A stretch of 64,000 nucleotides of DNA, from IMG/VR virus record IMGVR_UViG_3300018478_000073; one strand, written 5' to 3'. Shown one piece after another: positions 1 to 64,000 of the stretch; position 1 is the stretch's first letter, and each line of letters opens with the position of its first letter. The notes beneath the pieces were generated by a model that searched no databases, was not told the DNA's origin, and worked only from the letters and a program-made list of their open reading frames with translations. This DNA is from an uncultured virus (IMG/VR IMGVR_UViG_3300018478_000073) (taxonomy: Duplodnaviria > Heunggongvirae > Uroviricota > Caudoviricetes). Position numbers and translations under genes: made by a program.

Positions 1-141
1 ATGAGGAAGAATCATATGAGGAAGAATCATATGATGAGGAAGAGTCATATGATGAGGAAGAGTCATATGAGGAAGAATCATATGAGGAAGAATCATATGA
101 TGAGGAAGAATCGTATGATGAGGCAGAATCATATGATGAAG
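1..141 (+). repeat. Coding tandem repeat, 15/18-bp units (GAT)GAGGAAGARTCATAT = (D)EEESY
   Basis: About 8 units read directly. Confidence 0.9.
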
Positions 142-527
142 ATTTAGATTATTACGAAGAAGATTTTATTGATAGCAGTCAAGATTCACAGGAAGTATAT
201 TACACTGAGAAAAAGGAGAGTAATATTGTCACTGAAGAAGTAGACAATAAAAGCCGTAACAATTCTTTTAATAGTAGCAAAGATTTCTTATTGGATACAG
301 GTGACATAGAAATGAATTTCGGTCAGTGTGAAGTATCACCTAAAAAGAAAGAGGTACGTGTTGAAAGGACTAGTACTGAAGAAGTACCAAAAGAAATACG
401 AAGTTTTGTTCGACAACATCCAAGATGTACAGTACAAGATGTATTAAAGCACTATACAAAGAAGCAGTTAGAGAAAGAGATTATAACTGGTAAGATTATT
501 CAAAAGGGTAAAACATTACACATATAA
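3..527 (+). CDS. 5'-truncated acidic-repeat protein (C-terminal part)
   Basis: Frame of the 291..527 ORF is open back to the window edge and reads EEESYEEESYDEEESYD...; short basic C-terminal domain. Confidence 0.8.
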   Translation, partial: EEESYEEESYDEEESYDEEESYEEESYEEESYDEEESYDEAESYDEDLDYYEEDFIDSSQDSQEVYYTEKKESNIVTEEVDNKSRNNSFNSSKDFLLDTGDIEMNFGQCEVSPKKKEVRVERTSTEEVPKEIRSFVRQHPRCTVQDVLKHYTKKQLEKEIITGKIIQKGKTLHI

Positions 528-542
528 TTAAGGAGGTAGTTT

Positions 543-2720
543 ATGTTTAGAAAGAAAGCAATAGCAATGGGGGTATTAGTCACGATAGGGTCAACTTCAT
601 TGACTGGATGTTCTGGAAGTGAGATTGCAAGGTTAAATTCTATGAAATCTCTAAACTCTGAGGCAGATAATACAGATTATTCAATGACTTTAAATGAGAA
701 GCAGTCTTTAATATACGCTAGTGTAGCTGAAAGAACTTTATTAGATTTAAGTATTCTTGATAACTGTTCAGATGAAGAGATTCAGCAGGTAAAACAGTAC
801 ATGAATAATGTTGATTCGCAGTTATCAGGCTCATTGAGTAAGGATAATGGTGTTATAGATTCTTGTTTTACCGATTATCTATTATCTGAATTTGAGAAGT
901 CACCTTACTACTGGCAGAGAACAAGAACAGCAATCAGAGGTATTGACTCAACATCAAGAAGTATTATTGTTGATGTAACTTACAACACTATTGGGTTTGA
1001 GAAAGACGTATTAGGTGATTCATTTATAGCAAAGGGTTCACCAAATTACACAGAGAAAGAGGAGGTAAGGTATAACAGGTGGTGTGATTTGCTTGATGCT
1101 GAAATGAATGGTAATTCAGACTATCCTCGTATGTTAGATGAGTTTGTAAAAGCATACGGAAAACCAGATGATATTATTGCTTCACAGCGTAATTTAGGTT
1201 TAACTGAGCAGATTTTTGAAACAGGTAATCAACGTACGTATACTGGTTTGGTAGATAATGACTTCGACCAACAAGGGGGTAGTATGACAGTACGGTACGT
1301 TTTAGTACCTAAGTATGTGCTAGGTGTAAACTTGGGTATGGAGTGTAAGCACATGTATGTAACTGATTATGAGGTAACAAATGACAAAACTAAGAAATAC
1401 GATACATTTAAGGAAGATGGATACACAACGATAACAGATAATGTGTCAAAAGTTATTAATAGTTACTTCAAATGTATTGATGAAGCAGACATGAGTGGAT
1501 TATACAAACTTACTGATAATTTTAATTCAGTAGATAAGTACTATCAAGACTTATTTGATACGACATATACAAAGCATGGGGCTTTTTCAGTTTCATTATT
1601 TGACATTGAGGGTACTCATGTAAAAGCAGGTGTAAAGGTAGCAAGCAAGGTAAGAGCAAAAGGTTCAAATATGACAATGCCAAACTACACGGACAGGTAT
1701 TACGTAGAGCTTGAGCTTGTAGATGATTCACTAAAGGTAACAAATATGACTTTATTGTCTCGTAAGTTAGAGGGTGAGCCTGCAATTACAACTGAGGAGG
1801 CAGGTAAGGAAGGGTTTGTTGCAAGTATTGACTTAAGCAATAAAGACAAGTCTGATATAGAGAAGTTAATATGTGATTTCAGTAGTTTACAGTTATTAGG
1901 TGATGATAAGTCAGACAAGTTCATGAGTATTGTCGACTATAGTATGTCAGAGAAAAAGCTAGACTCTGCTAAGAAAGATATGGTTTCATTAGGGGGTACT
2001 AAGAAGGTAGTTTGGTTACAGAATTATCAGCAAGGTACGTCAAACTACGCAAGTGTAAAATGTAGGGAGTTGTTCCAGCAGGAGGACAATAGTATAATTG
2101 AGGCAACGGTAAACTATGAATTTATTTCAAAAGGGGATAAATGGTATATTTATGACTACAATGTATTATCTTCTTTGAAGTTAAATACAACAAACCTCAC
2201 AACATCAAATTCCTTGTGCTATGTTACACCAGGTAAGGTAGAGCAGTATACCAGTCAGATTGTATCTTCAAAGGGAGACAAGAAGGATAAGGCTGATATT
2301 GCTGAGGGTGTAGTATTTGAGCATAGTATAGTAGAACCAGTACTGAAAAATGGTACTAAGGAGCAGGGTTTGGTTAAGTTGAGTGCCAATAACTTTACAG
2401 AGGCACAATTAAGTGATGTAATTAAAGAGCTTGGTATAAAGGATTTGTCTATTGAAGATATTGATAACTTTGACAGTAAGGTAGGTTTATCTGAATCAGA
2501 CTCTATGATGAATATGTGTAAGAGTATAGGTTCTTACTACTATAATAAGACAAATAATAGATACTCAGAATCAGAGTCAAAGGAAGAGAGTGATTCTATT
2601 GACGGAGTAGTAGCTGATTTCAAAAAAGAGGCTACAGAGGGTATCAAAGGTTCTGATGATTCGACACTCAAGGATACACTTAAGGCGTTTGGAAACTTCA
2701 GTTCAAAGGCACTAAAGTAA
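543..2720 (+). CDS. Lipoprotein, 725 aa, unknown function
   Basis: AGGAGG RBS; MFRKK + hydrophobic stretch + lipobox LTGC. Confidence 0.8.
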   Translation: MFRKKAIAMGVLVTIGSTSLTGCSGSEIARLNSMKSLNSEADNTDYSMTLNEKQSLIYASVAERTLLDLSILDNCSDEEIQQVKQYMNNVDSQLSGSLSKDNGVIDSCFTDYLLSEFEKSPYYWQRTRTAIRGIDSTSRSIIVDVTYNTIGFEKDVLGDSFIAKGSPNYTEKEEVRYNRWCDLLDAEMNGNSDYPRMLDEFVKAYGKPDDIIASQRNLGLTEQIFETGNQRTYTGLVDNDFDQQGGSMTVRYVLVPKYVLGVNLGMECKHMYVTDYEVTNDKTKKYDTFKEDGYTTITDNVSKVINSYFKCIDEADMSGLYKLTDNFNSVDKYYQDLFDTTYTKHGAFSVSLFDIEGTHVKAGVKVASKVRAKGSNMTMPNYTDRYYVELELVDDSLKVTNMTLLSRKLEGEPAITTEEAGKEGFVASIDLSNKDKSDIEKLICDFSSLQLLGDDKSDKFMSIVDYSMSEKKLDSAKKDMVSLGGTKKVVWLQNYQQGTSNYASVKCRELFQQEDNSIIEATVNYEFISKGDKWYIYDYNVLSSLKLNTTNLTTSNSLCYVTPGKVEQYTSQIVSSKGDKKDKADIAEGVVFEHSIVEPVLKNGTKEQGLVKLSANNFTEAQLSDVIKELGIKDLSIEDIDNFDSKVGLSESDSMMNMCKSIGSYYYNKTNNRYSESESKEESDSIDGVVADFKKEATEGIKGSDDSTLKDTLKAFGNFSSKALK

Positions 2721-2735
2721 GTCAGGGGGTATAAC

Positions 2736-3017
2736 ATGAGGGTAACAAGAGTAAGTATAGATAGTTACACACCAAATGAGGAAATTAAGGCTACAGCTAC
2801 TGTAGTCTTAGATAACTCATTATGTATTCATCATGTACACGTAATAGGTGGTATTAACGGTGATTTTGTAGGGTTTCCTAATACAGGTTTAACAAAAATG
2901 TGTAATAACTCAAAGCGTTATACAGATATTGTACATCCTTGCAGTGAGACATTACGGTCTGATATAACAGAAAGAGTATTAAAAGAATATAGGGGGTATT
3001 CAAGAGACGGCATGTAA
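2736..3017 (+). CDS. spoVG: SpoVG-family nucleic-acid-binding protein
   Basis: KATATVVLDNSLCIHHVHVI..G..G.FVGFP and Y.DIVHP...LR..I...VL..Y match the SpoVG pattern. Confidence 0.85.
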   Translation: MRVTRVSIDSYTPNEEIKATATVVLDNSLCIHHVHVIGGINGDFVGFPNTGLTKMCNNSKRYTDIVHPCSETLRSDITERVLKEYRGYSRDGM

Positions 3018-3039
3018 AACATGACCGTCTTTCTTTTTT
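3005..3039 (+). terminator. Intrinsic terminator
   Basis: AGACGG-CATG/CATG-A-CCGTCT stem followed by T tract. Confidence 0.7.
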
Positions 3040-3102
3040 CAAGGTATATGAAGATACATTATATGTAAACTATAATTTTCAAAAATAGTAGGAGTGGATT
3101 TT

Positions 3103-4689
3103 ATGGGAGTATCGAATTTAAATTATTACAATGAGAGATACAAAGGAACACTGTCTGATGAACAGTGCCAGATTATAGAGAATCTTATGGAACTTAAGGA
3201 TAATAGTGGTGTAGTAAGTGATTTAGTTCATTCTATTAAGTTACTTTCAGATGAGGAGATAGATAATATCATAGAGAATTATGAGGCATTTGGAAGAATT
3301 TTACTAGATAAGGAATATGGCTATGGTAAGTTATTAGACTATCAAACTATCAGTGTAGCCTGTATGTATTATGCAGGCAACTGTATCTTAGGTGATTCAG
3401 TTGGTATGGGTAAAACGGTAGAGATTGCAGGGTTAATGAATATTTTAAAAGGAGAAATTGGAGACTCTTTCAGATATTTATTTTTGACTGAAAAGAAACC
3501 TAGTTCGCAGGTAAGACGTGAAATGATTAAATTCACTGGTGATTTTGCACACTTAATTCCTAGTGCGGATAAGAAAGATTTAGGAAGGTTCATGCAATAT
3601 AACAGTCCAGAGGATGAGCTTGATTATAGTATTGTAGGCACTCATGGTCTACTTAAGGCAGATATATTCGTAAGTTGGTTAAAGATGTATGCAGATGAGC
3701 ATAGGGGACAGTCACCTTTTGAGGTATTGATTGTGGATGAGAGTTCTGTACTTGGTAGTTCAAAAAGTGACATCACAAAGTCATTTAAGACATTGAGAAA
3801 GTATTTTAACCGTATTATATTCTTAAATGCCACACCTTTCGAGCATAATTTAAGAATTTTTTACACTCAGTTAGACTTACTAGATAAGACATTTCTACCA
3901 ACAGTAGCAAACTTTCAGAAAGAGTATTGCGTAATGGACTACAGGGGGATGTACCCAAGACCAACGAATAAGTACAAAAATAAGGCTCAGTTCAGACGTA
4001 ATGTAGCATACAGGTATTTTGCAAGTACCAGAAGAGATAACGGTGCAGTAATGGAGGGTTGCTCAGGGGGTATTATCGTATCAGAGTTATCTAAGAGTCA
4101 GAAAAGATTGCTAGAAAGAACATCCTTACCAAGAATGGTATACGATTGTCCTAATGCTTTGGATAGTACTATTGAGTTCAATGAGGAGAATGTACCTAAG
4201 TTGACAAGTTTAAAGAGTTTACTTGAAGGTGCTTGCGTAGATGCTCAGACGGTACTGATATTCTGTCACTTTAAGGAGGCACAGGTAAAATTAAGTGAGT
4301 GGCTCACAAATAGGGGGTATTCAAACTTTATTTTAAATGGTGATACTTCTTACGAAGACAGTCAGGGTATTATTGCAGGATTCAGAAATGGTGCATTTAA
4401 GATTCTGATTACAAATATACAGAAGAGTTTGAACTTTAATAACTGCGACTATTGTATTTTCTATACAGTAGAGCCTAACCCATCAAAAATGGTACAGTTT
4501 GAGGGAAGAATGACACGTAGTTTTGATATTTATGATAAACATGTATATATTCTATGCTCAAAGGGTGGAGAGTATGAGACATTAACAAAGGTTATTAAGG
4601 AAAGAGCGCAAGCAATGTCAGACATGACCTCAGTAGATTATTCAGTAGTTATGGATGTACTATTAGGAGGTGGAACTGATGCACTATAA
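3103..4689 (+). CDS. SNF2-family SF2 helicase/ATPase
   Basis: ILGDSVGMGKT (motif I), LIVDES (II), NATP (III), QFEGRMTR (VI); start moved to ATG 3103 behind AGGAG. Confidence 0.85.
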   Translation: MGVSNLNYYNERYKGTLSDEQCQIIENLMELKDNSGVVSDLVHSIKLLSDEEIDNIIENYEAFGRILLDKEYGYGKLLDYQTISVACMYYAGNCILGDSVGMGKTVEIAGLMNILKGEIGDSFRYLFLTEKKPSSQVRREMIKFTGDFAHLIPSADKKDLGRFMQYNSPEDELDYSIVGTHGLLKADIFVSWLKMYADEHRGQSPFEVLIVDESSVLGSSKSDITKSFKTLRKYFNRIIFLNATPFEHNLRIFYTQLDLLDKTFLPTVANFQKEYCVMDYRGMYPRPTNKYKNKAQFRRNVAYRYFASTRRDNGAVMEGCSGGIIVSELSKSQKRLLERTSLPRMVYDCPNALDSTIEFNEENVPKLTSLKSLLEGACVDAQTVLIFCHFKEAQVKLSEWLTNRGYSNFILNGDTSYEDSQGIIAGFRNGAFKILITNIQKSLNFNNCDYCIFYTVEPNPSKMVQFEGRMTRSFDIYDKHVYILCSKGGEYETLTKVIKERAQAMSDMTSVDYSVVMDVLLGGGTDAL

Positions 4690-5005
4690 TGATATCGTAT
4701 TGAAATATATTGACTACGCTGAAGACTTAATGAAAAAGAATAATATTGATTTTACGGTATTTGAGTTTAAGGAATTATTAAGAGTATCCCTATGTTATGG
4801 GTTGAATTTGCCTTACACTGTAGGTATTACTATAGACAATAAGTATATAAAGGAATGTTCAAAGGTTATATTGAAGGGTATCAAAACAAGTAACTGGACA
4901 ATAGACCATAGAATGGGGGTATTGGAGGCTTGCCTAAAAGCGTTAGTTCTTGCTATAGCCAATGCAGAAAGAGAGGAGTTAAACGATGTCGGATTGTTCT
5001 TATAA
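4679..5005 (+). CDS. Hypothetical protein
   Basis: AGGAGG RBS then ATG 4679; overlaps both neighbours. Confidence 0.65.
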   Translation: MHYNDIVLKYIDYAEDLMKKNNIDFTVFEFKELLRVSLCYGLNLPYTVGITIDNKYIKECSKVILKGIKTSNWTIDHRMGVLEACLKALVLAIANAEREELNDVGLFL

Positions 5006-5759
5006 CTGTATGGACGGATACATTATAAACCCTTACACGCACAGGAGGGAGTTATGTCCAGAATGTGCCGAGAAGAGGCATAAGATGGTAAAGACTGGTG
5101 AGGTTAAGGAGGAATTAAAATTGCCACCAAGCCTAACAGGAGGTAATTTTATACCAGATGCAGTAATTCCTAGTAGCGAGAGGTCTGCATTAGAGGCAGA
5201 CTCTGTAGATGAGATAATAGAAAAAGCGAAATCGGTTATATCGGATTTGTTGATAGGTGTATTACCAGATGAGTCATTATTATTTAATTTTGGGAGAAAG
5301 GCATATGATGCGAATTTTATAGCACCATTATTAACGAAAGCATATGAGGGTGGGTTATCAGCAGTACCTCTTCTCACACCAGTAGATATCATTCAGTCAA
5401 GACATTACTTAGACAGTGGAGATACACAGGAAAGAAAAGACATTATTTCGTACAACGATATAAGAAACAAGCAAGTATGTGTGGTATGTATTGATGCAGG
5501 TGCTACAAATGAGGAAATATTAGCGGTCAAGGGGGTAATGCAATTAAGAGCGATGTACAATTTACCTACAATTATGGTAACACATGTATGGAACTATAAT
5601 ATTGGTTGTTTGTACAATGAAGGGGGTACTAAGAGTTATAGTATTGCTACTTTATATCAAGTAAGATATAAGAATAAGAAAAATTACCAAACTATGCGAG
5701 GAAGTACAGGGAGAATGTCAGAGAGTATGTTTATGGAGGCAAAAAGTTTAGGTGTATAA
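4986..5759 (+). CDS. DnaC/DnaI/IstB-like protein with N-terminal Zn motif and degenerate P-loop
   Basis: CSYNC...CPEC N-terminus; VVCID (Walker-B-like); LRAMYNLPTIMVT resembles the R...PTIITSN motif; no GxxGxGKT. Confidence 0.5.
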   Translation: MSDCSYNCMDGYIINPYTHRRELCPECAEKRHKMVKTGEVKEELKLPPSLTGGNFIPDAVIPSSERSALEADSVDEIIEKAKSVISDLLIGVLPDESLLFNFGRKAYDANFIAPLLTKAYEGGLSAVPLLTPVDIIQSRHYLDSGDTQERKDIISYNDIRNKQVCVVCIDAGATNEEILAVKGVMQLRAMYNLPTIMVTHVWNYNIGCLYNEGGTKSYSIATLYQVRYKNKKNYQTMRGSTGRMSESMFMEAKSLGV

Positions 5760-5787
5760 TTAATTGAAGAAATATTATAAGGGGGTA

Positions 5788-5816
5788 TTGACAGTCCTTA
5801 AGGTAAATGTTATAAT
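5788..5816 (+). promoter_or_regulatory. Sigma70/SigA promoter (extended -10)
   Basis: TTGACA-17 nt-TATAAT with TG at -15/-14. Confidence 0.85.
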
Positions 5817-5821
5817 AACCT

Positions 5822-5897
5822 TGTTCAAACGACATATTGTTATAACTACCATTATTTACTGAGGCGGATTGCTAATGCGAGGCAATCCGCTATTTTT
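5822..5897 (+). ncRNA. Candidate ~75-nt small RNA
   Basis: Consensus promoter directly followed by a strong terminator with no ORF between. Confidence 0.5.
5864..5897 (+). terminator. Intrinsic terminator
   Basis: GCGGATTGC/GCAATCCGC 9-bp stem + TATTTTT. Confidence 0.85.
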
Positions 5898-6046
5898 ATG
5901 CTTTCGTGTAAAGTATATGATAAGAAGTGTTTAGTGGTAATGTAGTAATATAGTTAATATATGCTTAATGTATATGACATAGCAAGCAAAAGTTATAACA
6001 TACTTAAAATATTATATAATATAAAAAGTAAATTTTAAAGGTAATA

Positions 6047-6075
6047 TTGACATCACCTAATCTTAATGGTATAAT
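6047..6075 (+). promoter_or_regulatory. SigA promoter for topoisomerase B subunit gene
   Basis: TTGACA-17-TATAAT, TG extension. Confidence 0.85.
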
Positions 6076-6173
6076 AGTAGTATAAACCAAAAAAATTCAG
6101 GTTTTATCTGTAAGTGTTGATGCAAGTGTATAATTAAGTAGTTATTGTACATAATATAACAAGGAGGTAAATT

Positions 6174-8327
6174 ATGGGTAGTTATAATGAAAATTCTATT
6201 GATTTAAAGGAAGGTGCTAAGCGAGTACGAGATAGACCTGCGGCTATCTTAGGTAGTGATGGTTTAAAAGGTGCTCAGCATGGTGTGATTGAGTTGTTTG
6301 GTAACGCATCAGATGAGGCTTCAGCAGGTTATGGTAACAGAATAGACTTCAAGCGTTACAAAGATGGGGGTATTAGTATCCGTGATTACGGAAGAGGTGT
6401 ACCGCTAGGTTGGAACGAAAAGCGTCAGTCTTACAACTGGCATCTTATTTACAACGAAATGTACGGTGGGGGTAAATATGATGACAATCAAGAAAAATTA
6501 GCAAGTATTACAGATTGGTCTACTTTCAATGAGAAAGATTATAACTACTTGTATTCTGTAGGTTTGAACGGTTTAGGTGCTTCTGCGACACAGTATTGTT
6601 CTGAGTATTTCCACGTAGTAAGTATCAGACGGGATGAAAAAACAGGTAGGAATTACAAGTATTGGATGGACTTTGAAAAGGGATTGCCTATTATCGATGG
6701 ACAACCAGTTGACGTATTTGAGTCGAGATATGATATGTCACAGTACAATCAGGTTATCGAAGAAACAGATGAGCCAACAGGTACATTCATTCACTGGAAA
6801 CCAGACTCGGACGTATTTTCAGATGTAGATATCAAGGCAGAGTGGCTTAAGAATCTCTGTATGGATATTGCATACACAGCTAATATGGAGATTAACTTCG
6901 AAGATGAGGAATCTGGTGAATCAGTACACCTAGATGGGGGTACTCTAAGAGACTTACTTATTGCAATTAACAGTGGAAAACTTCATACGGATGAAGAGGG
7001 AAACACTTTTGTGCTTGAGATGTCAGACTTTTCACATGGTATAACAAATAAGAGTGGAAAGTCAACTATTTGGGTAGCAAAAAGTGAGATTGCAATGTCA
7101 ATTGCTAAGAATACAAAGTCAACTGGCTCTGCATGTTTTCACAATCTTGTAAGAATGCAAGAGGGTATTCAGTATTCTGCTGTTGAGGATGCGGTAAGTG
7201 ATTTTCTGGTAAAACACGCTCGTTCCAAGGGGGTATCACTACAGTATCAAGATTATGCAGGTGTATTTGCATTTGTAGTGAGTTCGTTTTCTAATATTGC
7301 ATCATTCCGTGGTCAGACAAAGGATGGTGTAGATGATGCGTTTATCTACACATTTATAAAGGATACTGTAAGTACAAGACTGGAACTTGAGTATGGAAAA
7401 GGGAATAAGGAAATTATCAGTGCTATTGAGAGGGTTATTGACCGTGCTAATATGCGTATTCAGCTCAAGGAGGCTGAGAAGCAGATTCGTACAGTCAACT
7501 CATTAGTAAACAAAAGAAAGAATCCAGAGAAGTTTGCGACATGCAAAGAGTACATGAACAAGGATTACCATAGAACTGAGTTATGGATTACAGAGGGAGA
7601 TTCCGCTAAGGGCTCTGTAATGCAGGCACGAGACAGTAAATTTCAGGCTGTATATCCAATTAGAGGTAAGAGTTTGAACATTTTAAAATCCTCAATTCAG
7701 AAGATGTTGGCAAACAAAGAGGTAATGGATATCATTTCTTTGTTGGGTACAGGTATTGATTTGAATATTGAGGGTATTGATTTATTCGATATCAATAACT
7801 TAAAGTTTGATAAGATTATTTTTGCAACAGATGCCGATGTTGACGGTTATCATATCAGAATCTTATTATTTGTATTGCTATACAGATTAGCACCAAAACT
7901 TATTACTGAGGGACATGTATTCATTGCTGAGACACCTAGATATGGGGTAGCACTAAGAGACGGAACTACAAAGTATGTACTCAACGAGGAAGAGAGAGAC
8001 GAGGTATTAAAAGAGTATGCAGGTCAGGTAGTGGACATCAAGCGGTTTAAAGGTCTTGGTGAGGTAGACCCACCGATTCTAAGAGAAACAACAGTTGGTG
8101 TAGAGCATAGAAGATTAATTCCAGTAACATGTGACTTAGATAATGATTTAGAGTGTGAACTTATTGATGCATTATTCGGTGAGGATAAGCACAAGCAGAG
8201 AAAGAGTATTCTCACAACAGTATTAGGTCAGGGTGTAGAAGATGACTTTGCCGAGGCTGTGGACATGTACAATTCTATTGATGAGGAGGATATCGATGAA
8301 GACACAGAAGTTAGGATGTGGGGATAA
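6174..8327 (+). CDS. gyrB: Type IIA topoisomerase B subunit (GyrB/ParE-like)
   Basis: GHKL motifs ELFGNASDE, DYGRGVP, GLNGLG; TOPRIM motifs ITEGDSA, PIRGK, TDADVDG; RFKGLGE. Confidence 0.92.
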   Translation: MGSYNENSIDLKEGAKRVRDRPAAILGSDGLKGAQHGVIELFGNASDEASAGYGNRIDFKRYKDGGISIRDYGRGVPLGWNEKRQSYNWHLIYNEMYGGGKYDDNQEKLASITDWSTFNEKDYNYLYSVGLNGLGASATQYCSEYFHVVSIRRDEKTGRNYKYWMDFEKGLPIIDGQPVDVFESRYDMSQYNQVIEETDEPTGTFIHWKPDSDVFSDVDIKAEWLKNLCMDIAYTANMEINFEDEESGESVHLDGGTLRDLLIAINSGKLHTDEEGNTFVLEMSDFSHGITNKSGKSTIWVAKSEIAMSIAKNTKSTGSACFHNLVRMQEGIQYSAVEDAVSDFLVKHARSKGVSLQYQDYAGVFAFVVSSFSNIASFRGQTKDGVDDAFIYTFIKDTVSTRLELEYGKGNKEIISAIERVIDRANMRIQLKEAEKQIRTVNSLVNKRKNPEKFATCKEYMNKDYHRTELWITEGDSAKGSVMQARDSKFQAVYPIRGKSLNILKSSIQKMLANKEVMDIISLLGTGIDLNIEGIDLFDINNLKFDKIIFATDADVDGYHIRILLFVLLYRLAPKLITEGHVFIAETPRYGVALRDGTTKYVLNEEERDEVLKEYAGQVVDIKRFKGLGEVDPPILRETTVGVEHRRLIPVTCDLDNDLECELIDALFGEDKHKQRKSILTTVLGQGVEDDFAEAVDMYNSIDEEDIDEDTEVRMWG

Positions 8328-8898
8328 GATTGTATTTTTAGATATCGAGACCACTGGGTTATCATACTCAGTGGACGATATCATTGAGGTAGGTGCATGG
8401 TTGTATTGTGACGGAGTAGCTATCAATAAGTTTGAGAGGAGAATTAAGCCAGAAAGATATGTAAGTGAGACAGTAAGACGTATTACTGGAATCTCAAACG
8501 AGGACTTGGCTGATTGTGATACGATGCAGAATGTATTACCTGAGTTCTTCGATTTTGTAGGGAGTAATGATATAGCAGGGTATAATATCCAGTTTGACTA
8601 CAAGTTCTTATGCTACAAGGCGAAGGTATTAGGCTACGACTTTACATTAGGGGGTATGCGTAGAGGTGTTGATGTCTTAAAATCTGTAAGGAAGTGCTTC
8701 GACTTACCAAGTTATAAGTTAGGGGACGTATGTGTATCATTAGGTGTTCCATCAGAGCCAGACAGATTACATACTGCACTGTATGATGCGTATATGACAA
8801 AGCTAGTATATGATAGGTGCAAGTATGAAATTCCATATTTGCTAGATGATACAAAGTATGGTAGACCAGTTATAACAGATACGTTAGACCTATTTTAG
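8296..8898 (+). CDS. DEDDh 3'-5' exonuclease (DnaQ/PolC-exo-like)
   Basis: FLDIETTGL, GYNIQFD, HTALYDA; GAGGAGG RBS before ATG 8296. Confidence 0.9.
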   Translation: MKTQKLGCGDKIVFLDIETTGLSYSVDDIIEVGAWLYCDGVAINKFERRIKPERYVSETVRRITGISNEDLADCDTMQNVLPEFFDFVGSNDIAGYNIQFDYKFLCYKAKVLGYDFTLGGMRRGVDVLKSVRKCFDLPSYKLGDVCVSLGVPSEPDRLHTALYDAYMTKLVYDRCKYEIPYLLDDTKYGRPVITDTLDLF

Positions 8899-8907
8899 GG
8901 GGTAGTT

Positions 8908-9432
8908 ATGAGGGTTTTAAAGAAAAGTAAGGTATTGAAACTTATACTTACATTGCTACCATTATCCTTAGTAGTAGTTTATGTTGCATGTTTTATGTTA
9001 GATTTTATAGGATTATATGGTGTTGCTAAGACAAACAGCAATAAAATAAAGTCGGACAAGTCTGTAATAAAAATTGTGGAGTATGAGGATAAGGGTAAAG
9101 GTGAGTATAAGCTAGTGGGTTTAGACGGGGTAGTACAGAATGTAAGTAACCCAACCATTACATTGACATTAGGTAGTAACGCAAATATTTCTTACTACTC
9201 AAAAGACGGTAATGCTATTATGACACCGTTAGGTAAGGATTTCTGTGATAATTATCTAATACATAGTAATATATGGGTAGTGTTAATGTCTTTAGTACCA
9301 TTATCATATGTAGTTTTATATGCTACTAGTGGAGATAAAAAGACTTTACCAAGAAGATTAGCAATTTGTGGGTATGGCGTTAGTTATATTTTAATATTCC
9401 TGTGTTTCGCATTAGTTTACACATATTTTTAA
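8908..9432 (+). CDS. Membrane protein (about 3 TM)
   Basis: Three hydrophobic segments. Confidence 0.7.
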   Translation: MRVLKKSKVLKLILTLLPLSLVVVYVACFMLDFIGLYGVAKTNSNKIKSDKSVIKIVEYEDKGKGEYKLVGLDGVVQNVSNPTITLTLGSNANISYYSKDGNAIMTPLGKDFCDNYLIHSNIWVVLMSLVPLSYVVLYATSGDKKTLPRRLAICGYGVSYILIFLCFALVYTYF

Positions 9433-9461
9433 GAGATACTCTTAAAAGTACTGACATATGC

Positions 9462-9490
9462 TTGACTTTTACTGATATAAATGGTATAAT
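9462..9490 (+). promoter_or_regulatory. SigA promoter for topoisomerase A subunit gene
   Basis: TTGACT-17-TATAAT, TG extension. Confidence 0.8.
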
Positions 9491-9519
9491 AACAATATAA
9501 GAATTTGAAAGGAGTCATT

Positions 9520-11649
9520 ATGGACAGTTTAGATAAGTTACAAATAACTGATGGTGTGAGGTATCTTACTAGTGGTTATATAGATTATGCTGAGGAGGTA
9601 ATTTCTGAACGTGCTATTGTAAATATGTATGACGGTTTAAAGCCAGTAAACAGACGTATTTTATGGACAGCTAAGACAAATAATTGTGATAAAAAGTTTA
9701 GAAAAAGCCAGAGATTAGCAGGTGATACATTAGGATATCATCCTCACGGAGATGCTTCAATATATAAGGCAAGTATTCCTATGGTAGACAGCAGAGGAGC
9801 TCAGGCTTTCCCTACATTAAAAGGTTTTGGTTCTTTTGGAAATATTTCATCTGGTGAGTCTGCATCTGCACCAAGATACACGGAGGAGATGTTACACCCT
9901 AATTCAGTGGAATTTTTTGGTGAGTTAGACGGTATCAGGTTGATTCCAAACTTTGATGGAACATTAAGCGAACCAGAGGTACTTCCAGTAAGTTTTCCTA
10001 ACGTACTGGTGAATGCTTCAGAGGGTATTGCTATTGGTTTTAGCAGTAAGATTCCATCTTTTAACTTTAATGATGTAATGGACTTGTGTATTGAGTATAT
10101 TGATGACGGTGAATGCCACACGGAGATTTACCCAGACTTCGTAACAAGGGGGTATTACATCAAAAACAATAAAGAGATTAAGAAGTTAATGAGAGCAGGA
10201 AAGGCTTCTATTAAGTTAAGAGGCAAAGCAACAATACAGGGTAAGAATATCCTTATTACAGAAGTACCTTATGGCAAGAGTGCATTAACTCTTAAGAAAG
10301 AAATTGAAAACAGTAATATCCAAAATATTAAGAGTATTGGTAACGTATCAGACTATACAGGTGCGGGGTTACTTATCGAGTGCAAGTCAAAGAATGCAGT
10401 AGATGGTGTATTGTATGATATCTATAAGAACACAAGTTTTCAGTATTCATATGGAGCAAACTTAGTTGTTGTTAAAGATGGTTCACCTAAGCAGATGGGT
10501 GTATGGAGTATTATCGGAGACTGGGTAGAGTGGCGAAAGGGGGTAGTCGAGAGACACCTCAAACAAGAGCTTGATTCTCACAAGAAGCGCATGAGAGAAT
10601 GCGAGGCATTTATGAATCTTATCAATCTGGGTGATGTTAAGAATGAATTTGTGCAGAGGGTATCTTTATACGGAAGAAAAGAGGCTACATCTTGGTTAAG
10701 ACCGCATATCAAAGATTTAGTACCAGATGACTTGGTAGAATTTGTGACAAAGCAAAGGTTAGACTACTATCACACAGGGGGTAAATTTGCAACACAGTAC
10801 GAGGCTTCAAAGGAAGAGTTAAGAAATATTGAGACGAAACTTAGTGACCTTGATAAAACCATTAGAGACCAGATTGTAAGGTTAAAGGAAGTATATGGCT
10901 CTAATTTACCTAGAATGACAGAGGTAACAACTATTGACTACGAATTTGAGTCAGAAAAGGAAGAACCTATTAAGGATACCTCTTCATGTGTATATGCCGT
11001 TAAGAATAACTTCTTAAAGAAGCTGAAATACGTGGATATGAGCAGCGAGTACGACTTCCAGTTTGAGGGTACTGCTAGTGATACACTTGTAGCATTCGAT
11101 AATTTAGGACGAGTTTTAAGAATCAACGGACAAGATATTGATATCATGAGTCCTGCTGAAATGGGGTTATACTTACCTAGATTCCTTGCTATGGGAGATG
11201 TACCAGAGGATTACAGGGTAATGTGGATGGGTGTAGTTGATGGAAGTGAAAAGACACTTATTTACAATGATGGTACTGTAGGTTTCTTGGATACATCAGA
11301 GTGGCTTGAGTCAAACCGTCAGGTGAGAGTACTTAAGAATGGTGTAAATTCGGAGGCAGGTAATGTAGTAGCCGTACTTGATGAGTTACCAGAAGCACTT
11401 GTAGCATTAGACAGCCAAGGGGGTATTGGTTGGGTTGACACAAGTACAATCAAACATAAATTCAGAACAGCAAGAACAAGAGTGTGGAGTTTGAGAAAGG
11501 GTACTGTACTTGCAGGATTATGCTGTTGCAGTCTTGTCGATGTAACAGTAATGTTGAATAATATGAGCAATTACGAAGCACCAAGAATTAGAAATCTTGC
11601 TTCAGCCGATGACTACAGAGGTGATGGAACTGAGTTTATGAGTTTATAA
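9520..11649 (+). CDS. gyrA: Type IIA topoisomerase A subunit (GyrA/ParC-like)
   Basis: DGLKPVNRRIL, YHPHGD, catalytic APRYTE, LVNASEGIAIG; AAGGAG RBS before ATG 9520; no GyrA-box seen, so may be ParC-like. Confidence 0.9.
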   Translation: MDSLDKLQITDGVRYLTSGYIDYAEEVISERAIVNMYDGLKPVNRRILWTAKTNNCDKKFRKSQRLAGDTLGYHPHGDASIYKASIPMVDSRGAQAFPTLKGFGSFGNISSGESASAPRYTEEMLHPNSVEFFGELDGIRLIPNFDGTLSEPEVLPVSFPNVLVNASEGIAIGFSSKIPSFNFNDVMDLCIEYIDDGECHTEIYPDFVTRGYYIKNNKEIKKLMRAGKASIKLRGKATIQGKNILITEVPYGKSALTLKKEIENSNIQNIKSIGNVSDYTGAGLLIECKSKNAVDGVLYDIYKNTSFQYSYGANLVVVKDGSPKQMGVWSIIGDWVEWRKGVVERHLKQELDSHKKRMRECEAFMNLINLGDVKNEFVQRVSLYGRKEATSWLRPHIKDLVPDDLVEFVTKQRLDYYHTGGKFATQYEASKEELRNIETKLSDLDKTIRDQIVRLKEVYGSNLPRMTEVTTIDYEFESEKEEPIKDTSSCVYAVKNNFLKKLKYVDMSSEYDFQFEGTASDTLVAFDNLGRVLRINGQDIDIMSPAEMGLYLPRFLAMGDVPEDYRVMWMGVVDGSEKTLIYNDGTVGFLDTSEWLESNRQVRVLKNGVNSEAGNVVAVLDELPEALVALDSQGGIGWVDTSTIKHKFRTARTRVWSLRKGTVLAGLCCCSLVDVTVMLNNMSNYEAPRIRNLASADDYRGDGTEFMSL

Positions 11650-11662
11650 TACGATTTTTAAT

Positions 11663-11741
11663 ACACTCATATGGTAATTATTAGGTATTAATGCATTAAG
11701 CGATAATAAAAGATACCGATTACCATATTGAGTGTGTTTTT
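11663..11741 (+). terminator. Long imperfect hairpin + T tract (terminator or processing site)
   Basis: ACACTCA-TATGGTAAT ... ATTACCATA-T-TGAGTGT then TTTTT. Confidence 0.6.
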
Positions 11742-11767
11742 ATATTGAGCAGTAGGAGGGATTAAAT

Positions 11768-12484
11768 ATGCAATTTAGAAGTATACAGGCGGTAACAGAT
11801 GATAGGGTTTACAGTATTAACTTACCAGATAAGGGTGTTATTTCTTTAGATGGTAATAGCGCTAGTAAATCTTATATTTTAACTATGATATGTACTGTAT
11901 TAGGGTTAGACTACAGTAGCACAATAAACAAAGAGGCTAAGGGGGTATTAAGGACAAAGGCGTCTTTAGGCTTTTTAAATGGAAATTTGACATTGAGTGA
12001 TGGTTCTGTGACAATGAGGGGTAAAGTACCATACATACATTGTGTATACTTAAACGCAGAGTCAGTTGGCGTATCCAGTTTTTTCATATCAGATATTGTA
12101 AAGCGTAACAGTATAGATATCGATATGACTAGATATACTAGTGATATAGAAGAGAAAGATTGGGTACGACTATTAAGTTTGTATAATAAGTATGCAGGGT
12201 TTGAGAGTGCTAGAATAGTAACCTATCCAGATGGCTCTAAGAAACTTGAATTTAATGGTATGACACGAGAACTTGAAACAGCTTATTTATTATTATCAGA
12301 GTCATTTTTGACTCCATCTGACTACATACGAATTGTTTTAATACCTGAGTTATCGTATATAGATAATAATAGGTTAGTGGAGCTTGTAAGGCTTATGAGT
12401 CATATAAGACAGCTAGAGATGATTATTATTGCGAATGACGTTGATTTGAGTAAGAATACTTTTATTTCAAGCGTTAGTTGTTAA
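11768..12484 (+). CDS. Hypothetical protein, possibly a degenerate ABC-type ATPase
   Basis: VISLDGNSASKS (Walker-A-like), IVLIPE (Walker-B-like), QLEMIII. Confidence 0.45.
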   Translation: MQFRSIQAVTDDRVYSINLPDKGVISLDGNSASKSYILTMICTVLGLDYSSTINKEAKGVLRTKASLGFLNGNLTLSDGSVTMRGKVPYIHCVYLNAESVGVSSFFISDIVKRNSIDIDMTRYTSDIEEKDWVRLLSLYNKYAGFESARIVTYPDGSKKLEFNGMTRELETAYLLLSESFLTPSDYIRIVLIPELSYIDNNRLVELVRLMSHIRQLEMIIIANDVDLSKNTFISSVSC

Positions 12485-12503
12485 TTAGATAAGGAGATAG
12501 TTT

Positions 12504-13997
12504 ATGAGTGATGAAGTTTTATTGACACCAGAGGAAAGGTTACAGGAGTTATCAGATATTATTCTTGCTAATATTGTGTGTAAAGATGACGACTCTATGG
12601 AAAAGAGAAGATACTTATATGGTCAGTTACCAGTTAAGGTTTTCAGAGATGAGAATTTTGTATTATATGGTATACTGTTTAACTTTAAAGATAAGGGTAT
12701 CACACCGGATGAGGATTTCATGAAAATGTACTTATTAAGAAATACAAAGCAGTTAAAAGATAGTTACGAGTACATTGACTTATCTGCTTATGCAGACCAA
12801 GATGAGAACCCATTCGTAGGGTACATCTCTGCAGTAGTCAAGAGATTTATCAGATTAAAGGGCATGGATAAATGCTCATACTCTGACTTTAAATTATATA
12901 TTGAGAAGTATAAGTCAGAGTTTAGTTCTATCGAGATGAATAAGGCTTACTCACTTGCAAGACAAATCTTATACGAGGGGGTACAGATAGGAAAGAGGTT
13001 TTATCAAGGGTTTGAGGATAGTAATACTTACATTAAGCATGTAAGCGGTAATATTGAGAATTTGCTTGATAATTCAATTGGGGATGGTTTTATTGATAGT
13101 AGAAAAGAGGCTATCATAGACAATGAGAGGTCACAGCCAGAGAAGATAGGAGACTTCGATTTAATTGACGAGTTAAATGAAGCACTAGGGGGTATTTATA
13201 CATCACTTTTATACAACGTTATTGCCCCTACAAAGGGTGGTAAGTCAAAATTCACTGCAAGGATTGTCCATACTGCTGTCGTACGTTATGGTACTAATGT
13301 TTCTGTATGGGCATATGAGGGTGGATATGAAGCATGGTGGGCGCAGTTAAGAGCAATTCACTATGAATATATGTATATAAGAAATGCTTCATCAGTAGGA
13401 GATAAGGTTGCACCTTTATCGCAGGCAGATATTTTACTTGGTAATTACCCATCTGAGGCTATTAGAAGTCTTGAAGAGGCTTCAAGATTGGATTTATTTA
13501 CAAATCCTAATTATGGGGTAATTAATATGATTAACAGACCATTTAATGTCGAAACATTTATAGATGATATTGATACATCTGTCAAGACAAATATGTCAAA
13601 AATGGTGTTGATTGATTACTTACAGTTAATCAATAGTGAGTCTAAGGGTAAAAAGTCAAATGAGATCGTAAAAGACGCTTACAAGAAGGCTTTACAGTAT
13701 TGTAAAGACAGGAATGTAGCTATTATAACTCCTGCTCAGTTTACTCAGGAATTCATTAAGGAGATGGCACATAGTAAGAACGGTGGTTCACCAGAGACCC
13801 GTACCGCAGGTGGAGAAAGTTCTGAAGTTATACGAGCTTCTGATATTAATATAGCACTGTATGCATCTATCGATGACTTACAGCGGAGGGAAATGTCTAT
13901 TATGAGTGTACCGTCACGTTTGTCAGTTTCATTTCCAATGTTTCAGATTTATGCTGACTTATGTAGTTGTGTATTCTCAAGTATAGTAGATGAGTAA
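12504..13997 (+). CDS. dnaB: DnaB-like (SF4) replicative helicase
   Basis: APTKGGKS Walker A, VLIDYLQLI, IITPAQ, ASDINIAL. Confidence 0.85.
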   Translation: MSDEVLLTPEERLQELSDIILANIVCKDDDSMEKRRYLYGQLPVKVFRDENFVLYGILFNFKDKGITPDEDFMKMYLLRNTKQLKDSYEYIDLSAYADQDENPFVGYISAVVKRFIRLKGMDKCSYSDFKLYIEKYKSEFSSIEMNKAYSLARQILYEGVQIGKRFYQGFEDSNTYIKHVSGNIENLLDNSIGDGFIDSRKEAIIDNERSQPEKIGDFDLIDELNEALGGIYTSLLYNVIAPTKGGKSKFTARIVHTAVVRYGTNVSVWAYEGGYEAWWAQLRAIHYEYMYIRNASSVGDKVAPLSQADILLGNYPSEAIRSLEEASRLDLFTNPNYGVINMINRPFNVETFIDDIDTSVKTNMSKMVLIDYLQLINSESKGKKSNEIVKDAYKKALQYCKDRNVAIITPAQFTQEFIKEMAHSKNGGSPETRTAGGESSEVIRASDINIALYASIDDLQRREMSIMSVPSRLSVSFPMFQIYADLCSCVFSSIVDE

Positions 13998-14017
13998 TTT
14001 TTATCAGGAGGTGTGTT

Positions 14018-14362
14018 ATGAAATCGTCAAGTAAGGTATTAGCCGTGGTAGGGGGTATTTCATCATGTGTTGGGGTTTTGCTTTTACGAAGAGTTTATTC
14101 AAACAAGACAAAGCTTTTTAGGAACAGTGATACAGCTGACAGGTACATTAGATTTTCAAGTTTACTTAGTGATGAGGGTAATGTGGACTACGTATTGTCA
14201 AACTACAGTGATAAGGAGAAAATAGAGTTAGCTGATGCAATATTCTCAGTTTCCTTATTCAAACTTGCTCTAAAGAGGTCTGAGGCATGTTCTTGTAGCG
14301 GAAGTAATGAGTTTAGCTCTATGTGTAGTGAGGAGCCTTTTGATGAAGATATAGATGGGTAG
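14018..14362 (+). CDS. Hypothetical protein with N-terminal hydrophobic anchor
   Basis: AGGAGG RBS; ORF in operon context. Confidence 0.65.
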   Translation: MKSSSKVLAVVGGISSCVGVLLLRRVYSNKTKLFRNSDTADRYIRFSSLLSDEGNVDYVLSNYSDKEKIELADAIFSVSLFKLALKRSEACSCSGSNEFSSMCSEEPFDEDIDG

Positions 14363-14372
14363 GTGATACAGT

Positions 14373-14726
14373 ATGAGTCTTGCAGACATTGCTAATAAGG
14401 CATTAAAGTCTGAAATACGAGGTTTGGTACTTGATAACACTGTGATAGGATTTAGAGTAAAGTGTTATGATGTAAAAACTGATAATTACATGTATTTTGA
14501 TTTCGATGCGGATATAGTAAGAAATATACCTGAGTTGTATCAGTTTTTTAAAGATAATATAAAGTCTTTTAATACTTCACGTCTCATACGAAAAAATGGA
14601 ATGTTGTATACGAGTGAAGAATTAAGAGGTATTTATAACTCTAAAGAACTTGTATCTGCAGACGATACAGTAAGGGTATTAAGACCTGTAATATTGCTTT
14701 ACAAGAGGGGGTATCTGAATGTATAG
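14373..14726 (+). CDS. Hypothetical protein
   Basis: AGGTG RBS; ORF. Confidence 0.65.
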   Translation: MSLADIANKALKSEIRGLVLDNTVIGFRVKCYDVKTDNYMYFDFDADIVRNIPELYQFFKDNIKSFNTSRLIRKNGMLYTSEELRGIYNSKELVSADDTVRVLRPVILLYKRGYLNV

Positions 14727-16965
14727 TGTACTAGCAAAGTATGGAAGTGATTATGCTATAATGAATAGTGATACTTCGGAGATAGAGGTATTAACAGAAA
14801 GAGACTTATGTATTGTGTTATACTTCGGAACTCAAATCAAGGGGGTATCGTTTGACGGGATAGGTAATCTAGTAGAGACAGAGACTATACGTGTTCTAAG
14901 TAAGGAGGATATCTACAGAGACGAAGATGATAATGAGACAGTAGAGTTTGACTATGAAGATTCCGAAGAGTACGAGGATACGGAAGAGTACGAAGATTTG
15001 GAAGAGTATGAATATTCTGAAGAGTACGAAGATTTAGAAGATTCTGAAGATGAAGAAGAGTATGAAGATTTCGAAGACTACGAGGATACAGAAGAGTACG
15101 AAGACGAGGACGAGTATGAAGAGGAAGAGTATTATGATTATGACAAGTCAGACGTAGGCAAGTTATATGACATGCTCAGCCCAGACCAAGAAAAACTTTT
15201 AAAGAGGTACTACTTATGGTATAGTCAAAGGTTGTTTAGTGAGGCACAGAAAGACCCTACATTTGGTATGAAGGATAAGAACCGTATCAAGGCAAAGAAA
15301 GAGCAGTTAGACTCATTAAAATTACAAGGGGGTATGTGGCACTATGCAGGTTTTATAGATACTGGTTATGACGGTGGTGGTTACTGTACACTAGGTCACA
15401 GGCTAAGATATCTACATATAGCTTGGGATATTACACAATCTGACATAGAGGCTACATTTTTCGGTCAAGACTATGATAAGGATATTGAGGAAATCATAGA
15501 AAATAACAGCGACTGTATTATTTTTGGTATCAAGTGTATCTCAGACTTTTTCGAAGTAGATAAAACATGTACACAGAACTTACAGAGAGCACAAAGAGAG
15601 TCAATAAAAGATATGGAGCAAATGTATAGTTATTATATGGATGGTATTGTGGATGAGGTTTGTGATTCATTCAGTAATATGGATACATTTGTAAAGAGAA
15701 TAAAAATACAGGATATGAAAAACAGCATATCTGATAAAGACTATAAACCTATTCTAAGAAATGGCTTAGCTCAGTTCTACTTACAGTTCCGTGAGTTAGG
15801 TATGCCAGTACCAAAGTCACTAGTACAGGAGATGAGAGATAATATTATAGGGTGGGAGAGTCATAAGTTTACTGGATTCCTCGGAAACCCAGTATCTGAG
15901 GTATTCAGTAGAAACCTATGTACACTATTTGGTAAACACTTTAAAGATTATGAGTCTATGCTTATGCCAGTAATGTGCAATAATCTCACTAGGGACTCAT
16001 GGCATATGGGGGTATTTGAGAAGTATATAATAATCACTTTTATGTATGAGATATGTGGATATTACAAGTATAATGGTAAAACAATGAAAGATGAGGGGGG
16101 TAGTTCATATGTTGTACGAACAAATCTACTGGCACTATACCGTATAGTAAATAATTCATTCTTTACAGACGTAGAGTATACTTATGAATATATGCTAAAA
16201 GTAATAAGTTTAGCACCTATGTATGCTGAGTTATACAGTGCTATAAGTGAATTAAACGATTATTACGAAGGGTTAGATTATCAATTAAGGTATAGTGGTG
16301 ATGAAATTGTAACTAAGGTAGACCGTATAGTAAGAGATTTATGTTATTTATCAAGAATTTACTACAAGTCTTACGATTCAGTATCGATAATAACGGGAGA
16401 GAGAATGAGTTTAGTCAGTGCAGAGGGGGTATTAAGAGCCGATATAGACACTGTAAAATCACTCCATACTGAGTTAATAAGTTACTGCGAATCTAAGAAA
16501 GAGAAAGTAGAAGATGCTGTTTCTACAGAGGATATAGAGGTAACTGATGCTACTAGTACAGAGGAAGAACAAAGTGATTCACAAGAGGTAAGTCTTTCAG
16601 ATAATGAGATAATAGAGTATCTAAGAGATGCGAACCTTGAGTCAGTTCCAAGCAATATGAGTTTTAATAAGAGTGTATTAGAGACAGTACTAAAAAGAGG
16701 ACCTGCATCAAGAAATCAGATGTATTATATTAAAAAGTTATATGAGTACCTATCAGGTAATAAGTTAGTTACTGACAATACAAGTAAAAAGTATAATATA
16801 GATGATTTTAAAGATTACGCAAAAGCTATTAAATACATACTAGATGAAAATGAAAAGGACATAGTATACAAGGTTTGTTCTTCAGTAAGTAAGTATGGAA
16901 CATTTACTGAAAAGCAGAAGAAGTATCTTGATATGGCTATGGAGAGGTATGATTCTAGGAGGTAG
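14719..16965 (+). CDS. 748-aa protein with acidic EEYED repeats and putative Zn-binding motif
   Basis: Acidic tract; CTLGHRLRY...FGIKC. Confidence 0.8.
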   Translation: MYSVLAKYGSDYAIMNSDTSEIEVLTERDLCIVLYFGTQIKGVSFDGIGNLVETETIRVLSKEDIYRDEDDNETVEFDYEDSEEYEDTEEYEDLEEYEYSEEYEDLEDSEDEEEYEDFEDYEDTEEYEDEDEYEEEEYYDYDKSDVGKLYDMLSPDQEKLLKRYYLWYSQRLFSEAQKDPTFGMKDKNRIKAKKEQLDSLKLQGGMWHYAGFIDTGYDGGGYCTLGHRLRYLHIAWDITQSDIEATFFGQDYDKDIEEIIENNSDCIIFGIKCISDFFEVDKTCTQNLQRAQRESIKDMEQMYSYYMDGIVDEVCDSFSNMDTFVKRIKIQDMKNSISDKDYKPILRNGLAQFYLQFRELGMPVPKSLVQEMRDNIIGWESHKFTGFLGNPVSEVFSRNLCTLFGKHFKDYESMLMPVMCNNLTRDSWHMGVFEKYIIITFMYEICGYYKYNGKTMKDEGGSSYVVRTNLLALYRIVNNSFFTDVEYTYEYMLKVISLAPMYAELYSAISELNDYYEGLDYQLRYSGDEIVTKVDRIVRDLCYLSRIYYKSYDSVSIITGERMSLVSAEGVLRADIDTVKSLHTELISYCESKKEKVEDAVSTEDIEVTDATSTEEEQSDSQEVSLSDNEIIEYLRDANLESVPSNMSFNKSVLETVLKRGPASRNQMYYIKKLYEYLSGNKLVTDNTSKKYNIDDFKDYAKAIKYILDENEKDIVYKVCSSVSKYGTFTEKQKKYLDMAMERYDSRR
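14953..15140 (+). repeat. Degenerate coding repeat, about 18-bp units (EEYEDx)
   Basis: GAAGAGTACGARGAT-type units read directly. Confidence 0.8.
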
Positions 16966-16971
16966 TTTAAT

Positions 16972-17433
16972 ATGTTATATGTAGTGGGTGTAAGTAGTAT
17001 TTCAGAGGTGGATAGGTTTAAAAGGTATACTGTTTTAGATTTAAAGACATGTAGTAAGGTTACTATGAGTGGAATATCCATTCTAAGAGAGCCTAGGACA
17101 TCATTAAGATTTAATAACTGTGCGTATGTTAATAGAAAGTACACCTTTGATACACCAAATATGCAGATAAGGGTAGCTGATGGTATTGTTATTGTGTATA
17201 CACATGGCATTACTTACATCCTAAAAGGTAAGGGGGTAGTTGGTCTATACAGGGATAAGGACAATGTACATATCCTATACAAGGTTGGTAAGGAAATTAA
17301 AAATTGCTATATCGATACAAGATATGAGGCTTTTATAGGTTGCAATCATTTCAAGTCATTTAGATACGAGTATGAGTTGGATGAAATCTTAGCTTCAAGC
17401 TCAATGAGAAAGAGTATAGGATATTTATTTTAG
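16972..17433 (+). CDS. Hypothetical protein, distant member of the 'DTDD' paralog family
   Basis: MLYVVG...YTVLDLKT N-terminus resembles 28268..28792. Confidence 0.65.
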   Translation: MLYVVGVSSISEVDRFKRYTVLDLKTCSKVTMSGISILREPRTSLRFNNCAYVNRKYTFDTPNMQIRVADGIVIVYTHGITYILKGKGVVGLYRDKDNVHILYKVGKEIKNCYIDTRYEAFIGCNHFKSFRYEYELDEILASSSMRKSIGYLF

Positions 17434-17537
17434 CTCAAAGAGAGTATTAAGTAGGTTATTGATGTACTTATAAATTTTATAATTTATAACTATTATAGTT
17501 ATAAAAATTCTACTGAAATGGAAGGGAGAGATTAGTT

Positions 17538-18221
17538 ATGACAAAGCATAATATGGATAAAGCAGATATTTGTGCTGAAAAAGCTATGAATACTTTATCA
17601 GAAGGTGCAATGTACGCAATCATTCTAGTAGCGAAGCACTTAAAGAACGGAGCATTTTGGGGGTTCACCACTGTATCGGATGCACGTGAGCATGAGTCAG
17701 CAATTAAGAGTGACCCAAGTATCAGAGCCAGATTGATTGGTAAGAAAGACTGTATTATTGAGGTAGACCCATCATATATTGTAAAGAACATTATGCTTGT
17801 TGGCAGTGATATCTTTACAAAGGAAGACATTGATAAGATGCAGTACAACATGGGTTCAGCTACAACTGAGTTTGTAAAGTTTCTTTTGAACAAAGGAATT
17901 GCACAGGAAGGTTTTGGTTCTACAATCGGTATTTATTGTGTAAACAATGTATCCACAATTGCATATAAGGGGGTATCTTATCCTGCGTTCAGGCTAAATA
18001 TGGAGAAGACTCTTCAGCTTTTGTCGCAGTATGGATACTATATCAAGGTAAAAGGAAAGTTCATTCCTGCGTATGATGCACTTAGATGTGGTTCAGCCTT
18101 ATGGGAGTCAACACAGTTATCACCAACAAAGACTGGTGTATTCATCAATATCAAGTCTGGATTTTCTAAGGCACGATTAAATGAATTGAAACATGCATTT
18201 GATGCGAGATATAAAAAATAG
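17538..18221 (+). CDS. Hypothetical protein
   Basis: GGGAG RBS; followed by terminator. Confidence 0.75.
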   Translation: MTKHNMDKADICAEKAMNTLSEGAMYAIILVAKHLKNGAFWGFTTVSDAREHESAIKSDPSIRARLIGKKDCIIEVDPSYIVKNIMLVGSDIFTKEDIDKMQYNMGSATTEFVKFLLNKGIAQEGFGSTIGIYCVNNVSTIAYKGVSYPAFRLNMEKTLQLLSQYGYYIKVKGKFIPAYDALRCGSALWESTQLSPTKTGVFINIKSGFSKARLNELKHAFDARYKK

Positions 18222-18227
18222 TTAAGG

Positions 18228-18260
18228 TAGGGGATAGGTACTTAGCCTACCCCCTATTTT
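18228..18260 (+). terminator. Intrinsic terminator
   Basis: TAGGGGATAGG/CCTACCCCCTA imperfect stem + TTTT. Confidence 0.7.
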
Positions 18261-18278
18261 AATGAGGAGGTAGTTTAG

Positions 18279-18848
18279 ATGTTATCACAGTTAGAAAAGT
18301 ATGTAATAACATATGAGGACAATACAGGGAAAATAGTATGTAATATACCAGATTACTATGATATGTGTGTAGCACCGTTAGCAGGTAAGTTCGCACAGTA
18401 CTCGTTTAATAATGGAGCTGGTAAGGTTGTTTGCCCAATACACGATGACCATGACCCATCATTAGGTTTAATAAGGCATAAGAATGTACCTAAGGTTATG
18501 ATTTATCACTGTTTAGGGTGTGGAGCTGCAGGTACTATTGTAAGGTTTCATCAGCGTATAGAGAGTAAGTACCACAACAGAGATATATCAGTAAAAGAGG
18601 CTTGTATAGAGCTATGTAAGATATTCAACATAGATGTACCGTCTGATGATGTATTTTCTAGTGAAGACTACGAAAAGAAGTATGAGTACTTACTCAGTAG
18701 AGTAGATGTTCTACAAGGAAGGTACACAAGACAGGAATTTGCAGAGAACCTACTATCTTTAAGAAAGCAGGGGGTATCATTAGAAAGGTTAAATTCAGAG
18801 TGCATAAAAATGATTGCTACGGAGAAGGGGTTGTACACATGGAGTTAG
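18279..18848 (+). CDS. Stand-alone CHC2 zinc-finger (DnaG primase Zn-binding domain) protein
   Basis: CPIHDDHDPSL...YHCLGCGAAG; no TOPRIM domain in 189 aa. Confidence 0.8.
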   Translation: MLSQLEKYVITYEDNTGKIVCNIPDYYDMCVAPLAGKFAQYSFNNGAGKVVCPIHDDHDPSLGLIRHKNVPKVMIYHCLGCGAAGTIVRFHQRIESKYHNRDISVKEACIELCKIFNIDVPSDDVFSSEDYEKKYEYLLSRVDVLQGRYTRQEFAENLLSLRKQGVSLERLNSECIKMIATEKGLYTWS

Positions 18849-19771
18849 GTATTGCAGTAGAGGATGATTTTCCAGTTATAGAAGAGGTAAAAATTGAGTT
18901 ACCAACAGTAGAGAAGTTATTGGGGGTATTAGGTTCTGGCGTAGGTCTTGATATTGCAAAGAATCATACTGGTGTATGTTTGTTTGAGAATGGTAAGGTA
19001 GAAAGGTATGGTTTGGACCTAGATACCTATGATAATACAGATTTTCACGCACTTTTCAATATGAGGTTATCACTAAAAAGAAAGCTGTCTGAAATACTCA
19101 GAGGAAAGGAACTGAATTATTGCATCATAGAGGATGTATACGGTGGGGAGAACTTTGACACTGTGCAGAAGCTAGTTACTTTAAACACAGTAATAGACGA
19201 GTTAATCTACGAGGGGGTAGTTAAAGTAGATAATTTTTATCGTTGGGCTGAGGCAAAGTGGATGAAGTGGCTTAGAAAGGTGTCTGGAGAGAGGCACTTA
19301 TTAAAAGCAAAGTACGAGACACAGACATTGCTTGAAGAATTACAGGATAGCTTTTATATTAAAAATTGCAATGCAAGTAATCGCATCAAGAAAGAAATTT
19401 TCTTTGAAGATATCTGTGATGCAACTGGTATGCTATGTGCTTTAGCAGTATATGTAAGTAATGGTAGTGAAGAGGATGAGTCATACAGAAAGCTGTCCAT
19501 AAAAGACATTAAGATGTTTTATTTAGACGCTGCATGTGATGACTTGTATATAGATGATGAGAAAGCAATGAGTACAAGCTGGACTGTAGTACCAGATAAC
19601 TATAGGGTACTGGATAAGTTTATAATTGATACAGCTTTATCTAATCCAGATAAGGTCTTAGCTATGGATTTGCCAGTATCTAGGTTAGGTACTTTTGGTA
19701 TTGAGAATAGGTTTAAATTTTATCCCAGTGGCAAGGGGGTATTAGTTTGGTACTTAAGCAGGAGGAGTTAA
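18839..19771 (+). CDS. RuvC-like Holliday junction resolvase with C-terminal extension
   Basis: GLDIAKNHTG, IIED, DICDA acidic motifs. Confidence 0.7.
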   Translation: MELGIAVEDDFPVIEEVKIELPTVEKLLGVLGSGVGLDIAKNHTGVCLFENGKVERYGLDLDTYDNTDFHALFNMRLSLKRKLSEILRGKELNYCIIEDVYGGENFDTVQKLVTLNTVIDELIYEGVVKVDNFYRWAEAKWMKWLRKVSGERHLLKAKYETQTLLEELQDSFYIKNCNASNRIKKEIFFEDICDATGMLCALAVYVSNGSEEDESYRKLSIKDIKMFYLDAACDDLYIDDEKAMSTSWTVVPDNYRVLDKFIIDTALSNPDKVLAMDLPVSRLGTFGIENRFKFYPSGKGVLVWYLSRRS

Positions 19772-19772
19772 T

Positions 19773-20024
19773 ATGGTAACAAGACAGCAAGTAGTGTCAG
19801 AGATACAAAATGGTCTACAGATGAGAAGAATGCCAGTAACAAGGGTAGTTACTATAGATGAGGTATTACCTAGTATTAAACATGCTTGTGTTAATACTGG
19901 AGTCACATGTTTACAGCAGAATACTTTCAACGTTCCATTAGACGGAGGGGGTATGATTCCTTTTCCATATTATTATTGTAATCAATGTGGTACATTATAT
20001 GTGTACAGTAGATTATATGATTAG
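19773..20024 (+). CDS. Small Cys-containing (Zn-ribbon-like) protein
   Basis: AGGAGG RBS; YCNQCG. Confidence 0.65.
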   Translation: MVTRQQVVSEIQNGLQMRRMPVTRVVTIDEVLPSIKHACVNTGVTCLQQNTFNVPLDGGGMIPFPYYYCNQCGTLYVYSRLYD

Positions 20025-20040
20025 GAGGGGTATAAATTTT

Positions 20041-20694
20041 ATGTTGAATGTAAGTAAGAAAGTTAGCTTCGAGACTCATAATGACAAAGTTGTAGCACTA
20101 AAGATTGAACATGACGGAAATATGAGTGTAGAGAGACTGTTAGGTTATATTAATGATGTCGATATGGATTATCTAAGATACAGACCTGCAGAGTTACGAA
20201 GATTATGTATTAAGAAAGTAGAAATAATCAAGAAATTAGAGGAGGAGTGGTCAGGTGAGGTTGACTTACTACCTCAGCTTATACATCCAGATAGTTTCTT
20301 AAGGTTTTACGATACAGAGATATGTAACTGTCCACTAAGAGAGCATGGTATGCCTACAATACTGAGAGATGGGAAGTATAAGGTTGCGTATATCGGACAG
20401 GAAAGCAGTTCGATGGTATTAAATAGCCTAATGAGGGGGGTAGTAGACGAGTCCTCTCTTTTACCAACAAGAAAGTTACTTAATACATCTTTTTGCACAG
20501 GAGATTCAAGTGTTGCGCTAAGTTGGTTTTATGCTTGTGACGGCATATTGGTCATTGCAAGCAAAACAAATGCAAGAGCATTGCAAGCTATGGATACCCT
20601 TGAGAAATCACTTAAGACTGGTAATTTATTACTGTTAAACGATACTGATAAAAGTACAATGTACTTTGTCTTTAGTGATAACTTAAGGGGGTAA
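20041..20694 (+). CDS. Hypothetical protein
   Basis: AGGAGG RBS before ATG 20041. Confidence 0.7.
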   Translation: MLNVSKKVSFETHNDKVVALKIEHDGNMSVERLLGYINDVDMDYLRYRPAELRRLCIKKVEIIKKLEEEWSGEVDLLPQLIHPDSFLRFYDTEICNCPLREHGMPTILRDGKYKVAYIGQESSSMVLNSLMRGVVDESSLLPTRKLLNTSFCTGDSSVALSWFYACDGILVIASKTNARALQAMDTLEKSLKTGNLLLLNDTDKSTMYFVFSDNLRG

Positions 20695-20698
20695 ATAT

Positions 20699-22051
20699 AT
20701 GAATTTAAGTATTCAGATTGGTGATTTTCTAGGTTTTTGTGATTTAAATGGGGTTGACGCATTAACTTCAGAGCAGGTTGAGGAATTAGAGGGGTATGTA
20801 GCAAGGTGTCAGGAGTCTATGAATCAAGGAGAAGCACTAGTTGTAGATGCAATCTATGATAGGATGGTAGAGATTCTAAGACAGGTAAATCCAGATTCTG
20901 AGTTAATTACCCACATTTGGGAGGAAAGTACTGACTTCAATTTTGATGATACTGACTATTTATTTAAGAAGTATCCTATGTACTCAATCCAGACTGTAAA
21001 GTCATTTGATTGTAAGGAGTTAGATGACTTTGTAAAGAGATTACCAGATGGTAGCTTTGATGTTCACTTATCTTATAAGGAGAACGGGTTCGGTATCAGA
21101 CTTGTGTACTCAAATGGAGAGTTAGTAAAAGCTAGAACAAGGGCACGTTCTTCTAATGGTAGGGATATAACAGCTCAGTTAAAAGTGGTGTTAGGGGGTA
21201 AGACTCATATAGAGGATTTAGAGGCTTTTGACCTGTGTGAAATAAGAGGAGAACTTGTATTACCTTTTGAGAATTTTACACTAGCAAAGGAGTTTAATCC
21301 AAGTATCGTTTCACCATTCAGTGCGGTGTCCTCAATGTCAAGAGATTCAGCATCCGAGGAAGAGTGGGGGTTATTAAAGTTTGTAGGTTACACTTTTATT
21401 GCAGATGACTTTCATGTCGAAACAAAGGATATGATGTACAGATTTATTGAGGAGCTAGGTTTTGAGACACCAGTATCTTGGGTAATAGAGGACTTATCGA
21501 GAGATACATTTATGAATGACTTGCCAGGTATTGTATCTGATTGTGAAGATGAAGCAGAGGAGTATGACTACTATACAGACGGTTTAGTTCTTGAGTTAAA
21601 CGACAGAGAATTATTCAGACGCATGGGAGACAATGGTAGCAATTATAATTATGGTAATATTGCGCTAAAGGTAGGTTACTGGAGACAGGATGTGTATTAT
21701 GGCTATGTACAGACAATTCTCTGGACAAAGGGTAAAACAAAGTTAAGTCCAGTTGCTATTATTGCAGATGAGCCAGATATAATTGAGTTTGAAGATTATG
21801 GAGACCATATGTATATTGGAAGTATCAAAGAGGTTTCTAATTTGGATGAACTTGGCGTAGTTACAAGCGCAGGCAACAGGGTAAAGAGAGTTCCACTTTA
21901 CGAGCCAGCTAACTTGCTAATGTTAGATGCAACGAAGGGTAATGTGTTATACTTTAGGTATGGTGGTGAAGCAGGAGTTATACCTTGTTACTCTAATGGT
22001 ACTCCATTAGTCGAAGGTAGACTTCAGCAGGAGTTTGAAGACATATATTAG
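20699..22051 (+). CDS. ligA: NAD-dependent DNA ligase, N-terminal half (adenylation + OB domains only)
   Basis: DAIYD (domain Ia), PMYSI, adenylation YKENG, ARTR...GRDIT, EIRGE, DGLVLE, IALK, LSPVAI; ends without Zn finger/HhH/BRCT. Confidence 0.85.
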   Translation: MNLSIQIGDFLGFCDLNGVDALTSEQVEELEGYVARCQESMNQGEALVVDAIYDRMVEILRQVNPDSELITHIWEESTDFNFDDTDYLFKKYPMYSIQTVKSFDCKELDDFVKRLPDGSFDVHLSYKENGFGIRLVYSNGELVKARTRARSSNGRDITAQLKVVLGGKTHIEDLEAFDLCEIRGELVLPFENFTLAKEFNPSIVSPFSAVSSMSRDSASEEEWGLLKFVGYTFIADDFHVETKDMMYRFIEELGFETPVSWVIEDLSRDTFMNDLPGIVSDCEDEAEEYDYYTDGLVLELNDRELFRRMGDNGSNYNYGNIALKVGYWRQDVYYGYVQTILWTKGKTKLSPVAIIADEPDIIEFEDYGDHMYIGSIKEVSNLDELGVVTSAGNRVKRVPLYEPANLLMLDATKGNVLYFRYGGEAGVIPCYSNGTPLVEGRLQQEFEDIY

Positions 22052-22063
22052 GGGGTATGAGGT

Positions 22064-22570
22064 TTGTCGAGTAACATTAAAAATAAGGTTTATATTAAGT
22101 CAGTAAGACCGGTTGCTGAGAACTGGATGGCTTATTTTGTATCTGTTGTATCTGTAATTTTATTTGTATTACTAGTCTTTTCTCTATATGGAGGTATAGT
22201 TAGTAACTACATAATGTTATGTGTGTGCCTACTAGGTAGCCTAGTGTCTATTGGTACTTTGTTATATTTTAATAATAAATATACATGGACACTTGGAGCT
22301 ACATTAGGGAGAAGTAGAGATGGAATTGTATACGAGTATATGGAAATTATAGATATGATGGGTAAAAAGAAATGTACACACATTCTAAGAAAAGTAAGTA
22401 AGGTTCGTATTGGTAAACGTCACATTAAAGTTTACGGCAATATTGAATTTAAGGGTATAGTTGGTAAATCTAAAACTAAGAATAAGATTATCATATATGA
22501 CTACACACAAGAGTCAATAGATTTTCTAAAAGATAACTTACCAGAGTCTTGTTTCTCATCTAACAAATAA
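22064..22570 (+). CDS. Membrane protein (2 TM)
   Basis: Two hydrophobic segments; TTG start behind GAGG. Confidence 0.7.
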   Translation: MSSNIKNKVYIKSVRPVAENWMAYFVSVVSVILFVLLVFSLYGGIVSNYIMLCVCLLGSLVSIGTLLYFNNKYTWTLGATLGRSRDGIVYEYMEIIDMMGKKKCTHILRKVSKVRIGKRHIKVYGNIEFKGIVGKSKTKNKIIIYDYTQESIDFLKDNLPESCFSSNK

Positions 22571-22602
22571 ATACATTCAAATTTCTGTTTGTATTTTTAT
22601 AT

Positions 22603-22660
22603 AAAAGGTATGTATTTACTATGTTACAAGTTGATGGTAGTAGTTAATACATACCTTTTT
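22603..22660 (+). terminator. Long hairpin / terminator
   Basis: AAAAGGTATGTATT / AATACATACCTTTT 14-bp outer arms. Confidence 0.65.
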
Positions 22661-22863
22661 AATTAGGTTAAATAGAATTTATAATACCTTAATTAAGGTA
22701 TGAATATTAGCAGTATAATTACAAGAAATTTGCATTAAGGTTTTATCTAATGTTTTTAACGATTTAAAGGAGGTAGTATTTGTATATTTTTAGTTCAAAA
22801 TTATGAAATCAAGACAGTCTTATGGTGTGCAGTCAGTAAATGTAGTATATCGGGAGGTTATTA

Positions 22864-23115
22864 ATGTACAAGGGAAATGATTTATATGGTAGGTATGCAT
22901 GGGTATCTAATATATGCGAAAGAGTAAAGAAAGAGTTAGACATTGACTGTAGTTATGGTGCTAATATGTTACCATACTTACTCTGCTTCACTGAGGATGA
23001 AGAGGGGTTATTAAAGTACCTAGAAAGAACATATCCAGAGTATGATTTCAGTTTTTTCGGCAGGACAGATGATTCTTCGGCATGTATTATTGATATATTC
23101 TTAAAGGAGTGTTAA
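22864..23115 (+). CDS. Hypothetical protein
   Basis: GGAGG RBS. Confidence 0.65.
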   Translation: MYKGNDLYGRYAWVSNICERVKKELDIDCSYGANMLPYLLCFTEDEEGLLKYLERTYPEYDFSFFGRTDDSSACIIDIFLKEC

Positions 23116-23116
23116 T

Positions 23117-23362
23117 ATGTTATTAGTAAGAAAGATATCTTGTACAAAGTGTAAGTATAAAGGCAATGGAAATAAAGATGTGTTAGTATCGTGTGATTTC
23201 GAGAAGTGTAAGGTAAAGGATAATTATGCTGAAATAATCGATACAGATGACTCAGTAACAGAGACATACAGTATAGACGAATTAAAGGGTATACTGTCAG
23301 AGGTAACGTTGGATAATGCTGAGTTGGTTAATAACGTATTGTTAATAAGAAGGCACATATAA
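23117..23362 (+). CDS. Small 'DTDD'-family protein
   Basis: EIIDTDDSVTETYSIDELK closely matches 27027 ILDTDDNVIETYSLEEV. Confidence 0.7.
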   Translation: MLLVRKISCTKCKYKGNGNKDVLVSCDFEKCKVKDNYAEIIDTDDSVTETYSIDELKGILSEVTLDNAELVNNVLLIRRHI

Positions 23363-23469
23363 GGGGGTATGTCTGTAGTACATTAATTTTTGGGGTATTC
23401 ATTATTTACTATAATATATTTATATTATAAAAAGTATTTAGACGTGTGAATAAAAGGAGGTTCATTAAA

Positions 23470-24786
23470 GTGGATGAGAATTTAGCAAAAGAGTTCGACG
23501 AGGTATTTTTAGGTGATGAGGCAGCCAGTGCTGTTTTAAAGTTAACTTCATCTTCGTTCACGAGGAGTATTGAGCGTATTAAGGTATCCCAGATAGGTAC
23601 AACACATCCTGTAAAGCAAGGTAGACAGGACACAGCTTCAGGCTTAACATCAACAATAAAGGATTTGGGGGTAGTAACTCCAATTCATGTAATGACAGTA
23701 GATTCAGATTCAGAATCTGAGGACTACAAGTATGTTTTGCTAGACGGTTTACGAAGGTTATGGGGAGCATTAAAGAATGGTCAGACTGAGGTAGATGCTG
23801 TAGTATGGGATTTTGAGGACAAGGATAAAGGTATTGATTTTGCTTTAGTGATAACCCTAATACTTAATAGGGTACAGAAGCATACTTGGAAAGAGATTTG
23901 GGATTTATATCGTATACTTGAGATGCAACATCAGCTAACTCCAGGTACTTTAGAGTATTTGTTACAGTTAGAGGGTGGAGATGCAATGAAGTTAAAGGAT
24001 GTAATGCTCTGCGAGTACGAGGAGGTAAAACAGGCACTACTTAACAATGAGAAAAACCTAGAAGGTTGTTATAAAATGCTACAGAAGTTAAGAAAGGAAG
24101 AGGACAAGTTATACAAGGAAGATACAATGGGTATAACTGATGTAGTGGAAGAAGCAGAAGAGCTTGCAGGAAATAATCTTGAGGTTGAGTCCGGTCAGTT
24201 AACAGATGAGGACGTAAGAGAGTTGTTGGAAATGTCAAGTAACTTAGATGAGTTAGAGGATGTTGATGCAGATGACTTTGACTCGTTAAATACACCAGAT
24301 TCAGATTTTGTAGACCAACAAAAAGTAGGAGAGAGACACGCATTACCACCTGAGTTAAGAAATTCTGTATTACAAAGAGATGACTTTGTGTGTCAGTGTT
24401 GCGGTATTAAGATGATAGGGGCACGTGCAGGTCTAACAGCCGCACATCATATTCTTCCTGTTCATGTAGGTGGTAAGGATAAGATGGAAAATCTGGTGAC
24501 ATTATGTGTAGGTTGCCATATCACTCTTCATAACATGGAGAGGAATGGGGGTAGCATTATGATGTCAAAGGAAGACTTTGACGAGTTAAGTGAGGCAGAC
24601 CAGTTATCCTTAAAAAGGGCACTTAAGCTTGCAAGAGTAGCTATCGAGGCAGATAAGAGAAAGGGAATGAATAAAGAGGCAGTACGTAAAGCAACACAAG
24701 ATGCTATAAGACACCCAATGCCTGGCGTAGGTTTAAAAGAAACTCAGCAGTTATACGATAGCTATAAAAGAAGTAAGGAGGAATAG
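23470..24786 (+). CDS. ParB/Srx N-terminal domain fused to HNH endonuclease domain
   Basis: PIHV...LLDGLRR (ParB-N); RDDFVCQCCG...HHILP..VGG....NLVTLCVGCH (HNH); GTG start behind AGGAGG. Confidence 0.85.
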   Translation: MDENLAKEFDEVFLGDEAASAVLKLTSSSFTRSIERIKVSQIGTTHPVKQGRQDTASGLTSTIKDLGVVTPIHVMTVDSDSESEDYKYVLLDGLRRLWGALKNGQTEVDAVVWDFEDKDKGIDFALVITLILNRVQKHTWKEIWDLYRILEMQHQLTPGTLEYLLQLEGGDAMKLKDVMLCEYEEVKQALLNNEKNLEGCYKMLQKLRKEEDKLYKEDTMGITDVVEEAEELAGNNLEVESGQLTDEDVRELLEMSSNLDELEDVDADDFDSLNTPDSDFVDQQKVGERHALPPELRNSVLQRDDFVCQCCGIKMIGARAGLTAAHHILPVHVGGKDKMENLVTLCVGCHITLHNMERNGGSIMMSKEDFDELSEADQLSLKRALKLARVAIEADKRKGMNKEAVRKATQDAIRHPMPGVGLKETQQLYDSYKRSKEE

Positions 24787-24789
24787 GCG

Positions 24790-25350
24790 ATGTTTTACAT
24801 ACTAAACAAAACTGACAATAAATTCTTAGTTTTTGACACGGATGATTTAGTAGCTGAGAAGTTAACATATGAGCAACTGTGTGAGGCAGACAGACTTGGT
24901 TACAGGGTAGAGAATATGAGTGGAAGTGATGCAGGATTCAATCCAGATTTTAGTATTCTATGCAGTCGGTATTCTTGCAGACAGTTTGTTGTAGAGGAGA
25001 CAGAGAACACACTAAAGTTGTGGTACAAGGGGGTATTTTTTGGCGTAAAGATTCAAGAAGCACTAGGTCAGAAAAGGGTAACCGTAAATAGTAGTGTGAG
25101 ATACACTCCTGCTAGGATAGTAGGATTACAAAGGAGGGTATTTTACAGGAAAGGTTCTTTATTTATACTAGAGTTAGATGGTTTAGTAATGAAGTTTTAT
25201 GAGAATGGTATATGCAGATTTTACGAGGCTGAGAAGCGAAATGACGGAACAATCTATTATCCAGTAGCCCAGTATTACAAGCCAGTAGGGGGTATTGACA
25301 TGACAAGAACATATGCGGAGGAAAGGATGTTTTCAGCACGTGAGAGCTAG
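24790..25350 (+). CDS. 'DTDD'-family paralog
   Basis: MFYILNK...FLVFDTDDLVAEKL. Confidence 0.75.
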   Translation: MFYILNKTDNKFLVFDTDDLVAEKLTYEQLCEADRLGYRVENMSGSDAGFNPDFSILCSRYSCRQFVVEETENTLKLWYKGVFFGVKIQEALGQKRVTVNSSVRYTPARIVGLQRRVFYRKGSLFILELDGLVMKFYENGICRFYEAEKRNDGTIYYPVAQYYKPVGGIDMTRTYAEERMFSARES

Positions 25351-25534
25351 TGGTGCGTAACCTACTTAGAAAGTAAAGACTGGTAGTATGTACTGATTTA
25401 ATTGATTTAGTTATAGAGAAGTACCAATCACAAGATAAACTGACATATACTATATTTGATGTGTATAGTTTAGTAAAATAGCAAGTAAGCATAATGCTAC
25501 ATTACAAGATGGATTATTTTGGAGGGTTGAGGTT

Positions 25535-26164
25535 TTGTCGATAGTTATTTGTGATAAAGAGGATGATTTGTTATCTGTACTTGATACTGAAACATTTGAA
25601 TTAAGGGATGGATTGAAAAACGAAGATATTATTGAGTTAGTAAAGAGTGGTACAAAAGTAGAGGGTATAACAGATTTATATGGTAACATTATACCAGATG
25701 TGTTTTTAGAATTAGTAGGTAGTAAGAACCTTATACTACAGCAGTGCACACTTGAGGTACAGAAAGTATTAAGACGCGACTCGGTTTTGTCACTGTCAGA
25801 TTTTACTGCTATAGATATACCTGTTGAACTAGGATTTGATACATATTTTCACATAAGTGGGTATACCTACAGGGTTAAGGCGGTAGCGAACAGTAGTGAT
25901 ATCGGTGCAAATACGGTATTCAGCATAAACAATATGAATATAACAAAGTATCTGCAATACAGGAATATGGTTTTGAATTATTTCGGAGTAAAAGACAATG
26001 TGTTTTACATAAACTTAGGTGGAAACAGGATAAGTTTATATAGGGGGTATGCTAAGGTTGGAGCTATAACAAAACGTGTCGGAATAAAGGAGGATTATAG
26101 TGAGTATGAATCGAGGTATTTGAGAGCATGTGAGAGGGAGTACAAGTACTCAAATATTAAGTAA
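25535..26164 (+). CDS. 'DTDD'-family paralog
   Basis: LSVLDTETFE...IELVKSGTKVEGI. Confidence 0.7.
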   Translation: MSIVICDKEDDLLSVLDTETFELRDGLKNEDIIELVKSGTKVEGITDLYGNIIPDVFLELVGSKNLILQQCTLEVQKVLRRDSVLSLSDFTAIDIPVELGFDTYFHISGYTYRVKAVANSSDIGANTVFSINNMNITKYLQYRNMVLNYFGVKDNVFYINLGGNRISLYRGYAKVGAITKRVGIKEDYSEYESRYLRACEREYKYSNIK

Positions 26165-26178
26165 TATGACAAGTGGTA

Positions 26179-26204
26179 ATGGTAGTATATATATATACTA
26201 CCAT
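26179..26204. other. Perfect 26-bp palindrome
   Basis: ATGGTAGTATATA|TATATACTACCAT. Confidence 0.9.
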
Positions 26205-26212
26205 GTGATAAG

Positions 26213-26249
26213 CAGGGTTAATCGGTAAGCATTGATTAACCCTGTTTTT
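26213..26249 (+). terminator. Intrinsic terminator
   Basis: CAGGGTTAATC/GATTAACCCTG 11-bp stem + TTTTT. Confidence 0.85.
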
Positions 26250-26304
26250 GAGTTTTACATTGAGATATCCTATTTTTAAAAACTCACGAAGGGGGTATTT
26301 TAAG

Positions 26305-27030
26305 TTGATTTTGGTAGTTAATACAAAAGGTAAGGGGTTTGGAACAGATATTTCTATAGTAGACACAGACAAACTAACACAGAGTATAATATCCGTAAAA
26401 GAAATGGTATCGTTTATAAGAAACAGGGTATACTTTGATAATTTATACTTATGTCTAAAGAAAGCATCTTTTGATAAGTTAAAGTACTTATTAAAGGGAA
26501 GAGTTCATTTTGAAGTAGGGAGAACATACTTAGTACCAGTAAGGTATTTAAATAAATCATTTTTTAATTCTTGTGAGAGTGTAAGAGTATCAGATAAGAT
26601 GAGTACCGCCACTGTAGATAGTGCAACAACAGACTTAAGGTTTTACTATGACACAGAAATAGGGTTAGACTTAGGGTTATTTTTGCACGAGCAAGATAAT
26701 TATAAAGTAAGTACTCGGTATAATTCAGAAGGTAGGTATGAGTTAAAAGTAAATTGTTTTAATTATGAGCATAAGTTTGTTGTAGATAGTAAATATTTTA
26801 TTGTAAATGGAGAGGTATACGGTTGTGAGATACCGAAGTATGGGTGCTTCAAGGTAAAATATCTATACATAATGAAGAATGGGGGTATTCGTATAAGGCT
26901 TGACGCCTACAGGTATGACGGTGAGCACGACATATACAATTTATGTGCGGATGTATCGAGCAGTAGGGTAATTTACCCAAAAAGTGTAACTAATACATAT
27001 TATGGAGACGTGTACGCAAAGGAGGAATGA
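26305..27030 (+). CDS. 'DTDD'-family paralog
   Basis: LILVVN...ISIVDTDKL; TTG start behind GGGGGT. Confidence 0.7.
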   Translation: MILVVNTKGKGFGTDISIVDTDKLTQSIISVKEMVSFIRNRVYFDNLYLCLKKASFDKLKYLLKGRVHFEVGRTYLVPVRYLNKSFFNSCESVRVSDKMSTATVDSATTDLRFYYDTEIGLDLGLFLHEQDNYKVSTRYNSEGRYELKVNCFNYEHKFVVDSKYFIVNGEVYGCEIPKYGCFKVKYLYIMKNGGIRIRLDAYRYDGEHDIYNLCADVSSSRVIYPKSVTNTYYGDVYAKEE

Positions 27031-27737
27031 GAATGTTTTTAGTAGTAGGAGCTAATGGTAGGAATTTGGATATCCTAGATACAGATGATAATGTAATTGA
27101 AACATATAGTCTAGAGGAAGTTTCAGCAATACAAAGGTTAGGTGTTAAGATAGAGAATCTAAAGATTGATTTAAAAAGTACGTTAGACTTAAACGACAGT
27201 AATGCTAGGGCATTACTTGTTTATGGCTCAAAGGCAAAGGTAGAGCTAAATAGGAGTAATTTATTACCGATACCATTCGTAAGTTTTATTAGTAAAGGTG
27301 GTGATGATAAGTTCTACGAAGGTGACAGGTTAAGTTTTTTGGTGCATAATTTGGGAGACTGTCGATTCATACACATATTATACAATGGATATTATCACTA
27401 TGTAAGGACGGAGTGGTTTTTTGAGCACACTTTAAGGTGTAATGGTAGTGGTATTATGAAGGATGACTGTATTTTTAATTTAAGATGCATTGGTGTAAAA
27501 GATGATATACTACGAGTATGTTTTGATTTAACTGATGATGCAATAGAGATTTCTAAAGACGGTAAGTTGTTAGTTCATATCACAAAAACATTAGGTAATG
27601 TTACTAAGACCATAAATCGTGAGTTAAGTGGTGTTAAGATGGATAAGACGTACTTCAGAAAATGCACACTATTAAGTAATAAAGAAGAGTCCTTTGTAGA
27701 TTTTTGTACTTGTACATTGAAACTAAATAAAGTGTAA
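27027..27737 (+). CDS. 'DTDD'-family paralog
   Basis: MFLVVG...ILDTDDNVIETYS...LGVKIENL. Confidence 0.75.
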   Translation: MRMFLVVGANGRNLDILDTDDNVIETYSLEEVSAIQRLGVKIENLKIDLKSTLDLNDSNARALLVYGSKAKVELNRSNLLPIPFVSFISKGGDDKFYEGDRLSFLVHNLGDCRFIHILYNGYYHYVRTEWFFEHTLRCNGSGIMKDDCIFNLRCIGVKDDILRVCFDLTDDAIEISKDGKLLVHITKTLGNVTKTINRELSGVKMDKTYFRKCTLLSNKEESFVDFCTCTLKLNKV

Positions 27738-27752
27738 AGGAGGTCATAAATA

Positions 27753-28280
27753 ATGTATCAGTTTATTTGCTCACCTGTCGAAGGTGGTTATATAGTGGAT
27801 AATGAATCACTAGTTGTAAAGAGATTGAGAGCTATAGGTGCATTAGATGGTTTATTAGATAATGCTGTTGGTTATGATGTGACTTACGAGTCAATAGTCG
27901 CACCATTATTAAGAGATATGACTAATTTAAATGTTTTATTGTCTAATGGTGAGTATAAGATTTATAAGAGTTTTTACTCAGACTCATTTTGTTATTATAT
28001 AAATGGTGCAACAATAGTGGTATATCATAATGGTTACAGACATGAAGTAGTATACTTAGGTGATGGAAACTTCTTATTTAATGAAATACTTAAGGAGACA
28101 AATTACGAGCTTTCTATGATACGTTGCCTAGGAATTCTAGGTAATAATATTGTAGCAATTACATTCAAGGATATAGTATTTAGCATATCAGGTGAGTACT
28201 TAGAGTTTAGTGGTGATGTAGTAAGGGGTAGAAAAGTTTCGTCAGATTCAATAAGGAGAGAAATGCTATGTTGTATGTAA
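27753..28280 (+). CDS. 'DTDD'-family paralog (divergent)
   Basis: YIVDNESLVV; YHNGYRH like 27027 LYNGYYH; C-terminal IRREMLC. Confidence 0.7.
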   Translation: MYQFICSPVEGGYIVDNESLVVKRLRAIGALDGLLDNAVGYDVTYESIVAPLLRDMTNLNVLLSNGEYKIYKSFYSDSFCYYINGATIVVYHNGYRHEVVYLGDGNFLFNEILKETNYELSMIRCLGILGNNIVAITFKDIVFSISGEYLEFSGDVVRGRKVSSDSIRREMLCCM

Positions 28281-28792
28281 TAGGAAGATTAGGTAAAGGA
28301 AAACTAAAGGTGTATGATACAGATGATGGTGTTATTGAGAGAGTGTCACCATCTCTTTTAGCTGAGTATCTATCGAGAGGGGGTACTGTAAGAAACGTAA
28401 GATTAGGAAGAGCAGTCAAAAATGGTGATTTAGCATATACAGTTGATATAAAAGGTTCTAATGATTTTAGTTTTGTGATTGACAGCAAGTATTTCATCTC
28501 GTCCGCCTACTATAGTAATAAGGTGATAATGGATGGTTTAGGTGTATGCCTATCAGGAGCTACAGTTTTATTTTATTACAGAGGTACTTTGGTGAGTGTA
28601 TCTGATGTTAATGCTTCAGATTGCAGTTTCTATTTTACTAGTGAGTATTTCGTTATAGAGAGTAGGACTGGTAAGCTAAGGTTATACGGACTCAATGGAA
28701 CTATAGATAAAATAGATTCAGATGGAGATATCAAGTACAAGTTAAGTAACTGTAATAATGCTACATTCAAGCGTATTGCACTTTGTAGCTAA
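28268..28792 (+). CDS. 'DTDD'-family paralog
   Basis: KVYDTDDGVIERVS; C-terminal FKRIALC. Confidence 0.75.
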   Translation: MLYVIGRLGKGKLKVYDTDDGVIERVSPSLLAEYLSRGGTVRNVRLGRAVKNGDLAYTVDIKGSNDFSFVIDSKYFISSAYYSNKVIMDGLGVCLSGATVLFYYRGTLVSVSDVNASDCSFYFTSEYFVIESRTGKLRLYGLNGTIDKIDSDGDIKYKLSNCNNATFKRIALCS

Positions 28793-28808
28793 TTGAGGGG
28801 GTATTTAT

Positions 28809-29435
28809 TTGTTTTGTCTATTAGGTTCTGACAGATTATTTGGAGATGAAGTAATAGTATATGATACAGATGATGGTGCAGTAGAGGTTATAAATATAGA
28901 TGATATCCGAGATTTTCTTAAGAGTGGTGGTAGGTTTGGCAATATAAAATCATTCACATTTCGCCCTTATAAAAATTATGGATGTTTAATGGAGGTAAAA
29001 GTATCGGATTTACCATCTTCGGAGAAGAACATTAGCTATGATGGTGAGATACTTTTTGTTGACAGTATTCCTAGACTAAGCATAAGAGAGGATGACTTTG
29101 AAGATGGTTTCACTCACTATTTTTACTGTGAGAATGGTCTAGGACTGTATCTTAGCAATACTTGCTATATGATATTGCACAATAACGTATTACACAAGTT
29201 TACTGTTAAGGGTGCCAGATTCACATCTTCTAATTTAAGGTCATCAACACATGATTTTAAAACAGTTGCCTGCTTAAAAATAAATTATAGAACACTATAT
29301 GATACAGAGTGTATTTGGTTAAAGTTTGATAAAAGTAAGGTAATAGTAGGTGGCACTTCTAAAGAATCTATTTATTCTACTATGAGGTGTAATGAGAAAC
29401 AGTTTAAGAGGATGTGCTTACTATCAGGTAAGTAG
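28809..29435 (+). CDS. 'DTDD'-family paralog
   Basis: IVYDTDDGAVEVI; C-terminal FKRMCLLS. Confidence 0.75.
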   Translation: MFCLLGSDRLFGDEVIVYDTDDGAVEVINIDDIRDFLKSGGRFGNIKSFTFRPYKNYGCLMEVKVSDLPSSEKNISYDGEILFVDSIPRLSIREDDFEDGFTHYFYCENGLGLYLSNTCYMILHNNVLHKFTVKGARFTSSNLRSSTHDFKTVACLKINYRTLYDTECIWLKFDKSKVIVGGTSKESIYSTMRCNEKQFKRMCLLSGK

Positions 29436-29540
29436 TAAGATATTGGTAATTTCATTATATTACTATTACACGAAGATATATTAGGAGTAGTGCTATAGTT
29501 AAAGTAAATATATATAAGAATGAAAGGAGTATATTTAAAA

Positions 29541-30527
29541 ATGAGAAGCAAAACAAGAGGCTTACTAGCAGTAGCAATCGCAGGGGGTATTGCACTAACT
29601 GGGTGTAGTACAAGTAGCGTGGAGGGGGCAGGGGTATCCCAGAAAGATGTAAAAGTAATGAAAGAGGCTTTAGCTACGTTAAAAGCAACCGATAGTTACT
29701 TAGTACAGACAAAAATGACCGCACCGGATGGAAATGCAACGTATCTGGAGGTAGTAAATGATGGTGGAAGTTATACTGAATATCCAGTAGATGATAACGG
29801 TAATATCGTATCAGACACACAGCAGAAGGATGGAGGAACTTCAGAGAACTATTCACTTGCAGACTGGCTTGAGCCAGATGGTAAGATATACATGGTAGGG
29901 GGTACTGATTCAGAGTTCTACAAAGCACCCGATTCTTACGGAGAGAAGTTACTTAGCAGAAATGTTGGATACTTCGATAAGATGGTAGACAGTTTCACTT
30001 CTATAGAGAAGGAGGATGAGACGGTGACGGGTGATATCGGTGACGGTGAAGAGGAGTTTACAGTATATAAATGTAAGCTACCTGCTGAAAAGGTTAAAGA
30101 AGTGATGGGTGCAACAACATATGGGTTATATGATTCATACGTAGATGAGAAAGGGATTGACAAGAATATTAAAAAACTTTGTCAGTTTTATTTGGATGAC
30201 TTGGATATGACTTTAACTTTTAGTGACGCAAACGTTACCGTAGCTATGTCTGATGGTGAATTGCGTCAGGTAACGTTAGAAACTGGTGGTTTAGGTACAA
30301 AGTTATACGTTGAGAAGTCATTTTTAATGAATGCTGAGTATGACTTGAGAGAGAAGCCAGATTTCAAGAATGCTAAAGACTATTCAGATTCTATGAAAGA
30401 TGTTGCTGATTATGTAGCTGATTTCGATAGTTATGAAGAGGCAGTTGAAGCATTAAGCAATACAGGAGAATCTACTGAAGAAGCGGGGGTATCAAGTGAG
30501 GAATCCAATGATACAAGTAACAAATAG
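29541..30527 (+). CDS. Lipoprotein
   Basis: MRSKTR + hydrophobic stretch + lipobox LTGC; AAGGAG RBS. Confidence 0.8.
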   Translation: MRSKTRGLLAVAIAGGIALTGCSTSSVEGAGVSQKDVKVMKEALATLKATDSYLVQTKMTAPDGNATYLEVVNDGGSYTEYPVDDNGNIVSDTQQKDGGTSENYSLADWLEPDGKIYMVGGTDSEFYKAPDSYGEKLLSRNVGYFDKMVDSFTSIEKEDETVTGDIGDGEEEFTVYKCKLPAEKVKEVMGATTYGLYDSYVDEKGIDKNIKKLCQFYLDDLDMTLTFSDANVTVAMSDGELRQVTLETGGLGTKLYVEKSFLMNAEYDLREKPDFKNAKDYSDSMKDVADYVADFDSYEEAVEALSNTGESTEEAGVSSEESNDTSNK

Positions 30528-30585
30528 TTAGGTTTTCTGTATTTGTACCTTGAAAATTAAATAAAGTATAAAAGGAGGTAAAGCT

Positions 30586-32160
30586 ATGAAAAAGACAGTT
30601 GTTTGCCTTTTAACCGCAGTTACAATAGTGAGTACTTGTTTAGCACCAGTAACAGTATTTGCTACTGACAATGATACTACGGTTGAGAAGGCAAAATCAG
30701 ATGATTCTAAGGCAGACAAGGAAACAAACGAATCCAAGTCAGGCAGTAATGAGTCAGAAGATTTGCGTAGTGAGTCCGAGAAGAATGAGCCGACTAAAGA
30801 TGAGTCGAGTGAGGATAAGGACGAGAAGCCAAAACCAGATAAGGATACTGGTAAGGAGGAAACTACTTCAAAGACATCTTTTAAACCTAATGATAACTTG
30901 AGTGCAGTCAAGGAGTACATGTGTTCATTCATTGAACCAGAAAATGGGTATTGGGGTGCTTATCTTGCAAGACAGGGATTTATACCTATCGGCTTCAAGA
31001 AAGAGGGCACGTCTAACATAGAAGGTAAAAAGAATGTATACCTATACCCGAAGGTAACATACACAGGGTATAATGCTTCAGTAGACTATGCAGATGTAAC
31101 CATTGGAGAGGATGACAACATTAAAGACGATAAGGTAAATGCCACACTGAATAAGTGGTATTCTATCGATGGTGTCGAAGATATGTCTAGTTTGAATGAG
31201 TATGTCTTAAAAAATAAAGATAAGCTCCAAAAGACAAAGGCTGACACATATGTAGGGTTCTCAACTTATAGAAATGCTCTTGATTGTGTAGATGGTATCA
31301 TAATTTACACAGAAGGGGGTAGTTACGTAGGGACAATCGCCGTTGACACAAAAGACGGTTTTACGGAGTTATATGATGAGGATTTACTAGTCAAGAAAGA
31401 TGGTAAAATCGAGTTATCAGAGCCAGTGTTAAGTAAGGATGCGAAAAGTGTTACAATGCACTTCTCATATGACTATGAGAACAGTCCTGCGGTACTCGGA
31501 GAAGAGAAGTTAATTTCATTTGAGATTAAGACAAAGGATGGGGGTATCTATCTTGATGGTGTAGACACATCAGACTTAATTTATAGAAATAAACTTACAA
31601 AAGGTACTACAAAGGACTTTGAAATCAATGTTAATGGTAGTTATGTATTAGAGGTAAATTCGTCAACACAGAAAATTAAAGTACCTTTCAGGGTATCTGG
31701 AATTAAGTATGACGTTGATGAAAGTACACAGAATAAAAAAGCGCCTAAGATTTCATACGGTGAGTTACCTAACGGAATCTTAAAGGGTACACCATATCAG
31801 ATTAAGGTATTTACAGACGTAGAGACAAGTGTTATCTTTAATGGTGAATCAGATGGTATTGTAGCAAAAGAGCATACATTTACAGTAAAGGGTAATGGAA
31901 CTTACAGTGTAGTAGCAACATCTAAGGATGGTGCGGAATCTGTTGATAGCGTAAAAATCAGTGGCTTTGTTGATGATGTAAGCGCAATCAATTTGAGTGC
32001 TTATGGAGATGGAGGTACAGGTATTTTACCGCAGACAGGTGGTATTGCGACAGTAGTAGGTGTAATTTCTGGGTTCTTAGCAGTGGCAGGGGGTATCTTG
32101 TTATTTAAGAAAGATTCCATAGTTACATGGTTAAGAAAAAGAAAGAAGGTGTCAAAATAA
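30586..32160 (+). CDS. LPXTG cell-wall-anchored surface protein
   Basis: Signal peptide ending VFA; C-terminal LPQTG + TM + RKRKK. Confidence 0.9.
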   Translation: MKKTVVCLLTAVTIVSTCLAPVTVFATDNDTTVEKAKSDDSKADKETNESKSGSNESEDLRSESEKNEPTKDESSEDKDEKPKPDKDTGKEETTSKTSFKPNDNLSAVKEYMCSFIEPENGYWGAYLARQGFIPIGFKKEGTSNIEGKKNVYLYPKVTYTGYNASVDYADVTIGEDDNIKDDKVNATLNKWYSIDGVEDMSSLNEYVLKNKDKLQKTKADTYVGFSTYRNALDCVDGIIIYTEGGSYVGTIAVDTKDGFTELYDEDLLVKKDGKIELSEPVLSKDAKSVTMHFSYDYENSPAVLGEEKLISFEIKTKDGGIYLDGVDTSDLIYRNKLTKGTTKDFEINVNGSYVLEVNSSTQKIKVPFRVSGIKYDVDESTQNKKAPKISYGELPNGILKGTPYQIKVFTDVETSVIFNGESDGIVAKEHTFTVKGNGTYSVVATSKDGAESVDSVKISGFVDDVSAINLSAYGDGGTGILPQTGGIATVVGVISGFLAVAGGILLFKKDSIVTWLRKRKKVSK

Positions 32161-35100
32161 ATGAAGAGTTTACTTAAAAGGCTTGGTTTAGGCTTTGTAC
32201 TTATGCTGACACTATTATGCAGTTCAATTACTGCTTTTGCAGGTAGTGGAGATGGTGGTTCAGGTGGCTCAGGTGGTAATGGTGGTGGAGCTACAGGAGG
32301 TTCATGGTGGCCGTATTGTTACGGTGTAACAATCAATCTGATGCAGAGGCAAGACTTGCTTGTAGCAGGGGGTATAAACCCAGCTAACGCTGATGCATAT
32401 AGAAATTACAGTAGTGGTATAACATTTCTATTAGATGGTGTAACGAAACAACCAGTTACTAATTTAGATGAGTTAGTTAACAATGCAGGTCTAACGAGAC
32501 GTGGTTCTCATATTTCAACAGACTTAAGCAGATTGGACTACTTATTCCCAGGTCATACTGGTCACTTAGGTGCTGCTATTACAAGGATACATGCAGTACA
32601 AGGTGATTTAGCGGTTACTAATAATTATTACTTTGACTTTAAGACACTTGCGGACACATTCAATAACGTATTAGCACCACAGAAAGGTAATACAATGTTG
32701 TATGACTCAGACCAAAGACGTGAATTTTACAGACGCTTTAAGTCATTAGTACCAGATGTAACGATGTCAGAGGAAGACTTTATGACAAAGAAGGGGGTAG
32801 TTGTAGTTTACCCTGTGGTTGGTTACACAAATATCAATGGTGGTGGAAGTAATGTATTTATGACATTCCCACAGGCATGGCAGATAAATCAGTCAGATAA
32901 GGATAAATGGGGTGGTTTATTCCAAAGATTATACTCTGGAAGTATAACATCATTAGGACGCCCAGGTACTGTTGCCGCCCAACTTCAGACTGCTATAGGT
33001 ACGTACAGAAATGTATTCGACCTAAATATGAATCCAATCGATAATAATATCGATTATAACTGGTTAATGAATAATGATTTCTACTTTAATAAGTTAAATG
33101 ATGGGTTCAGACTTGGTTTTGCAGTATATGGTAACGAGTACAAAGGCGAGACAAAGGCTTCAACAAACCTCATGGTTAAGGCAACACAGAATGACGATGG
33201 CTCATACGATTTGGATGCTAAAGCTTCTATGATATCACAGGAAAAAGGTGATATGCCAGTAGATGAATCATTAAAGAATGGTACAACTACAAATAACAAC
33301 ATCAAGGGCGGTCAGTCAGATAACGGCGGTAATGTACCTACACTTGTAACCAATGTTAAGTCAAGTGATACAGATGGCTACAAGACATATGCCTATGGTT
33401 CATTTTTACTGAAAGGTAGTGGAAACATCAATTCAAGTGCAAACTTGAATGAGATGAGAAAATTCACAGAGGGTACTAAGATTCAAGCAAATGAGTCAAC
33501 AGTATCAAGTGGAAACTTCAATGGGGGTAAAACTTACAAACCAGCATATAAGAATAAAACTCCGATTGAGGCGGCTCAGTACTTTGCAAGTTCTACATTT
33601 GGAGGAAATGCTGAAAAAATAGTACAAAGCATGTCTGGTATTGACGGTGCTGAGGTAAGAAACATTGCTTACAACTTGACAGCTATGGCAAACAATAAGA
33701 GTAAAGTTTCTTCAGCTAAGATTGATGCTACTAACGGAGCAACTGCAGGAAATGGAGATATTAAACTATCTGGACAGGAACAGAAGGTTGGTATGGCGGT
33801 AGAATATGTTTACAAGTCAAAACCTATTAAGTCCTATATTTCTTTTGCAGAGATTACTTATGATAAGGATATAAACAGTAGCTTTAAAGTTCAGTCAAAT
33901 GATACAGTAGACCACACATTAGCGGAAGAGGGTAATTTTACAATCAACAAAGACCGCTATATGGTTGCTATCGTACCTAATTCAGATACAAGTAATGGTC
34001 TTGATAACAATAAAGACTATGTATGGAATAAGGTAAAAGATAGTATCAAACAGGGTGAAGTATTTGATACAACAGATTTTAAGGGTGTTATAGATACTGT
34101 AACAAGAAATAATACTGTTTCAGAAGGTACTACAAATGGAGCTACAGTAGCAGTTGGAGCTAATAAGGGTAAAGGTTACAGTGTTTATGTTCTTGTTGTT
34201 AACGCACCAGATTCAGTAGATATTAAAGCTGATGTTGAGTTAAAAGACTACCAGTTAAATAAGGTAGCATTAGATATGCTTGCATCAAGAAAAGCAGTGA
34301 TTACAAACAGTGGAGAGTTAGTATCTAGCGGTAAGATTGGTGAGTATGAGTGCAGTATAGGTCAAGGAAGACATCCTATTTTTGGAGAGACTTCCAAGTA
34401 CAAGCTATATTCTTCATCACCTCAGGGTGGAAAAACAGTGGATGTAGCGACAAGTACTCCAGAAAAACTTGTTTATTATAACTCATTGTTAGGTAGCTCA
34501 TACACATTAGCGCAGGTAAATGGGGGTATCAATAATATCGATGGTTCAGAGCCAAAGAGATACACATATGCGTTTAACCTGTCAAGAGGTATCTTTGGTG
34601 ATACACGAGTTATCTCAGCTTTAAGCTCAAATCAGTTAAATAAGCAAGATAAAGATGCATTACTCAATACACACAAGCATAAATACGGTATTACTGCGGA
34701 AAAAGTCATTGAAGCGAATCCAGAAAGAGATTCAAACGCTAAGATAGTTGATGGAGTATATGATACATTAGTGTTCAACTCAGCATGGATGAATGGGGGT
34801 AAATCTCCTAGTGGAATCAAGACATTGACTCATAAAGGTATTGTCGATACAGAGGATGGTAAGACTGAGGTAACAGAGAAATACAAGTCAGAGGCAGAAA
34901 GTGGAGCAAGACCTCTTAAAATGAATGGGTTAGCAGTATATCAAGTAAACGTTAAGTTGAATGAGACTATACACAAGTATAGTACAGGTGTCATGGAAAC
35001 CGGTATCAACAAGCATGTAGCTAGTGAGAATGATAAAAAAGCTCACAAGGTAGACTTTACTGAGCCAACAAACTCGTTTAGCGGTAACAAAAAGCCGTCA

Positions 35101-36528
35101 GACATCAAGAAATCTGATAAGTATACTTACAGATATTCATTTGTAGCTAATACGAGTGGAAAACCATTAAGTTTTGTACCTGAGGTAAGAATGAGAGCGT
35201 ACTTCACAAATGGTAGTGATACCATAAAAGGGGGTACTGTTATTCCAAGAACTATTCTTACAATGGCAGAAGAGGTACGTAAAGTTAAACCAAGTACACT
35301 GTATGTAACAACGGTAACGAAGAAGCAGGACAATGCAGTAACAGGTGATAAAAATGTAACATTACATTCGGATACAATGGCAACTGGAACTAATGCAAGT
35401 AAGGCTAAGGGTAACAACTTACCAGTAATCTATGGTGGTTCAGATGTTACATTAAGCATTAAGGATTCAGACTTCCAAGTAAATATGCATGGTTACACAT
35501 TAGACCTCATCAACAAAGAAAAAGATGGTGGTGGTATGTTACTCGGAAATGGAAAGACACTTCCATATAATGCTATTGTAAATGATACAAGTTTCGACCC
35601 ATATAAGACATGGGGTAATACAGATTCCGCAGATAAGGCACTGGAAGATTACAAAAAGTGGACAGAAAGTATTGCTAAGAGTCTTAAGGTAGATATGACA
35701 TTACGTGTAACAAAAGCTGATAGCGGAGAGGAACACAAGTCATTCAATAACTTCAATGTATCACAGGGTAAAGCTCAGATGCTTACACTTGGAGAAGATG
35801 GTAAGGTTACAGGTAAGGAAGACTTCAAAGCAGATACGGCAACAAAGCAGGAGGGGGTATTCCCACTCTATGTAAGACGTGGAGAGCTTGCTAAGTCAGC
35901 AAGTGACCCAATGGCACAGGGATATAATGCATTAATTCAGGCTATTAAGTCTGATTATGGTGTAGATGATGCAACTGCTTCAAAGATTTTTGAAGAGTCA
36001 GATTTGTACAAAACTATCTGCAGAGCCGTTGAAGATACGAAAGATGACATAAACAAGTCGCAGAAAGTTGATACATCTGAGAATGGAGCACATGCAGTAA
36101 GGTCAGAAGACCAGGATGATAACTGGTATGATGAAGAGGTTAAGACATTTGTCGTGAGACGATTCACTACAAAGCCAGTAACAATCAACGATATTATCTT
36201 ATCTGACAAACTTGACTACAACATTGCACCAGACAGTACAAAGGGTAAACGCTCAAGTGGAGAAACAGGAAGAGGTCAGAGCAATGCACAGCAGACAGAG
36301 TACAAAACAAATCATGGTCAGTGGTTCATGACATTGTACTTAGATAAGGAAGGTCTTAAAGATAACAGTCTGTACGAGGGTATGACATTCTATAATCCGA
36401 AAGATGGTGAAGTAGATAGGTCTAAAGATTACTACAGGAATGGTACGGTACTTATCGATAAAGAGTATGTAGGAAGTAAGGCAGACTTCAAAGTACCTAG
36501 TGCATCCACAAGCGATATGCTTAAATAA
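32161..36528 (+). CDS. Large secreted protein, 1455 aa
   Basis: Signal peptide ending AFA, Gly-rich linker, long beta-rich-looking body; no LPXTG. Confidence 0.85.
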   Translation: MKSLLKRLGLGFVLMLTLLCSSITAFAGSGDGGSGGSGGNGGGATGGSWWPYCYGVTINLMQRQDLLVAGGINPANADAYRNYSSGITFLLDGVTKQPVTNLDELVNNAGLTRRGSHISTDLSRLDYLFPGHTGHLGAAITRIHAVQGDLAVTNNYYFDFKTLADTFNNVLAPQKGNTMLYDSDQRREFYRRFKSLVPDVTMSEEDFMTKKGVVVVYPVVGYTNINGGGSNVFMTFPQAWQINQSDKDKWGGLFQRLYSGSITSLGRPGTVAAQLQTAIGTYRNVFDLNMNPIDNNIDYNWLMNNDFYFNKLNDGFRLGFAVYGNEYKGETKASTNLMVKATQNDDGSYDLDAKASMISQEKGDMPVDESLKNGTTTNNNIKGGQSDNGGNVPTLVTNVKSSDTDGYKTYAYGSFLLKGSGNINSSANLNEMRKFTEGTKIQANESTVSSGNFNGGKTYKPAYKNKTPIEAAQYFASSTFGGNAEKIVQSMSGIDGAEVRNIAYNLTAMANNKSKVSSAKIDATNGATAGNGDIKLSGQEQKVGMAVEYVYKSKPIKSYISFAEITYDKDINSSFKVQSNDTVDHTLAEEGNFTINKDRYMVAIVPNSDTSNGLDNNKDYVWNKVKDSIKQGEVFDTTDFKGVIDTVTRNNTVSEGTTNGATVAVGANKGKGYSVYVLVVNAPDSVDIKADVELKDYQLNKVALDMLASRKAVITNSGELVSSGKIGEYECSIGQGRHPIFGETSKYKLYSSSPQGGKTVDVATSTPEKLVYYNSLLGSSYTLAQVNGGINNIDGSEPKRYTYAFNLSRGIFGDTRVISALSSNQLNKQDKDALLNTHKHKYGITAEKVIEANPERDSNAKIVDGVYDTLVFNSAWMNGGKSPSGIKTLTHKGIVDTEDGKTEVTEKYKSEAESGARPLKMNGLAVYQVNVKLNETIHKYSTGVMETGINKHVASENDKKAHKVDFTEPTNSFSGNKKPSDIKKSDKYTYRYSFVANTSGKPLSFVPEVRMRAYFTNGSDTIKGGTVIPRTILTMAEEVRKVKPSTLYVTTVTKKQDNAVTGDKNVTLHSDTMATGTNASKAKGNNLPVIYGGSDVTLSIKDSDFQVNMHGYTLDLINKEKDGGGMLLGNGKTLPYNAIVNDTSFDPYKTWGNTDSADKALEDYKKWTESIAKSLKVDMTLRVTKADSGEEHKSFNNFNVSQGKAQMLTLGEDGKVTGKEDFKADTATKQEGVFPLYVRRGELAKSASDPMAQGYNALIQAIKSDYGVDDATASKIFEESDLYKTICRAVEDTKDDINKSQKVDTSENGAHAVRSEDQDDNWYDEEVKTFVVRRFTTKPVTINDIILSDKLDYNIAPDSTKGKRSSGETGRGQSNAQQTEYKTNHGQWFMTLYLDKEGLKDNSLYEGMTFYNPKDGEVDRSKDYYRNGTVLIDKEYVGSKADFKVPSASTSDMLK

Positions 36529-36531
36529 GCC

Positions 36532-36568
36532 AAAGAAGGGGGTATCTATATGATACTCCTTTCTTTTT
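36532..36568 (+). terminator. Intrinsic terminator
   Basis: AAAGAAGGGGGTATC/GATACTCCTTTCTTT + T tract. Confidence 0.8.
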
Positions 36569-36623
36569 AATATAAGGAATAATATATAATATTTATGTTA
36601 TAAAATTTAGGAGGTAATAGTAA

Positions 36624-37223
36624 ATGTTATCTGAGTTATGTTCACTAAGATTAGAGTATGACTACTGTCAAGATAAGAAGTGTATAGCAGAGAGTATTTA
36701 TCAAGAGGTACTACAGTTATATTATCAGGAGAGTATACTACGAGATAATATAGATATTTCTAAAGGTTGTATTTCAACGTCATTAAATGCTTTTGGTCTG
36801 ATAAAAGATATTGTCTCATTGGATACGTTAAGATGTATTTTATACGATACTGATGAGAGTAATTCAGATTATTCTGTTTGTTTAAATGTTGCAGATGATG
36901 TTATATCTTGTATAAGTAAGAGTAAGAGGTATGATGAAAAATCTTATTACCCTTATTTATTGGCTAGGGTTAGTAGAAAATTGATTAGCCACTGCGATTC
37001 GGAGAGAGATATATACATAAGTGTATTAGATTATGTTCTTGAGAGAAGTTATTGCTTTATTTATGGTATCTTACCTTTAAGGTATAGTGATGGAAAAGAT
37101 TTACATGAGCTATACAATGCAGTATCCAACTATGCTGTTTCAGTATATTCAGATAATGATGTAGAGGAAAGTTTAAGTGACCTAGTAAGGTTACTAGTTG
37201 TTGTGACAGAAGATTTCATCTAG
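36624..37223 (+). CDS. Hypothetical protein
   Basis: AGGAGG RBS. Confidence 0.7.
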   Translation: MLSELCSLRLEYDYCQDKKCIAESIYQEVLQLYYQESILRDNIDISKGCISTSLNAFGLIKDIVSLDTLRCILYDTDESNSDYSVCLNVADDVISCISKSKRYDEKSYYPYLLARVSRKLISHCDSERDIYISVLDYVLERSYCFIYGILPLRYSDGKDLHELYNAVSNYAVSVYSDNDVEESLSDLVRLLVVVTEDFI

Positions 37224-37234
37224 GGGGTATAAAT

Positions 37235-38026
37235 ATGTTTTATTGTGTGAGAAATGGAAGAAAAAAAGGTATTTTTAGTACATGGCAGGAGGCGGAAGAG
37301 AGTGTAAAATGCTTTAAGGGTGCTGAGTTTAAGAAAGTAAAAACAATGGAAGAAGCCAAAGTTTACATGGAAGGGGGTATTGTAAAGTCTGGTTTTGTAT
37401 ATGCCGAAAAGGAAAGTAAAAAGATTTTCGATTCGTGGGAGGAGTGCAGAGATTATGTGTCTGGTCGTTCAGGCGTGCAGTATAAGAAGTTTAAGAGCAT
37501 GGATGAGGCATTAGCATGGATAAATACGAGTTCTAAAGATGTTGATAGTACAAATGAGTTACTAGATTTAGATGAGAGTATACCATCATTTTATATTGAT
37601 GGTAGCCACAGGGACGGGACAATAGGTTTTGGTGTGGTAGAGAAAGTTGGGGACATTATAACGTGCTATTCAGGTCAAACAGATGGGGGTATGGGAAATA
37701 TTTCTGGAGAATTATCAGCCTTGATGTTTTCGCTACACTTAATTAAGAGGTTAGGTATAAAAGAGGCAAATATTATCTACGACTATGAGGGTATTTATAA
37801 ATGGCTGTCAGGTGAGTATAGGGCACAGACACTTGAGTCAAAGAGTTATAAGAAATTTGCAAAGAATTTCACAAAAGAGAACGATTTAAAACTATATTAT
37901 TATAAGTGTAAATCGCATAGTGGAAATAAGTACAATAACATGGCGGATGCAACAGCAAAGCAAGCCTTGATTGACGCTAAGTTCTACCCACAAGATATGC
38001 TTACTGACATTGAGTTAGGTTTTTAA
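37235..38026 (+). CDS. rnhA: Ribonuclease HI with two N-terminal hybrid-binding (Caulimovirus viroplasmin-like) domains
   Basis: FYCVRNGRKKGIFSTWQE and IFDSWEEC...YKKF; YIDGS, GELSA, YDYEG, KSHSGNKYNNMAD. Confidence 0.88.
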   Translation: MFYCVRNGRKKGIFSTWQEAEESVKCFKGAEFKKVKTMEEAKVYMEGGIVKSGFVYAEKESKKIFDSWEECRDYVSGRSGVQYKKFKSMDEALAWINTSSKDVDSTNELLDLDESIPSFYIDGSHRDGTIGFGVVEKVGDIITCYSGQTDGGMGNISGELSALMFSLHLIKRLGIKEANIIYDYEGIYKWLSGEYRAQTLESKSYKKFAKNFTKENDLKLYYYKCKSHSGNKYNNMADATAKQALIDAKFYPQDMLTDIELGF

Positions 38027-38039
38027 ATGGAGATATAGT

Positions 38040-38867
38040 ATGAATAAAAATAAGGTATTAGGTTCAGTTCTTATTGCAACTGGCGTATGCTGTATAGGGA
38101 CAATGGCGTATCTGCACTTTGATGCTGAGAAAAAGCTAAATGACGAGTTAAAAAACAGGTTAGTGTATTCAAGTGTTGACTCAGGTACAACAGATTCAAG
38201 TCATTCAGACTTGCCAGAAGCAGTAGAGTTCTCCCCAGTACAAGAAGATATGAAAGTGGCTGAGGTAAAAACATTTACAAATGTGTTAGAGATTCCGTCT
38301 TGTGAAATTACAGTACCGCTAGTAGAGGGGGTATCACAGGAATCTCTGATGAGAGGTGCAGGGCATTTCCCAGAAACACCGAGTATAGGGGAGACTGGTA
38401 ATGCATGTTACGCAGGTCATTATAGTACTATATACAGTTGTATATTTAATAATCTGCCTAACATAAAGATATATGATGAAGTAGTAGGGTATGATGCAAA
38501 AGGAAATAAGACTGTATACACTGTTATAGGTAAATATATCACAACTCCAGATAACGTGGGGGTATTAGGTCAGCAAGAGGGAGTAAAGGATTTGACTCTT
38601 GTGACTTGTACTGAGAATGGGTTAATGCGTTTAATCGTATCGTGCAGAGAGCTGAGTAAGGAAGAACTAAAAGAGTATAAAAAGGAGTCTGAGAAAGAAA
38701 AACGCAGTTCAATGTATGCTATAAATGATAGCATAGGTGAGGTAAGCATATCAGATTACTTTAATAAGCAAGATAATGAAATGGAGAAGAGTAAAAGTAT
38801 CGATACATACAAGAGTTCATATATAACAGATACAAAAACTGAGGAGATTTTAAGAAGGGAGAAATAA
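38040..38867 (+). CDS. Sortase (class C/D-like)
   Basis: N-terminal TM; LEIP, GAGH, AGH, LTLVTC...R catalytic motifs. Confidence 0.9.
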   Translation: MNKNKVLGSVLIATGVCCIGTMAYLHFDAEKKLNDELKNRLVYSSVDSGTTDSSHSDLPEAVEFSPVQEDMKVAEVKTFTNVLEIPSCEITVPLVEGVSQESLMRGAGHFPETPSIGETGNACYAGHYSTIYSCIFNNLPNIKIYDEVVGYDAKGNKTVYTVIGKYITTPDNVGVLGQQEGVKDLTLVTCTENGLMRLIVSCRELSKEELKEYKKESEKEKRSSMYAINDSIGEVSISDYFNKQDNEMEKSKSIDTYKSSYITDTKTEEILRREK

Positions 38868-38868
38868 T

Positions 38869-39201
38869 TTGATGTTAAACTATCAAAGGTTTAAGGAAAA
38901 AGTATTAGAGAATGAAATTGCCAGTGCTAAGGAAGTCAAAGGATTCATAGTAAGGTGTACACTATGTACTATGATTCTATGTTTAACACTATCAGTTATT
39001 GCAAGTGCAGTAGTAGGTATGTTATGGGTATCATTTATTATTTTAGCATTATCTGGATTTGGTTTCTTTTCGTTACTGGATTTAGTATCGGAGGATAAGG
39101 ATACATTTATTAAGGTCAAAAAAGTAGTAAAATACTGGTGGTTGGGTATTCCAATATCAGTATTATTGCTTGCAGTATTAGCTTACATAAATCTAATTTA
39201 G
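38869..39201 (+). CDS. Membrane protein (about 3 TM)
   Basis: Hydrophobic segments. Confidence 0.7.
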   Translation: MMLNYQRFKEKVLENEIASAKEVKGFIVRCTLCTMILCLTLSVIASAVVGMLWVSFIILALSGFGFFSLLDLVSEDKDTFIKVKKVVKYWWLGIPISVLLLAVLAYINLI

Positions 39202-39212
39202 GAGGTATTGAC

Positions 39213-39506
39213 ATGAAGATAGCAACTGGGAATAGACTAGCACATTACCAGATAGAGTACAATGAACTGATTGAGCAGACAACTTTATTAAATCAGACTT
39301 TAATTTACAAACAGCAGGAATACCAAGTATTGTGTAATTATTTTAGTGTAAATCAGGGAGATAAAAATGCAAGAACGAGGTTAAATAAGTCTGCAAGAGA
39401 TATTAAATCTTTGAGAAGTAATATAGAAAGAAACAAAAGGCGTATGCTTACATTGCAGAGGCAAATGAAAATAGAGATGAATAAGGTATACGGAAGAAGG
39501 CATTAG
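39213..39506 (+). CDS. Basic coiled-coil protein
   Basis: AGGAGG RBS before ATG 39213. Confidence 0.65.
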   Translation: MKIATGNRLAHYQIEYNELIEQTTLLNQTLIYKQQEYQVLCNYFSVNQGDKNARTRLNKSARDIKSLRSNIERNKRRMLTLQRQMKIEMNKVYGRRH

Positions 39507-39511
39507 AGTAT

Positions 39512-40057
39512 ATGAGAAAACGTAGTTTTTGGTGGCTTATACCTGTATTTCTGATATTAGTTTGGTGGTTTTGTTTCGGTGTTGTGTACACAGCAGGTTA
39601 TTCAATGTACCCTACAGTAAACAATAAAGAAGTATTACTTGTATCAAAGGTAAAAAAGCCTAGCCAAGGTGACATAGTAACAATATATTCAGACAAGTTG
39701 GGTAAGTACCTATGCAAAAGGGTAATAGGGGTGTCTGGTGATGAGATAGAAATACGAGATGGTATTGTTTATAGAAACGGTAAAAAACTTGTTGAGAGTT
39801 ACAATGAAGATACTGAGACAAATGGAACTTGGAAAGTAGGTGCTAATGAGTTATTTGTTTTAGGTGATAACAGGAATAACAGTACAGATTCACGTAATTT
39901 AGGAGTATTACAGGAAAGTAACCTACAGGGGGTAGTAATATTAAAGACAGGCATAACAAAGGGGGTATTTAATATTATTTTATTGATTTTAATACTTTCG
40001 TTGTTAGTACTCTGTCAAAGTCCAAGAAAACGTGGAAGGAAAAGGAATCGAAGCTAA
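39512..40057 (+). CDS. lepB: Signal peptidase I
   Basis: SMYPT (catalytic Ser), KRVIG (catalytic Lys), GDNRNNSTDSR. Confidence 0.92.
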   Translation: MRKRSFWWLIPVFLILVWWFCFGVVYTAGYSMYPTVNNKEVLLVSKVKKPSQGDIVTIYSDKLGKYLCKRVIGVSGDEIEIRDGIVYRNGKKLVESYNEDTETNGTWKVGANELFVLGDNRNNSTDSRNLGVLQESNLQGVVILKTGITKGVFNIILLILILSLLVLCQSPRKRGRKRNRS

Positions 40058-40064
40058 TTATGTA

Positions 40065-40093
40065 TTGACATAGTACAATCTATATGTTATACT
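40065..40093 (+). promoter_or_regulatory. SigA promoter
   Basis: TTGACA-17-TATACT, TG extension. Confidence 0.75.
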
Positions 40094-40208
40094 ACTGTAT
40101 GTAACATAGGTACTACAAATAGATAGCTATGCCAGAAAAGAATAATAGATAGTAACACTCAGATAGTATATTATTTGAGTGTTATTTTTATTTAAGGGGG
40201 TATTTATA

Positions 40209-40496
40209 ATGATATTATATGAACTTGAGGTAAGAACAGATTGCCTATTATTGTCTGAAAGGAGTGTAGAGGTTGAATATATCGATACTGCAACTTTGCT
40301 TGTCGATAATAATATGTACATTAAGCCGAATGTTCCATATAGAGTCAATGCAGGTGCGGTAGTACTATATGATAAGGAAGTGGACAGAGTAACGGTGGGT
40401 AACTTGTTGAAGCGGTTTTTACTTGATTCCATGATAAAAGATGAACTTAACATAAAGAGTCTTAGGGGGATTTTAGAGAACTTGGAGGTAGTATAA
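40209..40496 (+). CDS. Hypothetical protein
   Basis: GGGGGT RBS before ATG 40209. Confidence 0.6.
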   Translation: MILYELEVRTDCLLLSERSVEVEYIDTATLLVDNNMYIKPNVPYRVNAGAVVLYDKEVDRVTVGNLLKRFLLDSMIKDELNIKSLRGILENLEVV

Positions 40497-42469
40497 TGGA
40501 TGGGTATTTCTACATTATAGCGACACTACGCGATGATAAGGCTATACTAGCTTATAGGTTATTATCATTAGATGGCAGTGGGATAGTAGACATAAAGAAG
40601 GAATGCATACAGAAGCTAGATAGTAACATATTGTGTGCAAGATATGATAGTGTATATAAATGTATGGTATCTGAAACAGATATTAGTATAGAAAGTTTGC
40701 CAATACTGGGTACAAACAAACTCTTAAAAACAGAAGGGGGTATTGCGATAACCAGTGAGGTATTGGATAAATCTGGTAGTATTATTGGATACACAGTATA
40801 CGATTCATTAGGAACAACAACGAGTGTGTCAATAGATACAATCAAGATGTTAGCAAGAAGGTCTAGATGTATAAACTTTAAAATAGAGTCAGGTTACGGC
40901 AGGGATATTGTAAAGCCGTTAGAAGGGGGTATCTTTTCAAGAAAGGTACTTGATACATACAAAAGAACTAGTTATAGAGATGGAGACAGTATAAATAGGT
41001 CAGAGGTTATTAATCCAGAGTCCATTCCAAAAGTACCAGTATATTCATTAAGTACTGTAAAGTCTACAAGTTTTAATAAGACAGCAAATGAGGCAATGTT
41101 TGATGCTATCGTAGGACTTAAGAAGATGTGTCCTTACTATTATGTTCTTTTACAAACAATAGACAAAAGACCGTGTACGGATGAGGTTTGTGAGACATTT
41201 TGTGTGACTGAGGATAAAATGTATTACAATGTTGGTTTTATGGTATCACTAACTCCTGCTGAGATAAGGTTTGTACTGATACATGAGATTATGCATATTG
41301 CTATGATGCACTCTGCCAGAAAGGGTAATAGAGACGCTTACCTATGGAATGTAGCAACAGATTTGTATATAAATGAAATGATGTTACATGATTTCGACTT
41401 AGTTCCGGGGGTAGAGAAAGAGGTAAACGGTGTAGGTATCTGTGCAATAACAAGTGGATTATACTTTTCAAGAATAGGTGAGGTATGTAACTTATCAAAG
41501 GATTTACCAGAGTTAATATACAAAAGATTGTCAAAGGAGAGCAATAGTGGGGGTAGTTCTACACAATCGGATAGACAAAATAATTCATCAGACAGCCAAA
41601 GTAGTCAGTCAGAAGGCGGTCAGTCTCAAGACGGGGATTATACAGTAAAATATAATGGTAAGGAGTTAGAAGGAGATTGTATTGATACAATCATGTCAAA
41701 TACAGGTAGAGATACGGATGATAAGAAGGAACAGTCAGACGAACAGGCTAAGCAAAAGCTATCAGATATGAATACGAAAAAGCGTATGGTGGAGGAAAAG
41801 ATAGGTAAAGACCTTACCAAGGGTATGTCAGGTGCTGATTTATTACAGAGAATCATCAATTACAACTTAAATGTAACAGTAGACTGGAGAGCTATATTAA
41901 AGAATATAATCCTAGAGAAGCCGAGAAGGAAATATACACTTGCATCACCGAATGAGGCGTACATGAACATGGGAGTAACATTAGCCTCAAGACAAAGAAT
42001 AGGTAAACCAGAAAAGATAAAAAATATTAAGATATGTATTGATATTTCTGGTTCTGTATCCGATACAGAGATATCTAGGTTTTTATCAGAGGTAGCTGGT
42101 ATTTTTGATGCATACGATGCTGATGCTGAATTGGTATATTGGAATACATCTGTATGTGATGCAGGTCTTGTATCTGGAAGAAAAGATTTATCTAGGGTAA
42201 ACTCAAACTGGTCAGGGGGTACTAACGTAAAATGCCTATTTGACTGGTTGGCAGGAAAGACTGAGTCAGTAACAGGTAAGAGGGTAACAGGAAAACCTAG
42301 AGACATTAGGGCAGTAATAATAATTACAGATGGATACTTCGATAAAAACTATGAGGAGTACGAATCCGCATTTGGGAATAAAACTTTGTGGTTAATTGAT
42401 GGGTATGGTGCTACATTTGATTCGTGTTTTGGAAGAGTCGCATCTTTAACTAATGGTGACATTAAATAG
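40496..42469 (+). CDS. DUF2201-type HExxH metallopeptidase-like + VWA domain protein with N-terminal extension
   Basis: HEIMH, WNVATD..IN; VWA motifs IDISGS, GGT, IITDGY. Confidence 0.85.
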   Translation: MDGYFYIIATLRDDKAILAYRLLSLDGSGIVDIKKECIQKLDSNILCARYDSVYKCMVSETDISIESLPILGTNKLLKTEGGIAITSEVLDKSGSIIGYTVYDSLGTTTSVSIDTIKMLARRSRCINFKIESGYGRDIVKPLEGGIFSRKVLDTYKRTSYRDGDSINRSEVINPESIPKVPVYSLSTVKSTSFNKTANEAMFDAIVGLKKMCPYYYVLLQTIDKRPCTDEVCETFCVTEDKMYYNVGFMVSLTPAEIRFVLIHEIMHIAMMHSARKGNRDAYLWNVATDLYINEMMLHDFDLVPGVEKEVNGVGICAITSGLYFSRIGEVCNLSKDLPELIYKRLSKESNSGGSSTQSDRQNNSSDSQSSQSEGGQSQDGDYTVKYNGKELEGDCIDTIMSNTGRDTDDKKEQSDEQAKQKLSDMNTKKRMVEEKIGKDLTKGMSGADLLQRIINYNLNVTVDWRAILKNIILEKPRRKYTLASPNEAYMNMGVTLASRQRIGKPEKIKNIKICIDISGSVSDTEISRFLSEVAGIFDAYDADAELVYWNTSVCDAGLVSGRKDLSRVNSNWSGGTNVKCLFDWLAGKTESVTGKRVTGKPRDIRAVIIITDGYFDKNYEEYESAFGNKTLWLIDGYGATFDSCFGRVASLTNGDIK

Positions 42470-42480
42470 CTGACATAGTA

Positions 42481-42509
42481 TTGACATAATATGATATTTA
42501 TGGTATAAT
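42481..42509 (+). promoter_or_regulatory. SigA promoter
   Basis: TTGACA-17-TATAAT, TG extension. Confidence 0.85.
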
Positions 42510-42543
42510 AGTAACATTGTATTTGAAGGGAGAGTAATTGGTT

Positions 42544-43812
42544 ATGGCAGATAACTTAATGAACGCAAGTAAGAGCAGTATGGTAGATTTTTTTGATGAC
42601 CTTGAGGCAAGACTTTCACTTATTACAGGAATTATTGACCCTAGTGAGGTAGGTCTTACACTTGAGCAGGTGAGAAAGCCGATGTTAGTAATAGGAGACC
42701 CAGGTATTGGTAAGACATGTGGAATTATTTCTATTATTAAGAATTTAAACGAAACAAAGTTAGCAAGTAAAGGTATTCAGTTAGGGTTTAAAAAGATTCT
42801 TCTTGGACAGACAGTAGTTGGTTCTATGTCAGGTATTCCAGTAGTAATGCCAGATGGTTCTGTAAAGCGTGTACAAGTTCCAGATTTACCAGACCCAGAG
42901 CGTGACGGAGAGTATGGGGTATTATTCTTAGATGAGATTACAACAGCAGATGAGGCACAGGTTCAGCCTGCATTAGGATTAGCAGATGACTCAAGAAATA
43001 TTGGTACATACACATTACCAGAGCATTGGTTAGTGGTAGCCGCAGGTAACGGGGCAAACTGTACAAACTTTGTAAGATTGGACGATATGACAATATCACG
43101 TTTTGTTGTTTACGACATTGCATACAACTATCAGACAGACTGGAGACCTTATGCACACAATCATGGTATTGATTCAGACATTATAGCTTTCTTAAATTTC
43201 GAGCCAGACTGTTGTATGAGGGTAGAGTCTACGGATACTGATATATCAGGCAAGCTATTTCCTTGTCCTCGTTCATGGGAGAGATTGAGTAATGAGTTAA
43301 AGATGCGTAAGGCAGTTGGAAAACCAGTGGCGCAACAGGAGATAGACAAATTCGCAGGAAGAATTATTGGTATCAGAGCAGGTAGAAGTTTCCAGTCATT
43401 CACAGCTTATTCAAGTAAGGTAGCCTATGCACCTGAATCCATAGTAGGGGGTACTGAGAGAGACCCTGCTGATGATATCGAGAAGCAGGTGTTTTTCATC
43501 TTACTACAGAGATGCGTGAAGTTGCTTTCAAAAATGTGCGAGGAGAATGATGATGGTAGCGGTGATTTCCCTAGAGAGGTATTTGAATCAGTAGCAAATG
43601 TAGTAAACTGGTTTTTGAAGATGCAGGAAATCGATTTAGAGAGCACAATTACCGCAATAATGTCACTCCAGAAGGACGATAGTAGAATATCTAAGATTAT
43701 TTGTGACCCAGATTTTTCTATTGTATGTCCAGAGCTGGATAATTTCTTTGAAGAGTATTTTGACGTTATATACAGTGCAGGCAGAGACGGAATGTTTAGT
43801 GACGAAATATAG
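42544..43812 (+). CDS. MoxR-like AAA+ ATPase (partner of the VWA protein)
   Basis: GDPGIGKT, LFLDEI, VVAAGN, SRF, PRSW. Confidence 0.85.
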   Translation: MADNLMNASKSSMVDFFDDLEARLSLITGIIDPSEVGLTLEQVRKPMLVIGDPGIGKTCGIISIIKNLNETKLASKGIQLGFKKILLGQTVVGSMSGIPVVMPDGSVKRVQVPDLPDPERDGEYGVLFLDEITTADEAQVQPALGLADDSRNIGTYTLPEHWLVVAAGNGANCTNFVRLDDMTISRFVVYDIAYNYQTDWRPYAHNHGIDSDIIAFLNFEPDCCMRVESTDTDISGKLFPCPRSWERLSNELKMRKAVGKPVAQQEIDKFAGRIIGIRAGRSFQSFTAYSSKVAYAPESIVGGTERDPADDIEKQVFFILLQRCVKLLSKMCEENDDGSGDFPREVFESVANVVNWFLKMQEIDLESTITAIMSLQKDDSRISKIICDPDFSIVCPELDNFFEEYFDVIYSAGRDGMFSDEI

Positions 43813-43822
43813 GGGGTAGGTT

Positions 43823-44737
43823 ATGATGTATGTAGTTATAATTAGAGAAATGAATGGTATATATAGTACTGTTTGTTTAGACTTAAAAATGAATGCTGTA
43901 ATAAAGAGAAGCAACGTTTCTATTGACATGTTGGAATTCATGGTAAGAGGTGGAGCTATACCTTTAAACTTCAAAATAGAAGGGGGTAGGGTTACATCTG
44001 CGTGTGGAAGCTTCAAGAGGTTTGAGCATGGAGGTGTATCACTTGTTGTATTAAAGTCTCTTGTATCAAGGTCAGGTAGGGTAATTGGTTTCAGATGTCT
44101 AAATACAAAGACATTAAAAATAGGTAATACAAGGGTTGAAGAGTTAGTTAATCTACAGTCACGTCAGGGCAGTTATCCAGTATTACAGAATGGTATTATA
44201 AGGAATGGTACTGTAAATTCATATCCGAATTGCCCATTTATAAAAGAGGTAGTAGGTATAAGAAATCCAAGTACACAAAAGGGGGTACGTAATGTAGATT
44301 CAAATAAAGCTGAGGCAGTTTCAAAGAAAAAACTTCCATCTTTTATTGCTGATGAGAGGCTAAGTAATACTCAAAGACGTATTCTTCTAGAGGCAAAGAA
44401 AAGTGGTATGTATGTAGAGGCGTTTAACAATCCAGACATTTCACCAGAAGCTATGAGCTATTACAAAGATGTAATTGTGAGCAAGGAGATTGCAGATGAC
44501 TGTAGAGAAATTATTGCAAATACTAAGTTAAGTGTTCCTCAGATTGATGAGTTGTATCAATGTGCAGTGCTAGGTATTGATTACTCTGATTACAATGATG
44601 AGAATATACCATCTTGGGCAATGAGTGTATTTAGGCAGGAGAAGACAATGGAAATGTGGGGCGATATCTCACATGAGGAAAAGGTAACTGCGGAGTTGCG
44701 AGACAAGTGTATACGGTTAGCTGACACATTAAAATAG
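43823..44737 (+). CDS. Hypothetical protein sharing an N-terminal domain with the VWA protein; C-terminal helical repeats
   Basis: VSIDML...LNFKIEGG vs VSIDTI...INFKIESG; two LSxxQ...G.....N..I...AM repeats. Confidence 0.75.
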   Translation: MMYVVIIREMNGIYSTVCLDLKMNAVIKRSNVSIDMLEFMVRGGAIPLNFKIEGGRVTSACGSFKRFEHGGVSLVVLKSLVSRSGRVIGFRCLNTKTLKIGNTRVEELVNLQSRQGSYPVLQNGIIRNGTVNSYPNCPFIKEVVGIRNPSTQKGVRNVDSNKAEAVSKKKLPSFIADERLSNTQRRILLEAKKSGMYVEAFNNPDISPEAMSYYKDVIVSKEIADDCREIIANTKLSVPQIDELYQCAVLGIDYSDYNDENIPSWAMSVFRQEKTMEMWGDISHEEKVTAELRDKCIRLADTLK

Positions 44738-44762
44738 TAAAGTTAATATATTTTATGAAATT

Positions 44763-44794
44763 AGAGGTATTCGTGAGAGTACCTCTTTCTTATT
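44763..44794 (+). terminator. Intrinsic terminator
   Basis: AGAGGTATTC/GAGTACCTCT + TTCTTATT. Confidence 0.7.
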
Positions 44795-45004
44795 AACACA
44801 TAACAAGTAGTATATGATATACTAATATACCTAATATGCAATTAAATAAGTTACATAGCCTACAAATTATTTAATATTAGGAAAATAAGTGTGGTATATT
44901 TTATATTTTTTAAATGTAATAACTGTATTACCTCTTCTTATTCGAGTATTTTTGAGAATTTCAAAAATTTTACTTGTATTTCTGTTTAAGTATATGAGAA
45001 CCAC

Positions 45005-45033
45005 TTGACAACATATGAGATTTATGTTATAAT
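45005..45033 (+). promoter_or_regulatory. SigA promoter
   Basis: TTGACA-17-TATAAT, TG extension. Confidence 0.85.
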
Positions 45034-45067
45034 ATAGGTATAAATAAAGTAAAGGAGGCATATTAAA

Positions 45068-45265
45068 TTGACACGGTTTCTGTATTTAGTTAATAACGAT
45101 ACCGAGTTTTTAGAGAGGTTAATATTTTACAATAATGAACCGATATTAGTATATAAGAAGGCTAAGTCACGGTTCATACAGTCAAGTCTTTATAAGGAGC
45201 TATTGACTACTGGTATTAGGTTTAAAATTATTTCTCGTAAGGAGGCAGATATTTATGGTATTTAA
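45068..45265 (+). CDS. Hypothetical protein
   Basis: AGGAGG RBS, TTG start. Confidence 0.6.
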   Translation: MTRFLYLVNNDTEFLERLIFYNNEPILVYKKAKSRFIQSSLYKELLTTGIRFKIISRKEADIYGI

Positions 45266-45431
45266 GACAAACACTGGTTGTATTTATTATGTAGACACTG
45301 AAAACAAAATTATCAGTGGTGGGGTATTCGATGTACCTTGTCAGTTTTTGTGTTTAACCGCATACGTAGGAAGTATGGCGCAGGTAAACTTGCTTGACGG
45401 AAGTGCGATTCAACTAGGAGTCGTAGTTTAG
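45255..45431 (+). CDS. 58-aa hypothetical protein (absent from ORF track)
   Basis: AGGAGG RBS; MVFKTNTGCIYYVDTENKIISGG...GVVV*. Confidence 0.65.
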   Translation: MVFKTNTGCIYYVDTENKIISGGVFDVPCQFLCLTAYVGSMAQVNLLDGSAIQLGVVV

Positions 45432-45442
45432 GGGGTATTTCT

Positions 45443-46597
45443 TTGGGTAAGAGATGTAAAGTAGAGGGCAGAAAAAGTTGGACTAAGGCGGATAAGGAAT
45501 TTGTTCTTATAAAATCTAACGGAAGATGCTGTCATTGTGGTAAGAAGCTGTCTATAGATGATGACTTTACATTTGAGCATGTAATTCCGCTATCAAAGGG
45601 TGGTAGTAATAGGCATGAGAATATTGTAGCTCTATGTAAGTCTTGCAACTATGATAAGGCAGATTGTATCGTAGACCCAGACAGATTTTATAAGTACCTA
45701 AGCAATGAGTATTTAAAAGAGGTAGAGCAGTTATATAGAGATTACTGCGATACTTATAGTTATTTCAATTCGCAGAATTTGTTATCTGAGGATATCATAA
45801 CAATAGATACTGTATCACAGATTGTATCTTCTAATCTTTCGTATAGTAGACGTAAGAAGTGTATTACTGGTAGTCACGGTGCTAAGGTTATAAGCAAGAG
45901 CTTCAGAAAAGCAATATACTCAGATTTAGATGATATATACAATTACTACTTACCATCACACAAGAAGGAGGGGGTATCGACATCTACTTTAAAGGAGTGG
46001 ATGAGTATAGTGTTTTTGAGGGGTTGCTTTTATATACTAAGAAATAGGGTAAATGATATAGTAATGGTAATTCCAGTTTTAGTCTGCCACTCAATTTATA
46101 AAGATGTTAGCGGTAATGAGTATGTACCTAGGGTATTCATATACAGGTTTTCATGTAAGTATACGAAGCCAGACTACAGTATTTTACTAGTAAAGTTTCT
46201 ACTAAAATTAGGGGGTAATGTAGCGAAAAACTTAGGCATAAAGGATATAGAGATAAATGCTATAGGTAGCACCTGCGAGGGTACATATATGGACGTAGTT
46301 AAGATAGATTCATCAGGTTACAGAGTTCTAGGTAATTTGACTTTATCTGTATATTTATTTGATGACGTACAGGAAAGGTTAAGAGTTAGTAAAACAAGTT
46401 CTGAGTGGGTAAATAATACCAATTTATGTGTGTATGATAATGATGAGGTATACTCACTTGAAAACAATAAGGACGAAACAAGTAGCTTAAGGTGTAAATT
46501 AGGTAAAATCGATACACTTACTAGCACAGCAATACGCGATTGTGTTAAAAGTAATGTATATTTATCTGAAGACTTTAAAACTCTGGAGGTAAGGTAA
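45443..46597 (+). CDS. HNH endonuclease domain protein
   Basis: CCHCG...EHVIPLSKGGSN...NIVALCKSCN. Confidence 0.85.
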   Translation: MGKRCKVEGRKSWTKADKEFVLIKSNGRCCHCGKKLSIDDDFTFEHVIPLSKGGSNRHENIVALCKSCNYDKADCIVDPDRFYKYLSNEYLKEVEQLYRDYCDTYSYFNSQNLLSEDIITIDTVSQIVSSNLSYSRRKKCITGSHGAKVISKSFRKAIYSDLDDIYNYYLPSHKKEGVSTSTLKEWMSIVFLRGCFYILRNRVNDIVMVIPVLVCHSIYKDVSGNEYVPRVFIYRFSCKYTKPDYSILLVKFLLKLGGNVAKNLGIKDIEINAIGSTCEGTYMDVVKIDSSGYRVLGNLTLSVYLFDDVQERLRVSKTSSEWVNNTNLCVYDNDEVYSLENNKDETSSLRCKLGKIDTLTSTAIRDCVKSNVYLSEDFKTLEVR

Positions 46598-47055
46598 TGG
46601 TAGTTTATTTTGAAAATACACAAGATAATTTATTAAGTGACAAGTACATGTCATTATTTACATTAGACGGCAAGAAATTTTTCTGCGTTTATCAATATAG
46701 GATTTATAGAAAGGCTTTAGCCTTTGGTAATTACTCTTTAGCAAGAAAAGTTTTATCTTGTAAGGATGTAGAAAGTGTAGAGAAAGTTGAAAGAAGGTTA
46801 AGGGTTTCTGATTATGAGAATAAATCTTGGGTAGTTACAGAGAAGTATGTAGAACTAGAGGGGGTACTAAGAAAATTTTTTACAAATAAAAGGTTAGCAT
46901 CTAAGTTAATGAATTATGGTGTAAATGATGTGTTCGCATGTTGTGATAAAAATATTAACATTGGCATAGGAACTAATAAGAAGGTTTGGATAGGTAGTAA
47001 TATTTGTGGACAAGCATTAAGTTTTGTTAGAAAGGAGCTTACATATGGATTTTAG
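46597..47055 (+). CDS. NADAR (YbiA-like) family protein, divergent
   Basis: LLSD.Y...FTLDG..F.CVYQY; KFFTN..L; GIG....W.GSN.CG.AL..VR. Confidence 0.65.
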   Translation: MVVYFENTQDNLLSDKYMSLFTLDGKKFFCVYQYRIYRKALAFGNYSLARKVLSCKDVESVEKVERRLRVSDYENKSWVVTEKYVELEGVLRKFFTNKRLASKLMNYGVNDVFACCDKNINIGIGTNKKVWIGSNICGQALSFVRKELTYGF

Positions 47056-47533
47056 GGTAAGGTTTAATAAACCATATGGAGAGTATGGATATTTATCCAA
47101 TCATTATCTATCAGATATGGAAATAGGGGGTATTAAGTTTGTGAGTGTGTATCAGTACTTATTATATAAGACAGCTATTGAGAATGGTATGCGTAATGTT
47201 GCACGTGAGATACTTAGTACATCCGATGATTTAGAACTGAGGAAATGTTCCTATCGAAATCACCTAAAAGGGGGTACTAAGAAAGCACTGACTTACATGA
47301 CTGATGGAATAAGGTATAAGTTTGAAAGCAATCAGTACCTAATGAAGAAATTTGTTGGTTTGCCAGATAATACAGTATTCTTATATTGTAATTGTGACAG
47401 GGTATTAGGTACTGGTTTATTGGAGACAGAGAGATACTGCATTTATGAGGGTAGTTGGACTGGGCGTAATCTACTTGGAACAATAATGAGTTCATTATTA
47501 CAGGAGTACAAAATGGAGGTAGAAAATGCGTAA
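47045..47533 (+). CDS. NADAR (YbiA-like) family protein
   Basis: YLSNHY, F.SVYQY, KFESN, DRVLGTG, WTGRNLLG.IM. Confidence 0.8.
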   Translation: MDFRVRFNKPYGEYGYLSNHYLSDMEIGGIKFVSVYQYLLYKTAIENGMRNVAREILSTSDDLELRKCSYRNHLKGGTKKALTYMTDGIRYKFESNQYLMKKFVGLPDNTVFLYCNCDRVLGTGLLETERYCIYEGSWTGRNLLGTIMSSLLQEYKMEVENA

Positions 47534-49322
47534 ATTTTTCAAAAAGTACAGAAAAAAGCTGACAATGGTCGTTGTCGGCTTAATTCTATTATACGTATCT
47601 GTAGACTTAACCTTGACTGAGTTAAACAAGCCAATGGTAGTGTCTTACAAGACATTTGAGAAAGACTTAAAGAATGATAAGATAGACACCGTGTATTACA
47701 ATGTAAATTCAGAGTACATGAGGTACACTTTAAAGACTAAAAAGTCAATGAGTCTGTCAGAGGAAGAATCACAAGATTATACAGAGAAAGATAAAAGTAA
47801 GTGGAGGATGACATATTATCCAGCAGACCAAAACTTTAGAAAAGACCTATTAAAGAAGGGGGTAAAGGTTAAAATAGCATCATTTGAGGCAACTTCTATG
47901 GTGATACTGACTGGTGTACTACCACTTTCTGTAGGTGTTTATTTTATCGTTGCGTTGCTTATGATGTTGCGTAGAAGTACAAACCCTACTGGCAGTAAAG
48001 ATGATTTGATACAGACATCTAAGGTAAAATTTAGTGATGTTGTAGGTCACGATGAGATTATTGAGGATATAAGATTTATTGTAAGTTTACTAAGAAACCC
48101 TACCTTAGGTAAGGATTTAGGTATTAAGATACCAAGAGGTATATTATTTACTGGTGAGCCAGGTACAGGTAAAACATTATTAGCTAAGGCTATTGCAGGA
48201 GAGGCAGAAGTACCATTTATATACATAAATGCAAGTAGTTTCGTAGAGATGTATGTAGGGTTAGGAGCAAAGCGTGTGAGAGACGCTTTTAAATTAGCTA
48301 GGAAGCATAAGCCTTGTATAGTATTTATAGACGAGATAGATGCAGTAGGGGGTAGTAGAGGTGATTCTTCATCACACTCAGAGCAGACTCAAACACTTAA
48401 CGCATTACTACAGGAACTTGATGGGTTTAGCACAGAGTCAGGTATAGTTGTAATAGGTGCAACAAACACCCCAGAGAAACTCGATAAGGCTCTGGTAAGA
48501 GCAGGAAGATTCGATAGAAAGGTAGTTATAAGCCCACCTAAAGATTGGAATGCCAGAAAGGCAATATTTGAGCATTATTTGAGAAACAAGCCAGTAAGTA
48601 ATTCGGTAGATATTGATGCAGTTTCAAAACAGGTATCTGGGTTTACTGGTGCTGATATTGAGTCATTAGTAAATGAGGCATGCCTAGTATGCGCCTTAAG
48701 AGGGGGTATTGAGTTAGAAAAGCAAGACTTTGAAGAAGCTATTGATAAGGTAGTATTTAATGGTAACAGAAGTAAAGACCAAAGCAAAGATATGGACAGA
48801 AAGATTATAGCTTATCATGAGGCAGGTCATGCAGTAATGAGTTATCTATGTGGCATACCAATAGCAAGAGCTAGTATCATAGGTACTACAAGTGGAGTAG
48901 GAGGTGCAGTTTTTCAAGAAGATGTAGATAGTCAGTTCTTAACTGACGAGGATTTCATAAAACGTATAAAGATAAGCTATGGGGGTAGAGCATCAGAATA
49001 TATTATATTCGGTAAGGTTACTACAGGTGCATCTAACGATATTACACAGGCTACAAGGTTAATTCAAAGCTATGTACAGAGGTATGGTTTTGATAAAGAC
49101 TTTGGTTTGTTAGACATGGGGGTATTAGACAGGTACATTGATACAAATGAGATAGTATCAAAGTACTCAGAGATAAGTATCAAACTATATAATGATACGG
49201 TTGATACCTTACTTAGCAATAAAAAGTTAATAATCGCACTTGCTGAGGATTTACTTATAAATGAGACATTATCTGGAGATTACATTGAGAACTTGTTTAA
49301 CTCATTGAGAAGTACAAAGTAA
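47526..49322 (+). CDS. ftsH: FtsH ATP-dependent zinc metalloprotease
   Basis: 2 TM; GEPGTGKT, FIDEID, RAGRFDR, HEAGH, GASND. Confidence 0.95.
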   Translation: MRKFFKKYRKKLTMVVVGLILLYVSVDLTLTELNKPMVVSYKTFEKDLKNDKIDTVYYNVNSEYMRYTLKTKKSMSLSEEESQDYTEKDKSKWRMTYYPADQNFRKDLLKKGVKVKIASFEATSMVILTGVLPLSVGVYFIVALLMMLRRSTNPTGSKDDLIQTSKVKFSDVVGHDEIIEDIRFIVSLLRNPTLGKDLGIKIPRGILFTGEPGTGKTLLAKAIAGEAEVPFIYINASSFVEMYVGLGAKRVRDAFKLARKHKPCIVFIDEIDAVGGSRGDSSSHSEQTQTLNALLQELDGFSTESGIVVIGATNTPEKLDKALVRAGRFDRKVVISPPKDWNARKAIFEHYLRNKPVSNSVDIDAVSKQVSGFTGADIESLVNEACLVCALRGGIELEKQDFEEAIDKVVFNGNRSKDQSKDMDRKIIAYHEAGHAVMSYLCGIPIARASIIGTTSGVGGAVFQEDVDSQFLTDEDFIKRIKISYGGRASEYIIFGKVTTGASNDITQATRLIQSYVQRYGFDKDFGLLDMGVLDRYIDTNEIVSKYSEISIKLYNDTVDTLLSNKKLIIALAEDLLINETLSGDYIENLFNSLRSTK

Positions 49323-49356
49323 TTTATAATACTTTAAATAAGTATATGAGAATGTA

Positions 49357-49385
49357 TTGACTTTTATAATATTTTATGGTATAAT
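49357..49385 (+). promoter_or_regulatory. SigA promoter
   Basis: TTGACT-17-TATAAT, TG extension. Confidence 0.8.
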
Positions 49386-49413
49386 TATATTATAAAGTGA
49401 AAGGGGCGGTTAT

Positions 49414-49633
49414 ATGAGTCTATATGGTTATACTGTTTATGGAGATGATTCTTTTTGGTAGCCTGCATACTATCGTAGGTGTACTACAGTCAAGTAGTAT
49501 TGAAGATGCAAAGGAGTTACTAAGAGGTATGTATTCTAAAGATGTTAAGATATCTGGTATCGATGTATACGAGATTCAGTTTGGTAGTGAGGCATCTGTA
49601 CTTACATTATCTGATTCTTGTCAAGATTGGTAG
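49414..49633 (+). pseudogene. Small gene with a probable +1 frameshift in a T run
   Basis: ATG 49414 has good RBS spacing but stops after 15 aa; removing one T from 49452-49456 joins it to the 49424..49633 frame. Confidence 0.45.
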
Positions 49634-49710
49634 ACTCGTAGGAAAAGGGGGTATCAAGCTATTAAGCCCTGTAGTTATTAACATAGTCAAGTTATAAAGG
49701 AGATTTTATT

Positions 49711-50175
49711 ATGAACAATTTAATGAGAGATTTTAGCGATTCAGATTACAATAAAATTATTGGTATGTTTAAATATCAGTGTAAGAAATATGGCATGAGG
49801 TACAGACTAGGAAAGTTTAACGGTGAATGTCATGTAACTGTAAGGACAAGATATGAAGAGTTTTCATTTGACGTAGAGAGCAATTTGTATGTAAAGCAGA
49901 TGTATCACAGGAGCATTACAGAGAGAGGTTCTCACAAGCAGTTTACATCAGACCTGCCAGAGCCTTTAACTGTAAATGAGACCTTTAAGTACATCAATAA
50001 GCATACGAGAACGAAGTATGAGGGTAAAAAGTTGTACAGAAAGACTAATGTCGATAGAAAGGTAGAGAATTATCAGGGTATTGATAAAAAGTCTGGGGGT
50101 GGAGTGTACAACGGCAGGAGAAGTAACAATACATATGGAAGACATTCAAAACAGCAGAGAAGATATTTGAAGTAG
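49711..50175 (+). CDS. Basic hypothetical protein
   Basis: AAGGAG RBS; followed by terminator. Confidence 0.75.
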   Translation: MNNLMRDFSDSDYNKIIGMFKYQCKKYGMRYRLGKFNGECHVTVRTRYEEFSFDVESNLYVKQMYHRSITERGSHKQFTSDLPEPLTVNETFKYINKHTRTKYEGKKLYRKTNVDRKVENYQGIDKKSGGGVYNGRRSNNTYGRHSKQQRRYLK

Positions 50176-50206
50176 AAAGGGGGTACATCAGTACCCTCTC
50201 TTTTTT
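50174..50206 (+). terminator. Intrinsic terminator
   Basis: AGGGGGTAC/GTACCCTCT + TTTTTT. Confidence 0.8.
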
Positions 50207-50302
50207 AATTTCAAGGTAATAACCTCTGCTTGTATAAACTACGAGATTACAATGATGTATAGTAAGGAATCAAAGAATTTTAAATTTATTTTTGATATAT
50301 TA

Positions 50303-50331
50303 TTGACAATACTTGTATTCTGTGGTATAAT
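50303..50331 (+). promoter_or_regulatory. SigA promoter upstream of the large ncRNA
   Basis: TTGACA-17-TATAAT, TG extension. Confidence 0.85.
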
Positions 50332-50337
50332 GTAAAA

Positions 50338-50990
50338 GTAATTTTATCTGGTAAGGTGATTCAATTCATACTTACTTATTTAATATATCGAGTTTGTTAG
50401 ATTGCCTAGTACTAACAATGTAGGTATATTGATATATGACTAACTCGGTGAAGAGGTGTTTATCAGCACTGCCGAGATATACCAGTTAATAGGCACACTA
50501 TACTATTGAGATATTGGTTTTATAGTGTGTTGGGTGTATAGTGATGTATACCCAGTATATTTGGAACAAATGTATCATTCTGGTATAGTACACATTATGG
50601 TTTAATAAAAGGTAGTATCCTTTCGCCAGTGAAATAGACGCTTGCGGTGCAAGAATAATCCTTTGATGTTTGAGGTAAGGGAGACCACGAACTAGGAGGA
50701 AGTTTCCGAATAAGCTGGTTTGCCTTGATAACTCAGAAGTGAGAGTATAAGAAAGAGATATGTACTGGTAGCGAAATGGCAGGATAGTACGAAAGTACAG
50801 ATATGGATAGTGAATTCCAGAACAATCTGAATGATTCGTGAAGGTAGGGGGTATTAATCCCCTCTGTGCAAGACAAGGGCGAGAAGCGTAGGAGCGTACA
50901 ACCTACTGCTCAGACTCGTTCTCACAGTGACTGAATATTATTATATCATAGTGAGGTGTACTCTGAATAAAAGGAGAGTCATGTATAATC
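50338..50990 (+). ncRNA. Large structured ncRNA, ROOL-like
   Basis: About 650 nt with no ORF of 60 aa or more; GC-richer than other intergenic DNA; nested long-range helices 50432-41/50977-86, 50588-600/50946-61, 50616-30/50764-86 plus many local hairpins; tRNA nearby. Confidence 0.75.
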
Positions 50991-51010
50991 AGGCTTAATG
51001 GGGGTATATT

Positions 51011-51244
51011 ATGGTTTCATTAGAGAATAGAAATGTATTACTTATTTACAATTCTAAAAGGGTTACGTACTCTGATAGTGATATTTTAATAGAAGATTCC
51101 ATTGAGCAACAGGAACATCCATACGCGCTATATGATACACGAGGAAATATATTAGAGACTAATTTATGTTGTTGTAAAGCTCCATTAAAAGACATATACG
51201 ATTGGACACTGGAGTCTGCGTTAATGTTAATGGAGGGTTTTTAA
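51011..51244 (+). CDS. Hypothetical protein
   Basis: GGGGGT RBS. Confidence 0.6.
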   Translation: MVSLENRNVLLIYNSKRVTYSDSDILIEDSIEQQEHPYALYDTRGNILETNLCCCKAPLKDIYDWTLESALMLMEGF

Positions 51245-51245
51245 A

Positions 51246-51524
51246 ATGCCTATTGTGTATGAAGTTTTCGGTTTTAAGGTCTATTATTGGCTCAGTGATA
51301 ATACAGAGCTTGTTCATTTTTATATTTCAAAGAATAAGATTGTTAGAGACAGTACAAAATTTTTAATCAATTCAGATGGTAAGATTTCACTTTTATGCAA
51401 TAAAGGAAACTTTGTTGAGACTGAACTAAGACAGCTTATAATGTGTTTGTATTCACTAAATATGAATAGAATAATTTTAAGAGATTGGTTTAATTATTTT
51501 GGAACATTAAGATTTAAAAAGTAA
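51246..51524 (+). CDS. DUF4160-like protein
   Basis: MPIVYEVFGFKVYYW..D..E.VHF N-terminus; C-terminal W..YFG. Confidence 0.55.
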   Translation: MPIVYEVFGFKVYYWLSDNTELVHFYISKNKIVRDSTKFLINSDGKISLLCNKGNFVETELRQLIMCLYSLNMNRIILRDWFNYFGTLRFKK

Positions 51525-51539
51525 TAAAGAATGTATTGG

Positions 51540-51564
51540 AGGACTACCAGGAGTAGTCCTTTTT
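51540..51564 (+). terminator. Intrinsic terminator
   Basis: AGGACTAC/GTAGTCCT + TTTT. Confidence 0.8.
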
Positions 51565-51654
51565 AATATTATATTTTAGAGTTAAGGTATAAAATTACAT
51601 ATAAGATACTTATTACCTAAGATTAGTGTTAATATATAAAGTATGAAGTATAAA

Positions 51655-51728
51655 GTACCGTTAGCTCAGTTGGTAAGAGCATTCGGCTCATAACCGAACG
51701 GTCGTAGGTTCGAGTCCTACACGGTACA
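51655..51728 (+). tRNA. tRNA with CAT anticodon, most likely tRNA-Ile2 (lysidine); CCA not encoded
   Basis: Acceptor GTACCGT/ACGGTAC, D-arm GCTC/GAGC, anticodon arm TTCGG-CTCATAA-CCGAA, T-arm GTAGG-TTCGAGT-CCTAC. Confidence 0.93.
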
Positions 51729-51820
51729 TTTTAATGATTGAGATTAGATGCACTAATATTTGTATGGAGAATATCGAGTTAACAAAGGATACAAGGTAAA
51801 TAGTTAGTAAGATAGGGTAT

Positions 51821-51845
51821 AGCCAGACTTTTTGTCTGGCTTTTT
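51821..51845 (+). terminator. Intrinsic terminator after tRNA
   Basis: AGCCAGAC/GTCTGGCT + TTTT. Confidence 0.8.
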
Positions 51846-51909
51846 ACATAGGGGGTATATGAGAGTATCATATTGTTTTTTAATAAGTAATTAACTTATT
51901 AAGAAGCTA

Positions 51910-51938
51910 TTGACATATAGCGAGAAATATGCTATAAT
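51910..51938 (+). promoter_or_regulatory. SigA promoter
   Basis: TTGACA-17-TATAAT, TG extension. Confidence 0.85.
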
Positions 51939-52019
51939 AGTATTATAGTTAAACAACTGTACAATCATTAGGTATAGTAAGTAAGGTAAGAAATAATGAT
52001 TTTATTAGGAGGATTGAAG

Positions 52020-52253
52020 ATGAATAAAATAGAGTTTAAGAAGTCAAAAGAGTATAAGGATGCTGTTGAAAAAATCAAAGGTTACTCTAAGGGGTTCAAG
52101 TTCACACTGCCTTATTACAAGATGACACAAGGTCAGAAAAATGCAATGAATATTGTTACAAGAGATTGTATGAGTGATAAGATTATTGAAAGTATTTCAT
52201 TAGGGTTGGATTTGAATGGAGACATAACCGAGGAGACATTTGTTAGGTTGTAA
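52020..52253 (+). CDS. Hypothetical protein
   Basis: AGGAGG RBS before ATG 52020. Confidence 0.7.
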   Translation: MNKIEFKKSKEYKDAVEKIKGYSKGFKFTLPYYKMTQGQKNAMNIVTRDCMSDKIIESISLGLDLNGDITEETFVRL

Positions 52254-52279
52254 AATATAAATTATGGGGGTAAAATAAG

Positions 52280-52447
52280 ATGCTTAGATGCTTGATTGAT
52301 ATGTCAGTTCCAGAGAATGGTAAGTGTGCAAAATGTTGTATTAACTGTAACGAGAAAGACACATGTAAAAATCGTTGTATTGGTATTGACGAGTGGAAGA
52401 CAGAGGATAATATTGCTAAAAATTGTATTGAGTGTATGGAAGTGTAA
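52280..52447 (+). CDS. 55-aa Cys-rich protein (absent from ORF track)
   Basis: GGGGGT RBS; MLRCLIDMSVPENGKCAKCCINCNEKDTCKNRC...CIECMEV*, 9 Cys. Confidence 0.65.
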   Translation: MLRCLIDMSVPENGKCAKCCINCNEKDTCKNRCIGIDEWKTEDNIAKNCIECMEV

Positions 52448-52485
52448 GTAAGATGAAAGCACGATTTTGTATGGGGGTATAGTTT

Positions 52486-52851
52486 ATGATTAAGTTTGAA
52501 AATACAACGGGAAAAGAATCTTTTGAAAACACAATGAATTTTCAAGATTTAAAAATAAGACCTATTCAACCATTATATGATAATCAAAAGCAATGGAATA
52601 TTACAGATCGTTTTGGAAATGAATGGAATCTAGTGTTTAGTGGAGATGTAAATGAGTTTTACTTATACAATATTCCGCATTATGGTTGTGATAAACCATT
52701 CAGAGTTGATTTTTGTATGAGTAAAAATAATATAGAGATACATAGAGCATTAAAGAATGGAAAAAATATTGTATCTGATAGACTATTAAAACAATTCTCG
52801 CAATTAATTTTAATGGTGAGTTGCTTTTATAAATTTGGATATATGAAATAG
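52486..52851 (+). CDS. Hypothetical protein
   Basis: GGGGGT RBS. Confidence 0.7.
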   Translation: MIKFENTTGKESFENTMNFQDLKIRPIQPLYDNQKQWNITDRFGNEWNLVFSGDVNEFYLYNIPHYGCDKPFRVDFCMSKNNIEIHRALKNGKNIVSDRLLKQFSQLILMVSCFYKFGYMK

Positions 52852-52895
52852 AATGAAAGAACGCTTTTATATAAAGGAATTCGGAGGAAGAGATT

Positions 52896-53084
52896 ATGAG
52901 AAATTTAGAACAGAAAATGATAGATAGAATCAACAATCAGATAAAAATTACAATGTCATCTTTTACAGAGTGGAATCCATCCCATGAAAGAAGAATGGCG
53001 AGAATAGATGGAATGGTGGATATGCTTACATTAGTAACTGGAAAGGAATATGTGGTTACTGAAAGAGGATTAATAGAGCGATAA
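52896..53084 (+). CDS. Hypothetical phage-type small protein
   Basis: GGAGG RBS. Confidence 0.65.
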   Translation: MRNLEQKMIDRINNQIKITMSSFTEWNPSHERRMARIDGMVDMLTLVTGKEYVVTERGLIER

Positions 53085-53173
53085 GATTTATTTACTGATA
53101 TACAGATTGGACGTATGTAGAATTTGAAGAAGAGTTTGGTGATGATGTAGCTGGCGAGGAAATCGAAGAAACT

Positions 53174-53558
53174 ATGAGAGATATGGTTATGGAACAGGTT
53201 GATTGGTCATGGAAGAAAAGTAGTTATGAACAGATAAATCCTTTTAAAGCAAAGAGAAAGGATAATGGTGAATGGGTGGAAGGGTATTACGTATACGACT
53301 ATTCACATGATGCACATTACATTTTCGCAAATATAATAGCGACACCTAATGGTGTGCATGATGGGAGGGAAAGTTTTTCGTTGGAATATTATGAAATTAA
53401 CCCAAATACTCTATACCAGTACACAGGACTGACGGAAAAGAATGGTAGTAAGATTTTGGGAGAATGATATTGTAGATATTGCATCAGAAGATGGATATCT
53501 TTTATGCGAGGTTGCCGGAAATGTTTTCGATGATGTAGAGCTGATGGAGGTGGAGTGA
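53174..53558 (+). pseudogene. YopX-family phage gene remnant fused to an upstream gene fragment
   Basis: FKAKRKDNGEWVEG and QYTGLT; probable original start 53226 ATG-AAC-AGA-TAA (in-frame stop, plus missing T); extra T near 53454 shifts WENDIV...EVAGNVFD out of frame. Confidence 0.75.
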
Positions 53559-53794
53559 TGAAATATAAATGCAAGAAATCTTTTTGCGTGGATAAGTACG
53601 ATGATGATGGGTTTCTGATTGAAAACGAAACAATAGTAATCGAAGAAGGAAAGATTTATGAATTGGATGAAAGCGGCTACATGATTATTGGTGGGAAAGA
53701 CCATGTGCATCTTGATGCAATAGATAATGGTTCGTATTTGGAAATTACAAAAGAGGCTTTAGAGGAATGTTTCGAGTTGACGGAGGTGGAGTAA
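53558..53794 (+). CDS. Hypothetical phage protein
   Basis: GGAGG RBS; TGATG overlap. Confidence 0.7.
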   Translation: MKYKCKKSFCVDKYDDDGFLIENETIVIEEGKIYELDESGYMIIGGKDHVHLDAIDNGSYLEITKEALEECFELTEVE

Positions 53795-54177
53795 TGAACG
53801 TATTAGAGAAAATTCTGGAAGAGATAGAGGAGCATACAATAGAGCTTGAATCTTTCGGAATGTGTGACGATTATGTAAGTGTTGGGTGGGTAAAAGAAAT
53901 CATCCGTTCCCACACAGATGAGGTAGATGATAGTTGGATTCCAGTTGTATGGAGAGAGACAACAGATGATGATGGGGTAGATAAAGAGAAATATCCATTA
54001 TTCTTAGATTGCCCTATGCCAGAAGATGACACTAAGATACTTGTAAGCTTAAAAGATGGAACAGTCTCTGAGGATGTTTGTTTACGAGATGACGGATATT
54101 ATCTGGATAGTGGTTATGATTGGATTGATGATGTAGTAGCATGGAAGCCATATCCAAAACCATATAAGGTGGTATAG
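53794..54177 (+). CDS. DUF551-like phage protein with MNVLEKILEEI leader
   Basis: WIPV...P.....LVS...VVAWKPYPKPY. Confidence 0.7.
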   Translation: MNVLEKILEEIEEHTIELESFGMCDDYVSVGWVKEIIRSHTDEVDDSWIPVVWRETTDDDGVDKEKYPLFLDCPMPEDDTKILVSLKDGTVSEDVCLRDDGYYLDSGYDWIDDVVAWKPYPKPYKVV

Positions 54178-54180
54178 GAG

Positions 54181-54337
54181 ATGAACGAATTAGAAAAAAT
54201 TCTGGAAGAGATAGAAGAGTATGAAGCATGTGAGTATGGTTGGAATGAAGCAATTGAAGCAGTTATAGAAGTCCTATAAAATAGTGGGGGATGGAAAGAA
54301 AGATAATGATTCCGGCAGAAGAACGATTGCCGGAAAG
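54181..54337 (+). pseudogene. Truncated MNxLEKILEEI gene plus DUF551 start remnant
   Basis: 32-aa ORF 54181..54279 followed by an IPAEERLPE fragment. Confidence 0.55.
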
Positions 54338-54408
54338 AGATTAGGAAACAGTGCTATGCATAGATGTAAATGATTACTACTTTGTTGCTGTATAAGGGGG
54401 TATAGAAA

Positions 54409-54918
54409 ATGAACGTGTTAGAGAAAATTTTAAAAGAGATAGAACATGAGGCAATGACGAACAAAGACATTGGCAGAAAACAATGTGAGGGAATGGCAAG
54501 AGCAATGAATATTATTCGCTCACACATGTGTGAGGATGTTTGTTCTAATGATGACGTAGTAGCGTGGAAGCCAAAGTGTAATATTGCAGTACATTGCAAG
54601 ACTGAAGCTGAAGCAAAAGACTTCTGCAGGAAGATGCATGAGAATGGTATGAGGTGGAGTGGCGGTGATAGCTACTTGGACTATACGTGGTACGATGTGT
54701 ATGGTGAGGAAACCTGTTATACAGGATATAGAATGTTTGCTGACTATGAATATTACAAAGAGAAGGGGTACAAAATCTTAGAGTGGGAAGACTATATGGA
54801 TAAGGAGTTAAACTTTGAACTCCTATGGGAGCGACAAGAACCAAAGAAGATGACCGTAGAGGAAATGAGACAAAAGTTAGAGGAGTTAACAGGTGAGGTA
54901 ATTGGGATAAAGAAATGA
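54409..54918 (+). CDS. Mosaic phage protein (MNVLEKIL leader; IAVHCKTE.EA domain)
   Basis: Leader and DDVVAWKP shared with 53794..54177; C-terminal KKMTVEEM..KLEELTG. Confidence 0.75.
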   Translation: MNVLEKILKEIEHEAMTNKDIGRKQCEGMARAMNIIRSHMCEDVCSNDDVVAWKPKCNIAVHCKTEAEAKDFCRKMHENGMRWSGGDSYLDYTWYDVYGEETCYTGYRMFADYEYYKEKGYKILEWEDYMDKELNFELLWERQEPKKMTVEEMRQKLEELTGEVIGIKK

Positions 54919-54988
54919 TTGTGATATCTAAACCTACATTATAGTTCACTAGACAAAGGTTATAGAATGCTTAGGGGGTATTTATAAT

Positions 54989-56059
54989 ATGCGTTCAGCA
55001 AGTGATTTAGATGCAATATTAACAGAGGCAGTAAAATTAGGTGCAAGTGATGTACATCTAGCAACTGGTTGTAAACCAAGGTACAGATTGTATGGTAAGA
55101 TTACAAATATGGACTATGCAGATTTAACAGACTTAGATACTCAGGCTTTAATTATGCCGTTACTTGATGCGTTAGCAAGGTCAGAGTTACACACAAAAGG
55201 TCAGGTAGACTTAGCACATAGTATACAGGGGGTAGCTAGGTTCAGGGTAAATGTATTTATGCAGAAAGGTGCGTTAACGGGGGTATTCCGTATATTAGCA
55301 TCTGATGTACCAGATTATTCAAAGCTAGGTTTGCCACTATCAGTTTTCAATTTGCAGAATAAGAAGCGTGGCTTAGTGTTAGTTGTTGGTGCTACAGGCT
55401 CAGGTAAGTCAACTACACTAGCCAGTTTAATTGATGCAATCAACAAGAATCACTACAAAAACATAATAACATTTGAAGACCCAATAGAATATCTACACTG
55501 GCATGCCAGAAGTATTGTAAATCAGAGAGAAATAGGTACTGACTGTAAAGACTTTAGTGCAGGGTTACGAGCTGCATTACGTGAAGACCCAGATGTAATA
55601 TTGATAGGTGAGATGCGTGACTTAGAGACAGTTGATACAGCATTGACAGCAGCTGAGACAGGTCATTTAGTATGCAGTACCCTGCACACAATGGGGGTAG
55701 CTGATACGGTAAACCGTATTGTAGACATGTACCCAGAGAGACAGCACAGGCAGGTACGAAGCATACTGACAAGTGTACTTGAGGCAGTTGTAGCACAGCA
55801 GTTACTACCAAGAAAAGACGGGAGGGGGTATGTTGTAGCATATGAAATTCTATACAAAAATAATGAGATTAAAAGATTATTAAGAGAAGGTCTTATAGAT
55901 GATATTAACGAGTATCTTAGAACTGAAGAGGCTAAAGTAGATGGTATGTGCAGTATGGATGACACAATAGAGAAGCTATACAAGAAGGGGGTAATTACTA
56001 GGGACGTAGCCTTAGATTACGCATTTGACAAAAAGGGTATGATGAGCAGGTTAAAGTAA
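54989..56059 (+). CDS. pilT: PilT/PilU-family type IV pilus retraction ATPase
   Basis: GASDVHL, RFRVN, GATGSGKSTT, EDPIE, LREDPDVILIGEMRD, AETGHLV.STLH, EIKRLLRE (AIRNLIRE-like). Confidence 0.92.
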   Translation: MRSASDLDAILTEAVKLGASDVHLATGCKPRYRLYGKITNMDYADLTDLDTQALIMPLLDALARSELHTKGQVDLAHSIQGVARFRVNVFMQKGALTGVFRILASDVPDYSKLGLPLSVFNLQNKKRGLVLVVGATGSGKSTTLASLIDAINKNHYKNIITFEDPIEYLHWHARSIVNQREIGTDCKDFSAGLRAALREDPDVILIGEMRDLETVDTALTAAETGHLVCSTLHTMGVADTVNRIVDMYPERQHRQVRSILTSVLEAVVAQQLLPRKDGRGYVVAYEILYKNNEIKRLLREGLIDDINEYLRTEEAKVDGMCSMDDTIEKLYKKGVITRDVALDYAFDKKGMMSRLK

Positions 56060-56082
56060 TCAGTGGGGGTAAGGAGAATACT

Positions 56083-56235
56083 ATGGGAGATATCAAAAAG
56101 TCAGTGATAACGCTTGTACTTGTGTTAGTAATACTGCTTATGTATATAGGGGGTATCTTAGAAACACATAAGGTTGTATTTATAGCAGTAAGTGTTATTT
56201 GCGTATTAATTGGTGCAAAATTATGGTTGGACTAA
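56083..56235 (+). CDS. 50-aa two-TM membrane protein (absent from ORF track)
   Basis: AAGGAG RBS; MGDIKKSVITLVLVLVILLM... Confidence 0.65.
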   Translation: MGDIKKSVITLVLVLVILLMYIGGILETHKVVFIAVSVICVLIGAKLWLD

Positions 56236-56262
56236 TAAATTAGTAAAAGTATTAAGAACCTA

Positions 56263-56291
56263 TTGACAAGTATTGAGATATATGTTATAAT
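56263..56291 (+). promoter_or_regulatory. SigA promoter
   Basis: TTGACA-17-TATAAT, TG extension. Confidence 0.85.
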
Positions 56292-56323
56292 AGTTATATA
56301 GAGTACTAAAGGAGGTTCTTAGT

Positions 56324-56674
56324 ATGATTCAAGTCGATAGAAAATTAGTGAATGTTGAGACAGGCGAGATAGTAGGGTACAGATACACAAATGGTATCTA
56401 TTCTGCGGTTGTAAGCGAGTCTAAGGCTGTAGAGTTAGGCTTAGAAGATGCTGAAATATTAAGGTATTTATCAATTGATTGTGTACTTAACGTATTTATG
56501 TATAATGGGAAATATTTTATCGAGGATAATGCAACAGGTAGTGCGGAGTTACCAGACGGTATATATGGAACTACTGTAAGCATCTCAGATAATCAGTTTA
56601 ATTTATATAACGGTTGTGATATAGATAACGAGTTAGCAATCAAGAGAATGTTAAGTGGCAAGGAGTTATTGTGA
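56324..56674 (+). CDS. Hypothetical protein (monocistronic)
   Basis: Own promoter, AGGAGG RBS and downstream terminator. Confidence 0.75.
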   Translation: MIQVDRKLVNVETGEIVGYRYTNGIYSAVVSESKAVELGLEDAEILRYLSIDCVLNVFMYNGKYFIEDNATGSAELPDGIYGTTVSISDNQFNLYNGCDIDNELAIKRMLSGKELL

Positions 56675-56716
56675 GTGTCTTAGTTCTTAGCTGTGCAGAT
56701 AAGAAACCACACAAAC

Positions 56717-56753
56717 ATATCTAGGGGGTATTTTTATTCCTCTAGATATTTTT
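56717..56753 (+). terminator. Intrinsic terminator
   Basis: ATATCTAGGGG/CCTCTAGATAT + TTTT. Confidence 0.7.
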
Positions 56754-56806
56754 GTATAAAGATTTCCTAGGATGCAGTATATTATTACTGAAAGTTGGTG
56801 ATTAAA

Positions 56807-57958
56807 ATGTATATAAGGGACAATATACATGGAGATATAGAGTTCAGTCCATCAGAAATTAAGGTTATACAAAGTAAGTATTTCCAGCGTCTAAGAAATA
56901 TTAAGCAGTTAGCTTTTGCGGATTTTGTATTTCCATCTGCTACGCACACAAGGTTTATACATTCACTTGGAGCAGTAAAATGCGTAACTGATATGTACAA
57001 TGCAGTATGCAAGAATAATCCGTCATTTTATAGAGATGGTGATTTACCTCTTTTAAGAATGATAGCATTAGTACATGATATGTGTCATGCACCATTCAGT
57101 CATGCAAGCGAGGAGCTTAGTACGATAGAGCATGAGGAGAGGTTAACTCAAGCATTAGAGTTACTCAAGGATGATATTGTAATACCTAACGCATATGGTA
57201 TCAGGTCATGGGAGTTAGTAGACCAAGTGTATCAGGGGTATGGCACAACATACTTAAGAGACAAGCACTTGATGACATTACACAATTTCATGGATGGTTT
57301 TATAGATGCTGATAAGCTAGATTATCTGGAGAGAGATGCTTTGAATTGTGGTGTAAAGTATGGTACTTTTGATAGGTTAGATTTAGTATCAAGTTTAACA
57401 GTACACAATGACAACATAGCAATCACATCAGAGGGGGTATCAGCCTTAGAGAGTTTTATACTTGCAAGGTATTATATGTTTAAAGAGGTGTATTTCCATC
57501 CAGAAGAGCGTATGATGCGTAATCTGTACTGTGAGGAGATGAAAGGTTTATTAAAGGAGGGGGTATTCCCAGAAGAACCAAAGAAGTTTTTAGCATTAGA
57601 TGACACAAAGTTCATTCACAGGTTAAAGTGTGTGAAAAGCAATCCATATGTTTTGGTGCTAGATGTTAATTTTGATTTAGAGTTAAAGAATTACATAGAC
57701 AGGTATTTATCTGACTATTTAATATGTGATTGCCCTAGAAAGACCTTATTTAGGGCTAGTGACACAGACCAGAATATAGATGTAGTAGATACTGTAACAG
57801 GTAACGTAAGTTTATGTACAGACTATTCACCGATATTAAAAGGTATAGAGTTCACGAGTATACATAAGTTAAGATATTATACAGAACGTGATATTGAGAA
57901 AGAAATGCAAAGAGAAATAGGAAAGGTGGTCAAGAGATTTTATGAGAACAAGAGATGA
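56807..57958 (+). CDS. HD-domain phosphohydrolase (YwfO/SAMHD1-like dNTPase family)
   Basis: RDNIHG, FQRLRNIKQL, HTRFIHSLG, LVHDMCH.PFSH, DADKLDYL.RD. Confidence 0.9.
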   Translation: MYIRDNIHGDIEFSPSEIKVIQSKYFQRLRNIKQLAFADFVFPSATHTRFIHSLGAVKCVTDMYNAVCKNNPSFYRDGDLPLLRMIALVHDMCHAPFSHASEELSTIEHEERLTQALELLKDDIVIPNAYGIRSWELVDQVYQGYGTTYLRDKHLMTLHNFMDGFIDADKLDYLERDALNCGVKYGTFDRLDLVSSLTVHNDNIAITSEGVSALESFILARYYMFKEVYFHPEERMMRNLYCEEMKGLLKEGVFPEEPKKFLALDDTKFIHRLKCVKSNPYVLVLDVNFDLELKNYIDRYLSDYLICDCPRKTLFRASDTDQNIDVVDTVTGNVSLCTDYSPILKGIEFTSIHKLRYYTERDIEKEMQREIGKVVKRFYENKR

Positions 57959-58454
57959 TAAGTCATTTTGTAATCTGCTTGCATGTCAGAGTAATGTAGG
58001 GATAAAGAAGTTACCTTATCTGGCGTATTTGATGCAGATATCTGGTTTTGACCTAAGATATCATTATAGTATTAGACTAGACACTATAAAAAGCCACGGT
58101 TTAATAAGTTCTTTAGGAGATTTAGTATCGATGGGGTATGCGACACAGGGGTATGAACTAACGGAGGCAGGAGAGCAGGAGCTTAGTACTTATTGTATTA
58201 CGAATGAAGAGGATACTTTATGTGATAAGATTATGTTTTATGTTAGTGAGTTAAGTCATTCTCAGTTATATTTAATTTGTGTAACCGATATGATGTTGCA
58301 GGATTCTCTAAGAAGAGGTGGCTACAAATCACTCCAGAATGATAGAGAAAACATTGAGGATACAGTAAAGGGGTTATGTAGTGCCTATACACCAGATGAT
58401 TTTAATACAGCCGTAGGTATTTTAAGAGAGTTAAGAAAAGGAGGAGATTTATAA
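57942..58454 (+). CDS. YwgA-like winged-helix protein
   Basis: KKL.YL.Y..Q..G......Y...L...G.....Y.LT..G pattern; overlaps the HD gene as in ywfO-ywgA pairs. Confidence 0.55.
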   Translation: MRTRDDKSFCNLLACQSNVGIKKLPYLAYLMQISGFDLRYHYSIRLDTIKSHGLISSLGDLVSMGYATQGYELTEAGEQELSTYCITNEEDTLCDKIMFYVSELSHSQLYLICVTDMMLQDSLRRGGYKSLQNDRENIEDTVKGLCSAYTPDDFNTAVGILRELRKGGDL

Positions 58455-58817
58455 ATGCGAAAAAAGGTATTGATTTGCGTAGCTTCAGCAGTTCTGCTTG
58501 TGGGGGTATTTAGTGCAACATATGAAGTGAGGGTGCATCAGTTAAACGTTGAGGATAAGAAGCAGTCTATGAATACTGAGTATGTTGAGGAAATCGATAA
58601 ATTAAAAATAGAGGAAATCAATGTAGTAAAAGACGATAAGGAGTATACAGACATTAAGGACTTAAATGGTGTTGAGGCAGGTACTACTGTTGATTGTCAC
58701 ATTAAGTTAGCTAGTGGTGAGGAAAAGGACGTAGAGGGGTATATTTCTTATGGAGACCATACAGATGCTGTTTACAATGGTGCTGTTGTAAAGATTACAC
58801 TAGAAAGGAACAAGTAA
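58455..58817 (+). CDS. Secreted or membrane-anchored small protein
   Basis: MRKK + hydrophobic N-terminus. Confidence 0.7.
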   Translation: MRKKVLICVASAVLLVGVFSATYEVRVHQLNVEDKKQSMNTEYVEEIDKLKIEEINVVKDDKEYTDIKDLNGVEAGTTVDCHIKLASGEEKDVEGYISYGDHTDAVYNGAVVKITLERNK

Positions 58818-58830
58818 GGGGGTAGTTAGT

Positions 58831-59043
58831 ATGCCAGAGGTTGGTGATATTATTCGATGCATTAGTGGCAGAAAAATTGGTGAAAGACTATTTATTGAGG
58901 ACATAGTAATTAAGGAAAGTAAGAAGTACTATCAATGCAGTATTATATGCACTGGTTTATTCGATACCGTTTCGCCAGTATCTAATAAAGTTGAAGTATC
59001 TGATGCTGATTTTAGAGAATTTTGTATAGTAGAGGAGAGGTAG
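58831..59043 (+). CDS. Hypothetical protein
   Basis: GGGGGT RBS. Confidence 0.6.
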   Translation: MPEVGDIIRCISGRKIGERLFIEDIVIKESKKYYQCSIICTGLFDTVSPVSNKVEVSDADFREFCIVEER

Positions 59044-59045
59044 CA

Positions 59046-59957
59046 ATGTTAGTACAGGAATTTGTCGAAAGACAGTTAGACGGGTTTCCAGAACCGTTTT
59101 ATGACAGTTTGCCAACGGTTTGTTTAGAGGATGGGTGTGGTTATCCTACGGAGATGTTAGAGTCATTAACTCAGTTAAGATGTAGCAACCCAAGATGTCC
59201 ATCAAAGGTAGTCCAGAGAATGTCTGCAATGGTAAACAGACTTGGGGTAAAAGACTTTGGTGAGGAGAGAATAAGAGCATTTGTTAGTGAATGGGGTATT
59301 GCGAACCCACTGATATTATTTGCCTACGAGCCATCTGATGGTCAGTTAGCCAGTAATATTTCAATGGACTTAAGTACAAAAATTTACAATCAGATTAAGG
59401 ATAAAAAGGACTTTACGTTATCAGAGTATGTAAGAATTGCAAATCTCCCTTACATTCAAACAAGTGCAGGGTATATATTTGACAAGTTCGATGATATCAG
59501 GGAGGCATACAGGGCAATAGAAGAAGGGGGTATTGATTACATACAAAAATGCTTAGGGGTAAAGAAAGTAAGTGAGCCATCTTTAATGTCTATCAAGGTA
59601 TATACATCTTTAATGACATATAAGCATGACTTAATCGATTTAGTAGACCAAGTACACATTATAGAAAGAAACAAGGGAGACATGTTAAACTACAAGGTAT
59701 GTGTATCTGGTGATGTGGATTGTGGTTTCAAGACTAAGGCAGAGTTTTATAGAGAAGTTAACTCATTAAGTGATAAGCTACATGTAGACTTCTTAGGTTC
59801 AGCCACGAAAGAGATTAAGTATCTTGTCTGGGCAGGTAACAGGATTACTAATAAGGTAGTATCTGTACAAAAACGTATTGCAAATGGTGAAGATATTAAG
59901 ATATTAAATGCAAATGAGTTTATTGCAGAAATGAAAGAGAAGTTGGAGGTAGTATAG
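59046..59957 (+). CDS. ligA: NAD-dependent DNA ligase, C-terminal half (C4 Zn finger, HhH, BRCT)
   Basis: PTVC...GCG...LRCSNPRCPS; LGVKDFGE (HhH); KVCVSG...SATKEIKYLV...K...IKILN..EF (BRCT). Confidence 0.8.
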   Translation: MLVQEFVERQLDGFPEPFYDSLPTVCLEDGCGYPTEMLESLTQLRCSNPRCPSKVVQRMSAMVNRLGVKDFGEERIRAFVSEWGIANPLILFAYEPSDGQLASNISMDLSTKIYNQIKDKKDFTLSEYVRIANLPYIQTSAGYIFDKFDDIREAYRAIEEGGIDYIQKCLGVKKVSEPSLMSIKVYTSLMTYKHDLIDLVDQVHIIERNKGDMLNYKVCVSGDVDCGFKTKAEFYREVNSLSDKLHVDFLGSATKEIKYLVWAGNRITNKVVSVQKRIANGEDIKILNANEFIAEMKEKLEVV

Positions 59958-59960
59958 GTT

Positions 59961-60461
59961 ATGCAGGTATCAATGAAGGCAATAAGAAGATTAGGGTTTA
60001 TAAAGATTATGAACGACTCATTTTGTATGGATTACATCCAACAGTTAAATACTGAAAATCTTAATATTGACTGTAAACCATGGAGCTTTTTAACACATTA
60101 CTTCGAATGTGGTAGCCTGTACAAAGGTATGGGTGATATAGTTACACATGAGAAGTTAGTAACTAATGATACAAAGTCAAAAAGGGTATTTAAGAACTTG
60201 TGGTTAAACATCTGGAAAGACTTCGGAGATGCCCTTTCACTGGATGCGTCAATGGTAACCTTATTAAGTGAGTTTGGTATAAGATTAGCATTTATCGAGC
60301 CAGATGATAAGGTTATAAGTAGTGTAACACATTTTTATGATACAGTAATTAGGTGGTATTTATATACATCTGATTCATTTAGAGGTGACTCTATTGAGGA
60401 TGTATTAAACGTATTGATAAACGGAAGTATAGAGGAGTTGGTACACTATGATATGGATTGA
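59961..60461 (+). CDS. Hypothetical protein
   Basis: ORF in operon context. Confidence 0.7.
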   Translation: MQVSMKAIRRLGFIKIMNDSFCMDYIQQLNTENLNIDCKPWSFLTHYFECGSLYKGMGDIVTHEKLVTNDTKSKRVFKNLWLNIWKDFGDALSLDASMVTLLSEFGIRLAFIEPDDKVISSVTHFYDTVIRWYLYTSDSFRGDSIEDVLNVLINGSIEELVHYDMD

Positions 60462-60714
60462 TTCTATTCTATTAGTAGTGGGGGTATTAAGCATTATATT
60501 TCCATATAATATAGGATTATCTAGTAATAATATCTATATCTTTTATGTAAGTTCTATATCTAGGAACTTTGTTTTTGTTTGGTGCATAATGTTTATTTTT
60601 CTTGTCATAATACATCTTATTCAGATACGTAAGAAGCAGGAACTTCTAGATAAGCGTACAGATATACTATTGATAGTAGTATTTATTATAACAATATTAC
60701 TATCTATACTTTAA
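60448..60714 (+). CDS. Small membrane protein (about 3 TM)
   Basis: GAGGAG RBS; hydrophobic. Confidence 0.65.
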   Translation: MIWIDSILLVVGVLSIIFPYNIGLSSNNIYIFYVSSISRNFVFVWCIMFIFLVIIHLIQIRKKQELLDKRTDILLIVVFIITILLSIL

Positions 60715-60733
60715 TAAATTTTAGGAGGGTACT

Positions 60734-62602
60734 ATGAAGGTAGCAAAGCAGGCGGTTGCGTATTACTGTTTAAGAACAGGTAAGGACTGGTCAGAGTTTT
60801 TTAACAAACTGGATAAGGCTATTGCAACACCTATGGTTGTAGCTGAGACAGCAGAGGATGATGAAATCTGGCTGATTAAAAAATTAGTTGAAGTTATTGA
60901 GAAGCGTATGACTATAACCGAATTAAAGGCTAATAAGGATGAGGTAAAGAGTGAGTTCGACTTAGATGGAAGAAAGCAGGCAGGTGAGTTCTTCACGCCG
61001 TTAGTATGGTGCAAAGAAGCAAGGGGGTATTTCAATAAATACATTCCTAACTGGAAAGACTACACGGTATGGGATATGGCTTGCGGTACTGGTAATCTAA
61101 TGTTAGAACAGGCAAAAGAGGTAGATAAATTATTTTTATCAACATTGCAGGATACTGATGTACAGTCAGTAGGTGCTATGGACGAGTATAAGAATGCAAC
61201 AGTATTTCAGTTAGATTTTCTTGACGGTTTAGACTATGATATAATGAATACAGATTTTCTTGACAAACTTCCGTATGATTTAAAGGATGCAATAATAAAC
61301 GATAAACCTCTGATTTTGTATTCAAACCCACCGTATAAGAGTGGTGTAGCAAAGGTAACAGAGGTTGGAAGATACATGTGCAGTATTGGCTTAAACAAGT
61401 CAGCCTATGATTTATTCTATCAGTTTTGTTGGAGAATGATGCATTTTGTTGAGTTATTCAACCTAAGAAATACATATTGTTGCTTTTTCGGACCTCTGAC
61501 ATTTTTCTCTGGAAGTAATGCACAGGTATTATTCAAAGAGTTTCAGAAGTGTTTCAGTTTTGTTGATGGTATGTGTATTTCAGCTCAGGACTTCTCAGGT
61601 ACATCACAAAGTATTGAATGGGGTATTGGATGTAGTCTGTGGAAAGCAAGAGGTGGATATGTTAACGATGCTAAGCCAGACCAGGTATTATTGACAAAGA
61701 AGATGTTAGCACCAGACGGAAGTGTGGTAACAGGTGAAAAGACACTATATGCAGCACCAAGGCAGAGAATGGATGAGTGGTTGCAACCAAAGGATGTATT
61801 TTCTTACATTGAGGCACCTCTGGCAACGTCAGCACTAACATTCAGAGGAAGTGAAGAGGGGGTATTAGTAGCACCGCAAACTGGAAAGATTGCGGTAGGA
61901 GCATTAGGAACTTTAATGTTAGATAGTACATTGGCTAGAGGTAATTCATACTCTGCAATATTATCAGTACCAACATCAATAAACTTCGTAAACATTACAA
62001 AGGAGAATTTCTGGAGATGTGTAGCAAGCTTTGCATATCGTAATATAGTAAATGCAGGTTGGGCAGACACAAGAAAGTGGCTATCAGCACCAGACGAAAC
62101 TGTTGATGGATATGATACATGGGTTAAGAATTGCTTGCCTATCTTTTTATTCGAGTTAAAGAGTATGCAGTCTGGAATAAGAGGTGTTAAATGGCAAGGA
62201 GAAACTATTGATGTGACAAATAAGTTATTCCCAGTATCGGAGGCTGAAGTAAGAGAGTACTGCCACGATGAAGATATTCTTAAAGACCTTGATAAGTATG
62301 GATTGCATAATGATTTTATACTTGAATGTATCGAGGAGTCAAAGAGCGTATGGTTGCCAGAGGTAGCGGACTTATTCAACTGGTGCAAACAGTATATTTT
62401 AAATTCTTACGATAAGAGAAAGGATTTGGGTTATGCAGGGCGTACAAAATCATGTGACGCAGGTCTTGCACAGTTAAGGTCTGGTATTTTTACAACAGAG
62501 GATAATCAAGAGTTATTCAAGAAGTTGGGGGTAGCTAGAAATGCCTTAAATAAGGATTTAGGTAGGTTTGGATTCTTAAGTGAGGTAGACAGCAATAATT
62601 AG
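60734..62602 (+). CDS. N6-adenine DNA methyltransferase (gamma-type order), no adjacent restriction nuclease
   Basis: GEFFTP (motif X), WDMACGTGNL (I), NPPY (IV), long C-terminal TRD-like region. Confidence 0.85.
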   Translation: MKVAKQAVAYYCLRTGKDWSEFFNKLDKAIATPMVVAETAEDDEIWLIKKLVEVIEKRMTITELKANKDEVKSEFDLDGRKQAGEFFTPLVWCKEARGYFNKYIPNWKDYTVWDMACGTGNLMLEQAKEVDKLFLSTLQDTDVQSVGAMDEYKNATVFQLDFLDGLDYDIMNTDFLDKLPYDLKDAIINDKPLILYSNPPYKSGVAKVTEVGRYMCSIGLNKSAYDLFYQFCWRMMHFVELFNLRNTYCCFFGPLTFFSGSNAQVLFKEFQKCFSFVDGMCISAQDFSGTSQSIEWGIGCSLWKARGGYVNDAKPDQVLLTKKMLAPDGSVVTGEKTLYAAPRQRMDEWLQPKDVFSYIEAPLATSALTFRGSEEGVLVAPQTGKIAVGALGTLMLDSTLARGNSYSAILSVPTSINFVNITKENFWRCVASFAYRNIVNAGWADTRKWLSAPDETVDGYDTWVKNCLPIFLFELKSMQSGIRGVKWQGETIDVTNKLFPVSEAEVREYCHDEDILKDLDKYGLHNDFILECIEESKSVWLPEVADLFNWCKQYILNSYDKRKDLGYAGRTKSCDAGLAQLRSGIFTTEDNQELFKKLGVARNALNKDLGRFGFLSEVDSNN

Positions 62603-62644
62603 ATAATTTTACAAACATACGATAAGAGTACTACATTATATAAT

Positions 62645-62720
62645 ATATAAAATACAGAATATCTTGCTAAACATACTGATAAAGTATTGCTTTAGCATGA
62701 TACTTCTGTTTTATTTATAT
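62645..62720. other. Long imperfect inverted repeat
   Basis: ACAGAA-TATC-TGCTAAA-ATACT / AGTAT-TTTAGCA-GATA-TTCTGT. Confidence 0.65.
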
Positions 62721-62869
62721 AATAGAAAATAAAAAATTTAATGTATTTTCATAAAGTGTATTTCCTATCGATAGTTTGTTAGTTGTTGTGGTTTTATTTA
62801 CGTGGGTAGTAACAATTTCACATGTAACTATATGACATACACTGTTTAAGAGAAAGGAGAAAAAGTCAT

Positions 62870-63496
62870 ATGTTTAAAAAAGTGTACATGAATAGCATGT
62901 TTAAGTGCCTAAGAAAAATTACAAAGAATACCAAGAGGTATGGTATTACGGAGGGTACGATTCTGAATATGCTGTTAGCACAGCATCACCTAGAGGGGGT
63001 AGAGGATAAGACGGAAAGTCAGAAGAAAGACTTAAGTTTATTCAGTAAGTTTGTTGAGGAAAATATTGATAAGGTAACTGATTACAAGAAAAAATTTAAT
63101 CTTATTGATAGAGTGCAGTTAGTATTAAAAAGAGCAGTTCCGATTGCGTGTATTCACTTTTTAAGATTAACATTGATTGGTCAGGGTATCATATTACCAT
63201 TCTATGTCAATGCTTTGTTGTTAGGTATTCTTGCATACCTGTACATAACTGCCTTACTGGGGGTACTATTTACATTAGTACCAGATGTAGTGGACTTGCC
63301 TTTGCAGTTACCATGTATGGACAAGGGGGTAAAAATCAAGTCTATGAATATGTTAGGTTTGTGCAATAAGGATTACTACATTGAAAAGGCAGAGTCATTA
63401 GGTGATGATGATTTGTTGTCAGCATTAAGAGATAGTGGTAAGACAGACTTAGTAAGATACCTTGCATACATTAAATTAAGCGAGATGGAGGATTAA
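62870..63496 (+). CDS. Membrane protein
   Basis: AAGGAG RBS; two hydrophobic segments. Confidence 0.7.
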   Translation: MFKKVYMNSMFKCLRKITKNTKRYGITEGTILNMLLAQHHLEGVEDKTESQKKDLSLFSKFVEENIDKVTDYKKKFNLIDRVQLVLKRAVPIACIHFLRLTLIGQGIILPFYVNALLLGILAYLYITALLGVLFTLVPDVVDLPLQLPCMDKGVKIKSMNMLGLCNKDYYIEKAESLGDDDLLSALRDSGKTDLVRYLAYIKLSEMED

Positions 63497-63499
63497 GTT

Positions 63500-63994
63500 G
63501 TGTATCTTACGTTCAATGAGAATGACCTTATTTCATTAGTGAGGTATGGTGAGTGCAAGTCATTTGTGAGTACTGGGTACTTGAAGTTATGTTGTTATCT
63601 TGTAAGAGATGAAAGTCTTATAAGTGAGGAGAATAAGAACTATGTAAATTCTGTATTAAACAGTAAGTCATTAAAGGTTGTAAAAGATGAGGCGTACTTC
63701 GCAAGTGTACGGGATATGGTTAAAAGATATATCTTTTTTAGTATTTTGTTTTTAGTTTTGGTGTTATCTTTACTTAAGGTAACTACGTGTGGTGTTTTAT
63801 GGTTACAGGCGTTAGGTTATATTTGCTTGGCAATGTCTGCATTTGTATCATTTAGGTACGTATATAATCTGCTAGTTATGCACAGTGTTCCAGTAGTATT
63901 AGGGGGTAGGTTTGCTACAGCTCTATGTAAGAAAATATTATTTAGGGATACATTGCTCACTATCTTAGAATTGACAATGATAAGGGAAAATTAG
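63500..63994 (+). CDS. Membrane protein
   Basis: GGAGG RBS, GTG start; two hydrophobic segments. Confidence 0.7.
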   Translation: MYLTFNENDLISLVRYGECKSFVSTGYLKLCCYLVRDESLISEENKNYVNSVLNSKSLKVVKDEAYFASVRDMVKRYIFFSILFLVLVLSLLKVTTCGVLWLQALGYICLAMSAFVSFRYVYNLLVMHSVPVVLGGRFATALCKKILFRDTLLTILELTMIREN

Positions 63995-64000
63995 TATGCT

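Follow-up and report, generated by a model that had tools for sequence, protein, structure and literature searches.

The window, meaning the whole 64-kb stretch of DNA analysed here, is, judging from its gene content, a piece of a pXO16-like giant plasmid-like element of Firmicutes from gut bacteria. Its GC skew is +0.30 and all of its genes lie on the + strand, a one-strand gene arrangement also present in pXO16 and in all sampled relatives, which were found using the type II topoisomerase pair (6174..11649) as a marker. A close DNA match to the window was sought and none was found. Found in a bovine gut metagenome, the window differs in origin from pXO16 (pBTHD789-1 / pAM65-52-2-350K, of Bacillus thuringiensis sv. 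israelensis), but the two share a colinear core made of SpoVG, the SNF2 helicase, GyrB, GyrA, the DnaB-like helicase, the CHC2 protein, the RuvC-like protein, the NAD ligase, ParB_N-HNH, the ligase-like protein and the methyltransferase (Table 1). Altogether 14 pXO16 ORFs match the window, with their order kept, at 19-48% identity.

The CHC2 protein matches PHROG DNA-primase families and the DnaG zinc-binding domain in the PDB (1d0q, E=5.7e-4), 13 relatives all keep its residues C52, H55, C78 and C81, and it is 34% identical to its pXO16 orthologue; its gene adjoins the helicase module, an arrangement that is conserved. The DnaB-like helicase itself is conserved in 35 related loci. The product of the neighbouring gene (18839-19771) was considered as a primase catalytic domain and ruled out, the fold being RuvC-like: its model (pLDDT 80.1) gave T. 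thermophilus RuvC as the best Foldseek match (4ep4_A, E=1.2e-6) among 36 PDB matches at E<=0.001, with the Pfam RuvC profile reaching just E=0.086. The two ligase genes and RNase H1 would form a putative equipment for joining Okazaki fragments.

Table 1. Positions of the word GGGGGTA and of the genes discussed in the window
Feature	Position	Strand	Remarks
GGGGGTA array, 124 copies	569..63908	+	exact matches; mean spacing 515 bp; last copy 63902-63908
GGGGGTA starts, 1-25	569, 1275, 1992, 2725, 2992, 4066, 4313, 4915, 5531, 5622, 5781, 6366, 6468, 6936, 7229, 8650, 8898, 10148, 10539, 10777, 11419, 11941, 12977, 13188, 14051	+
GGGGGTA starts, 26-50	14707, 14841, 15328, 16008, 16096, 16425, 17232, 17969, 18770, 18922, 19213, 19735, 19947, 20436, 20687, 21194, 22051, 23363, 23667, 24547, 25029, 25288, 26043, 26291, 26881	+
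GGGGGTA starts, 51-75	28379, 28797, 29583, 29898, 30485, 31315, 31540, 32089, 32368, 32793, 33523, 34522, 34795, 35230, 35853, 36538, 37223, 37373, 37685, 38327, 38558, 39928, 39961, 40196, 40736	+
GGGGGTA starts, 76-100	40925, 41407, 41549, 42215, 43447, 43812, 43982, 44281, 45431, 45970, 46211, 46860, 47126, 47270, 47858, 48348, 48702, 48981, 49118, 49647, 50179, 50847, 51000, 51851, 52266	+
GGGGGTA starts, 101-124	52473, 54396, 54974, 55228, 55279, 55693, 55824, 55987, 56065, 56149, 56724, 57433, 57559, 58502, 58818, 59526, 60480, 61023, 61858, 62527, 62995, 63259, 63325, 63902	+
Sites in genes, GGG-GGT-A			47/124
Sites in genes, xxG-GGG-GTA			46/124
Sites in genes, xGG-GGG-TAx			9/124; 2 of these also Shine-Dalgarno for the next gene
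Intergenic sites, Shine-Dalgarno position			14/124
Other intergenic sites			8/124
Sole - copy of GGGGGTA	18248..18254	-	3' arm of a hairpin, then TTTT, between two + genes; GGTAGGGGATAGGTACTTAGCCTACCCCCTATTTT read directly
SpoVG	2736-3017	+	E=1.2e-19; head of core module, as in pXO16
SNF2-family helicase	3094-4689	+	SNF2 and Helicase_C; head of core, as in pXO16
GyrB/ParE-like topoisomerase subunit	6174-8327	+
RNase T-like exonuclease	8242-8898	+	followed by a small ORF before GyrA/ParC-like
GyrA/ParC-like topoisomerase subunit	9505-11649	+
DnaB-like (SF4) replicative helicase	12504..13997	+	Pfam DnaB_C E=7.9e-7; PHROG 19 and 239
Stand-alone DnaG-type CHC2 zinc-binding protein, 189 aa	18279..18848	+	Pfam Zn_ribbon_DnaG E=9.5e-9; candidate reader
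RuvC-like nuclease with extra C-terminal domain	18839..19771	+	always adjoins the CHC2 gene
NAD-dependent DNA ligase (adenylation domain)	20699..22051	+
ParB_N + HNH nuclease	23446..24786	+	46% identical to pXO16 counterpart; candidate alternative reader/nickase
RNase H1	37235-38026
T2SSE/PilT-like ATPase	54989-56059
Ligase-like gene	59022-59957
N6-adenine DNA methyltransferase-like	60734..62602	+	Pfam N6_Mtase E=1.6e-4; SAM motif VWDMACGTG, catalytic NPPY

A one-strand word under selection

Exact matching found GGGGGTA 124 times on the + strand and once on the - strand of the window, 125 in all, which are the same figures as those of an earlier manual count in the sequence-only reading (about 124 and one, the latter at 18248). 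Given its place in a hairpin arm followed by TTTT between + genes, the - copy belongs to an intrinsic-terminator-like stem and not to the array. Dinucleotide-preserving shuffles gave 5.57 copies by chance (sd 2.58, maximum 13) and none of 100 reached 125, in agreement with the handful that had been estimated. TA directly follows 124 of 131 runs of at least five G (122/129 G5 and 2/2 G6), the 7 exceptions falling within the earlier figure of fewer than about 10 G5 exceptions. By length, the G runs of the window number 290 G3, 51 G4, 129 G5 and 2 G6; A or T precedes the run at 119 of the 124 sites, and no one-mismatch variant of GGGGGTA is present in more than 22 copies. The full word in the window is W-GGGGG-TA-K.

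The strong GC skew, together with dipeptide counts somewhat above expectation (Gly-Gly 109 vs 87, Gly-Val 135 vs 98), could suggest that the word simply follows from base composition, from codon usage or from a proteome rich in Gly. However, in 300 within-gene synonymous-codon shuffles the mean was 12.5 copies (sd 3.6, maximum 24) against 102 observed inside genes, G5 runs exceed G4 runs, intergenic DNA carries copies too, and the one-mismatch counts do not fit such an origin, so that this reading is refuted and we give it almost no credence. Loss of the enrichment under codon- or dinucleotide-preserving shuffling, which the sequence-only reading had named as its refutation, was thus not observed (102 vs 12.5; 125 vs 5.6). 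Gly-Gly-(Axx) is encoded GGG GGT in 47 of 69 cases, although GGG accounts for only 221 of 1,313 Gly codons. The word occurs in all three frames, and the examples given earlier were correct: ATG-GGG-GTA at 569 and GGG-GGT-AGT at 1275, both in ORF 543-2720, and AGG-GGG-TAT at 2992 in ORF 2736-3017.

The copies are also evenly spaced. The coefficient of variation of the gaps is 0.67 vs 0.99 +/- 0.09 for random placement, none of 5000 random sets being as even; only 7 gaps are shorter than 100 bp vs 21 expected, and the longest, noted before as about 1.9 kb, measures 1,923 bp (52473 to 54396). In comparison with one relative (L028), 8 of 33 word sites are shared vs 0.05 expected. GGGGGTA is under selection at the DNA level, on one strand: the selected, oriented DNA signal that had been proposed is upheld by selection at synonymous sites, even spacing, partial site conservation and occurrence across the family.

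The word in pXO16 and related elements

In 32 of the 36 related loci that are 8 kb or longer, GGGTA is part of the most over-represented word, which has 0-6 copies on the - strand, while a one-strand top word of this kind was found in none of 5 control loci. Variants include GGGGTAG, GGGTATC and GGGTAT, the density is about 1-2 per kb for words of 6 to 7 bases and reaches about 5 per kb with the bare GGGTA, and on the helicase tree the variants switch between close relatives. A conserved core with drifting details fits a private protein-DNA specificity.

In pXO16 the word is W-GGGG-TA-K instead of W-GGGGG-TA-K, and G5TA is present in only 7 copies. Its complete circle (349.6 kb) carries GGGGTA 657 times on the + strand and 5 times on the - strand; the 657 sites have a mean spacing of 531 bp (CV 0.71, maximum 2,071 bp), and each of 35 ten-kb bins holds 12-27 + copies and at most one - copy, with a GC skew of +0.10 to +0.28 throughout. 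The plot of word strand against GC skew along a full replicon, suggested earlier as a way to find a flip at origin or terminus, thus gave no flip anywhere, and this uniform orientation indicates a one-way process. In the same B. thuringiensis strain, GGGGTA is neither enriched nor polar in the co-resident plasmids (55:54 in the 360-kb and 15:21 in the 235-kb plasmid), so the reader of the word is probably encoded by the element rather than being a Chi or KOPS system of the host.

Guides, self signals, strand marks and transcripts

The uniform orientation could be explained if the word guided a conjugation ATPase in one direction round the circle, feeding DNA correctly from any entry point. It resembles the FtsK/SpoIIIE sites KOPS GGGNAGGG and SRS GAGAAGGG, which are G-rich, over-represented, highly skewed and directional (PMC3384302), but these change strand at the origin and at the terminus, with roughly one site per 16 kb near dif and about 90% skew (PMC3384302), whereas our word does not flip, is about 30 times denser, is >99% skewed and is not enriched in the co-resident plasmids. 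A KOPS/SRS-type guide converging on a terminus is contradicted by the uniform orientation of the pXO16 circle. The one-way version finds candidates in a FtsK/SpoIIIE-domain protein at the head of the same pXO16 module and in the T2SSE/PilT-like ATPase of the window, and pXO16 is described as having no identified relaxase or oriT and as still moving plasmids that lack an oriT (PMC9673590). Yet no FtsK gamma (sequence-reading) domain was detected in the pXO16 protein even at E<=5, its positional counterpart in the window (ORF 543-2720) is unrelated to it and lipoprotein-like, pXO16 transfer is reported as single-stranded and T4SS-like, and plasmids without the word are still mobilised (PMC6199540). 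We consider such a guide unlikely.

A Chi-like self signal, at which a helicase-nuclease arriving from one side would stop degrading and spare DNA ends or rolling-circle tails of the element, seems less probable again. High frequency is compatible with a short Chi site, as in B. subtilis (AGCGG), and the pXO16 proteins include a UvrD-type helicase and a non-specific endonuclease. The word also shares with Chi its G-richness, its polarity and an excess on the G-rich strand (PMC3384302). Chi of RecBCD/AddAB, although polar, over-represented and species-specific in sequence, nevertheless belongs to the host nuclease and marks all host replicons, whereas the word is private to the element; the co-resident plasmids thereby make host Chi, one of the options raised earlier, unlikely. 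As to a Chi of its own, no PD-(D/E)XK nuclease domain of the RecB/AddAB type was found in pXO16, and the word varies between close relatives. Even spacing kept by selection is not known as a property of Chi.

The word could also be a mark on one strand, either a nick site for ParB_N-HNH, or for the zinc-binding and RuvC-like proteins together, or a site of one-strand N6-adenine methylation at its last A, which the methyltransferase-like protein could place; possible uses are strand discrimination, the start of strand displacement and the making of the transferred strand. ParB_N-HNH and the NPPY methyltransferase (30% identical to its pXO16 counterpart over 606 aa) are among the core genes best conserved between the window and pXO16, and the zinc-binding protein is always paired with the RuvC-like nuclease. 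Phage T5 offers a parallel in its sequence-specific nicks on one strand only. The absence of a known relaxase in pXO16 (PMC9673590) would suit such a mark. Neither nicking nor methylation, however, accounts for a 20-fold enrichment and even spacing, and we regard this explanation as quite improbable.

Since all genes lie on the + strand, the word is in every mRNA and on the non-template strand, and it might serve as a loading site for a factor of elongation or antitermination, or as a target of an RNA-binding protein (SpoVG, for instance), within transcription units that are co-oriented and very long. In its favour, the word is perfectly co-oriented with all genes of the window, of pXO16 and of the relatives, SpoVG is conserved at the head of the core, and some copies double as Shine-Dalgarno sequences, 16 of 124 in the window and 24 of the 93 counted over the first 50 kb of pXO16. 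The variant GGGGTAG may be akin to the RfaH ops core GGCGGTAG, although the ops-type sites that are known are found once in an operon. On the other hand, none of 130 GGGTATC copies in the relatives with that word is in Shine-Dalgarno position, and the overlap is therefore incidental. Scans of pXO16 and of 59 proteins of the window gave no NGN domain of the NusG/RfaH type. The word also persists in four ORF-free stretches of pXO16 (8:0, 1.4 per kb), two of them with zero GC skew, and its spacing is regular irrespective of gene boundaries. A signal at the RNA level, or one coupled to transcription, is on balance improbable.

A possible dispersed priming signal

Our preferred explanation, held tentatively, is that a split DnaG-type primase may use the copies of W-GGGGG-TA-K as scattered priming sites, the strand that carries them being single-stranded while the element replicates one way and enters a recipient by conjugation. 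The element family carries its own phage-like replisome, and the word would signal priming on one strand, acting much like a single-strand origin distributed over the whole replicon. We infer that the CHC2 protein reads the word on single-stranded + DNA and that primers start there; it would act at the DnaB-like helicase together with a separate Toprim catalytic subunit, known from pXO16 and outside the window. The RNA primer would start opposite the T of GTA (predicted pppA-C-C-C-C-C), leaving the 3' A uncopied as in other sites of the DnaG/T7 type. The + strand would be the lagging-strand template and, by analogy with pXO16, the strand that enters the recipient as single-stranded DNA.

Domain searches detected no primase catalytic domain in the window, and the DnaG catalytic core PF08275 is absent from pXO16, which however encodes a Toprim_2 protein (E=5.2e-8, 266 aa) whose role is putative, a family-A polymerase, a 5'-3' exonuclease and a clamp-loader-like protein. 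The predicted complex of the zinc-binding protein with the helicase scored 0.37 vs 0.00 for the best of three controls, a weak value at the mark passed by 116/157 solved complexes and 2/215 mismatched pairs, in a range (up to 0.60) that holds only 18 of the 157 yet both passing mismatches; contact agreement between runs was at least 66% and the partner pLDDT at least 75.

In DnaG, residues of the zinc-binding domain set the start trinucleotide and the domain can work in trans on a separate catalytic domain (PMC2978363), which is comparable to a DnaG-type CHC2 protein standing alone. In Firmicutes, DnaG initiates on d(CTA)/d(TTA), copying from the middle base onward (PMC2978363), and the word shares the TA ending and the proposed start at T, although the base before TA is G and not C/T, and the trinucleotide needs no genomic enrichment whereas the word specifies 8-9 positions (W, G5, T, A, K). 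T7 gene 4 primase sites, 5'-(G/T)2GTC-3' (GGGTC, TGGTC, GTGTC), are likewise short G-rich words with GT and one uncopied base, read on a single-stranded template by a zinc-binding domain, as we propose here; the family core GGGTA differs from GGGTC in the last base. The 3' flank adds to recognition of the T7 site, possibly through the zinc-binding domain (PMC12839067), and in the element family, too, it is the 3' flank of the word that varies (G, TC, T). In T7, zinc finger, Toprim and helicase form one protein, whereas the element family has them in separate genes.

The priming site put forward by the sequence-only reading, with its likeness to T7 and Firmicute sites, remains the best reading and has gained support: CHC2, the DnaB-like helicase, family-A polymerase and Toprim in the family, and GGGTA ending in xTA close to (G/T)2GTC, are in its favour, but the T7 genome shows neither enrichment nor strand polarity of its own sites (+/-: GGGTC 39/55, TGGTC 79/62, GTGTC 43/42), and so sets no example of primase sites being selected across a genome. 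A simple priming model does not predict the strict A/T ahead of the G run or the fixed length of that run, and with all genes co-oriented a role in RNA or transcription predicts the same polarity, the directions of transcription and replication being inseparable here.

A rolling-circle plasmid has one sso, a structured stretch of some 150-300 nt recognised by the host's RNA polymerase or primase, whereas the word is 7-8 nt long and repeated hundreds of times; both would start complementary-strand synthesis on the displaced or transferred strand in a strand- and orientation-specific manner. Orientation matters in mobilisation by pXO16 as well, since the plasmids it mobilises need an intact, correctly oriented single-strand origin (PMC6199540). 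The even spacing with no long gaps (mean 515 bp in the window and 531 bp in pXO16) is what priming on the Okazaki scale needs.

Form, enrichment and spacing of the word

GGGGGTA is the commonest 7-mer of the window, with 124 copies on + and one on -, as the sequence-only reading had counted, and the excess over composition that it claimed stands, dinucleotide-preserving shuffles giving 5.6 ± 2.6 copies (maximum 13; 0 of 100 reached the observed count). Runs of at least five G continue as TA in 124 of 131 cases, again as had been described. Runs of exactly five G (129) outnumber those of four (51), six G occur only twice, and each one-mismatch variant of GGGGGTA has at most 22 copies. The preceding base is A in 91 and T in 28 copies (A/T in 119/124), while T follows in 73 and G in 24 of the 124; the actual word is W-GGGGG-TA-K.

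The real genes of the window all lie on +, where ORFs of at least 50 aa cover 91.8%, and 102 of the 124 copies are intragenic, in three frames (47, 46 and 9), so that the word is indeed not a protein motif. The remaining 22 comprise 14 intergenic copies in Shine-Dalgarno position and 8 elsewhere between genes. In the codon-shuffle test that had been proposed, 300 within-gene synonymous shuffles gave 12.5 ± 3.6 copies (maximum 24) against the 102 observed. Of 69 Gly-Gly pairs before an A-initial codon, 47 use GGG GGT, and of 56 Gly-Val pairs after a G-ending codon, 46 use GGG GTA; the GGG share of Gly codons in the window is only 17%. The gaps between copies have a CV of 0.67 against 0.99 ± 0.09 for random sets, none of 5000 being equally even; seven gaps are shorter than 100 bp where 21 are expected, and the longest, put earlier at about 1.9 kb, is 1,923 bp against an expected 2,774 bp (3.2% of random sets are as small). 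Because of the codon shuffles and the gap statistics, we conclude that the enrichment is real and acts at the nucleotide level, with selection on spacing too. The word takes a large share of synonymous freedom and therefore must matter to the element.

A Shine-Dalgarno role was rejected, as only 16 of the 124 window copies lie 4-12 nt 5′ of start codons and the overlap is incidental. The usual Shine-Dalgarno sequence in the window is AGGAGGTA; 24 of 93 copies in the first 50 kb of pXO16 are in Shine-Dalgarno position, and none of 130 in the relatives using GGGTATC. The sole - copy (18248) makes up the 3′ arm in a hairpin that lies between two genes and is followed by a T run, and several intergenic + copies supply the 5′ arm in hairpins resembling terminators, such as AGGGGGTAC-ATCA-GTACCCTCT, then a T run. 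Where a G-rich stretch was needed anyway (hairpin arms, the 16 Shine-Dalgarno sites), the word seems to have been fitted in. One copy abuts a perfect sigma-70-type promoter (GGGGGTA-TTGACA, 17 nt, TATAAT) 5′ of the GyrB-like gene, and four further promoters matching the consensus at 12 of 12 positions, with a TG extension, are found on +.

The word round the pXO16 circle and among relatives

pXO16, the complete circular giant plasmid of Bacillus thuringiensis sv. israelensis, was the only long relative profiled for the word. Its whole circle of 349,600 bp carries GGGGTA 657 times forward and 5 times reverse, with 104:3 for the reversed control word and only 7 copies of G5TA. TA comes next in 650 of 838 G4 runs, W stands before the run in 627 of the 657 copies and G/T after in 554; here the form of the word is W-GGGG-TA-K. 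Spacing averages 531 bp with a CV of 0.71, and no gap exceeds 2,071 bp. In each of the 35 10-kb bins there are 12-27 forward copies and never more than one reverse, and GC skew in 10-kb bins is positive all round. A KOPS/SRS-like guide, one of the alternatives raised by the sequence-only reading, should flip at ori/ter, pointing towards dif, and no such flip was found; since the orientation is uniform round the circle, a guide of this type converging on a terminus is excluded. An FtsK/SpoIIIE gamma domain had no match at E ≤ 5 in the pXO16 FtsK-domain protein, and none was found in the window.

No convincing minus-strand genes were found in pXO16, and its four ORF-free stretches (5.8 kb in total, two at zero GC skew) hold 8 forward and 0 reverse copies. 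Two ORF-free stretches of 1.9 and 1.5 kb, with skew near zero and the word on + only, lie immediately 3′ of the Toprim_2 gene. They contain no tRNA genes, and only one short 11-bp tandem array was found near by; this region may be an origin or control region.

Two further large plasmids in this B. thuringiensis strain give 55:54 (360 kb) and 15:21 (235 kb), at or below the control word. Because these co-resident plasmids show no excess, the word is private to the element and is not a host-imposed mark on its replicons. The same counts argue against the Chi-like alternative, since a Chi signal would be shared by the replicons of the host, and a RecB/AddAB-type nuclease domain (PDDEXK_1) was not found in pXO16. 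An element-private signal of this kind is considered unlikely.

The top over-represented word was sought de novo, against an order-2 Markov expectation, in the loci of at least 8 kb among L028-L077, a set of loci collected as relatives or controls (loci below 8 kb and L078-L099 were left out). It contains GGGTA in 32 of 36 non-cellular relatives and in none of five controls (the cellular gyrA loci L074-76 and the distant viral contigs L001-2).

Top words of the relatives and their copies by strand
Loci	Word	Copies (+:-)
L028 (60% GyrA identity)	GGGGGTA	36:0
L029-35, L037	GGGGTAG	11-37 : 0
L031, L041, L059; L055 as AGGGGTA	GGGGTA	26-38 : 0-1
L040, L045-47, distant L069-72, L077	GGGTATC	23-41 : 0
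L044	GGGTAT	60:0
L042, L052-54, L056-58, L063, L065	GGGTA	L057 25:5; rest 84-115 : 2-6, about 5 per kb
L060	GGGTATTT	9:0

The four exceptions (L050, L051, L061 and L067) belong to the family by synteny and have a weak or different word, GAGGGT reaching 13:1 in L050 and 17:1 in L067 and nothing being clear in L051 and L061; a different word may be in use there, or the system may have been lost. On the helicase tree, the word variants switch repeatedly among close relatives. Alignment of the window with L028 (5,956 codons, 57% amino-acid identity) showed in part the conservation expected of a selected site: 8 of 33 aligned window copies are exactly orthologous (chance 0.05), and the others have turned over with density unchanged. 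Minus-strand ORFs of relatives were rejected as antisense shadows, with skew of the + type, and the 121 IMG/VR stretches with three close-set copies as local repeat clusters in unrelated contigs rather than element-wide polar arrays.

Proposed dispersed priming sites and other readings

A CHC2 zinc-binding domain is known to read a short word on the single-stranded template and fix where the primer starts. According to the cited portion of PMC2978363, residues of this domain define the trinucleotide, the domain is able to work in trans with a separate catalytic domain, and Firmicute DnaG uses d(CTA)/d(TTA) as start sites, beginning at the middle T; for T7 primase, the cited portion of PMC12839067 gives 5′-(G/T)2GTC-3′, to which the 3′ flank contributes. 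The GGGTA core has the same form as both, and in 32 of 36 relatives it ends in G-T-A, an N-T-N core that would allow a middle-base start and an uncopied 3′ base. Across the family the CHC2 zinc-binding protein is a separate gene in the helicase module, and pXO16 also encodes a Toprim_2 protein (seen only there), a family-A polymerase, a 5′-3′ exonuclease and a clamp-loader-like protein. The word lies everywhere on the G-rich, gene-coding strand, a placement compatible with a lagging-strand template, and a density of one site per 0.5 kb with a ceiling on gaps of about 2 kb is on the Okazaki scale. The single-stranded transfer of pXO16 is a second setting where one strand needs many primers. Because of the core form, the CHC2 gene, the pXO16 replication genes, the density and this mode of transfer, we tentatively favour the reading of the word as dispersed priming sites.

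As to the priming hypothesis of the sequence-only reading, the core form fits and a CHC2 protein is present; no primase catalytic domain was found in the window, and the DnaG catalytic core PF08275 is absent from pXO16. The ORF at 18839-19771 was rejected as the catalytic half because it is RuvC-like, which also counts against priming, as does the T7 genome, whose own primase sites show no strand bias. Priming leaves unexplained both the W boundary and the exact length of the run, which speaks against it. The predicted contact between the CHC2 protein and the helicase is weakly supported (score 0.37, best control 0.00). Of the 20 loci with a CHC2 gene, 17 have after it a gene for a RuvC-like nuclease that bears an extra C-terminal domain; in the other three (L041, L051 and L055) the RuvC-like gene is not within the available locus. 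This pairing is conserved across the family.

Word polarity equals gene polarity everywhere examined, which counts against priming, and transcription has the same polarity wherever we looked (window, relatives and pXO16), as an RNA or transcription-coupled signal would predict. Such a signal is considered unlikely. An element of the RfaH/LoaP ops type, which would go with an encoded NusG paralogue, is not supported: the NGN domain was not found in pXO16 or the scanned window proteins, and the copies come every 0.5 kb within genes, not once in operon leaders.

The priming reading could be extended to a private, fast-evolving 'priming code' of pXO16-like elements of 250-700 kb, an 8-nt word set on one strand at intervals of about 0.5 kb and read by a zinc finger, a proposal we regard as possible and put forward with still more reserve. 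Coding and non-coding sequence would have been rewritten to put start words on a single strand, these would be read by a specificity subunit consisting of a stand-alone zinc finger, and lagging-strand synthesis would proceed under the element's own control, whatever the specificity of the host primase, as would complementary-strand synthesis following single-stranded conjugative entry. The cited portions of two reviews covering pXO16 (PMC6199540; PMC9673590) describe transfer of single-stranded DNA via a distant T4SS in about 3.5-4 min and a requirement of pXO16-mobilised plasmids for an intact, correctly oriented single-strand origin; they give all CDS as commonly oriented, speak of a 'phage-like nature', and report no relaxase or oriT as identified. 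That the word would instead guide the conjugative DNA pump appears improbable. A priming signal would explain how a 350-kb plasmid received single-stranded is double-stranded within minutes, and would make these elements a clean natural system in which to study the reading of DNA by primase zinc fingers.

To our knowledge, strand-polar over-represented genome words with an established function fall into only two classes, Chi and KOPS/SRS, and the phenomenon is grouped with these. In contrast to both, the word is about 30 times denser (for KOPS/SRS, from the cited portion of PMC3384302), more than 99% on one strand, evenly spaced, one-way round the entire circle, private to one giant mobile-element family, and drifts so fast that it differs among close relatives. 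No description of it was found in the searchable literature, an earlier mention in the primary pXO16 papers being possible. If the priming code were true, these would be the first known replicons saturated with primase sites under selection, and the word a third functional class beside Chi and KOPS. With a cultivable member, pXO16 in B. thuringiensis, the question is directly testable at the bench. Irrespective of what it does, the word offers a simple signature to recognise, orient and bin in metagenomes such elements, which are often filed there as viruses.

Gene content and family of the element

Pfam and PHROG scans of the window gave, all on +, SpoVG, an SNF2 helicase, a GyrB/GyrA-like topoisomerase pair, an RNase T-like exonuclease, a DnaB-like helicase, the stand-alone CHC2 (DnaG-type) protein, an NAD ligase, a second ligase-like protein, a ParB_N-HNH nuclease, RNase H1, a sortase, a signal peptidase, FtsH and a PilT/T2SSE-type ATPase; no virion proteins were found by these scans. 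Homologues of the GyrA-like protein number in the thousands in metagenomes, on contigs of up to 545 kb, and the protein is 36% identical to that of pXO16 (350 kb). Gene order is common to the window and pXO16, 14 pXO16 ORFs matching the window colinearly, and with its colinear core genes and single-strand gene arrangement the window belongs to the pXO16-like giant elements.

Coordinates of features in the window and pXO16 (NZ_CP013277.1)
Feature	Sequence	Coordinates	Remark
Promoter with abutting word	window	5781-5822
Consensus promoters with TG extension	window	42481, 45005, 50303, 51910	+
Hairpin with sole - copy	window	18226-18264
Terminator-like hairpins	window	50178-50199, 36538, 50847	word as 5′ arm
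CHC2 and RuvC-like pair	window	18279-19771
CHC2 and RuvC-like pair	pXO16	33700-35193
CHC2 and RuvC-like pair	L028, L042, L052-54, L056, L058, L060, L063, L065, L069-72, L077
Cell-surface block	window	29520-40057
Lipoprotein-like ORF	window	29520-30527	cell-surface block
524-aa protein	window	30586-32160	cell-surface block; C-terminal LPQTGG and membrane anchor
1,455-aa protein	window	32161-36528	cell-surface block; no detectable family
Sortase	window	38040-38867	cell-surface block
Signal peptidase	window	39512-40057	cell-surface block
Two adjoining NADAR-domain genes and full-length FtsH protease homologue	window	46597-49322
tRNA-Met (CAT), single	window	51655-51728	+
N6-adenine methyltransferase-like, 620 aa	window	60734-62602	SAM-binding and NPPY motifs; conserved
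Methyltransferase-like counterpart	pXO16	107004-108827
Toprim_2 gene	pXO16	162086-162886
Candidate origin or control region	pXO16	162887-167323

The target of the methyltransferase-like protein could be the terminal A of the word; that the word as a whole serves as a one-strand nick or methyl mark has, in our judgement, little chance of being right. The window carries a T2SSE-type ATPase, a sortase and LPXTG proteins, and the same cell-surface functions as in its surface block are given for the oral 'Inocle' elements in the cited portion of PMC12340149, according to which the ORFs of those elements change direction at origin and terminus. A 748-aa ORF (14719-16965) has no family in Pfam, PHROGs or the protein atlas and is kept in relatives (26-47% identity) between the helicase and the zinc-finger gene.

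Close DNA relatives of window 1-20000 were not found in phage or plasmid collections, nor did a single-protein scan of viral contigs find any relatives. Candidates from an alignment scan were rejected, being only 28% identical and carrying just a Shine-Dalgarno word, as were the genome-contig matches, which are cellular gyrA/parC (Bacteroidota and others) at no more than 33% identity. A GyrA match in 'plasmid 18' of Monoglobus pectinilyticus (L240, NZ_OY725742.1) is not a relative either, since it has housekeeping genes on both strands; its ParE/ParC-like genes neighbour glyA, efp, RNase J and queuosine synthesis, and the region seems to be chromosomal, not part of a pXO16-like plasmid. No RNA run is listed as containing the window sequence, and the only public run that does contain it, possibly the source sample, is a bovine gut metagenome.

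Follow-up and report, generated by a model that had tools for sequence, protein, structure and literature searches.

A divergent ROOL RNA gene behind a consensus promoter on a large phage-like element

Which RNA, if any, is encoded by a long, strongly folded and ORF-free stretch of viral metagenome sequence? The question arises from a 64,000-nt sequence of an uncultured virus (IMG/VR record IMGVR_UViG_3300018478_000073; this whole stretch is called the window below), in which an earlier note described a consensus promoter followed by about 650 nt lacking an ORF, proposed a large base-paired RNA of the ROOL type and left room for a new class. The lack of coding capacity is confirmed: no plus-strand ORF of at least 40 aa is found between 50176 and 51010, and the sole ORF of this interval encodes 47 aa on the minus strand (50733-50876). 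The strand has a minimum free energy (MFE) of -173.6 kcal/mol (z -5.84), far below that of shuffled sequences, and none of 100 shuffles folded as well.

Infernal comparison of the window with 4227 Rfam families aligned the complete ROOL model (RF03087, positions 1-574 of 574; Weinberg et al. 2017, PMC5737381) to 50420-50993 on the plus strand, with 263.2 bits against a gathering score of 99.1 and an E value of 5.4e-59. Size and an ornate fold would by themselves permit another large RNA class (GOLLD, a group I or II intron, RNase P, tmRNA or a self-cleaving ribozyme cassette), or indeed the new class considered in the earlier note. However, the scan of the whole 64-kb window at gathering scores returned ROOL and tRNA only, and beyond these a permissive scan of 50150-52000 (E ≤ 5) added three chance-level rows, none of them a ribozyme, intron, RNase P or tmRNA; GOLLD likewise had no match in either scan. 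The full-length model match and the absence of other Rfam families thus place the RNA in ROOL rather than in a new class, and the chance that one of these other assignments is right appears negligible. The ROOL label, which the earlier note had reached by inference, is thereby borne out by the covariance-model comparison named there (ROOL, GOLLD, introns, RNase P, tmRNA), in which ROOL was matched and the others were not.

We are highly confident that the locus as a whole is best explained as a ROOL gene on a phage-like element, with transcription predicted and a cage proposed by analogy. The segment 50420-50993 is a divergent but ordinary ROOL, and the family is already well described. It resembles other members in its full-length model match, its size (574 nt, with a family mean of 581), its multi-junction architecture, the invariant motifs, the linker held in a conserved hairpin, the phage-like setting and the same-strand tRNA nearby; the setting close to a tRNA, pointed out before, fits the family. 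The motifs AAUAGACGC..GAAUAAUCC, UUUGCC, GUAGC, UCUGAA, GUGAA and GCUCAGAC are all present, the list of invariant columns being drawn from a 19-sequence alignment that includes the window copy, so that it carries them by construction. The bit score is among the lower ones: of 18 IMG/VR representatives, 16 reach 335-391, and only L077 (264.9) and L016 (221.3) are comparable.

When the RF03087 pairs were transferred to the window, 127 of 159 were canonical, 25 were non-canonical and 7 had one side deleted. Two helices are better placed in another register than in the Infernal alignment. The outermost helix P1 forms 10 of 10 pairs at 50432-41/50977-86, as in the MFE structure, against 7 of 16 in the alignment, and in the helix 50876-83/50915-22 all 8 pairs form in the register of the MFE structure, whereas the alignment gives 4 of 9. 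These corrections raise the canonical pairs from 127 of 152 aligned model pairs to 136 of 146. The corrected consensus-derived structure has an energy of -66.0 kcal/mol as compared with -173.6 for the MFE structure, with which it shares 79 of its 146 pairs; we take this gap to reflect the usual weakness of MFE prediction on long RNAs with tertiary contacts, and thus as evidence neither way. The main structural features of the RNA are the following.

50432..50441, plus strand: P1, 5' strand, the outermost closing helix (10/10 pairs with 50977-50986)
50588..50600, plus strand: second closing helix, 5' strand, consensus ATTATGG with a GTACAC extension (pairs with 50946-50961)
50633..50661, plus strand: most conserved ROOL core, AATAGACGC-N11-GAATAATCC, including the hairpin CTTG-CGGTG-CAAG (invariant columns)
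50659..50707, plus strand: hairpin with loop GGGAG (50679-83) and junction UUUCC (50703-07) able to pair with the loop (read by eye)
50776..50834, plus strand: loop of the linker hairpin, whose stem is GCGAA 50771-75/TTCGT 50835-39 (conserved flanks AUGGCA and UCUGAAUGA)
50886..50910, plus strand: apical hairpin of the long 3' arm, with the 9-nt loop AGCGUACAA (50893-50901) and the palindrome GUAC at 50896-99
50946..50961, plus strand: second closing helix, 3' strand, TCATAGT, GAG bulge and GTGTAC (model and MFE)
50962..50976, plus strand: usual place of the terminal hairpin, degenerate here, A-rich with at most three weak pairs (alignment and MFE)
50977..50986, plus strand: P1, 3' strand (pairs with 50432-50441)

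Of the four long-range pairings proposed earlier, comparison with the family bears out two. The outer pairing of ATATATGACT (50432-41) with AGTCATGTAT (50977-86) is real, coincides with the MFE pairing and covaries among relatives (alignment columns 12-22 with 692-702). The proposed GTACAC-ATTATGG/TCATAGT..GTGTAC pairing holds in part: ATTATGG (50594-600) with TCATAGT (50946-52) is a consensus helix with 7 of 7 pairs, whereas GTACAC (50588-93) with GTGTAC (50956-61), although predicted in the MFE structure, is absent from the family consensus and would be a 6-bp extension specific to the window. Although their strands are complementary, TATCCT/AGGATA, TTCGC/GCGAA and CAGT/ACTGG do not belong to the family structure, and relatives do not conserve them; the model instead joins 50615-24 to 50751-61, 50625-30 to 50714-19, and GCGAA 50771-75 to TTCGT 50835-39. 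The last helix covaries, reading GCGGT/ACCGT in 15 of the 18 relatives and GCCCA/TGGGT in two, with 4 of 5 pairs formed in L077, and TTCGC, tried as the partner of GCGAA, keeps only 1-3 of 5 pairs across the same 18. Similarly, TCATTC/GAATGA is complementary here, but in each of the 18 relatives only 1-4 of its 6 pairs can form. All six local hairpins listed in the earlier note exist; five are consensus ROOL hairpins, and the sixth, GTAC-GAAA-GTAC (50787-50798), lies in the middle of the linker, which is variable and unalignable, with its conserved flanks and covarying stem present.

Loop-junction complementarities of the ROOL family were described in 2017 as pseudoknots and are now read as kissing contacts between subunits. 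Relatives mostly have UGAGA/UCUCA at these positions, L016 has GGCAA/UUGCC, and the window has GGGAG/UUUCC as read by eye, no single case being significant. A shuffle test of the loop-junction pairs gave p ≤ 0.05 in 0 of 48 cases, the automated test being unreliable since the tail was base-paired in the MFE structures of the window copy and of L004. The complementarity of UGCC (50721-24) with GGCA (50778-81) is present in the window and, being invariant, is uninformative about pairing.

The core motif alone retrieved 91 IMG/VR ROOL loci, which fall into 18 clusters, each with a full-length ROOL as its representative (221-391 bits). A MAFFT alignment of the window with these 18 representatives (19 sequences) was used to examine covariation. 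RNAalifold predicted 110 pairs from this alignment, and one or more compensatory changes were seen in 77 of these. For the window-derived structure (131 pairs), 70.0% of the cells are paired as compared with 62.5% in shuffled alignments, and 67 pairs change on both sides as compared with 41.3; neither value was reached in any of 500 shuffles. Slid controls of the same structure have 35-47% of the cells paired, a comparison in which the scored structure, being taken from one alignment row, has an advantage over its slid versions. The covariation figures themselves understate the fit, because MAFFT is not structure-aware and misaligns the 3' end of the window copy.

Close relatives of this copy were sought in several collections. 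The nearest IMG/VR ROOLs are about 70-77% identical, in pieces, and two motif scans of IMG/VR (91 and 70 ROOL loci) gave no close relative. The ROOL stretch had no blastn match among INPHARED phages, where the wider region was matched through its tRNA only, and no match in the plasmid collection PLSDB. In a loose motif scan of bacterial genomes, 2 of 120 loci were ROOL by nhmmer, with no copy from E. faecalis or L. salivarius among them, and the FtsH-like neighbour used as a query retrieved no related IMG/VR locus. The sole JGI metagenome contig with a window-specific 19-mer, L212, is a chance match that is not ROOL by Rfam and has no similarity to the window. As no close relative was found, the peculiarities of the window copy itself have no covariation support. 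In one other study, two wastewater runs contain read-length contigs that match 50388-50538, 50543-50692 and 50782-50931 at 0-3 differences, and the element therefore also occurs outside its likely source sample; the libraries are labelled as cDNA and rated as probably DNA, and show occurrence elsewhere only. Among the runs listed as containing the stretch, none is an RNA run. The flanking region 50986-51622 is without cover in the runs X2 and X3, which is uninformative either way.

Two peripheral parts of the RNA set this copy apart from the usual ROOL. In relatives, a terminal hairpin with a GNRA-type loop precedes the 3' strand of P1. The window copy does not form it and has 1 of the 3 pairs, whereas all 18 other representatives have 3 of 3 (columns 676-678/683-685). 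This hairpin is a peripheral element, and Infernal still aligns the full model here without it. Where it is lost, the neighbouring second closing helix is lengthened by the 6 bp mentioned above. The other difference concerns the apical loop, which has 9 nt (AGCGUACAA) rather than 4-5 and is unique among 72 distinct ROOL segments, in which the commonest loops are TCGCT (21), GACG (15) and TAGCT (8). A palindromic 4-mer occurs in the apical loop of 9 of the 72 segments; as it is no general rule of the family, the apical GUAC of the window is treated as a lead. We think, by a tentative mapping from the published text, that the 9-nt loop may correspond to the symmetric kissing loop between the halves of the solved cages (published L15/L18). 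If it is such a contact between subunits, assembly could differ or fail in this copy.

Such losses might be expected of a decaying, non-functional ROOL remnant, and the missing terminal hairpin, the odd apical loop, a bit score below that of most relatives and the two helices misaligned by Infernal can all be read in this way. The same structure argues otherwise once the registers are corrected, since 136 of the 146 pairs are canonical and a clean 6-bp extension of the adjacent helix offsets the lost hairpin. Moreover, every invariant motif is kept, a perfect promoter lies upstream, and fragments with 0-3 differences occur in two runs of another study. Decay is thus a most improbable explanation.

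The gene lies between a consensus promoter and a tRNA gene, in the following arrangement.

50178..50199, plus strand: terminator-like hairpin ending the upstream ORF 49711-50175 (9-bp stem, then a T run)
50303..50331, plus strand: sigma-70-type promoter with extended -10 (12/12 matches)
50338..50419, plus strand: putative 5' leader, its start placed by promoter spacing
50420..50993, plus strand: ROOL RNA, RF03087 (full-length model match)
51011..51244, plus strand: 77-aa ORF starting 18 nt after ROOL, with a GGGGG ribosome-binding site (no family match)
51246..51524, plus strand: 92-aa ORF abutting the 77-aa ORF (no family match)
51538..51562, plus strand: terminator-like hairpin after both small ORFs (hairpin scan)
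51655..51728, plus strand: tRNA-Met (CAT), no encoded CCA (Infernal and ARAGORN)
51821..51841, plus strand: terminator-like hairpin behind the tRNA gene (next perfect promoter at 51910-51938)

The promoter reported in the earlier note is a 12/12 match to TTGACA-17-TATAAT with the TG of an extended -10, and the start given there for the RNA, 50338, is the probable transcription start rather than the start of the ROOL model at 50420. Seven perfect TTGACA-N17-TATAAT promoters occur in the window (5788-5816, 6047-6075, 42481-42509, 45005-45033, 50303-50331, 51910-51938 and 56263-56291), all on the plus strand and all with TG, as compared with 0.08 expected by chance; they look like a strong host-type set that would divide the element into transcription units. 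Two hairpins are predicted for the leader together with the first nucleotides of ROOL (50338-50431; z -2.64), a fold equalled by 1 of 200 shuffles; the leader had no relatives in the collections compared.

Transcription would start near 50338 and run through the leader of about 82 nt, ROOL and the two small ORFs, probably reading through into tRNA-Met, which lies 662 nt downstream of ROOL on the same strand. The terminator-like sites in 49500-52500 are only those at 50178, 51538 and 51821, none of them between ROOL and the small ORFs, and no plus-strand promoter-like site is listed in 51562-51655. From these signals it is plausible that ROOL, both ORFs and tRNA-Met form one unit, from which ROOL would then be trimmed out or in which it would be kept as the 5' part of the transcript. 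As regards small self-cleaving ribozymes as a source of ROOL ends (theta ribozymes, PMC10879173), no Rfam ribozyme family was matched in 50150-52000 (E ≤ 5); the ends of the window ROOL would come from the promoter together with processing or read-through.

The close spacing raises the possibility that this sequence acts chiefly in cis, as a structured 5' leader controlling the translation or stability of the ORFs at 51011-51244 and 51246-51524, rather than as a separate RNA. Indeed, ROOL ends only 18 nt before a start codon with a strong ribosome-binding site, and nothing terminator-like stands between them. Neither ORF has a match in Pfam or PHROG. However, six neighbouring ORFs, including these two, have no relatives by tblastn in the flanks of the other ROOL loci compared, ROOL in relatives sits inside tRNA arrays or directly after its own promoter, and the family is conserved as an RNA regardless of its neighbours. 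A primary role as a leader of this kind is therefore very unlikely.

How common is such an arrangement? Counting the window, 126 distinct ROOL loci had sufficient upstream sequence for a comparison; ROOL starts were extrapolated from partly incomplete nhmmer matches, so the distances are approximate. A same-strand tRNA ends at most 60 nt upstream in 63 loci and lies within 800 nt downstream in 81, and tRNAs are found within 1.5 kb in 16 of the 18 ROOL representatives. A promoter with at least 11 of 12 matches is present within 250 nt upstream in 24 of the 126 loci, 18 of which, including the window, have no tRNA within 300 nt upstream. Promoter-driven ROOLs therefore represent a known minority arrangement. 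In contrast to the commonest setting, a tRNA array, the window ROOL has its own perfect promoter, a leader and two ORFs behind it, and, unlike the ROOLs that follow a tRNA, it has no upstream tRNA by ARAGORN. The leader is also longer than in the L222 group, in which about 16 nt separate the end of the -10 hexamer from ROOL, and no obvious fold common to the window leader was seen in the leaders of other promoter-driven ROOLs. A ROOL with a strong promoter of its own in front of protein genes bears on how ROOL ends are formed and on whether the link to tRNAs is essential.

Some individual loci deserve mention. In L242, a tRNA-like 'leader' with the T-loop-like motif GGUUCGAUACC and CCA near its end follows a perfect promoter about 130 nt upstream of ROOL and is not called by ARAGORN. 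The tRNA-Met (CAT) of the window, which may be an elongator Met or an Ile2 tRNA, has its counterpart in 37 phage records, with 90% identity over 70 nt to their tRNA-Met; 36 of these records are named Enterococcus phage (EF24C-like, about 140 kb), and nothing in 49400-52000 matches them beyond this tRNA.

What the RNA would do as a molecule can be judged from solved structures. The ROOLs of E. faecalis, of L. salivarius and of a rumen metagenome (env-120) have been determined by cryo-EM (PMC12286853, PMC12990946, PMC12191101; models 9MDS, 9J3T and 9J6Y are listed in PMC12990946). They form protein-free closed octamers or hexamers in which kissing loops and A-minor contacts join the subunits and a disordered variable linker is enclosed; the cages remain stable at nanomolar RNA, and tRNAs, ribosomes and others have been suggested in these papers as cargo. 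The earlier remark that these RNAs have no known function still holds, but it is dated as regards structure, since cryo-EM now shows RNA-only cages (PMC12286853, PMC12990946). The giant ornate phage RNA GOLLD, which forms cages of 14, 12 or 10 copies (same two papers), is similar in being large, ornate, phage-borne, often near tRNAs and of no known function, with RNA-only cages and a disordered internal linker. It differs from ROOL in its unrelated sequence and secondary structure and in its larger size, often above 800 nt. ROOL is among the very few natural RNAs known to build closed cages without protein.

By analogy with the three solved ROOLs, the window RNA would fold into a flat multi-junction monomer, and such monomers would self-assemble, with no need for protein, into a closed cage of identical subunits. 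This homo-oligomer would most likely be an octamer, joined by kissing loops and A-minor contacts, with the variable linker (about 50782-50825) pointing inwards. That the window ROOL forms a homo-oligomeric cage is the most likely outcome of this comparison; its stoichiometry is uncertain because the peripheral elements of this copy are altered. One could go further and regard the copy as a distinct structural subtype, defined by the lost terminal hairpin, the longer closing helix and the replaced, GUAC-bearing apical loop. If so, the stoichiometry or geometry of the cage could differ from the known octamers and hexamers. Given a promoter of its own and the lack of a terminator-like site ahead of the small ORFs, the cage-forming RNA might also remain attached to the mRNA for the two small proteins, each cage then carrying several copies of that message. 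We consider this reading as a whole unlikely. As a single copy the RNA adds little, its family assignment being routine, yet it may serve structural work as a natural variant that lacks the terminal hairpin and carries a different candidate contact loop.

To our knowledge, the biological role is known for no ROOL. The link of ROOL to tRNA genes across loci makes a translation-related role our first guess: the RNA might take part in the take-over of tRNAs and translation by the phage, for instance by holding or shielding tRNAs or ribosome-related factors. This is a tentative proposal, to which we would give clearly less than an even chance. A decoy for host defence or host RNases would be the next guess, and a more doubtful one.

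The carrier is probably a large, unclassified phage-like element, with a cattle-gut metagenome as its likely source; in the likely source run the stretch lies on a contig of 60,571 bases, the longest record having 98,409 bases. In the window, 50 of the 51 ORFs of at least 150 aa are on the plus strand, and the GC skew is positive throughout. The recognised genes encode topoisomerase II subunits, helicases, a primase, RNase H, a two-part NAD-ligase, HNH endonucleases, an FtsH-like protease and a T2SSE-type ATPase, and from this gene content the window looks like a replication or early region. Since no virion or structural gene was recognised in the 64 kb, we only infer that the element is a phage. 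For the 1455-aa ORF at 32161-36528 (plus strand), neither Pfam nor PHROG gave a match, nor did tblastn against 50,697 phage records, and the plus-strand ORFs at 543-2720, 14719-16965 and 30586-32160 have no family match.

The NAD-dependent DNA ligase is seemingly split between two plus-strand genes 37 kb apart (20699-22051 and 59022-59957), which match positions 8-333 and 391-655, respectively, of the 656-position PHROG ligase profile. The FtsH-like AAA protease (47526-49322, plus strand) is full-length, with FtsH_ext, AAA and Peptidase_M41 domains, and shares 33-40% identity with annotated FtsH genes of jumbo phages and bacteria. The adjacent, overlapping genes 46597-47055 and 47024-47533 (plus strand) are paralogues that both belong to phrog_1017, a PHROG family without assigned function. 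Just downstream of the ROOL unit, 54989-56059 and 56795-57958 (plus strand) encode a type II/IV secretion-family ATPase (T2SSE, E 3.2e-48) and a protein with an HD-associated domain.

Other RNA genes were also seen near ROOL in the relatives. A tRNA array that follows ROOL includes, at a distance of about 700 nt downstream, a tmRNA gene with the tag ARYQYQMAA* in L215 and L251 (1353-1652, minus strand; L004's contig, a 180-kb IMG/VR sequence). Finally, suppressor-type tRNAs occur beside ROOL with the anticodon CTA in L213, L246, L250, L252 and L269 and with TTA in L219; such tRNAs, reading TAG or TAA, hint that those phages may use a recoded stop codon.
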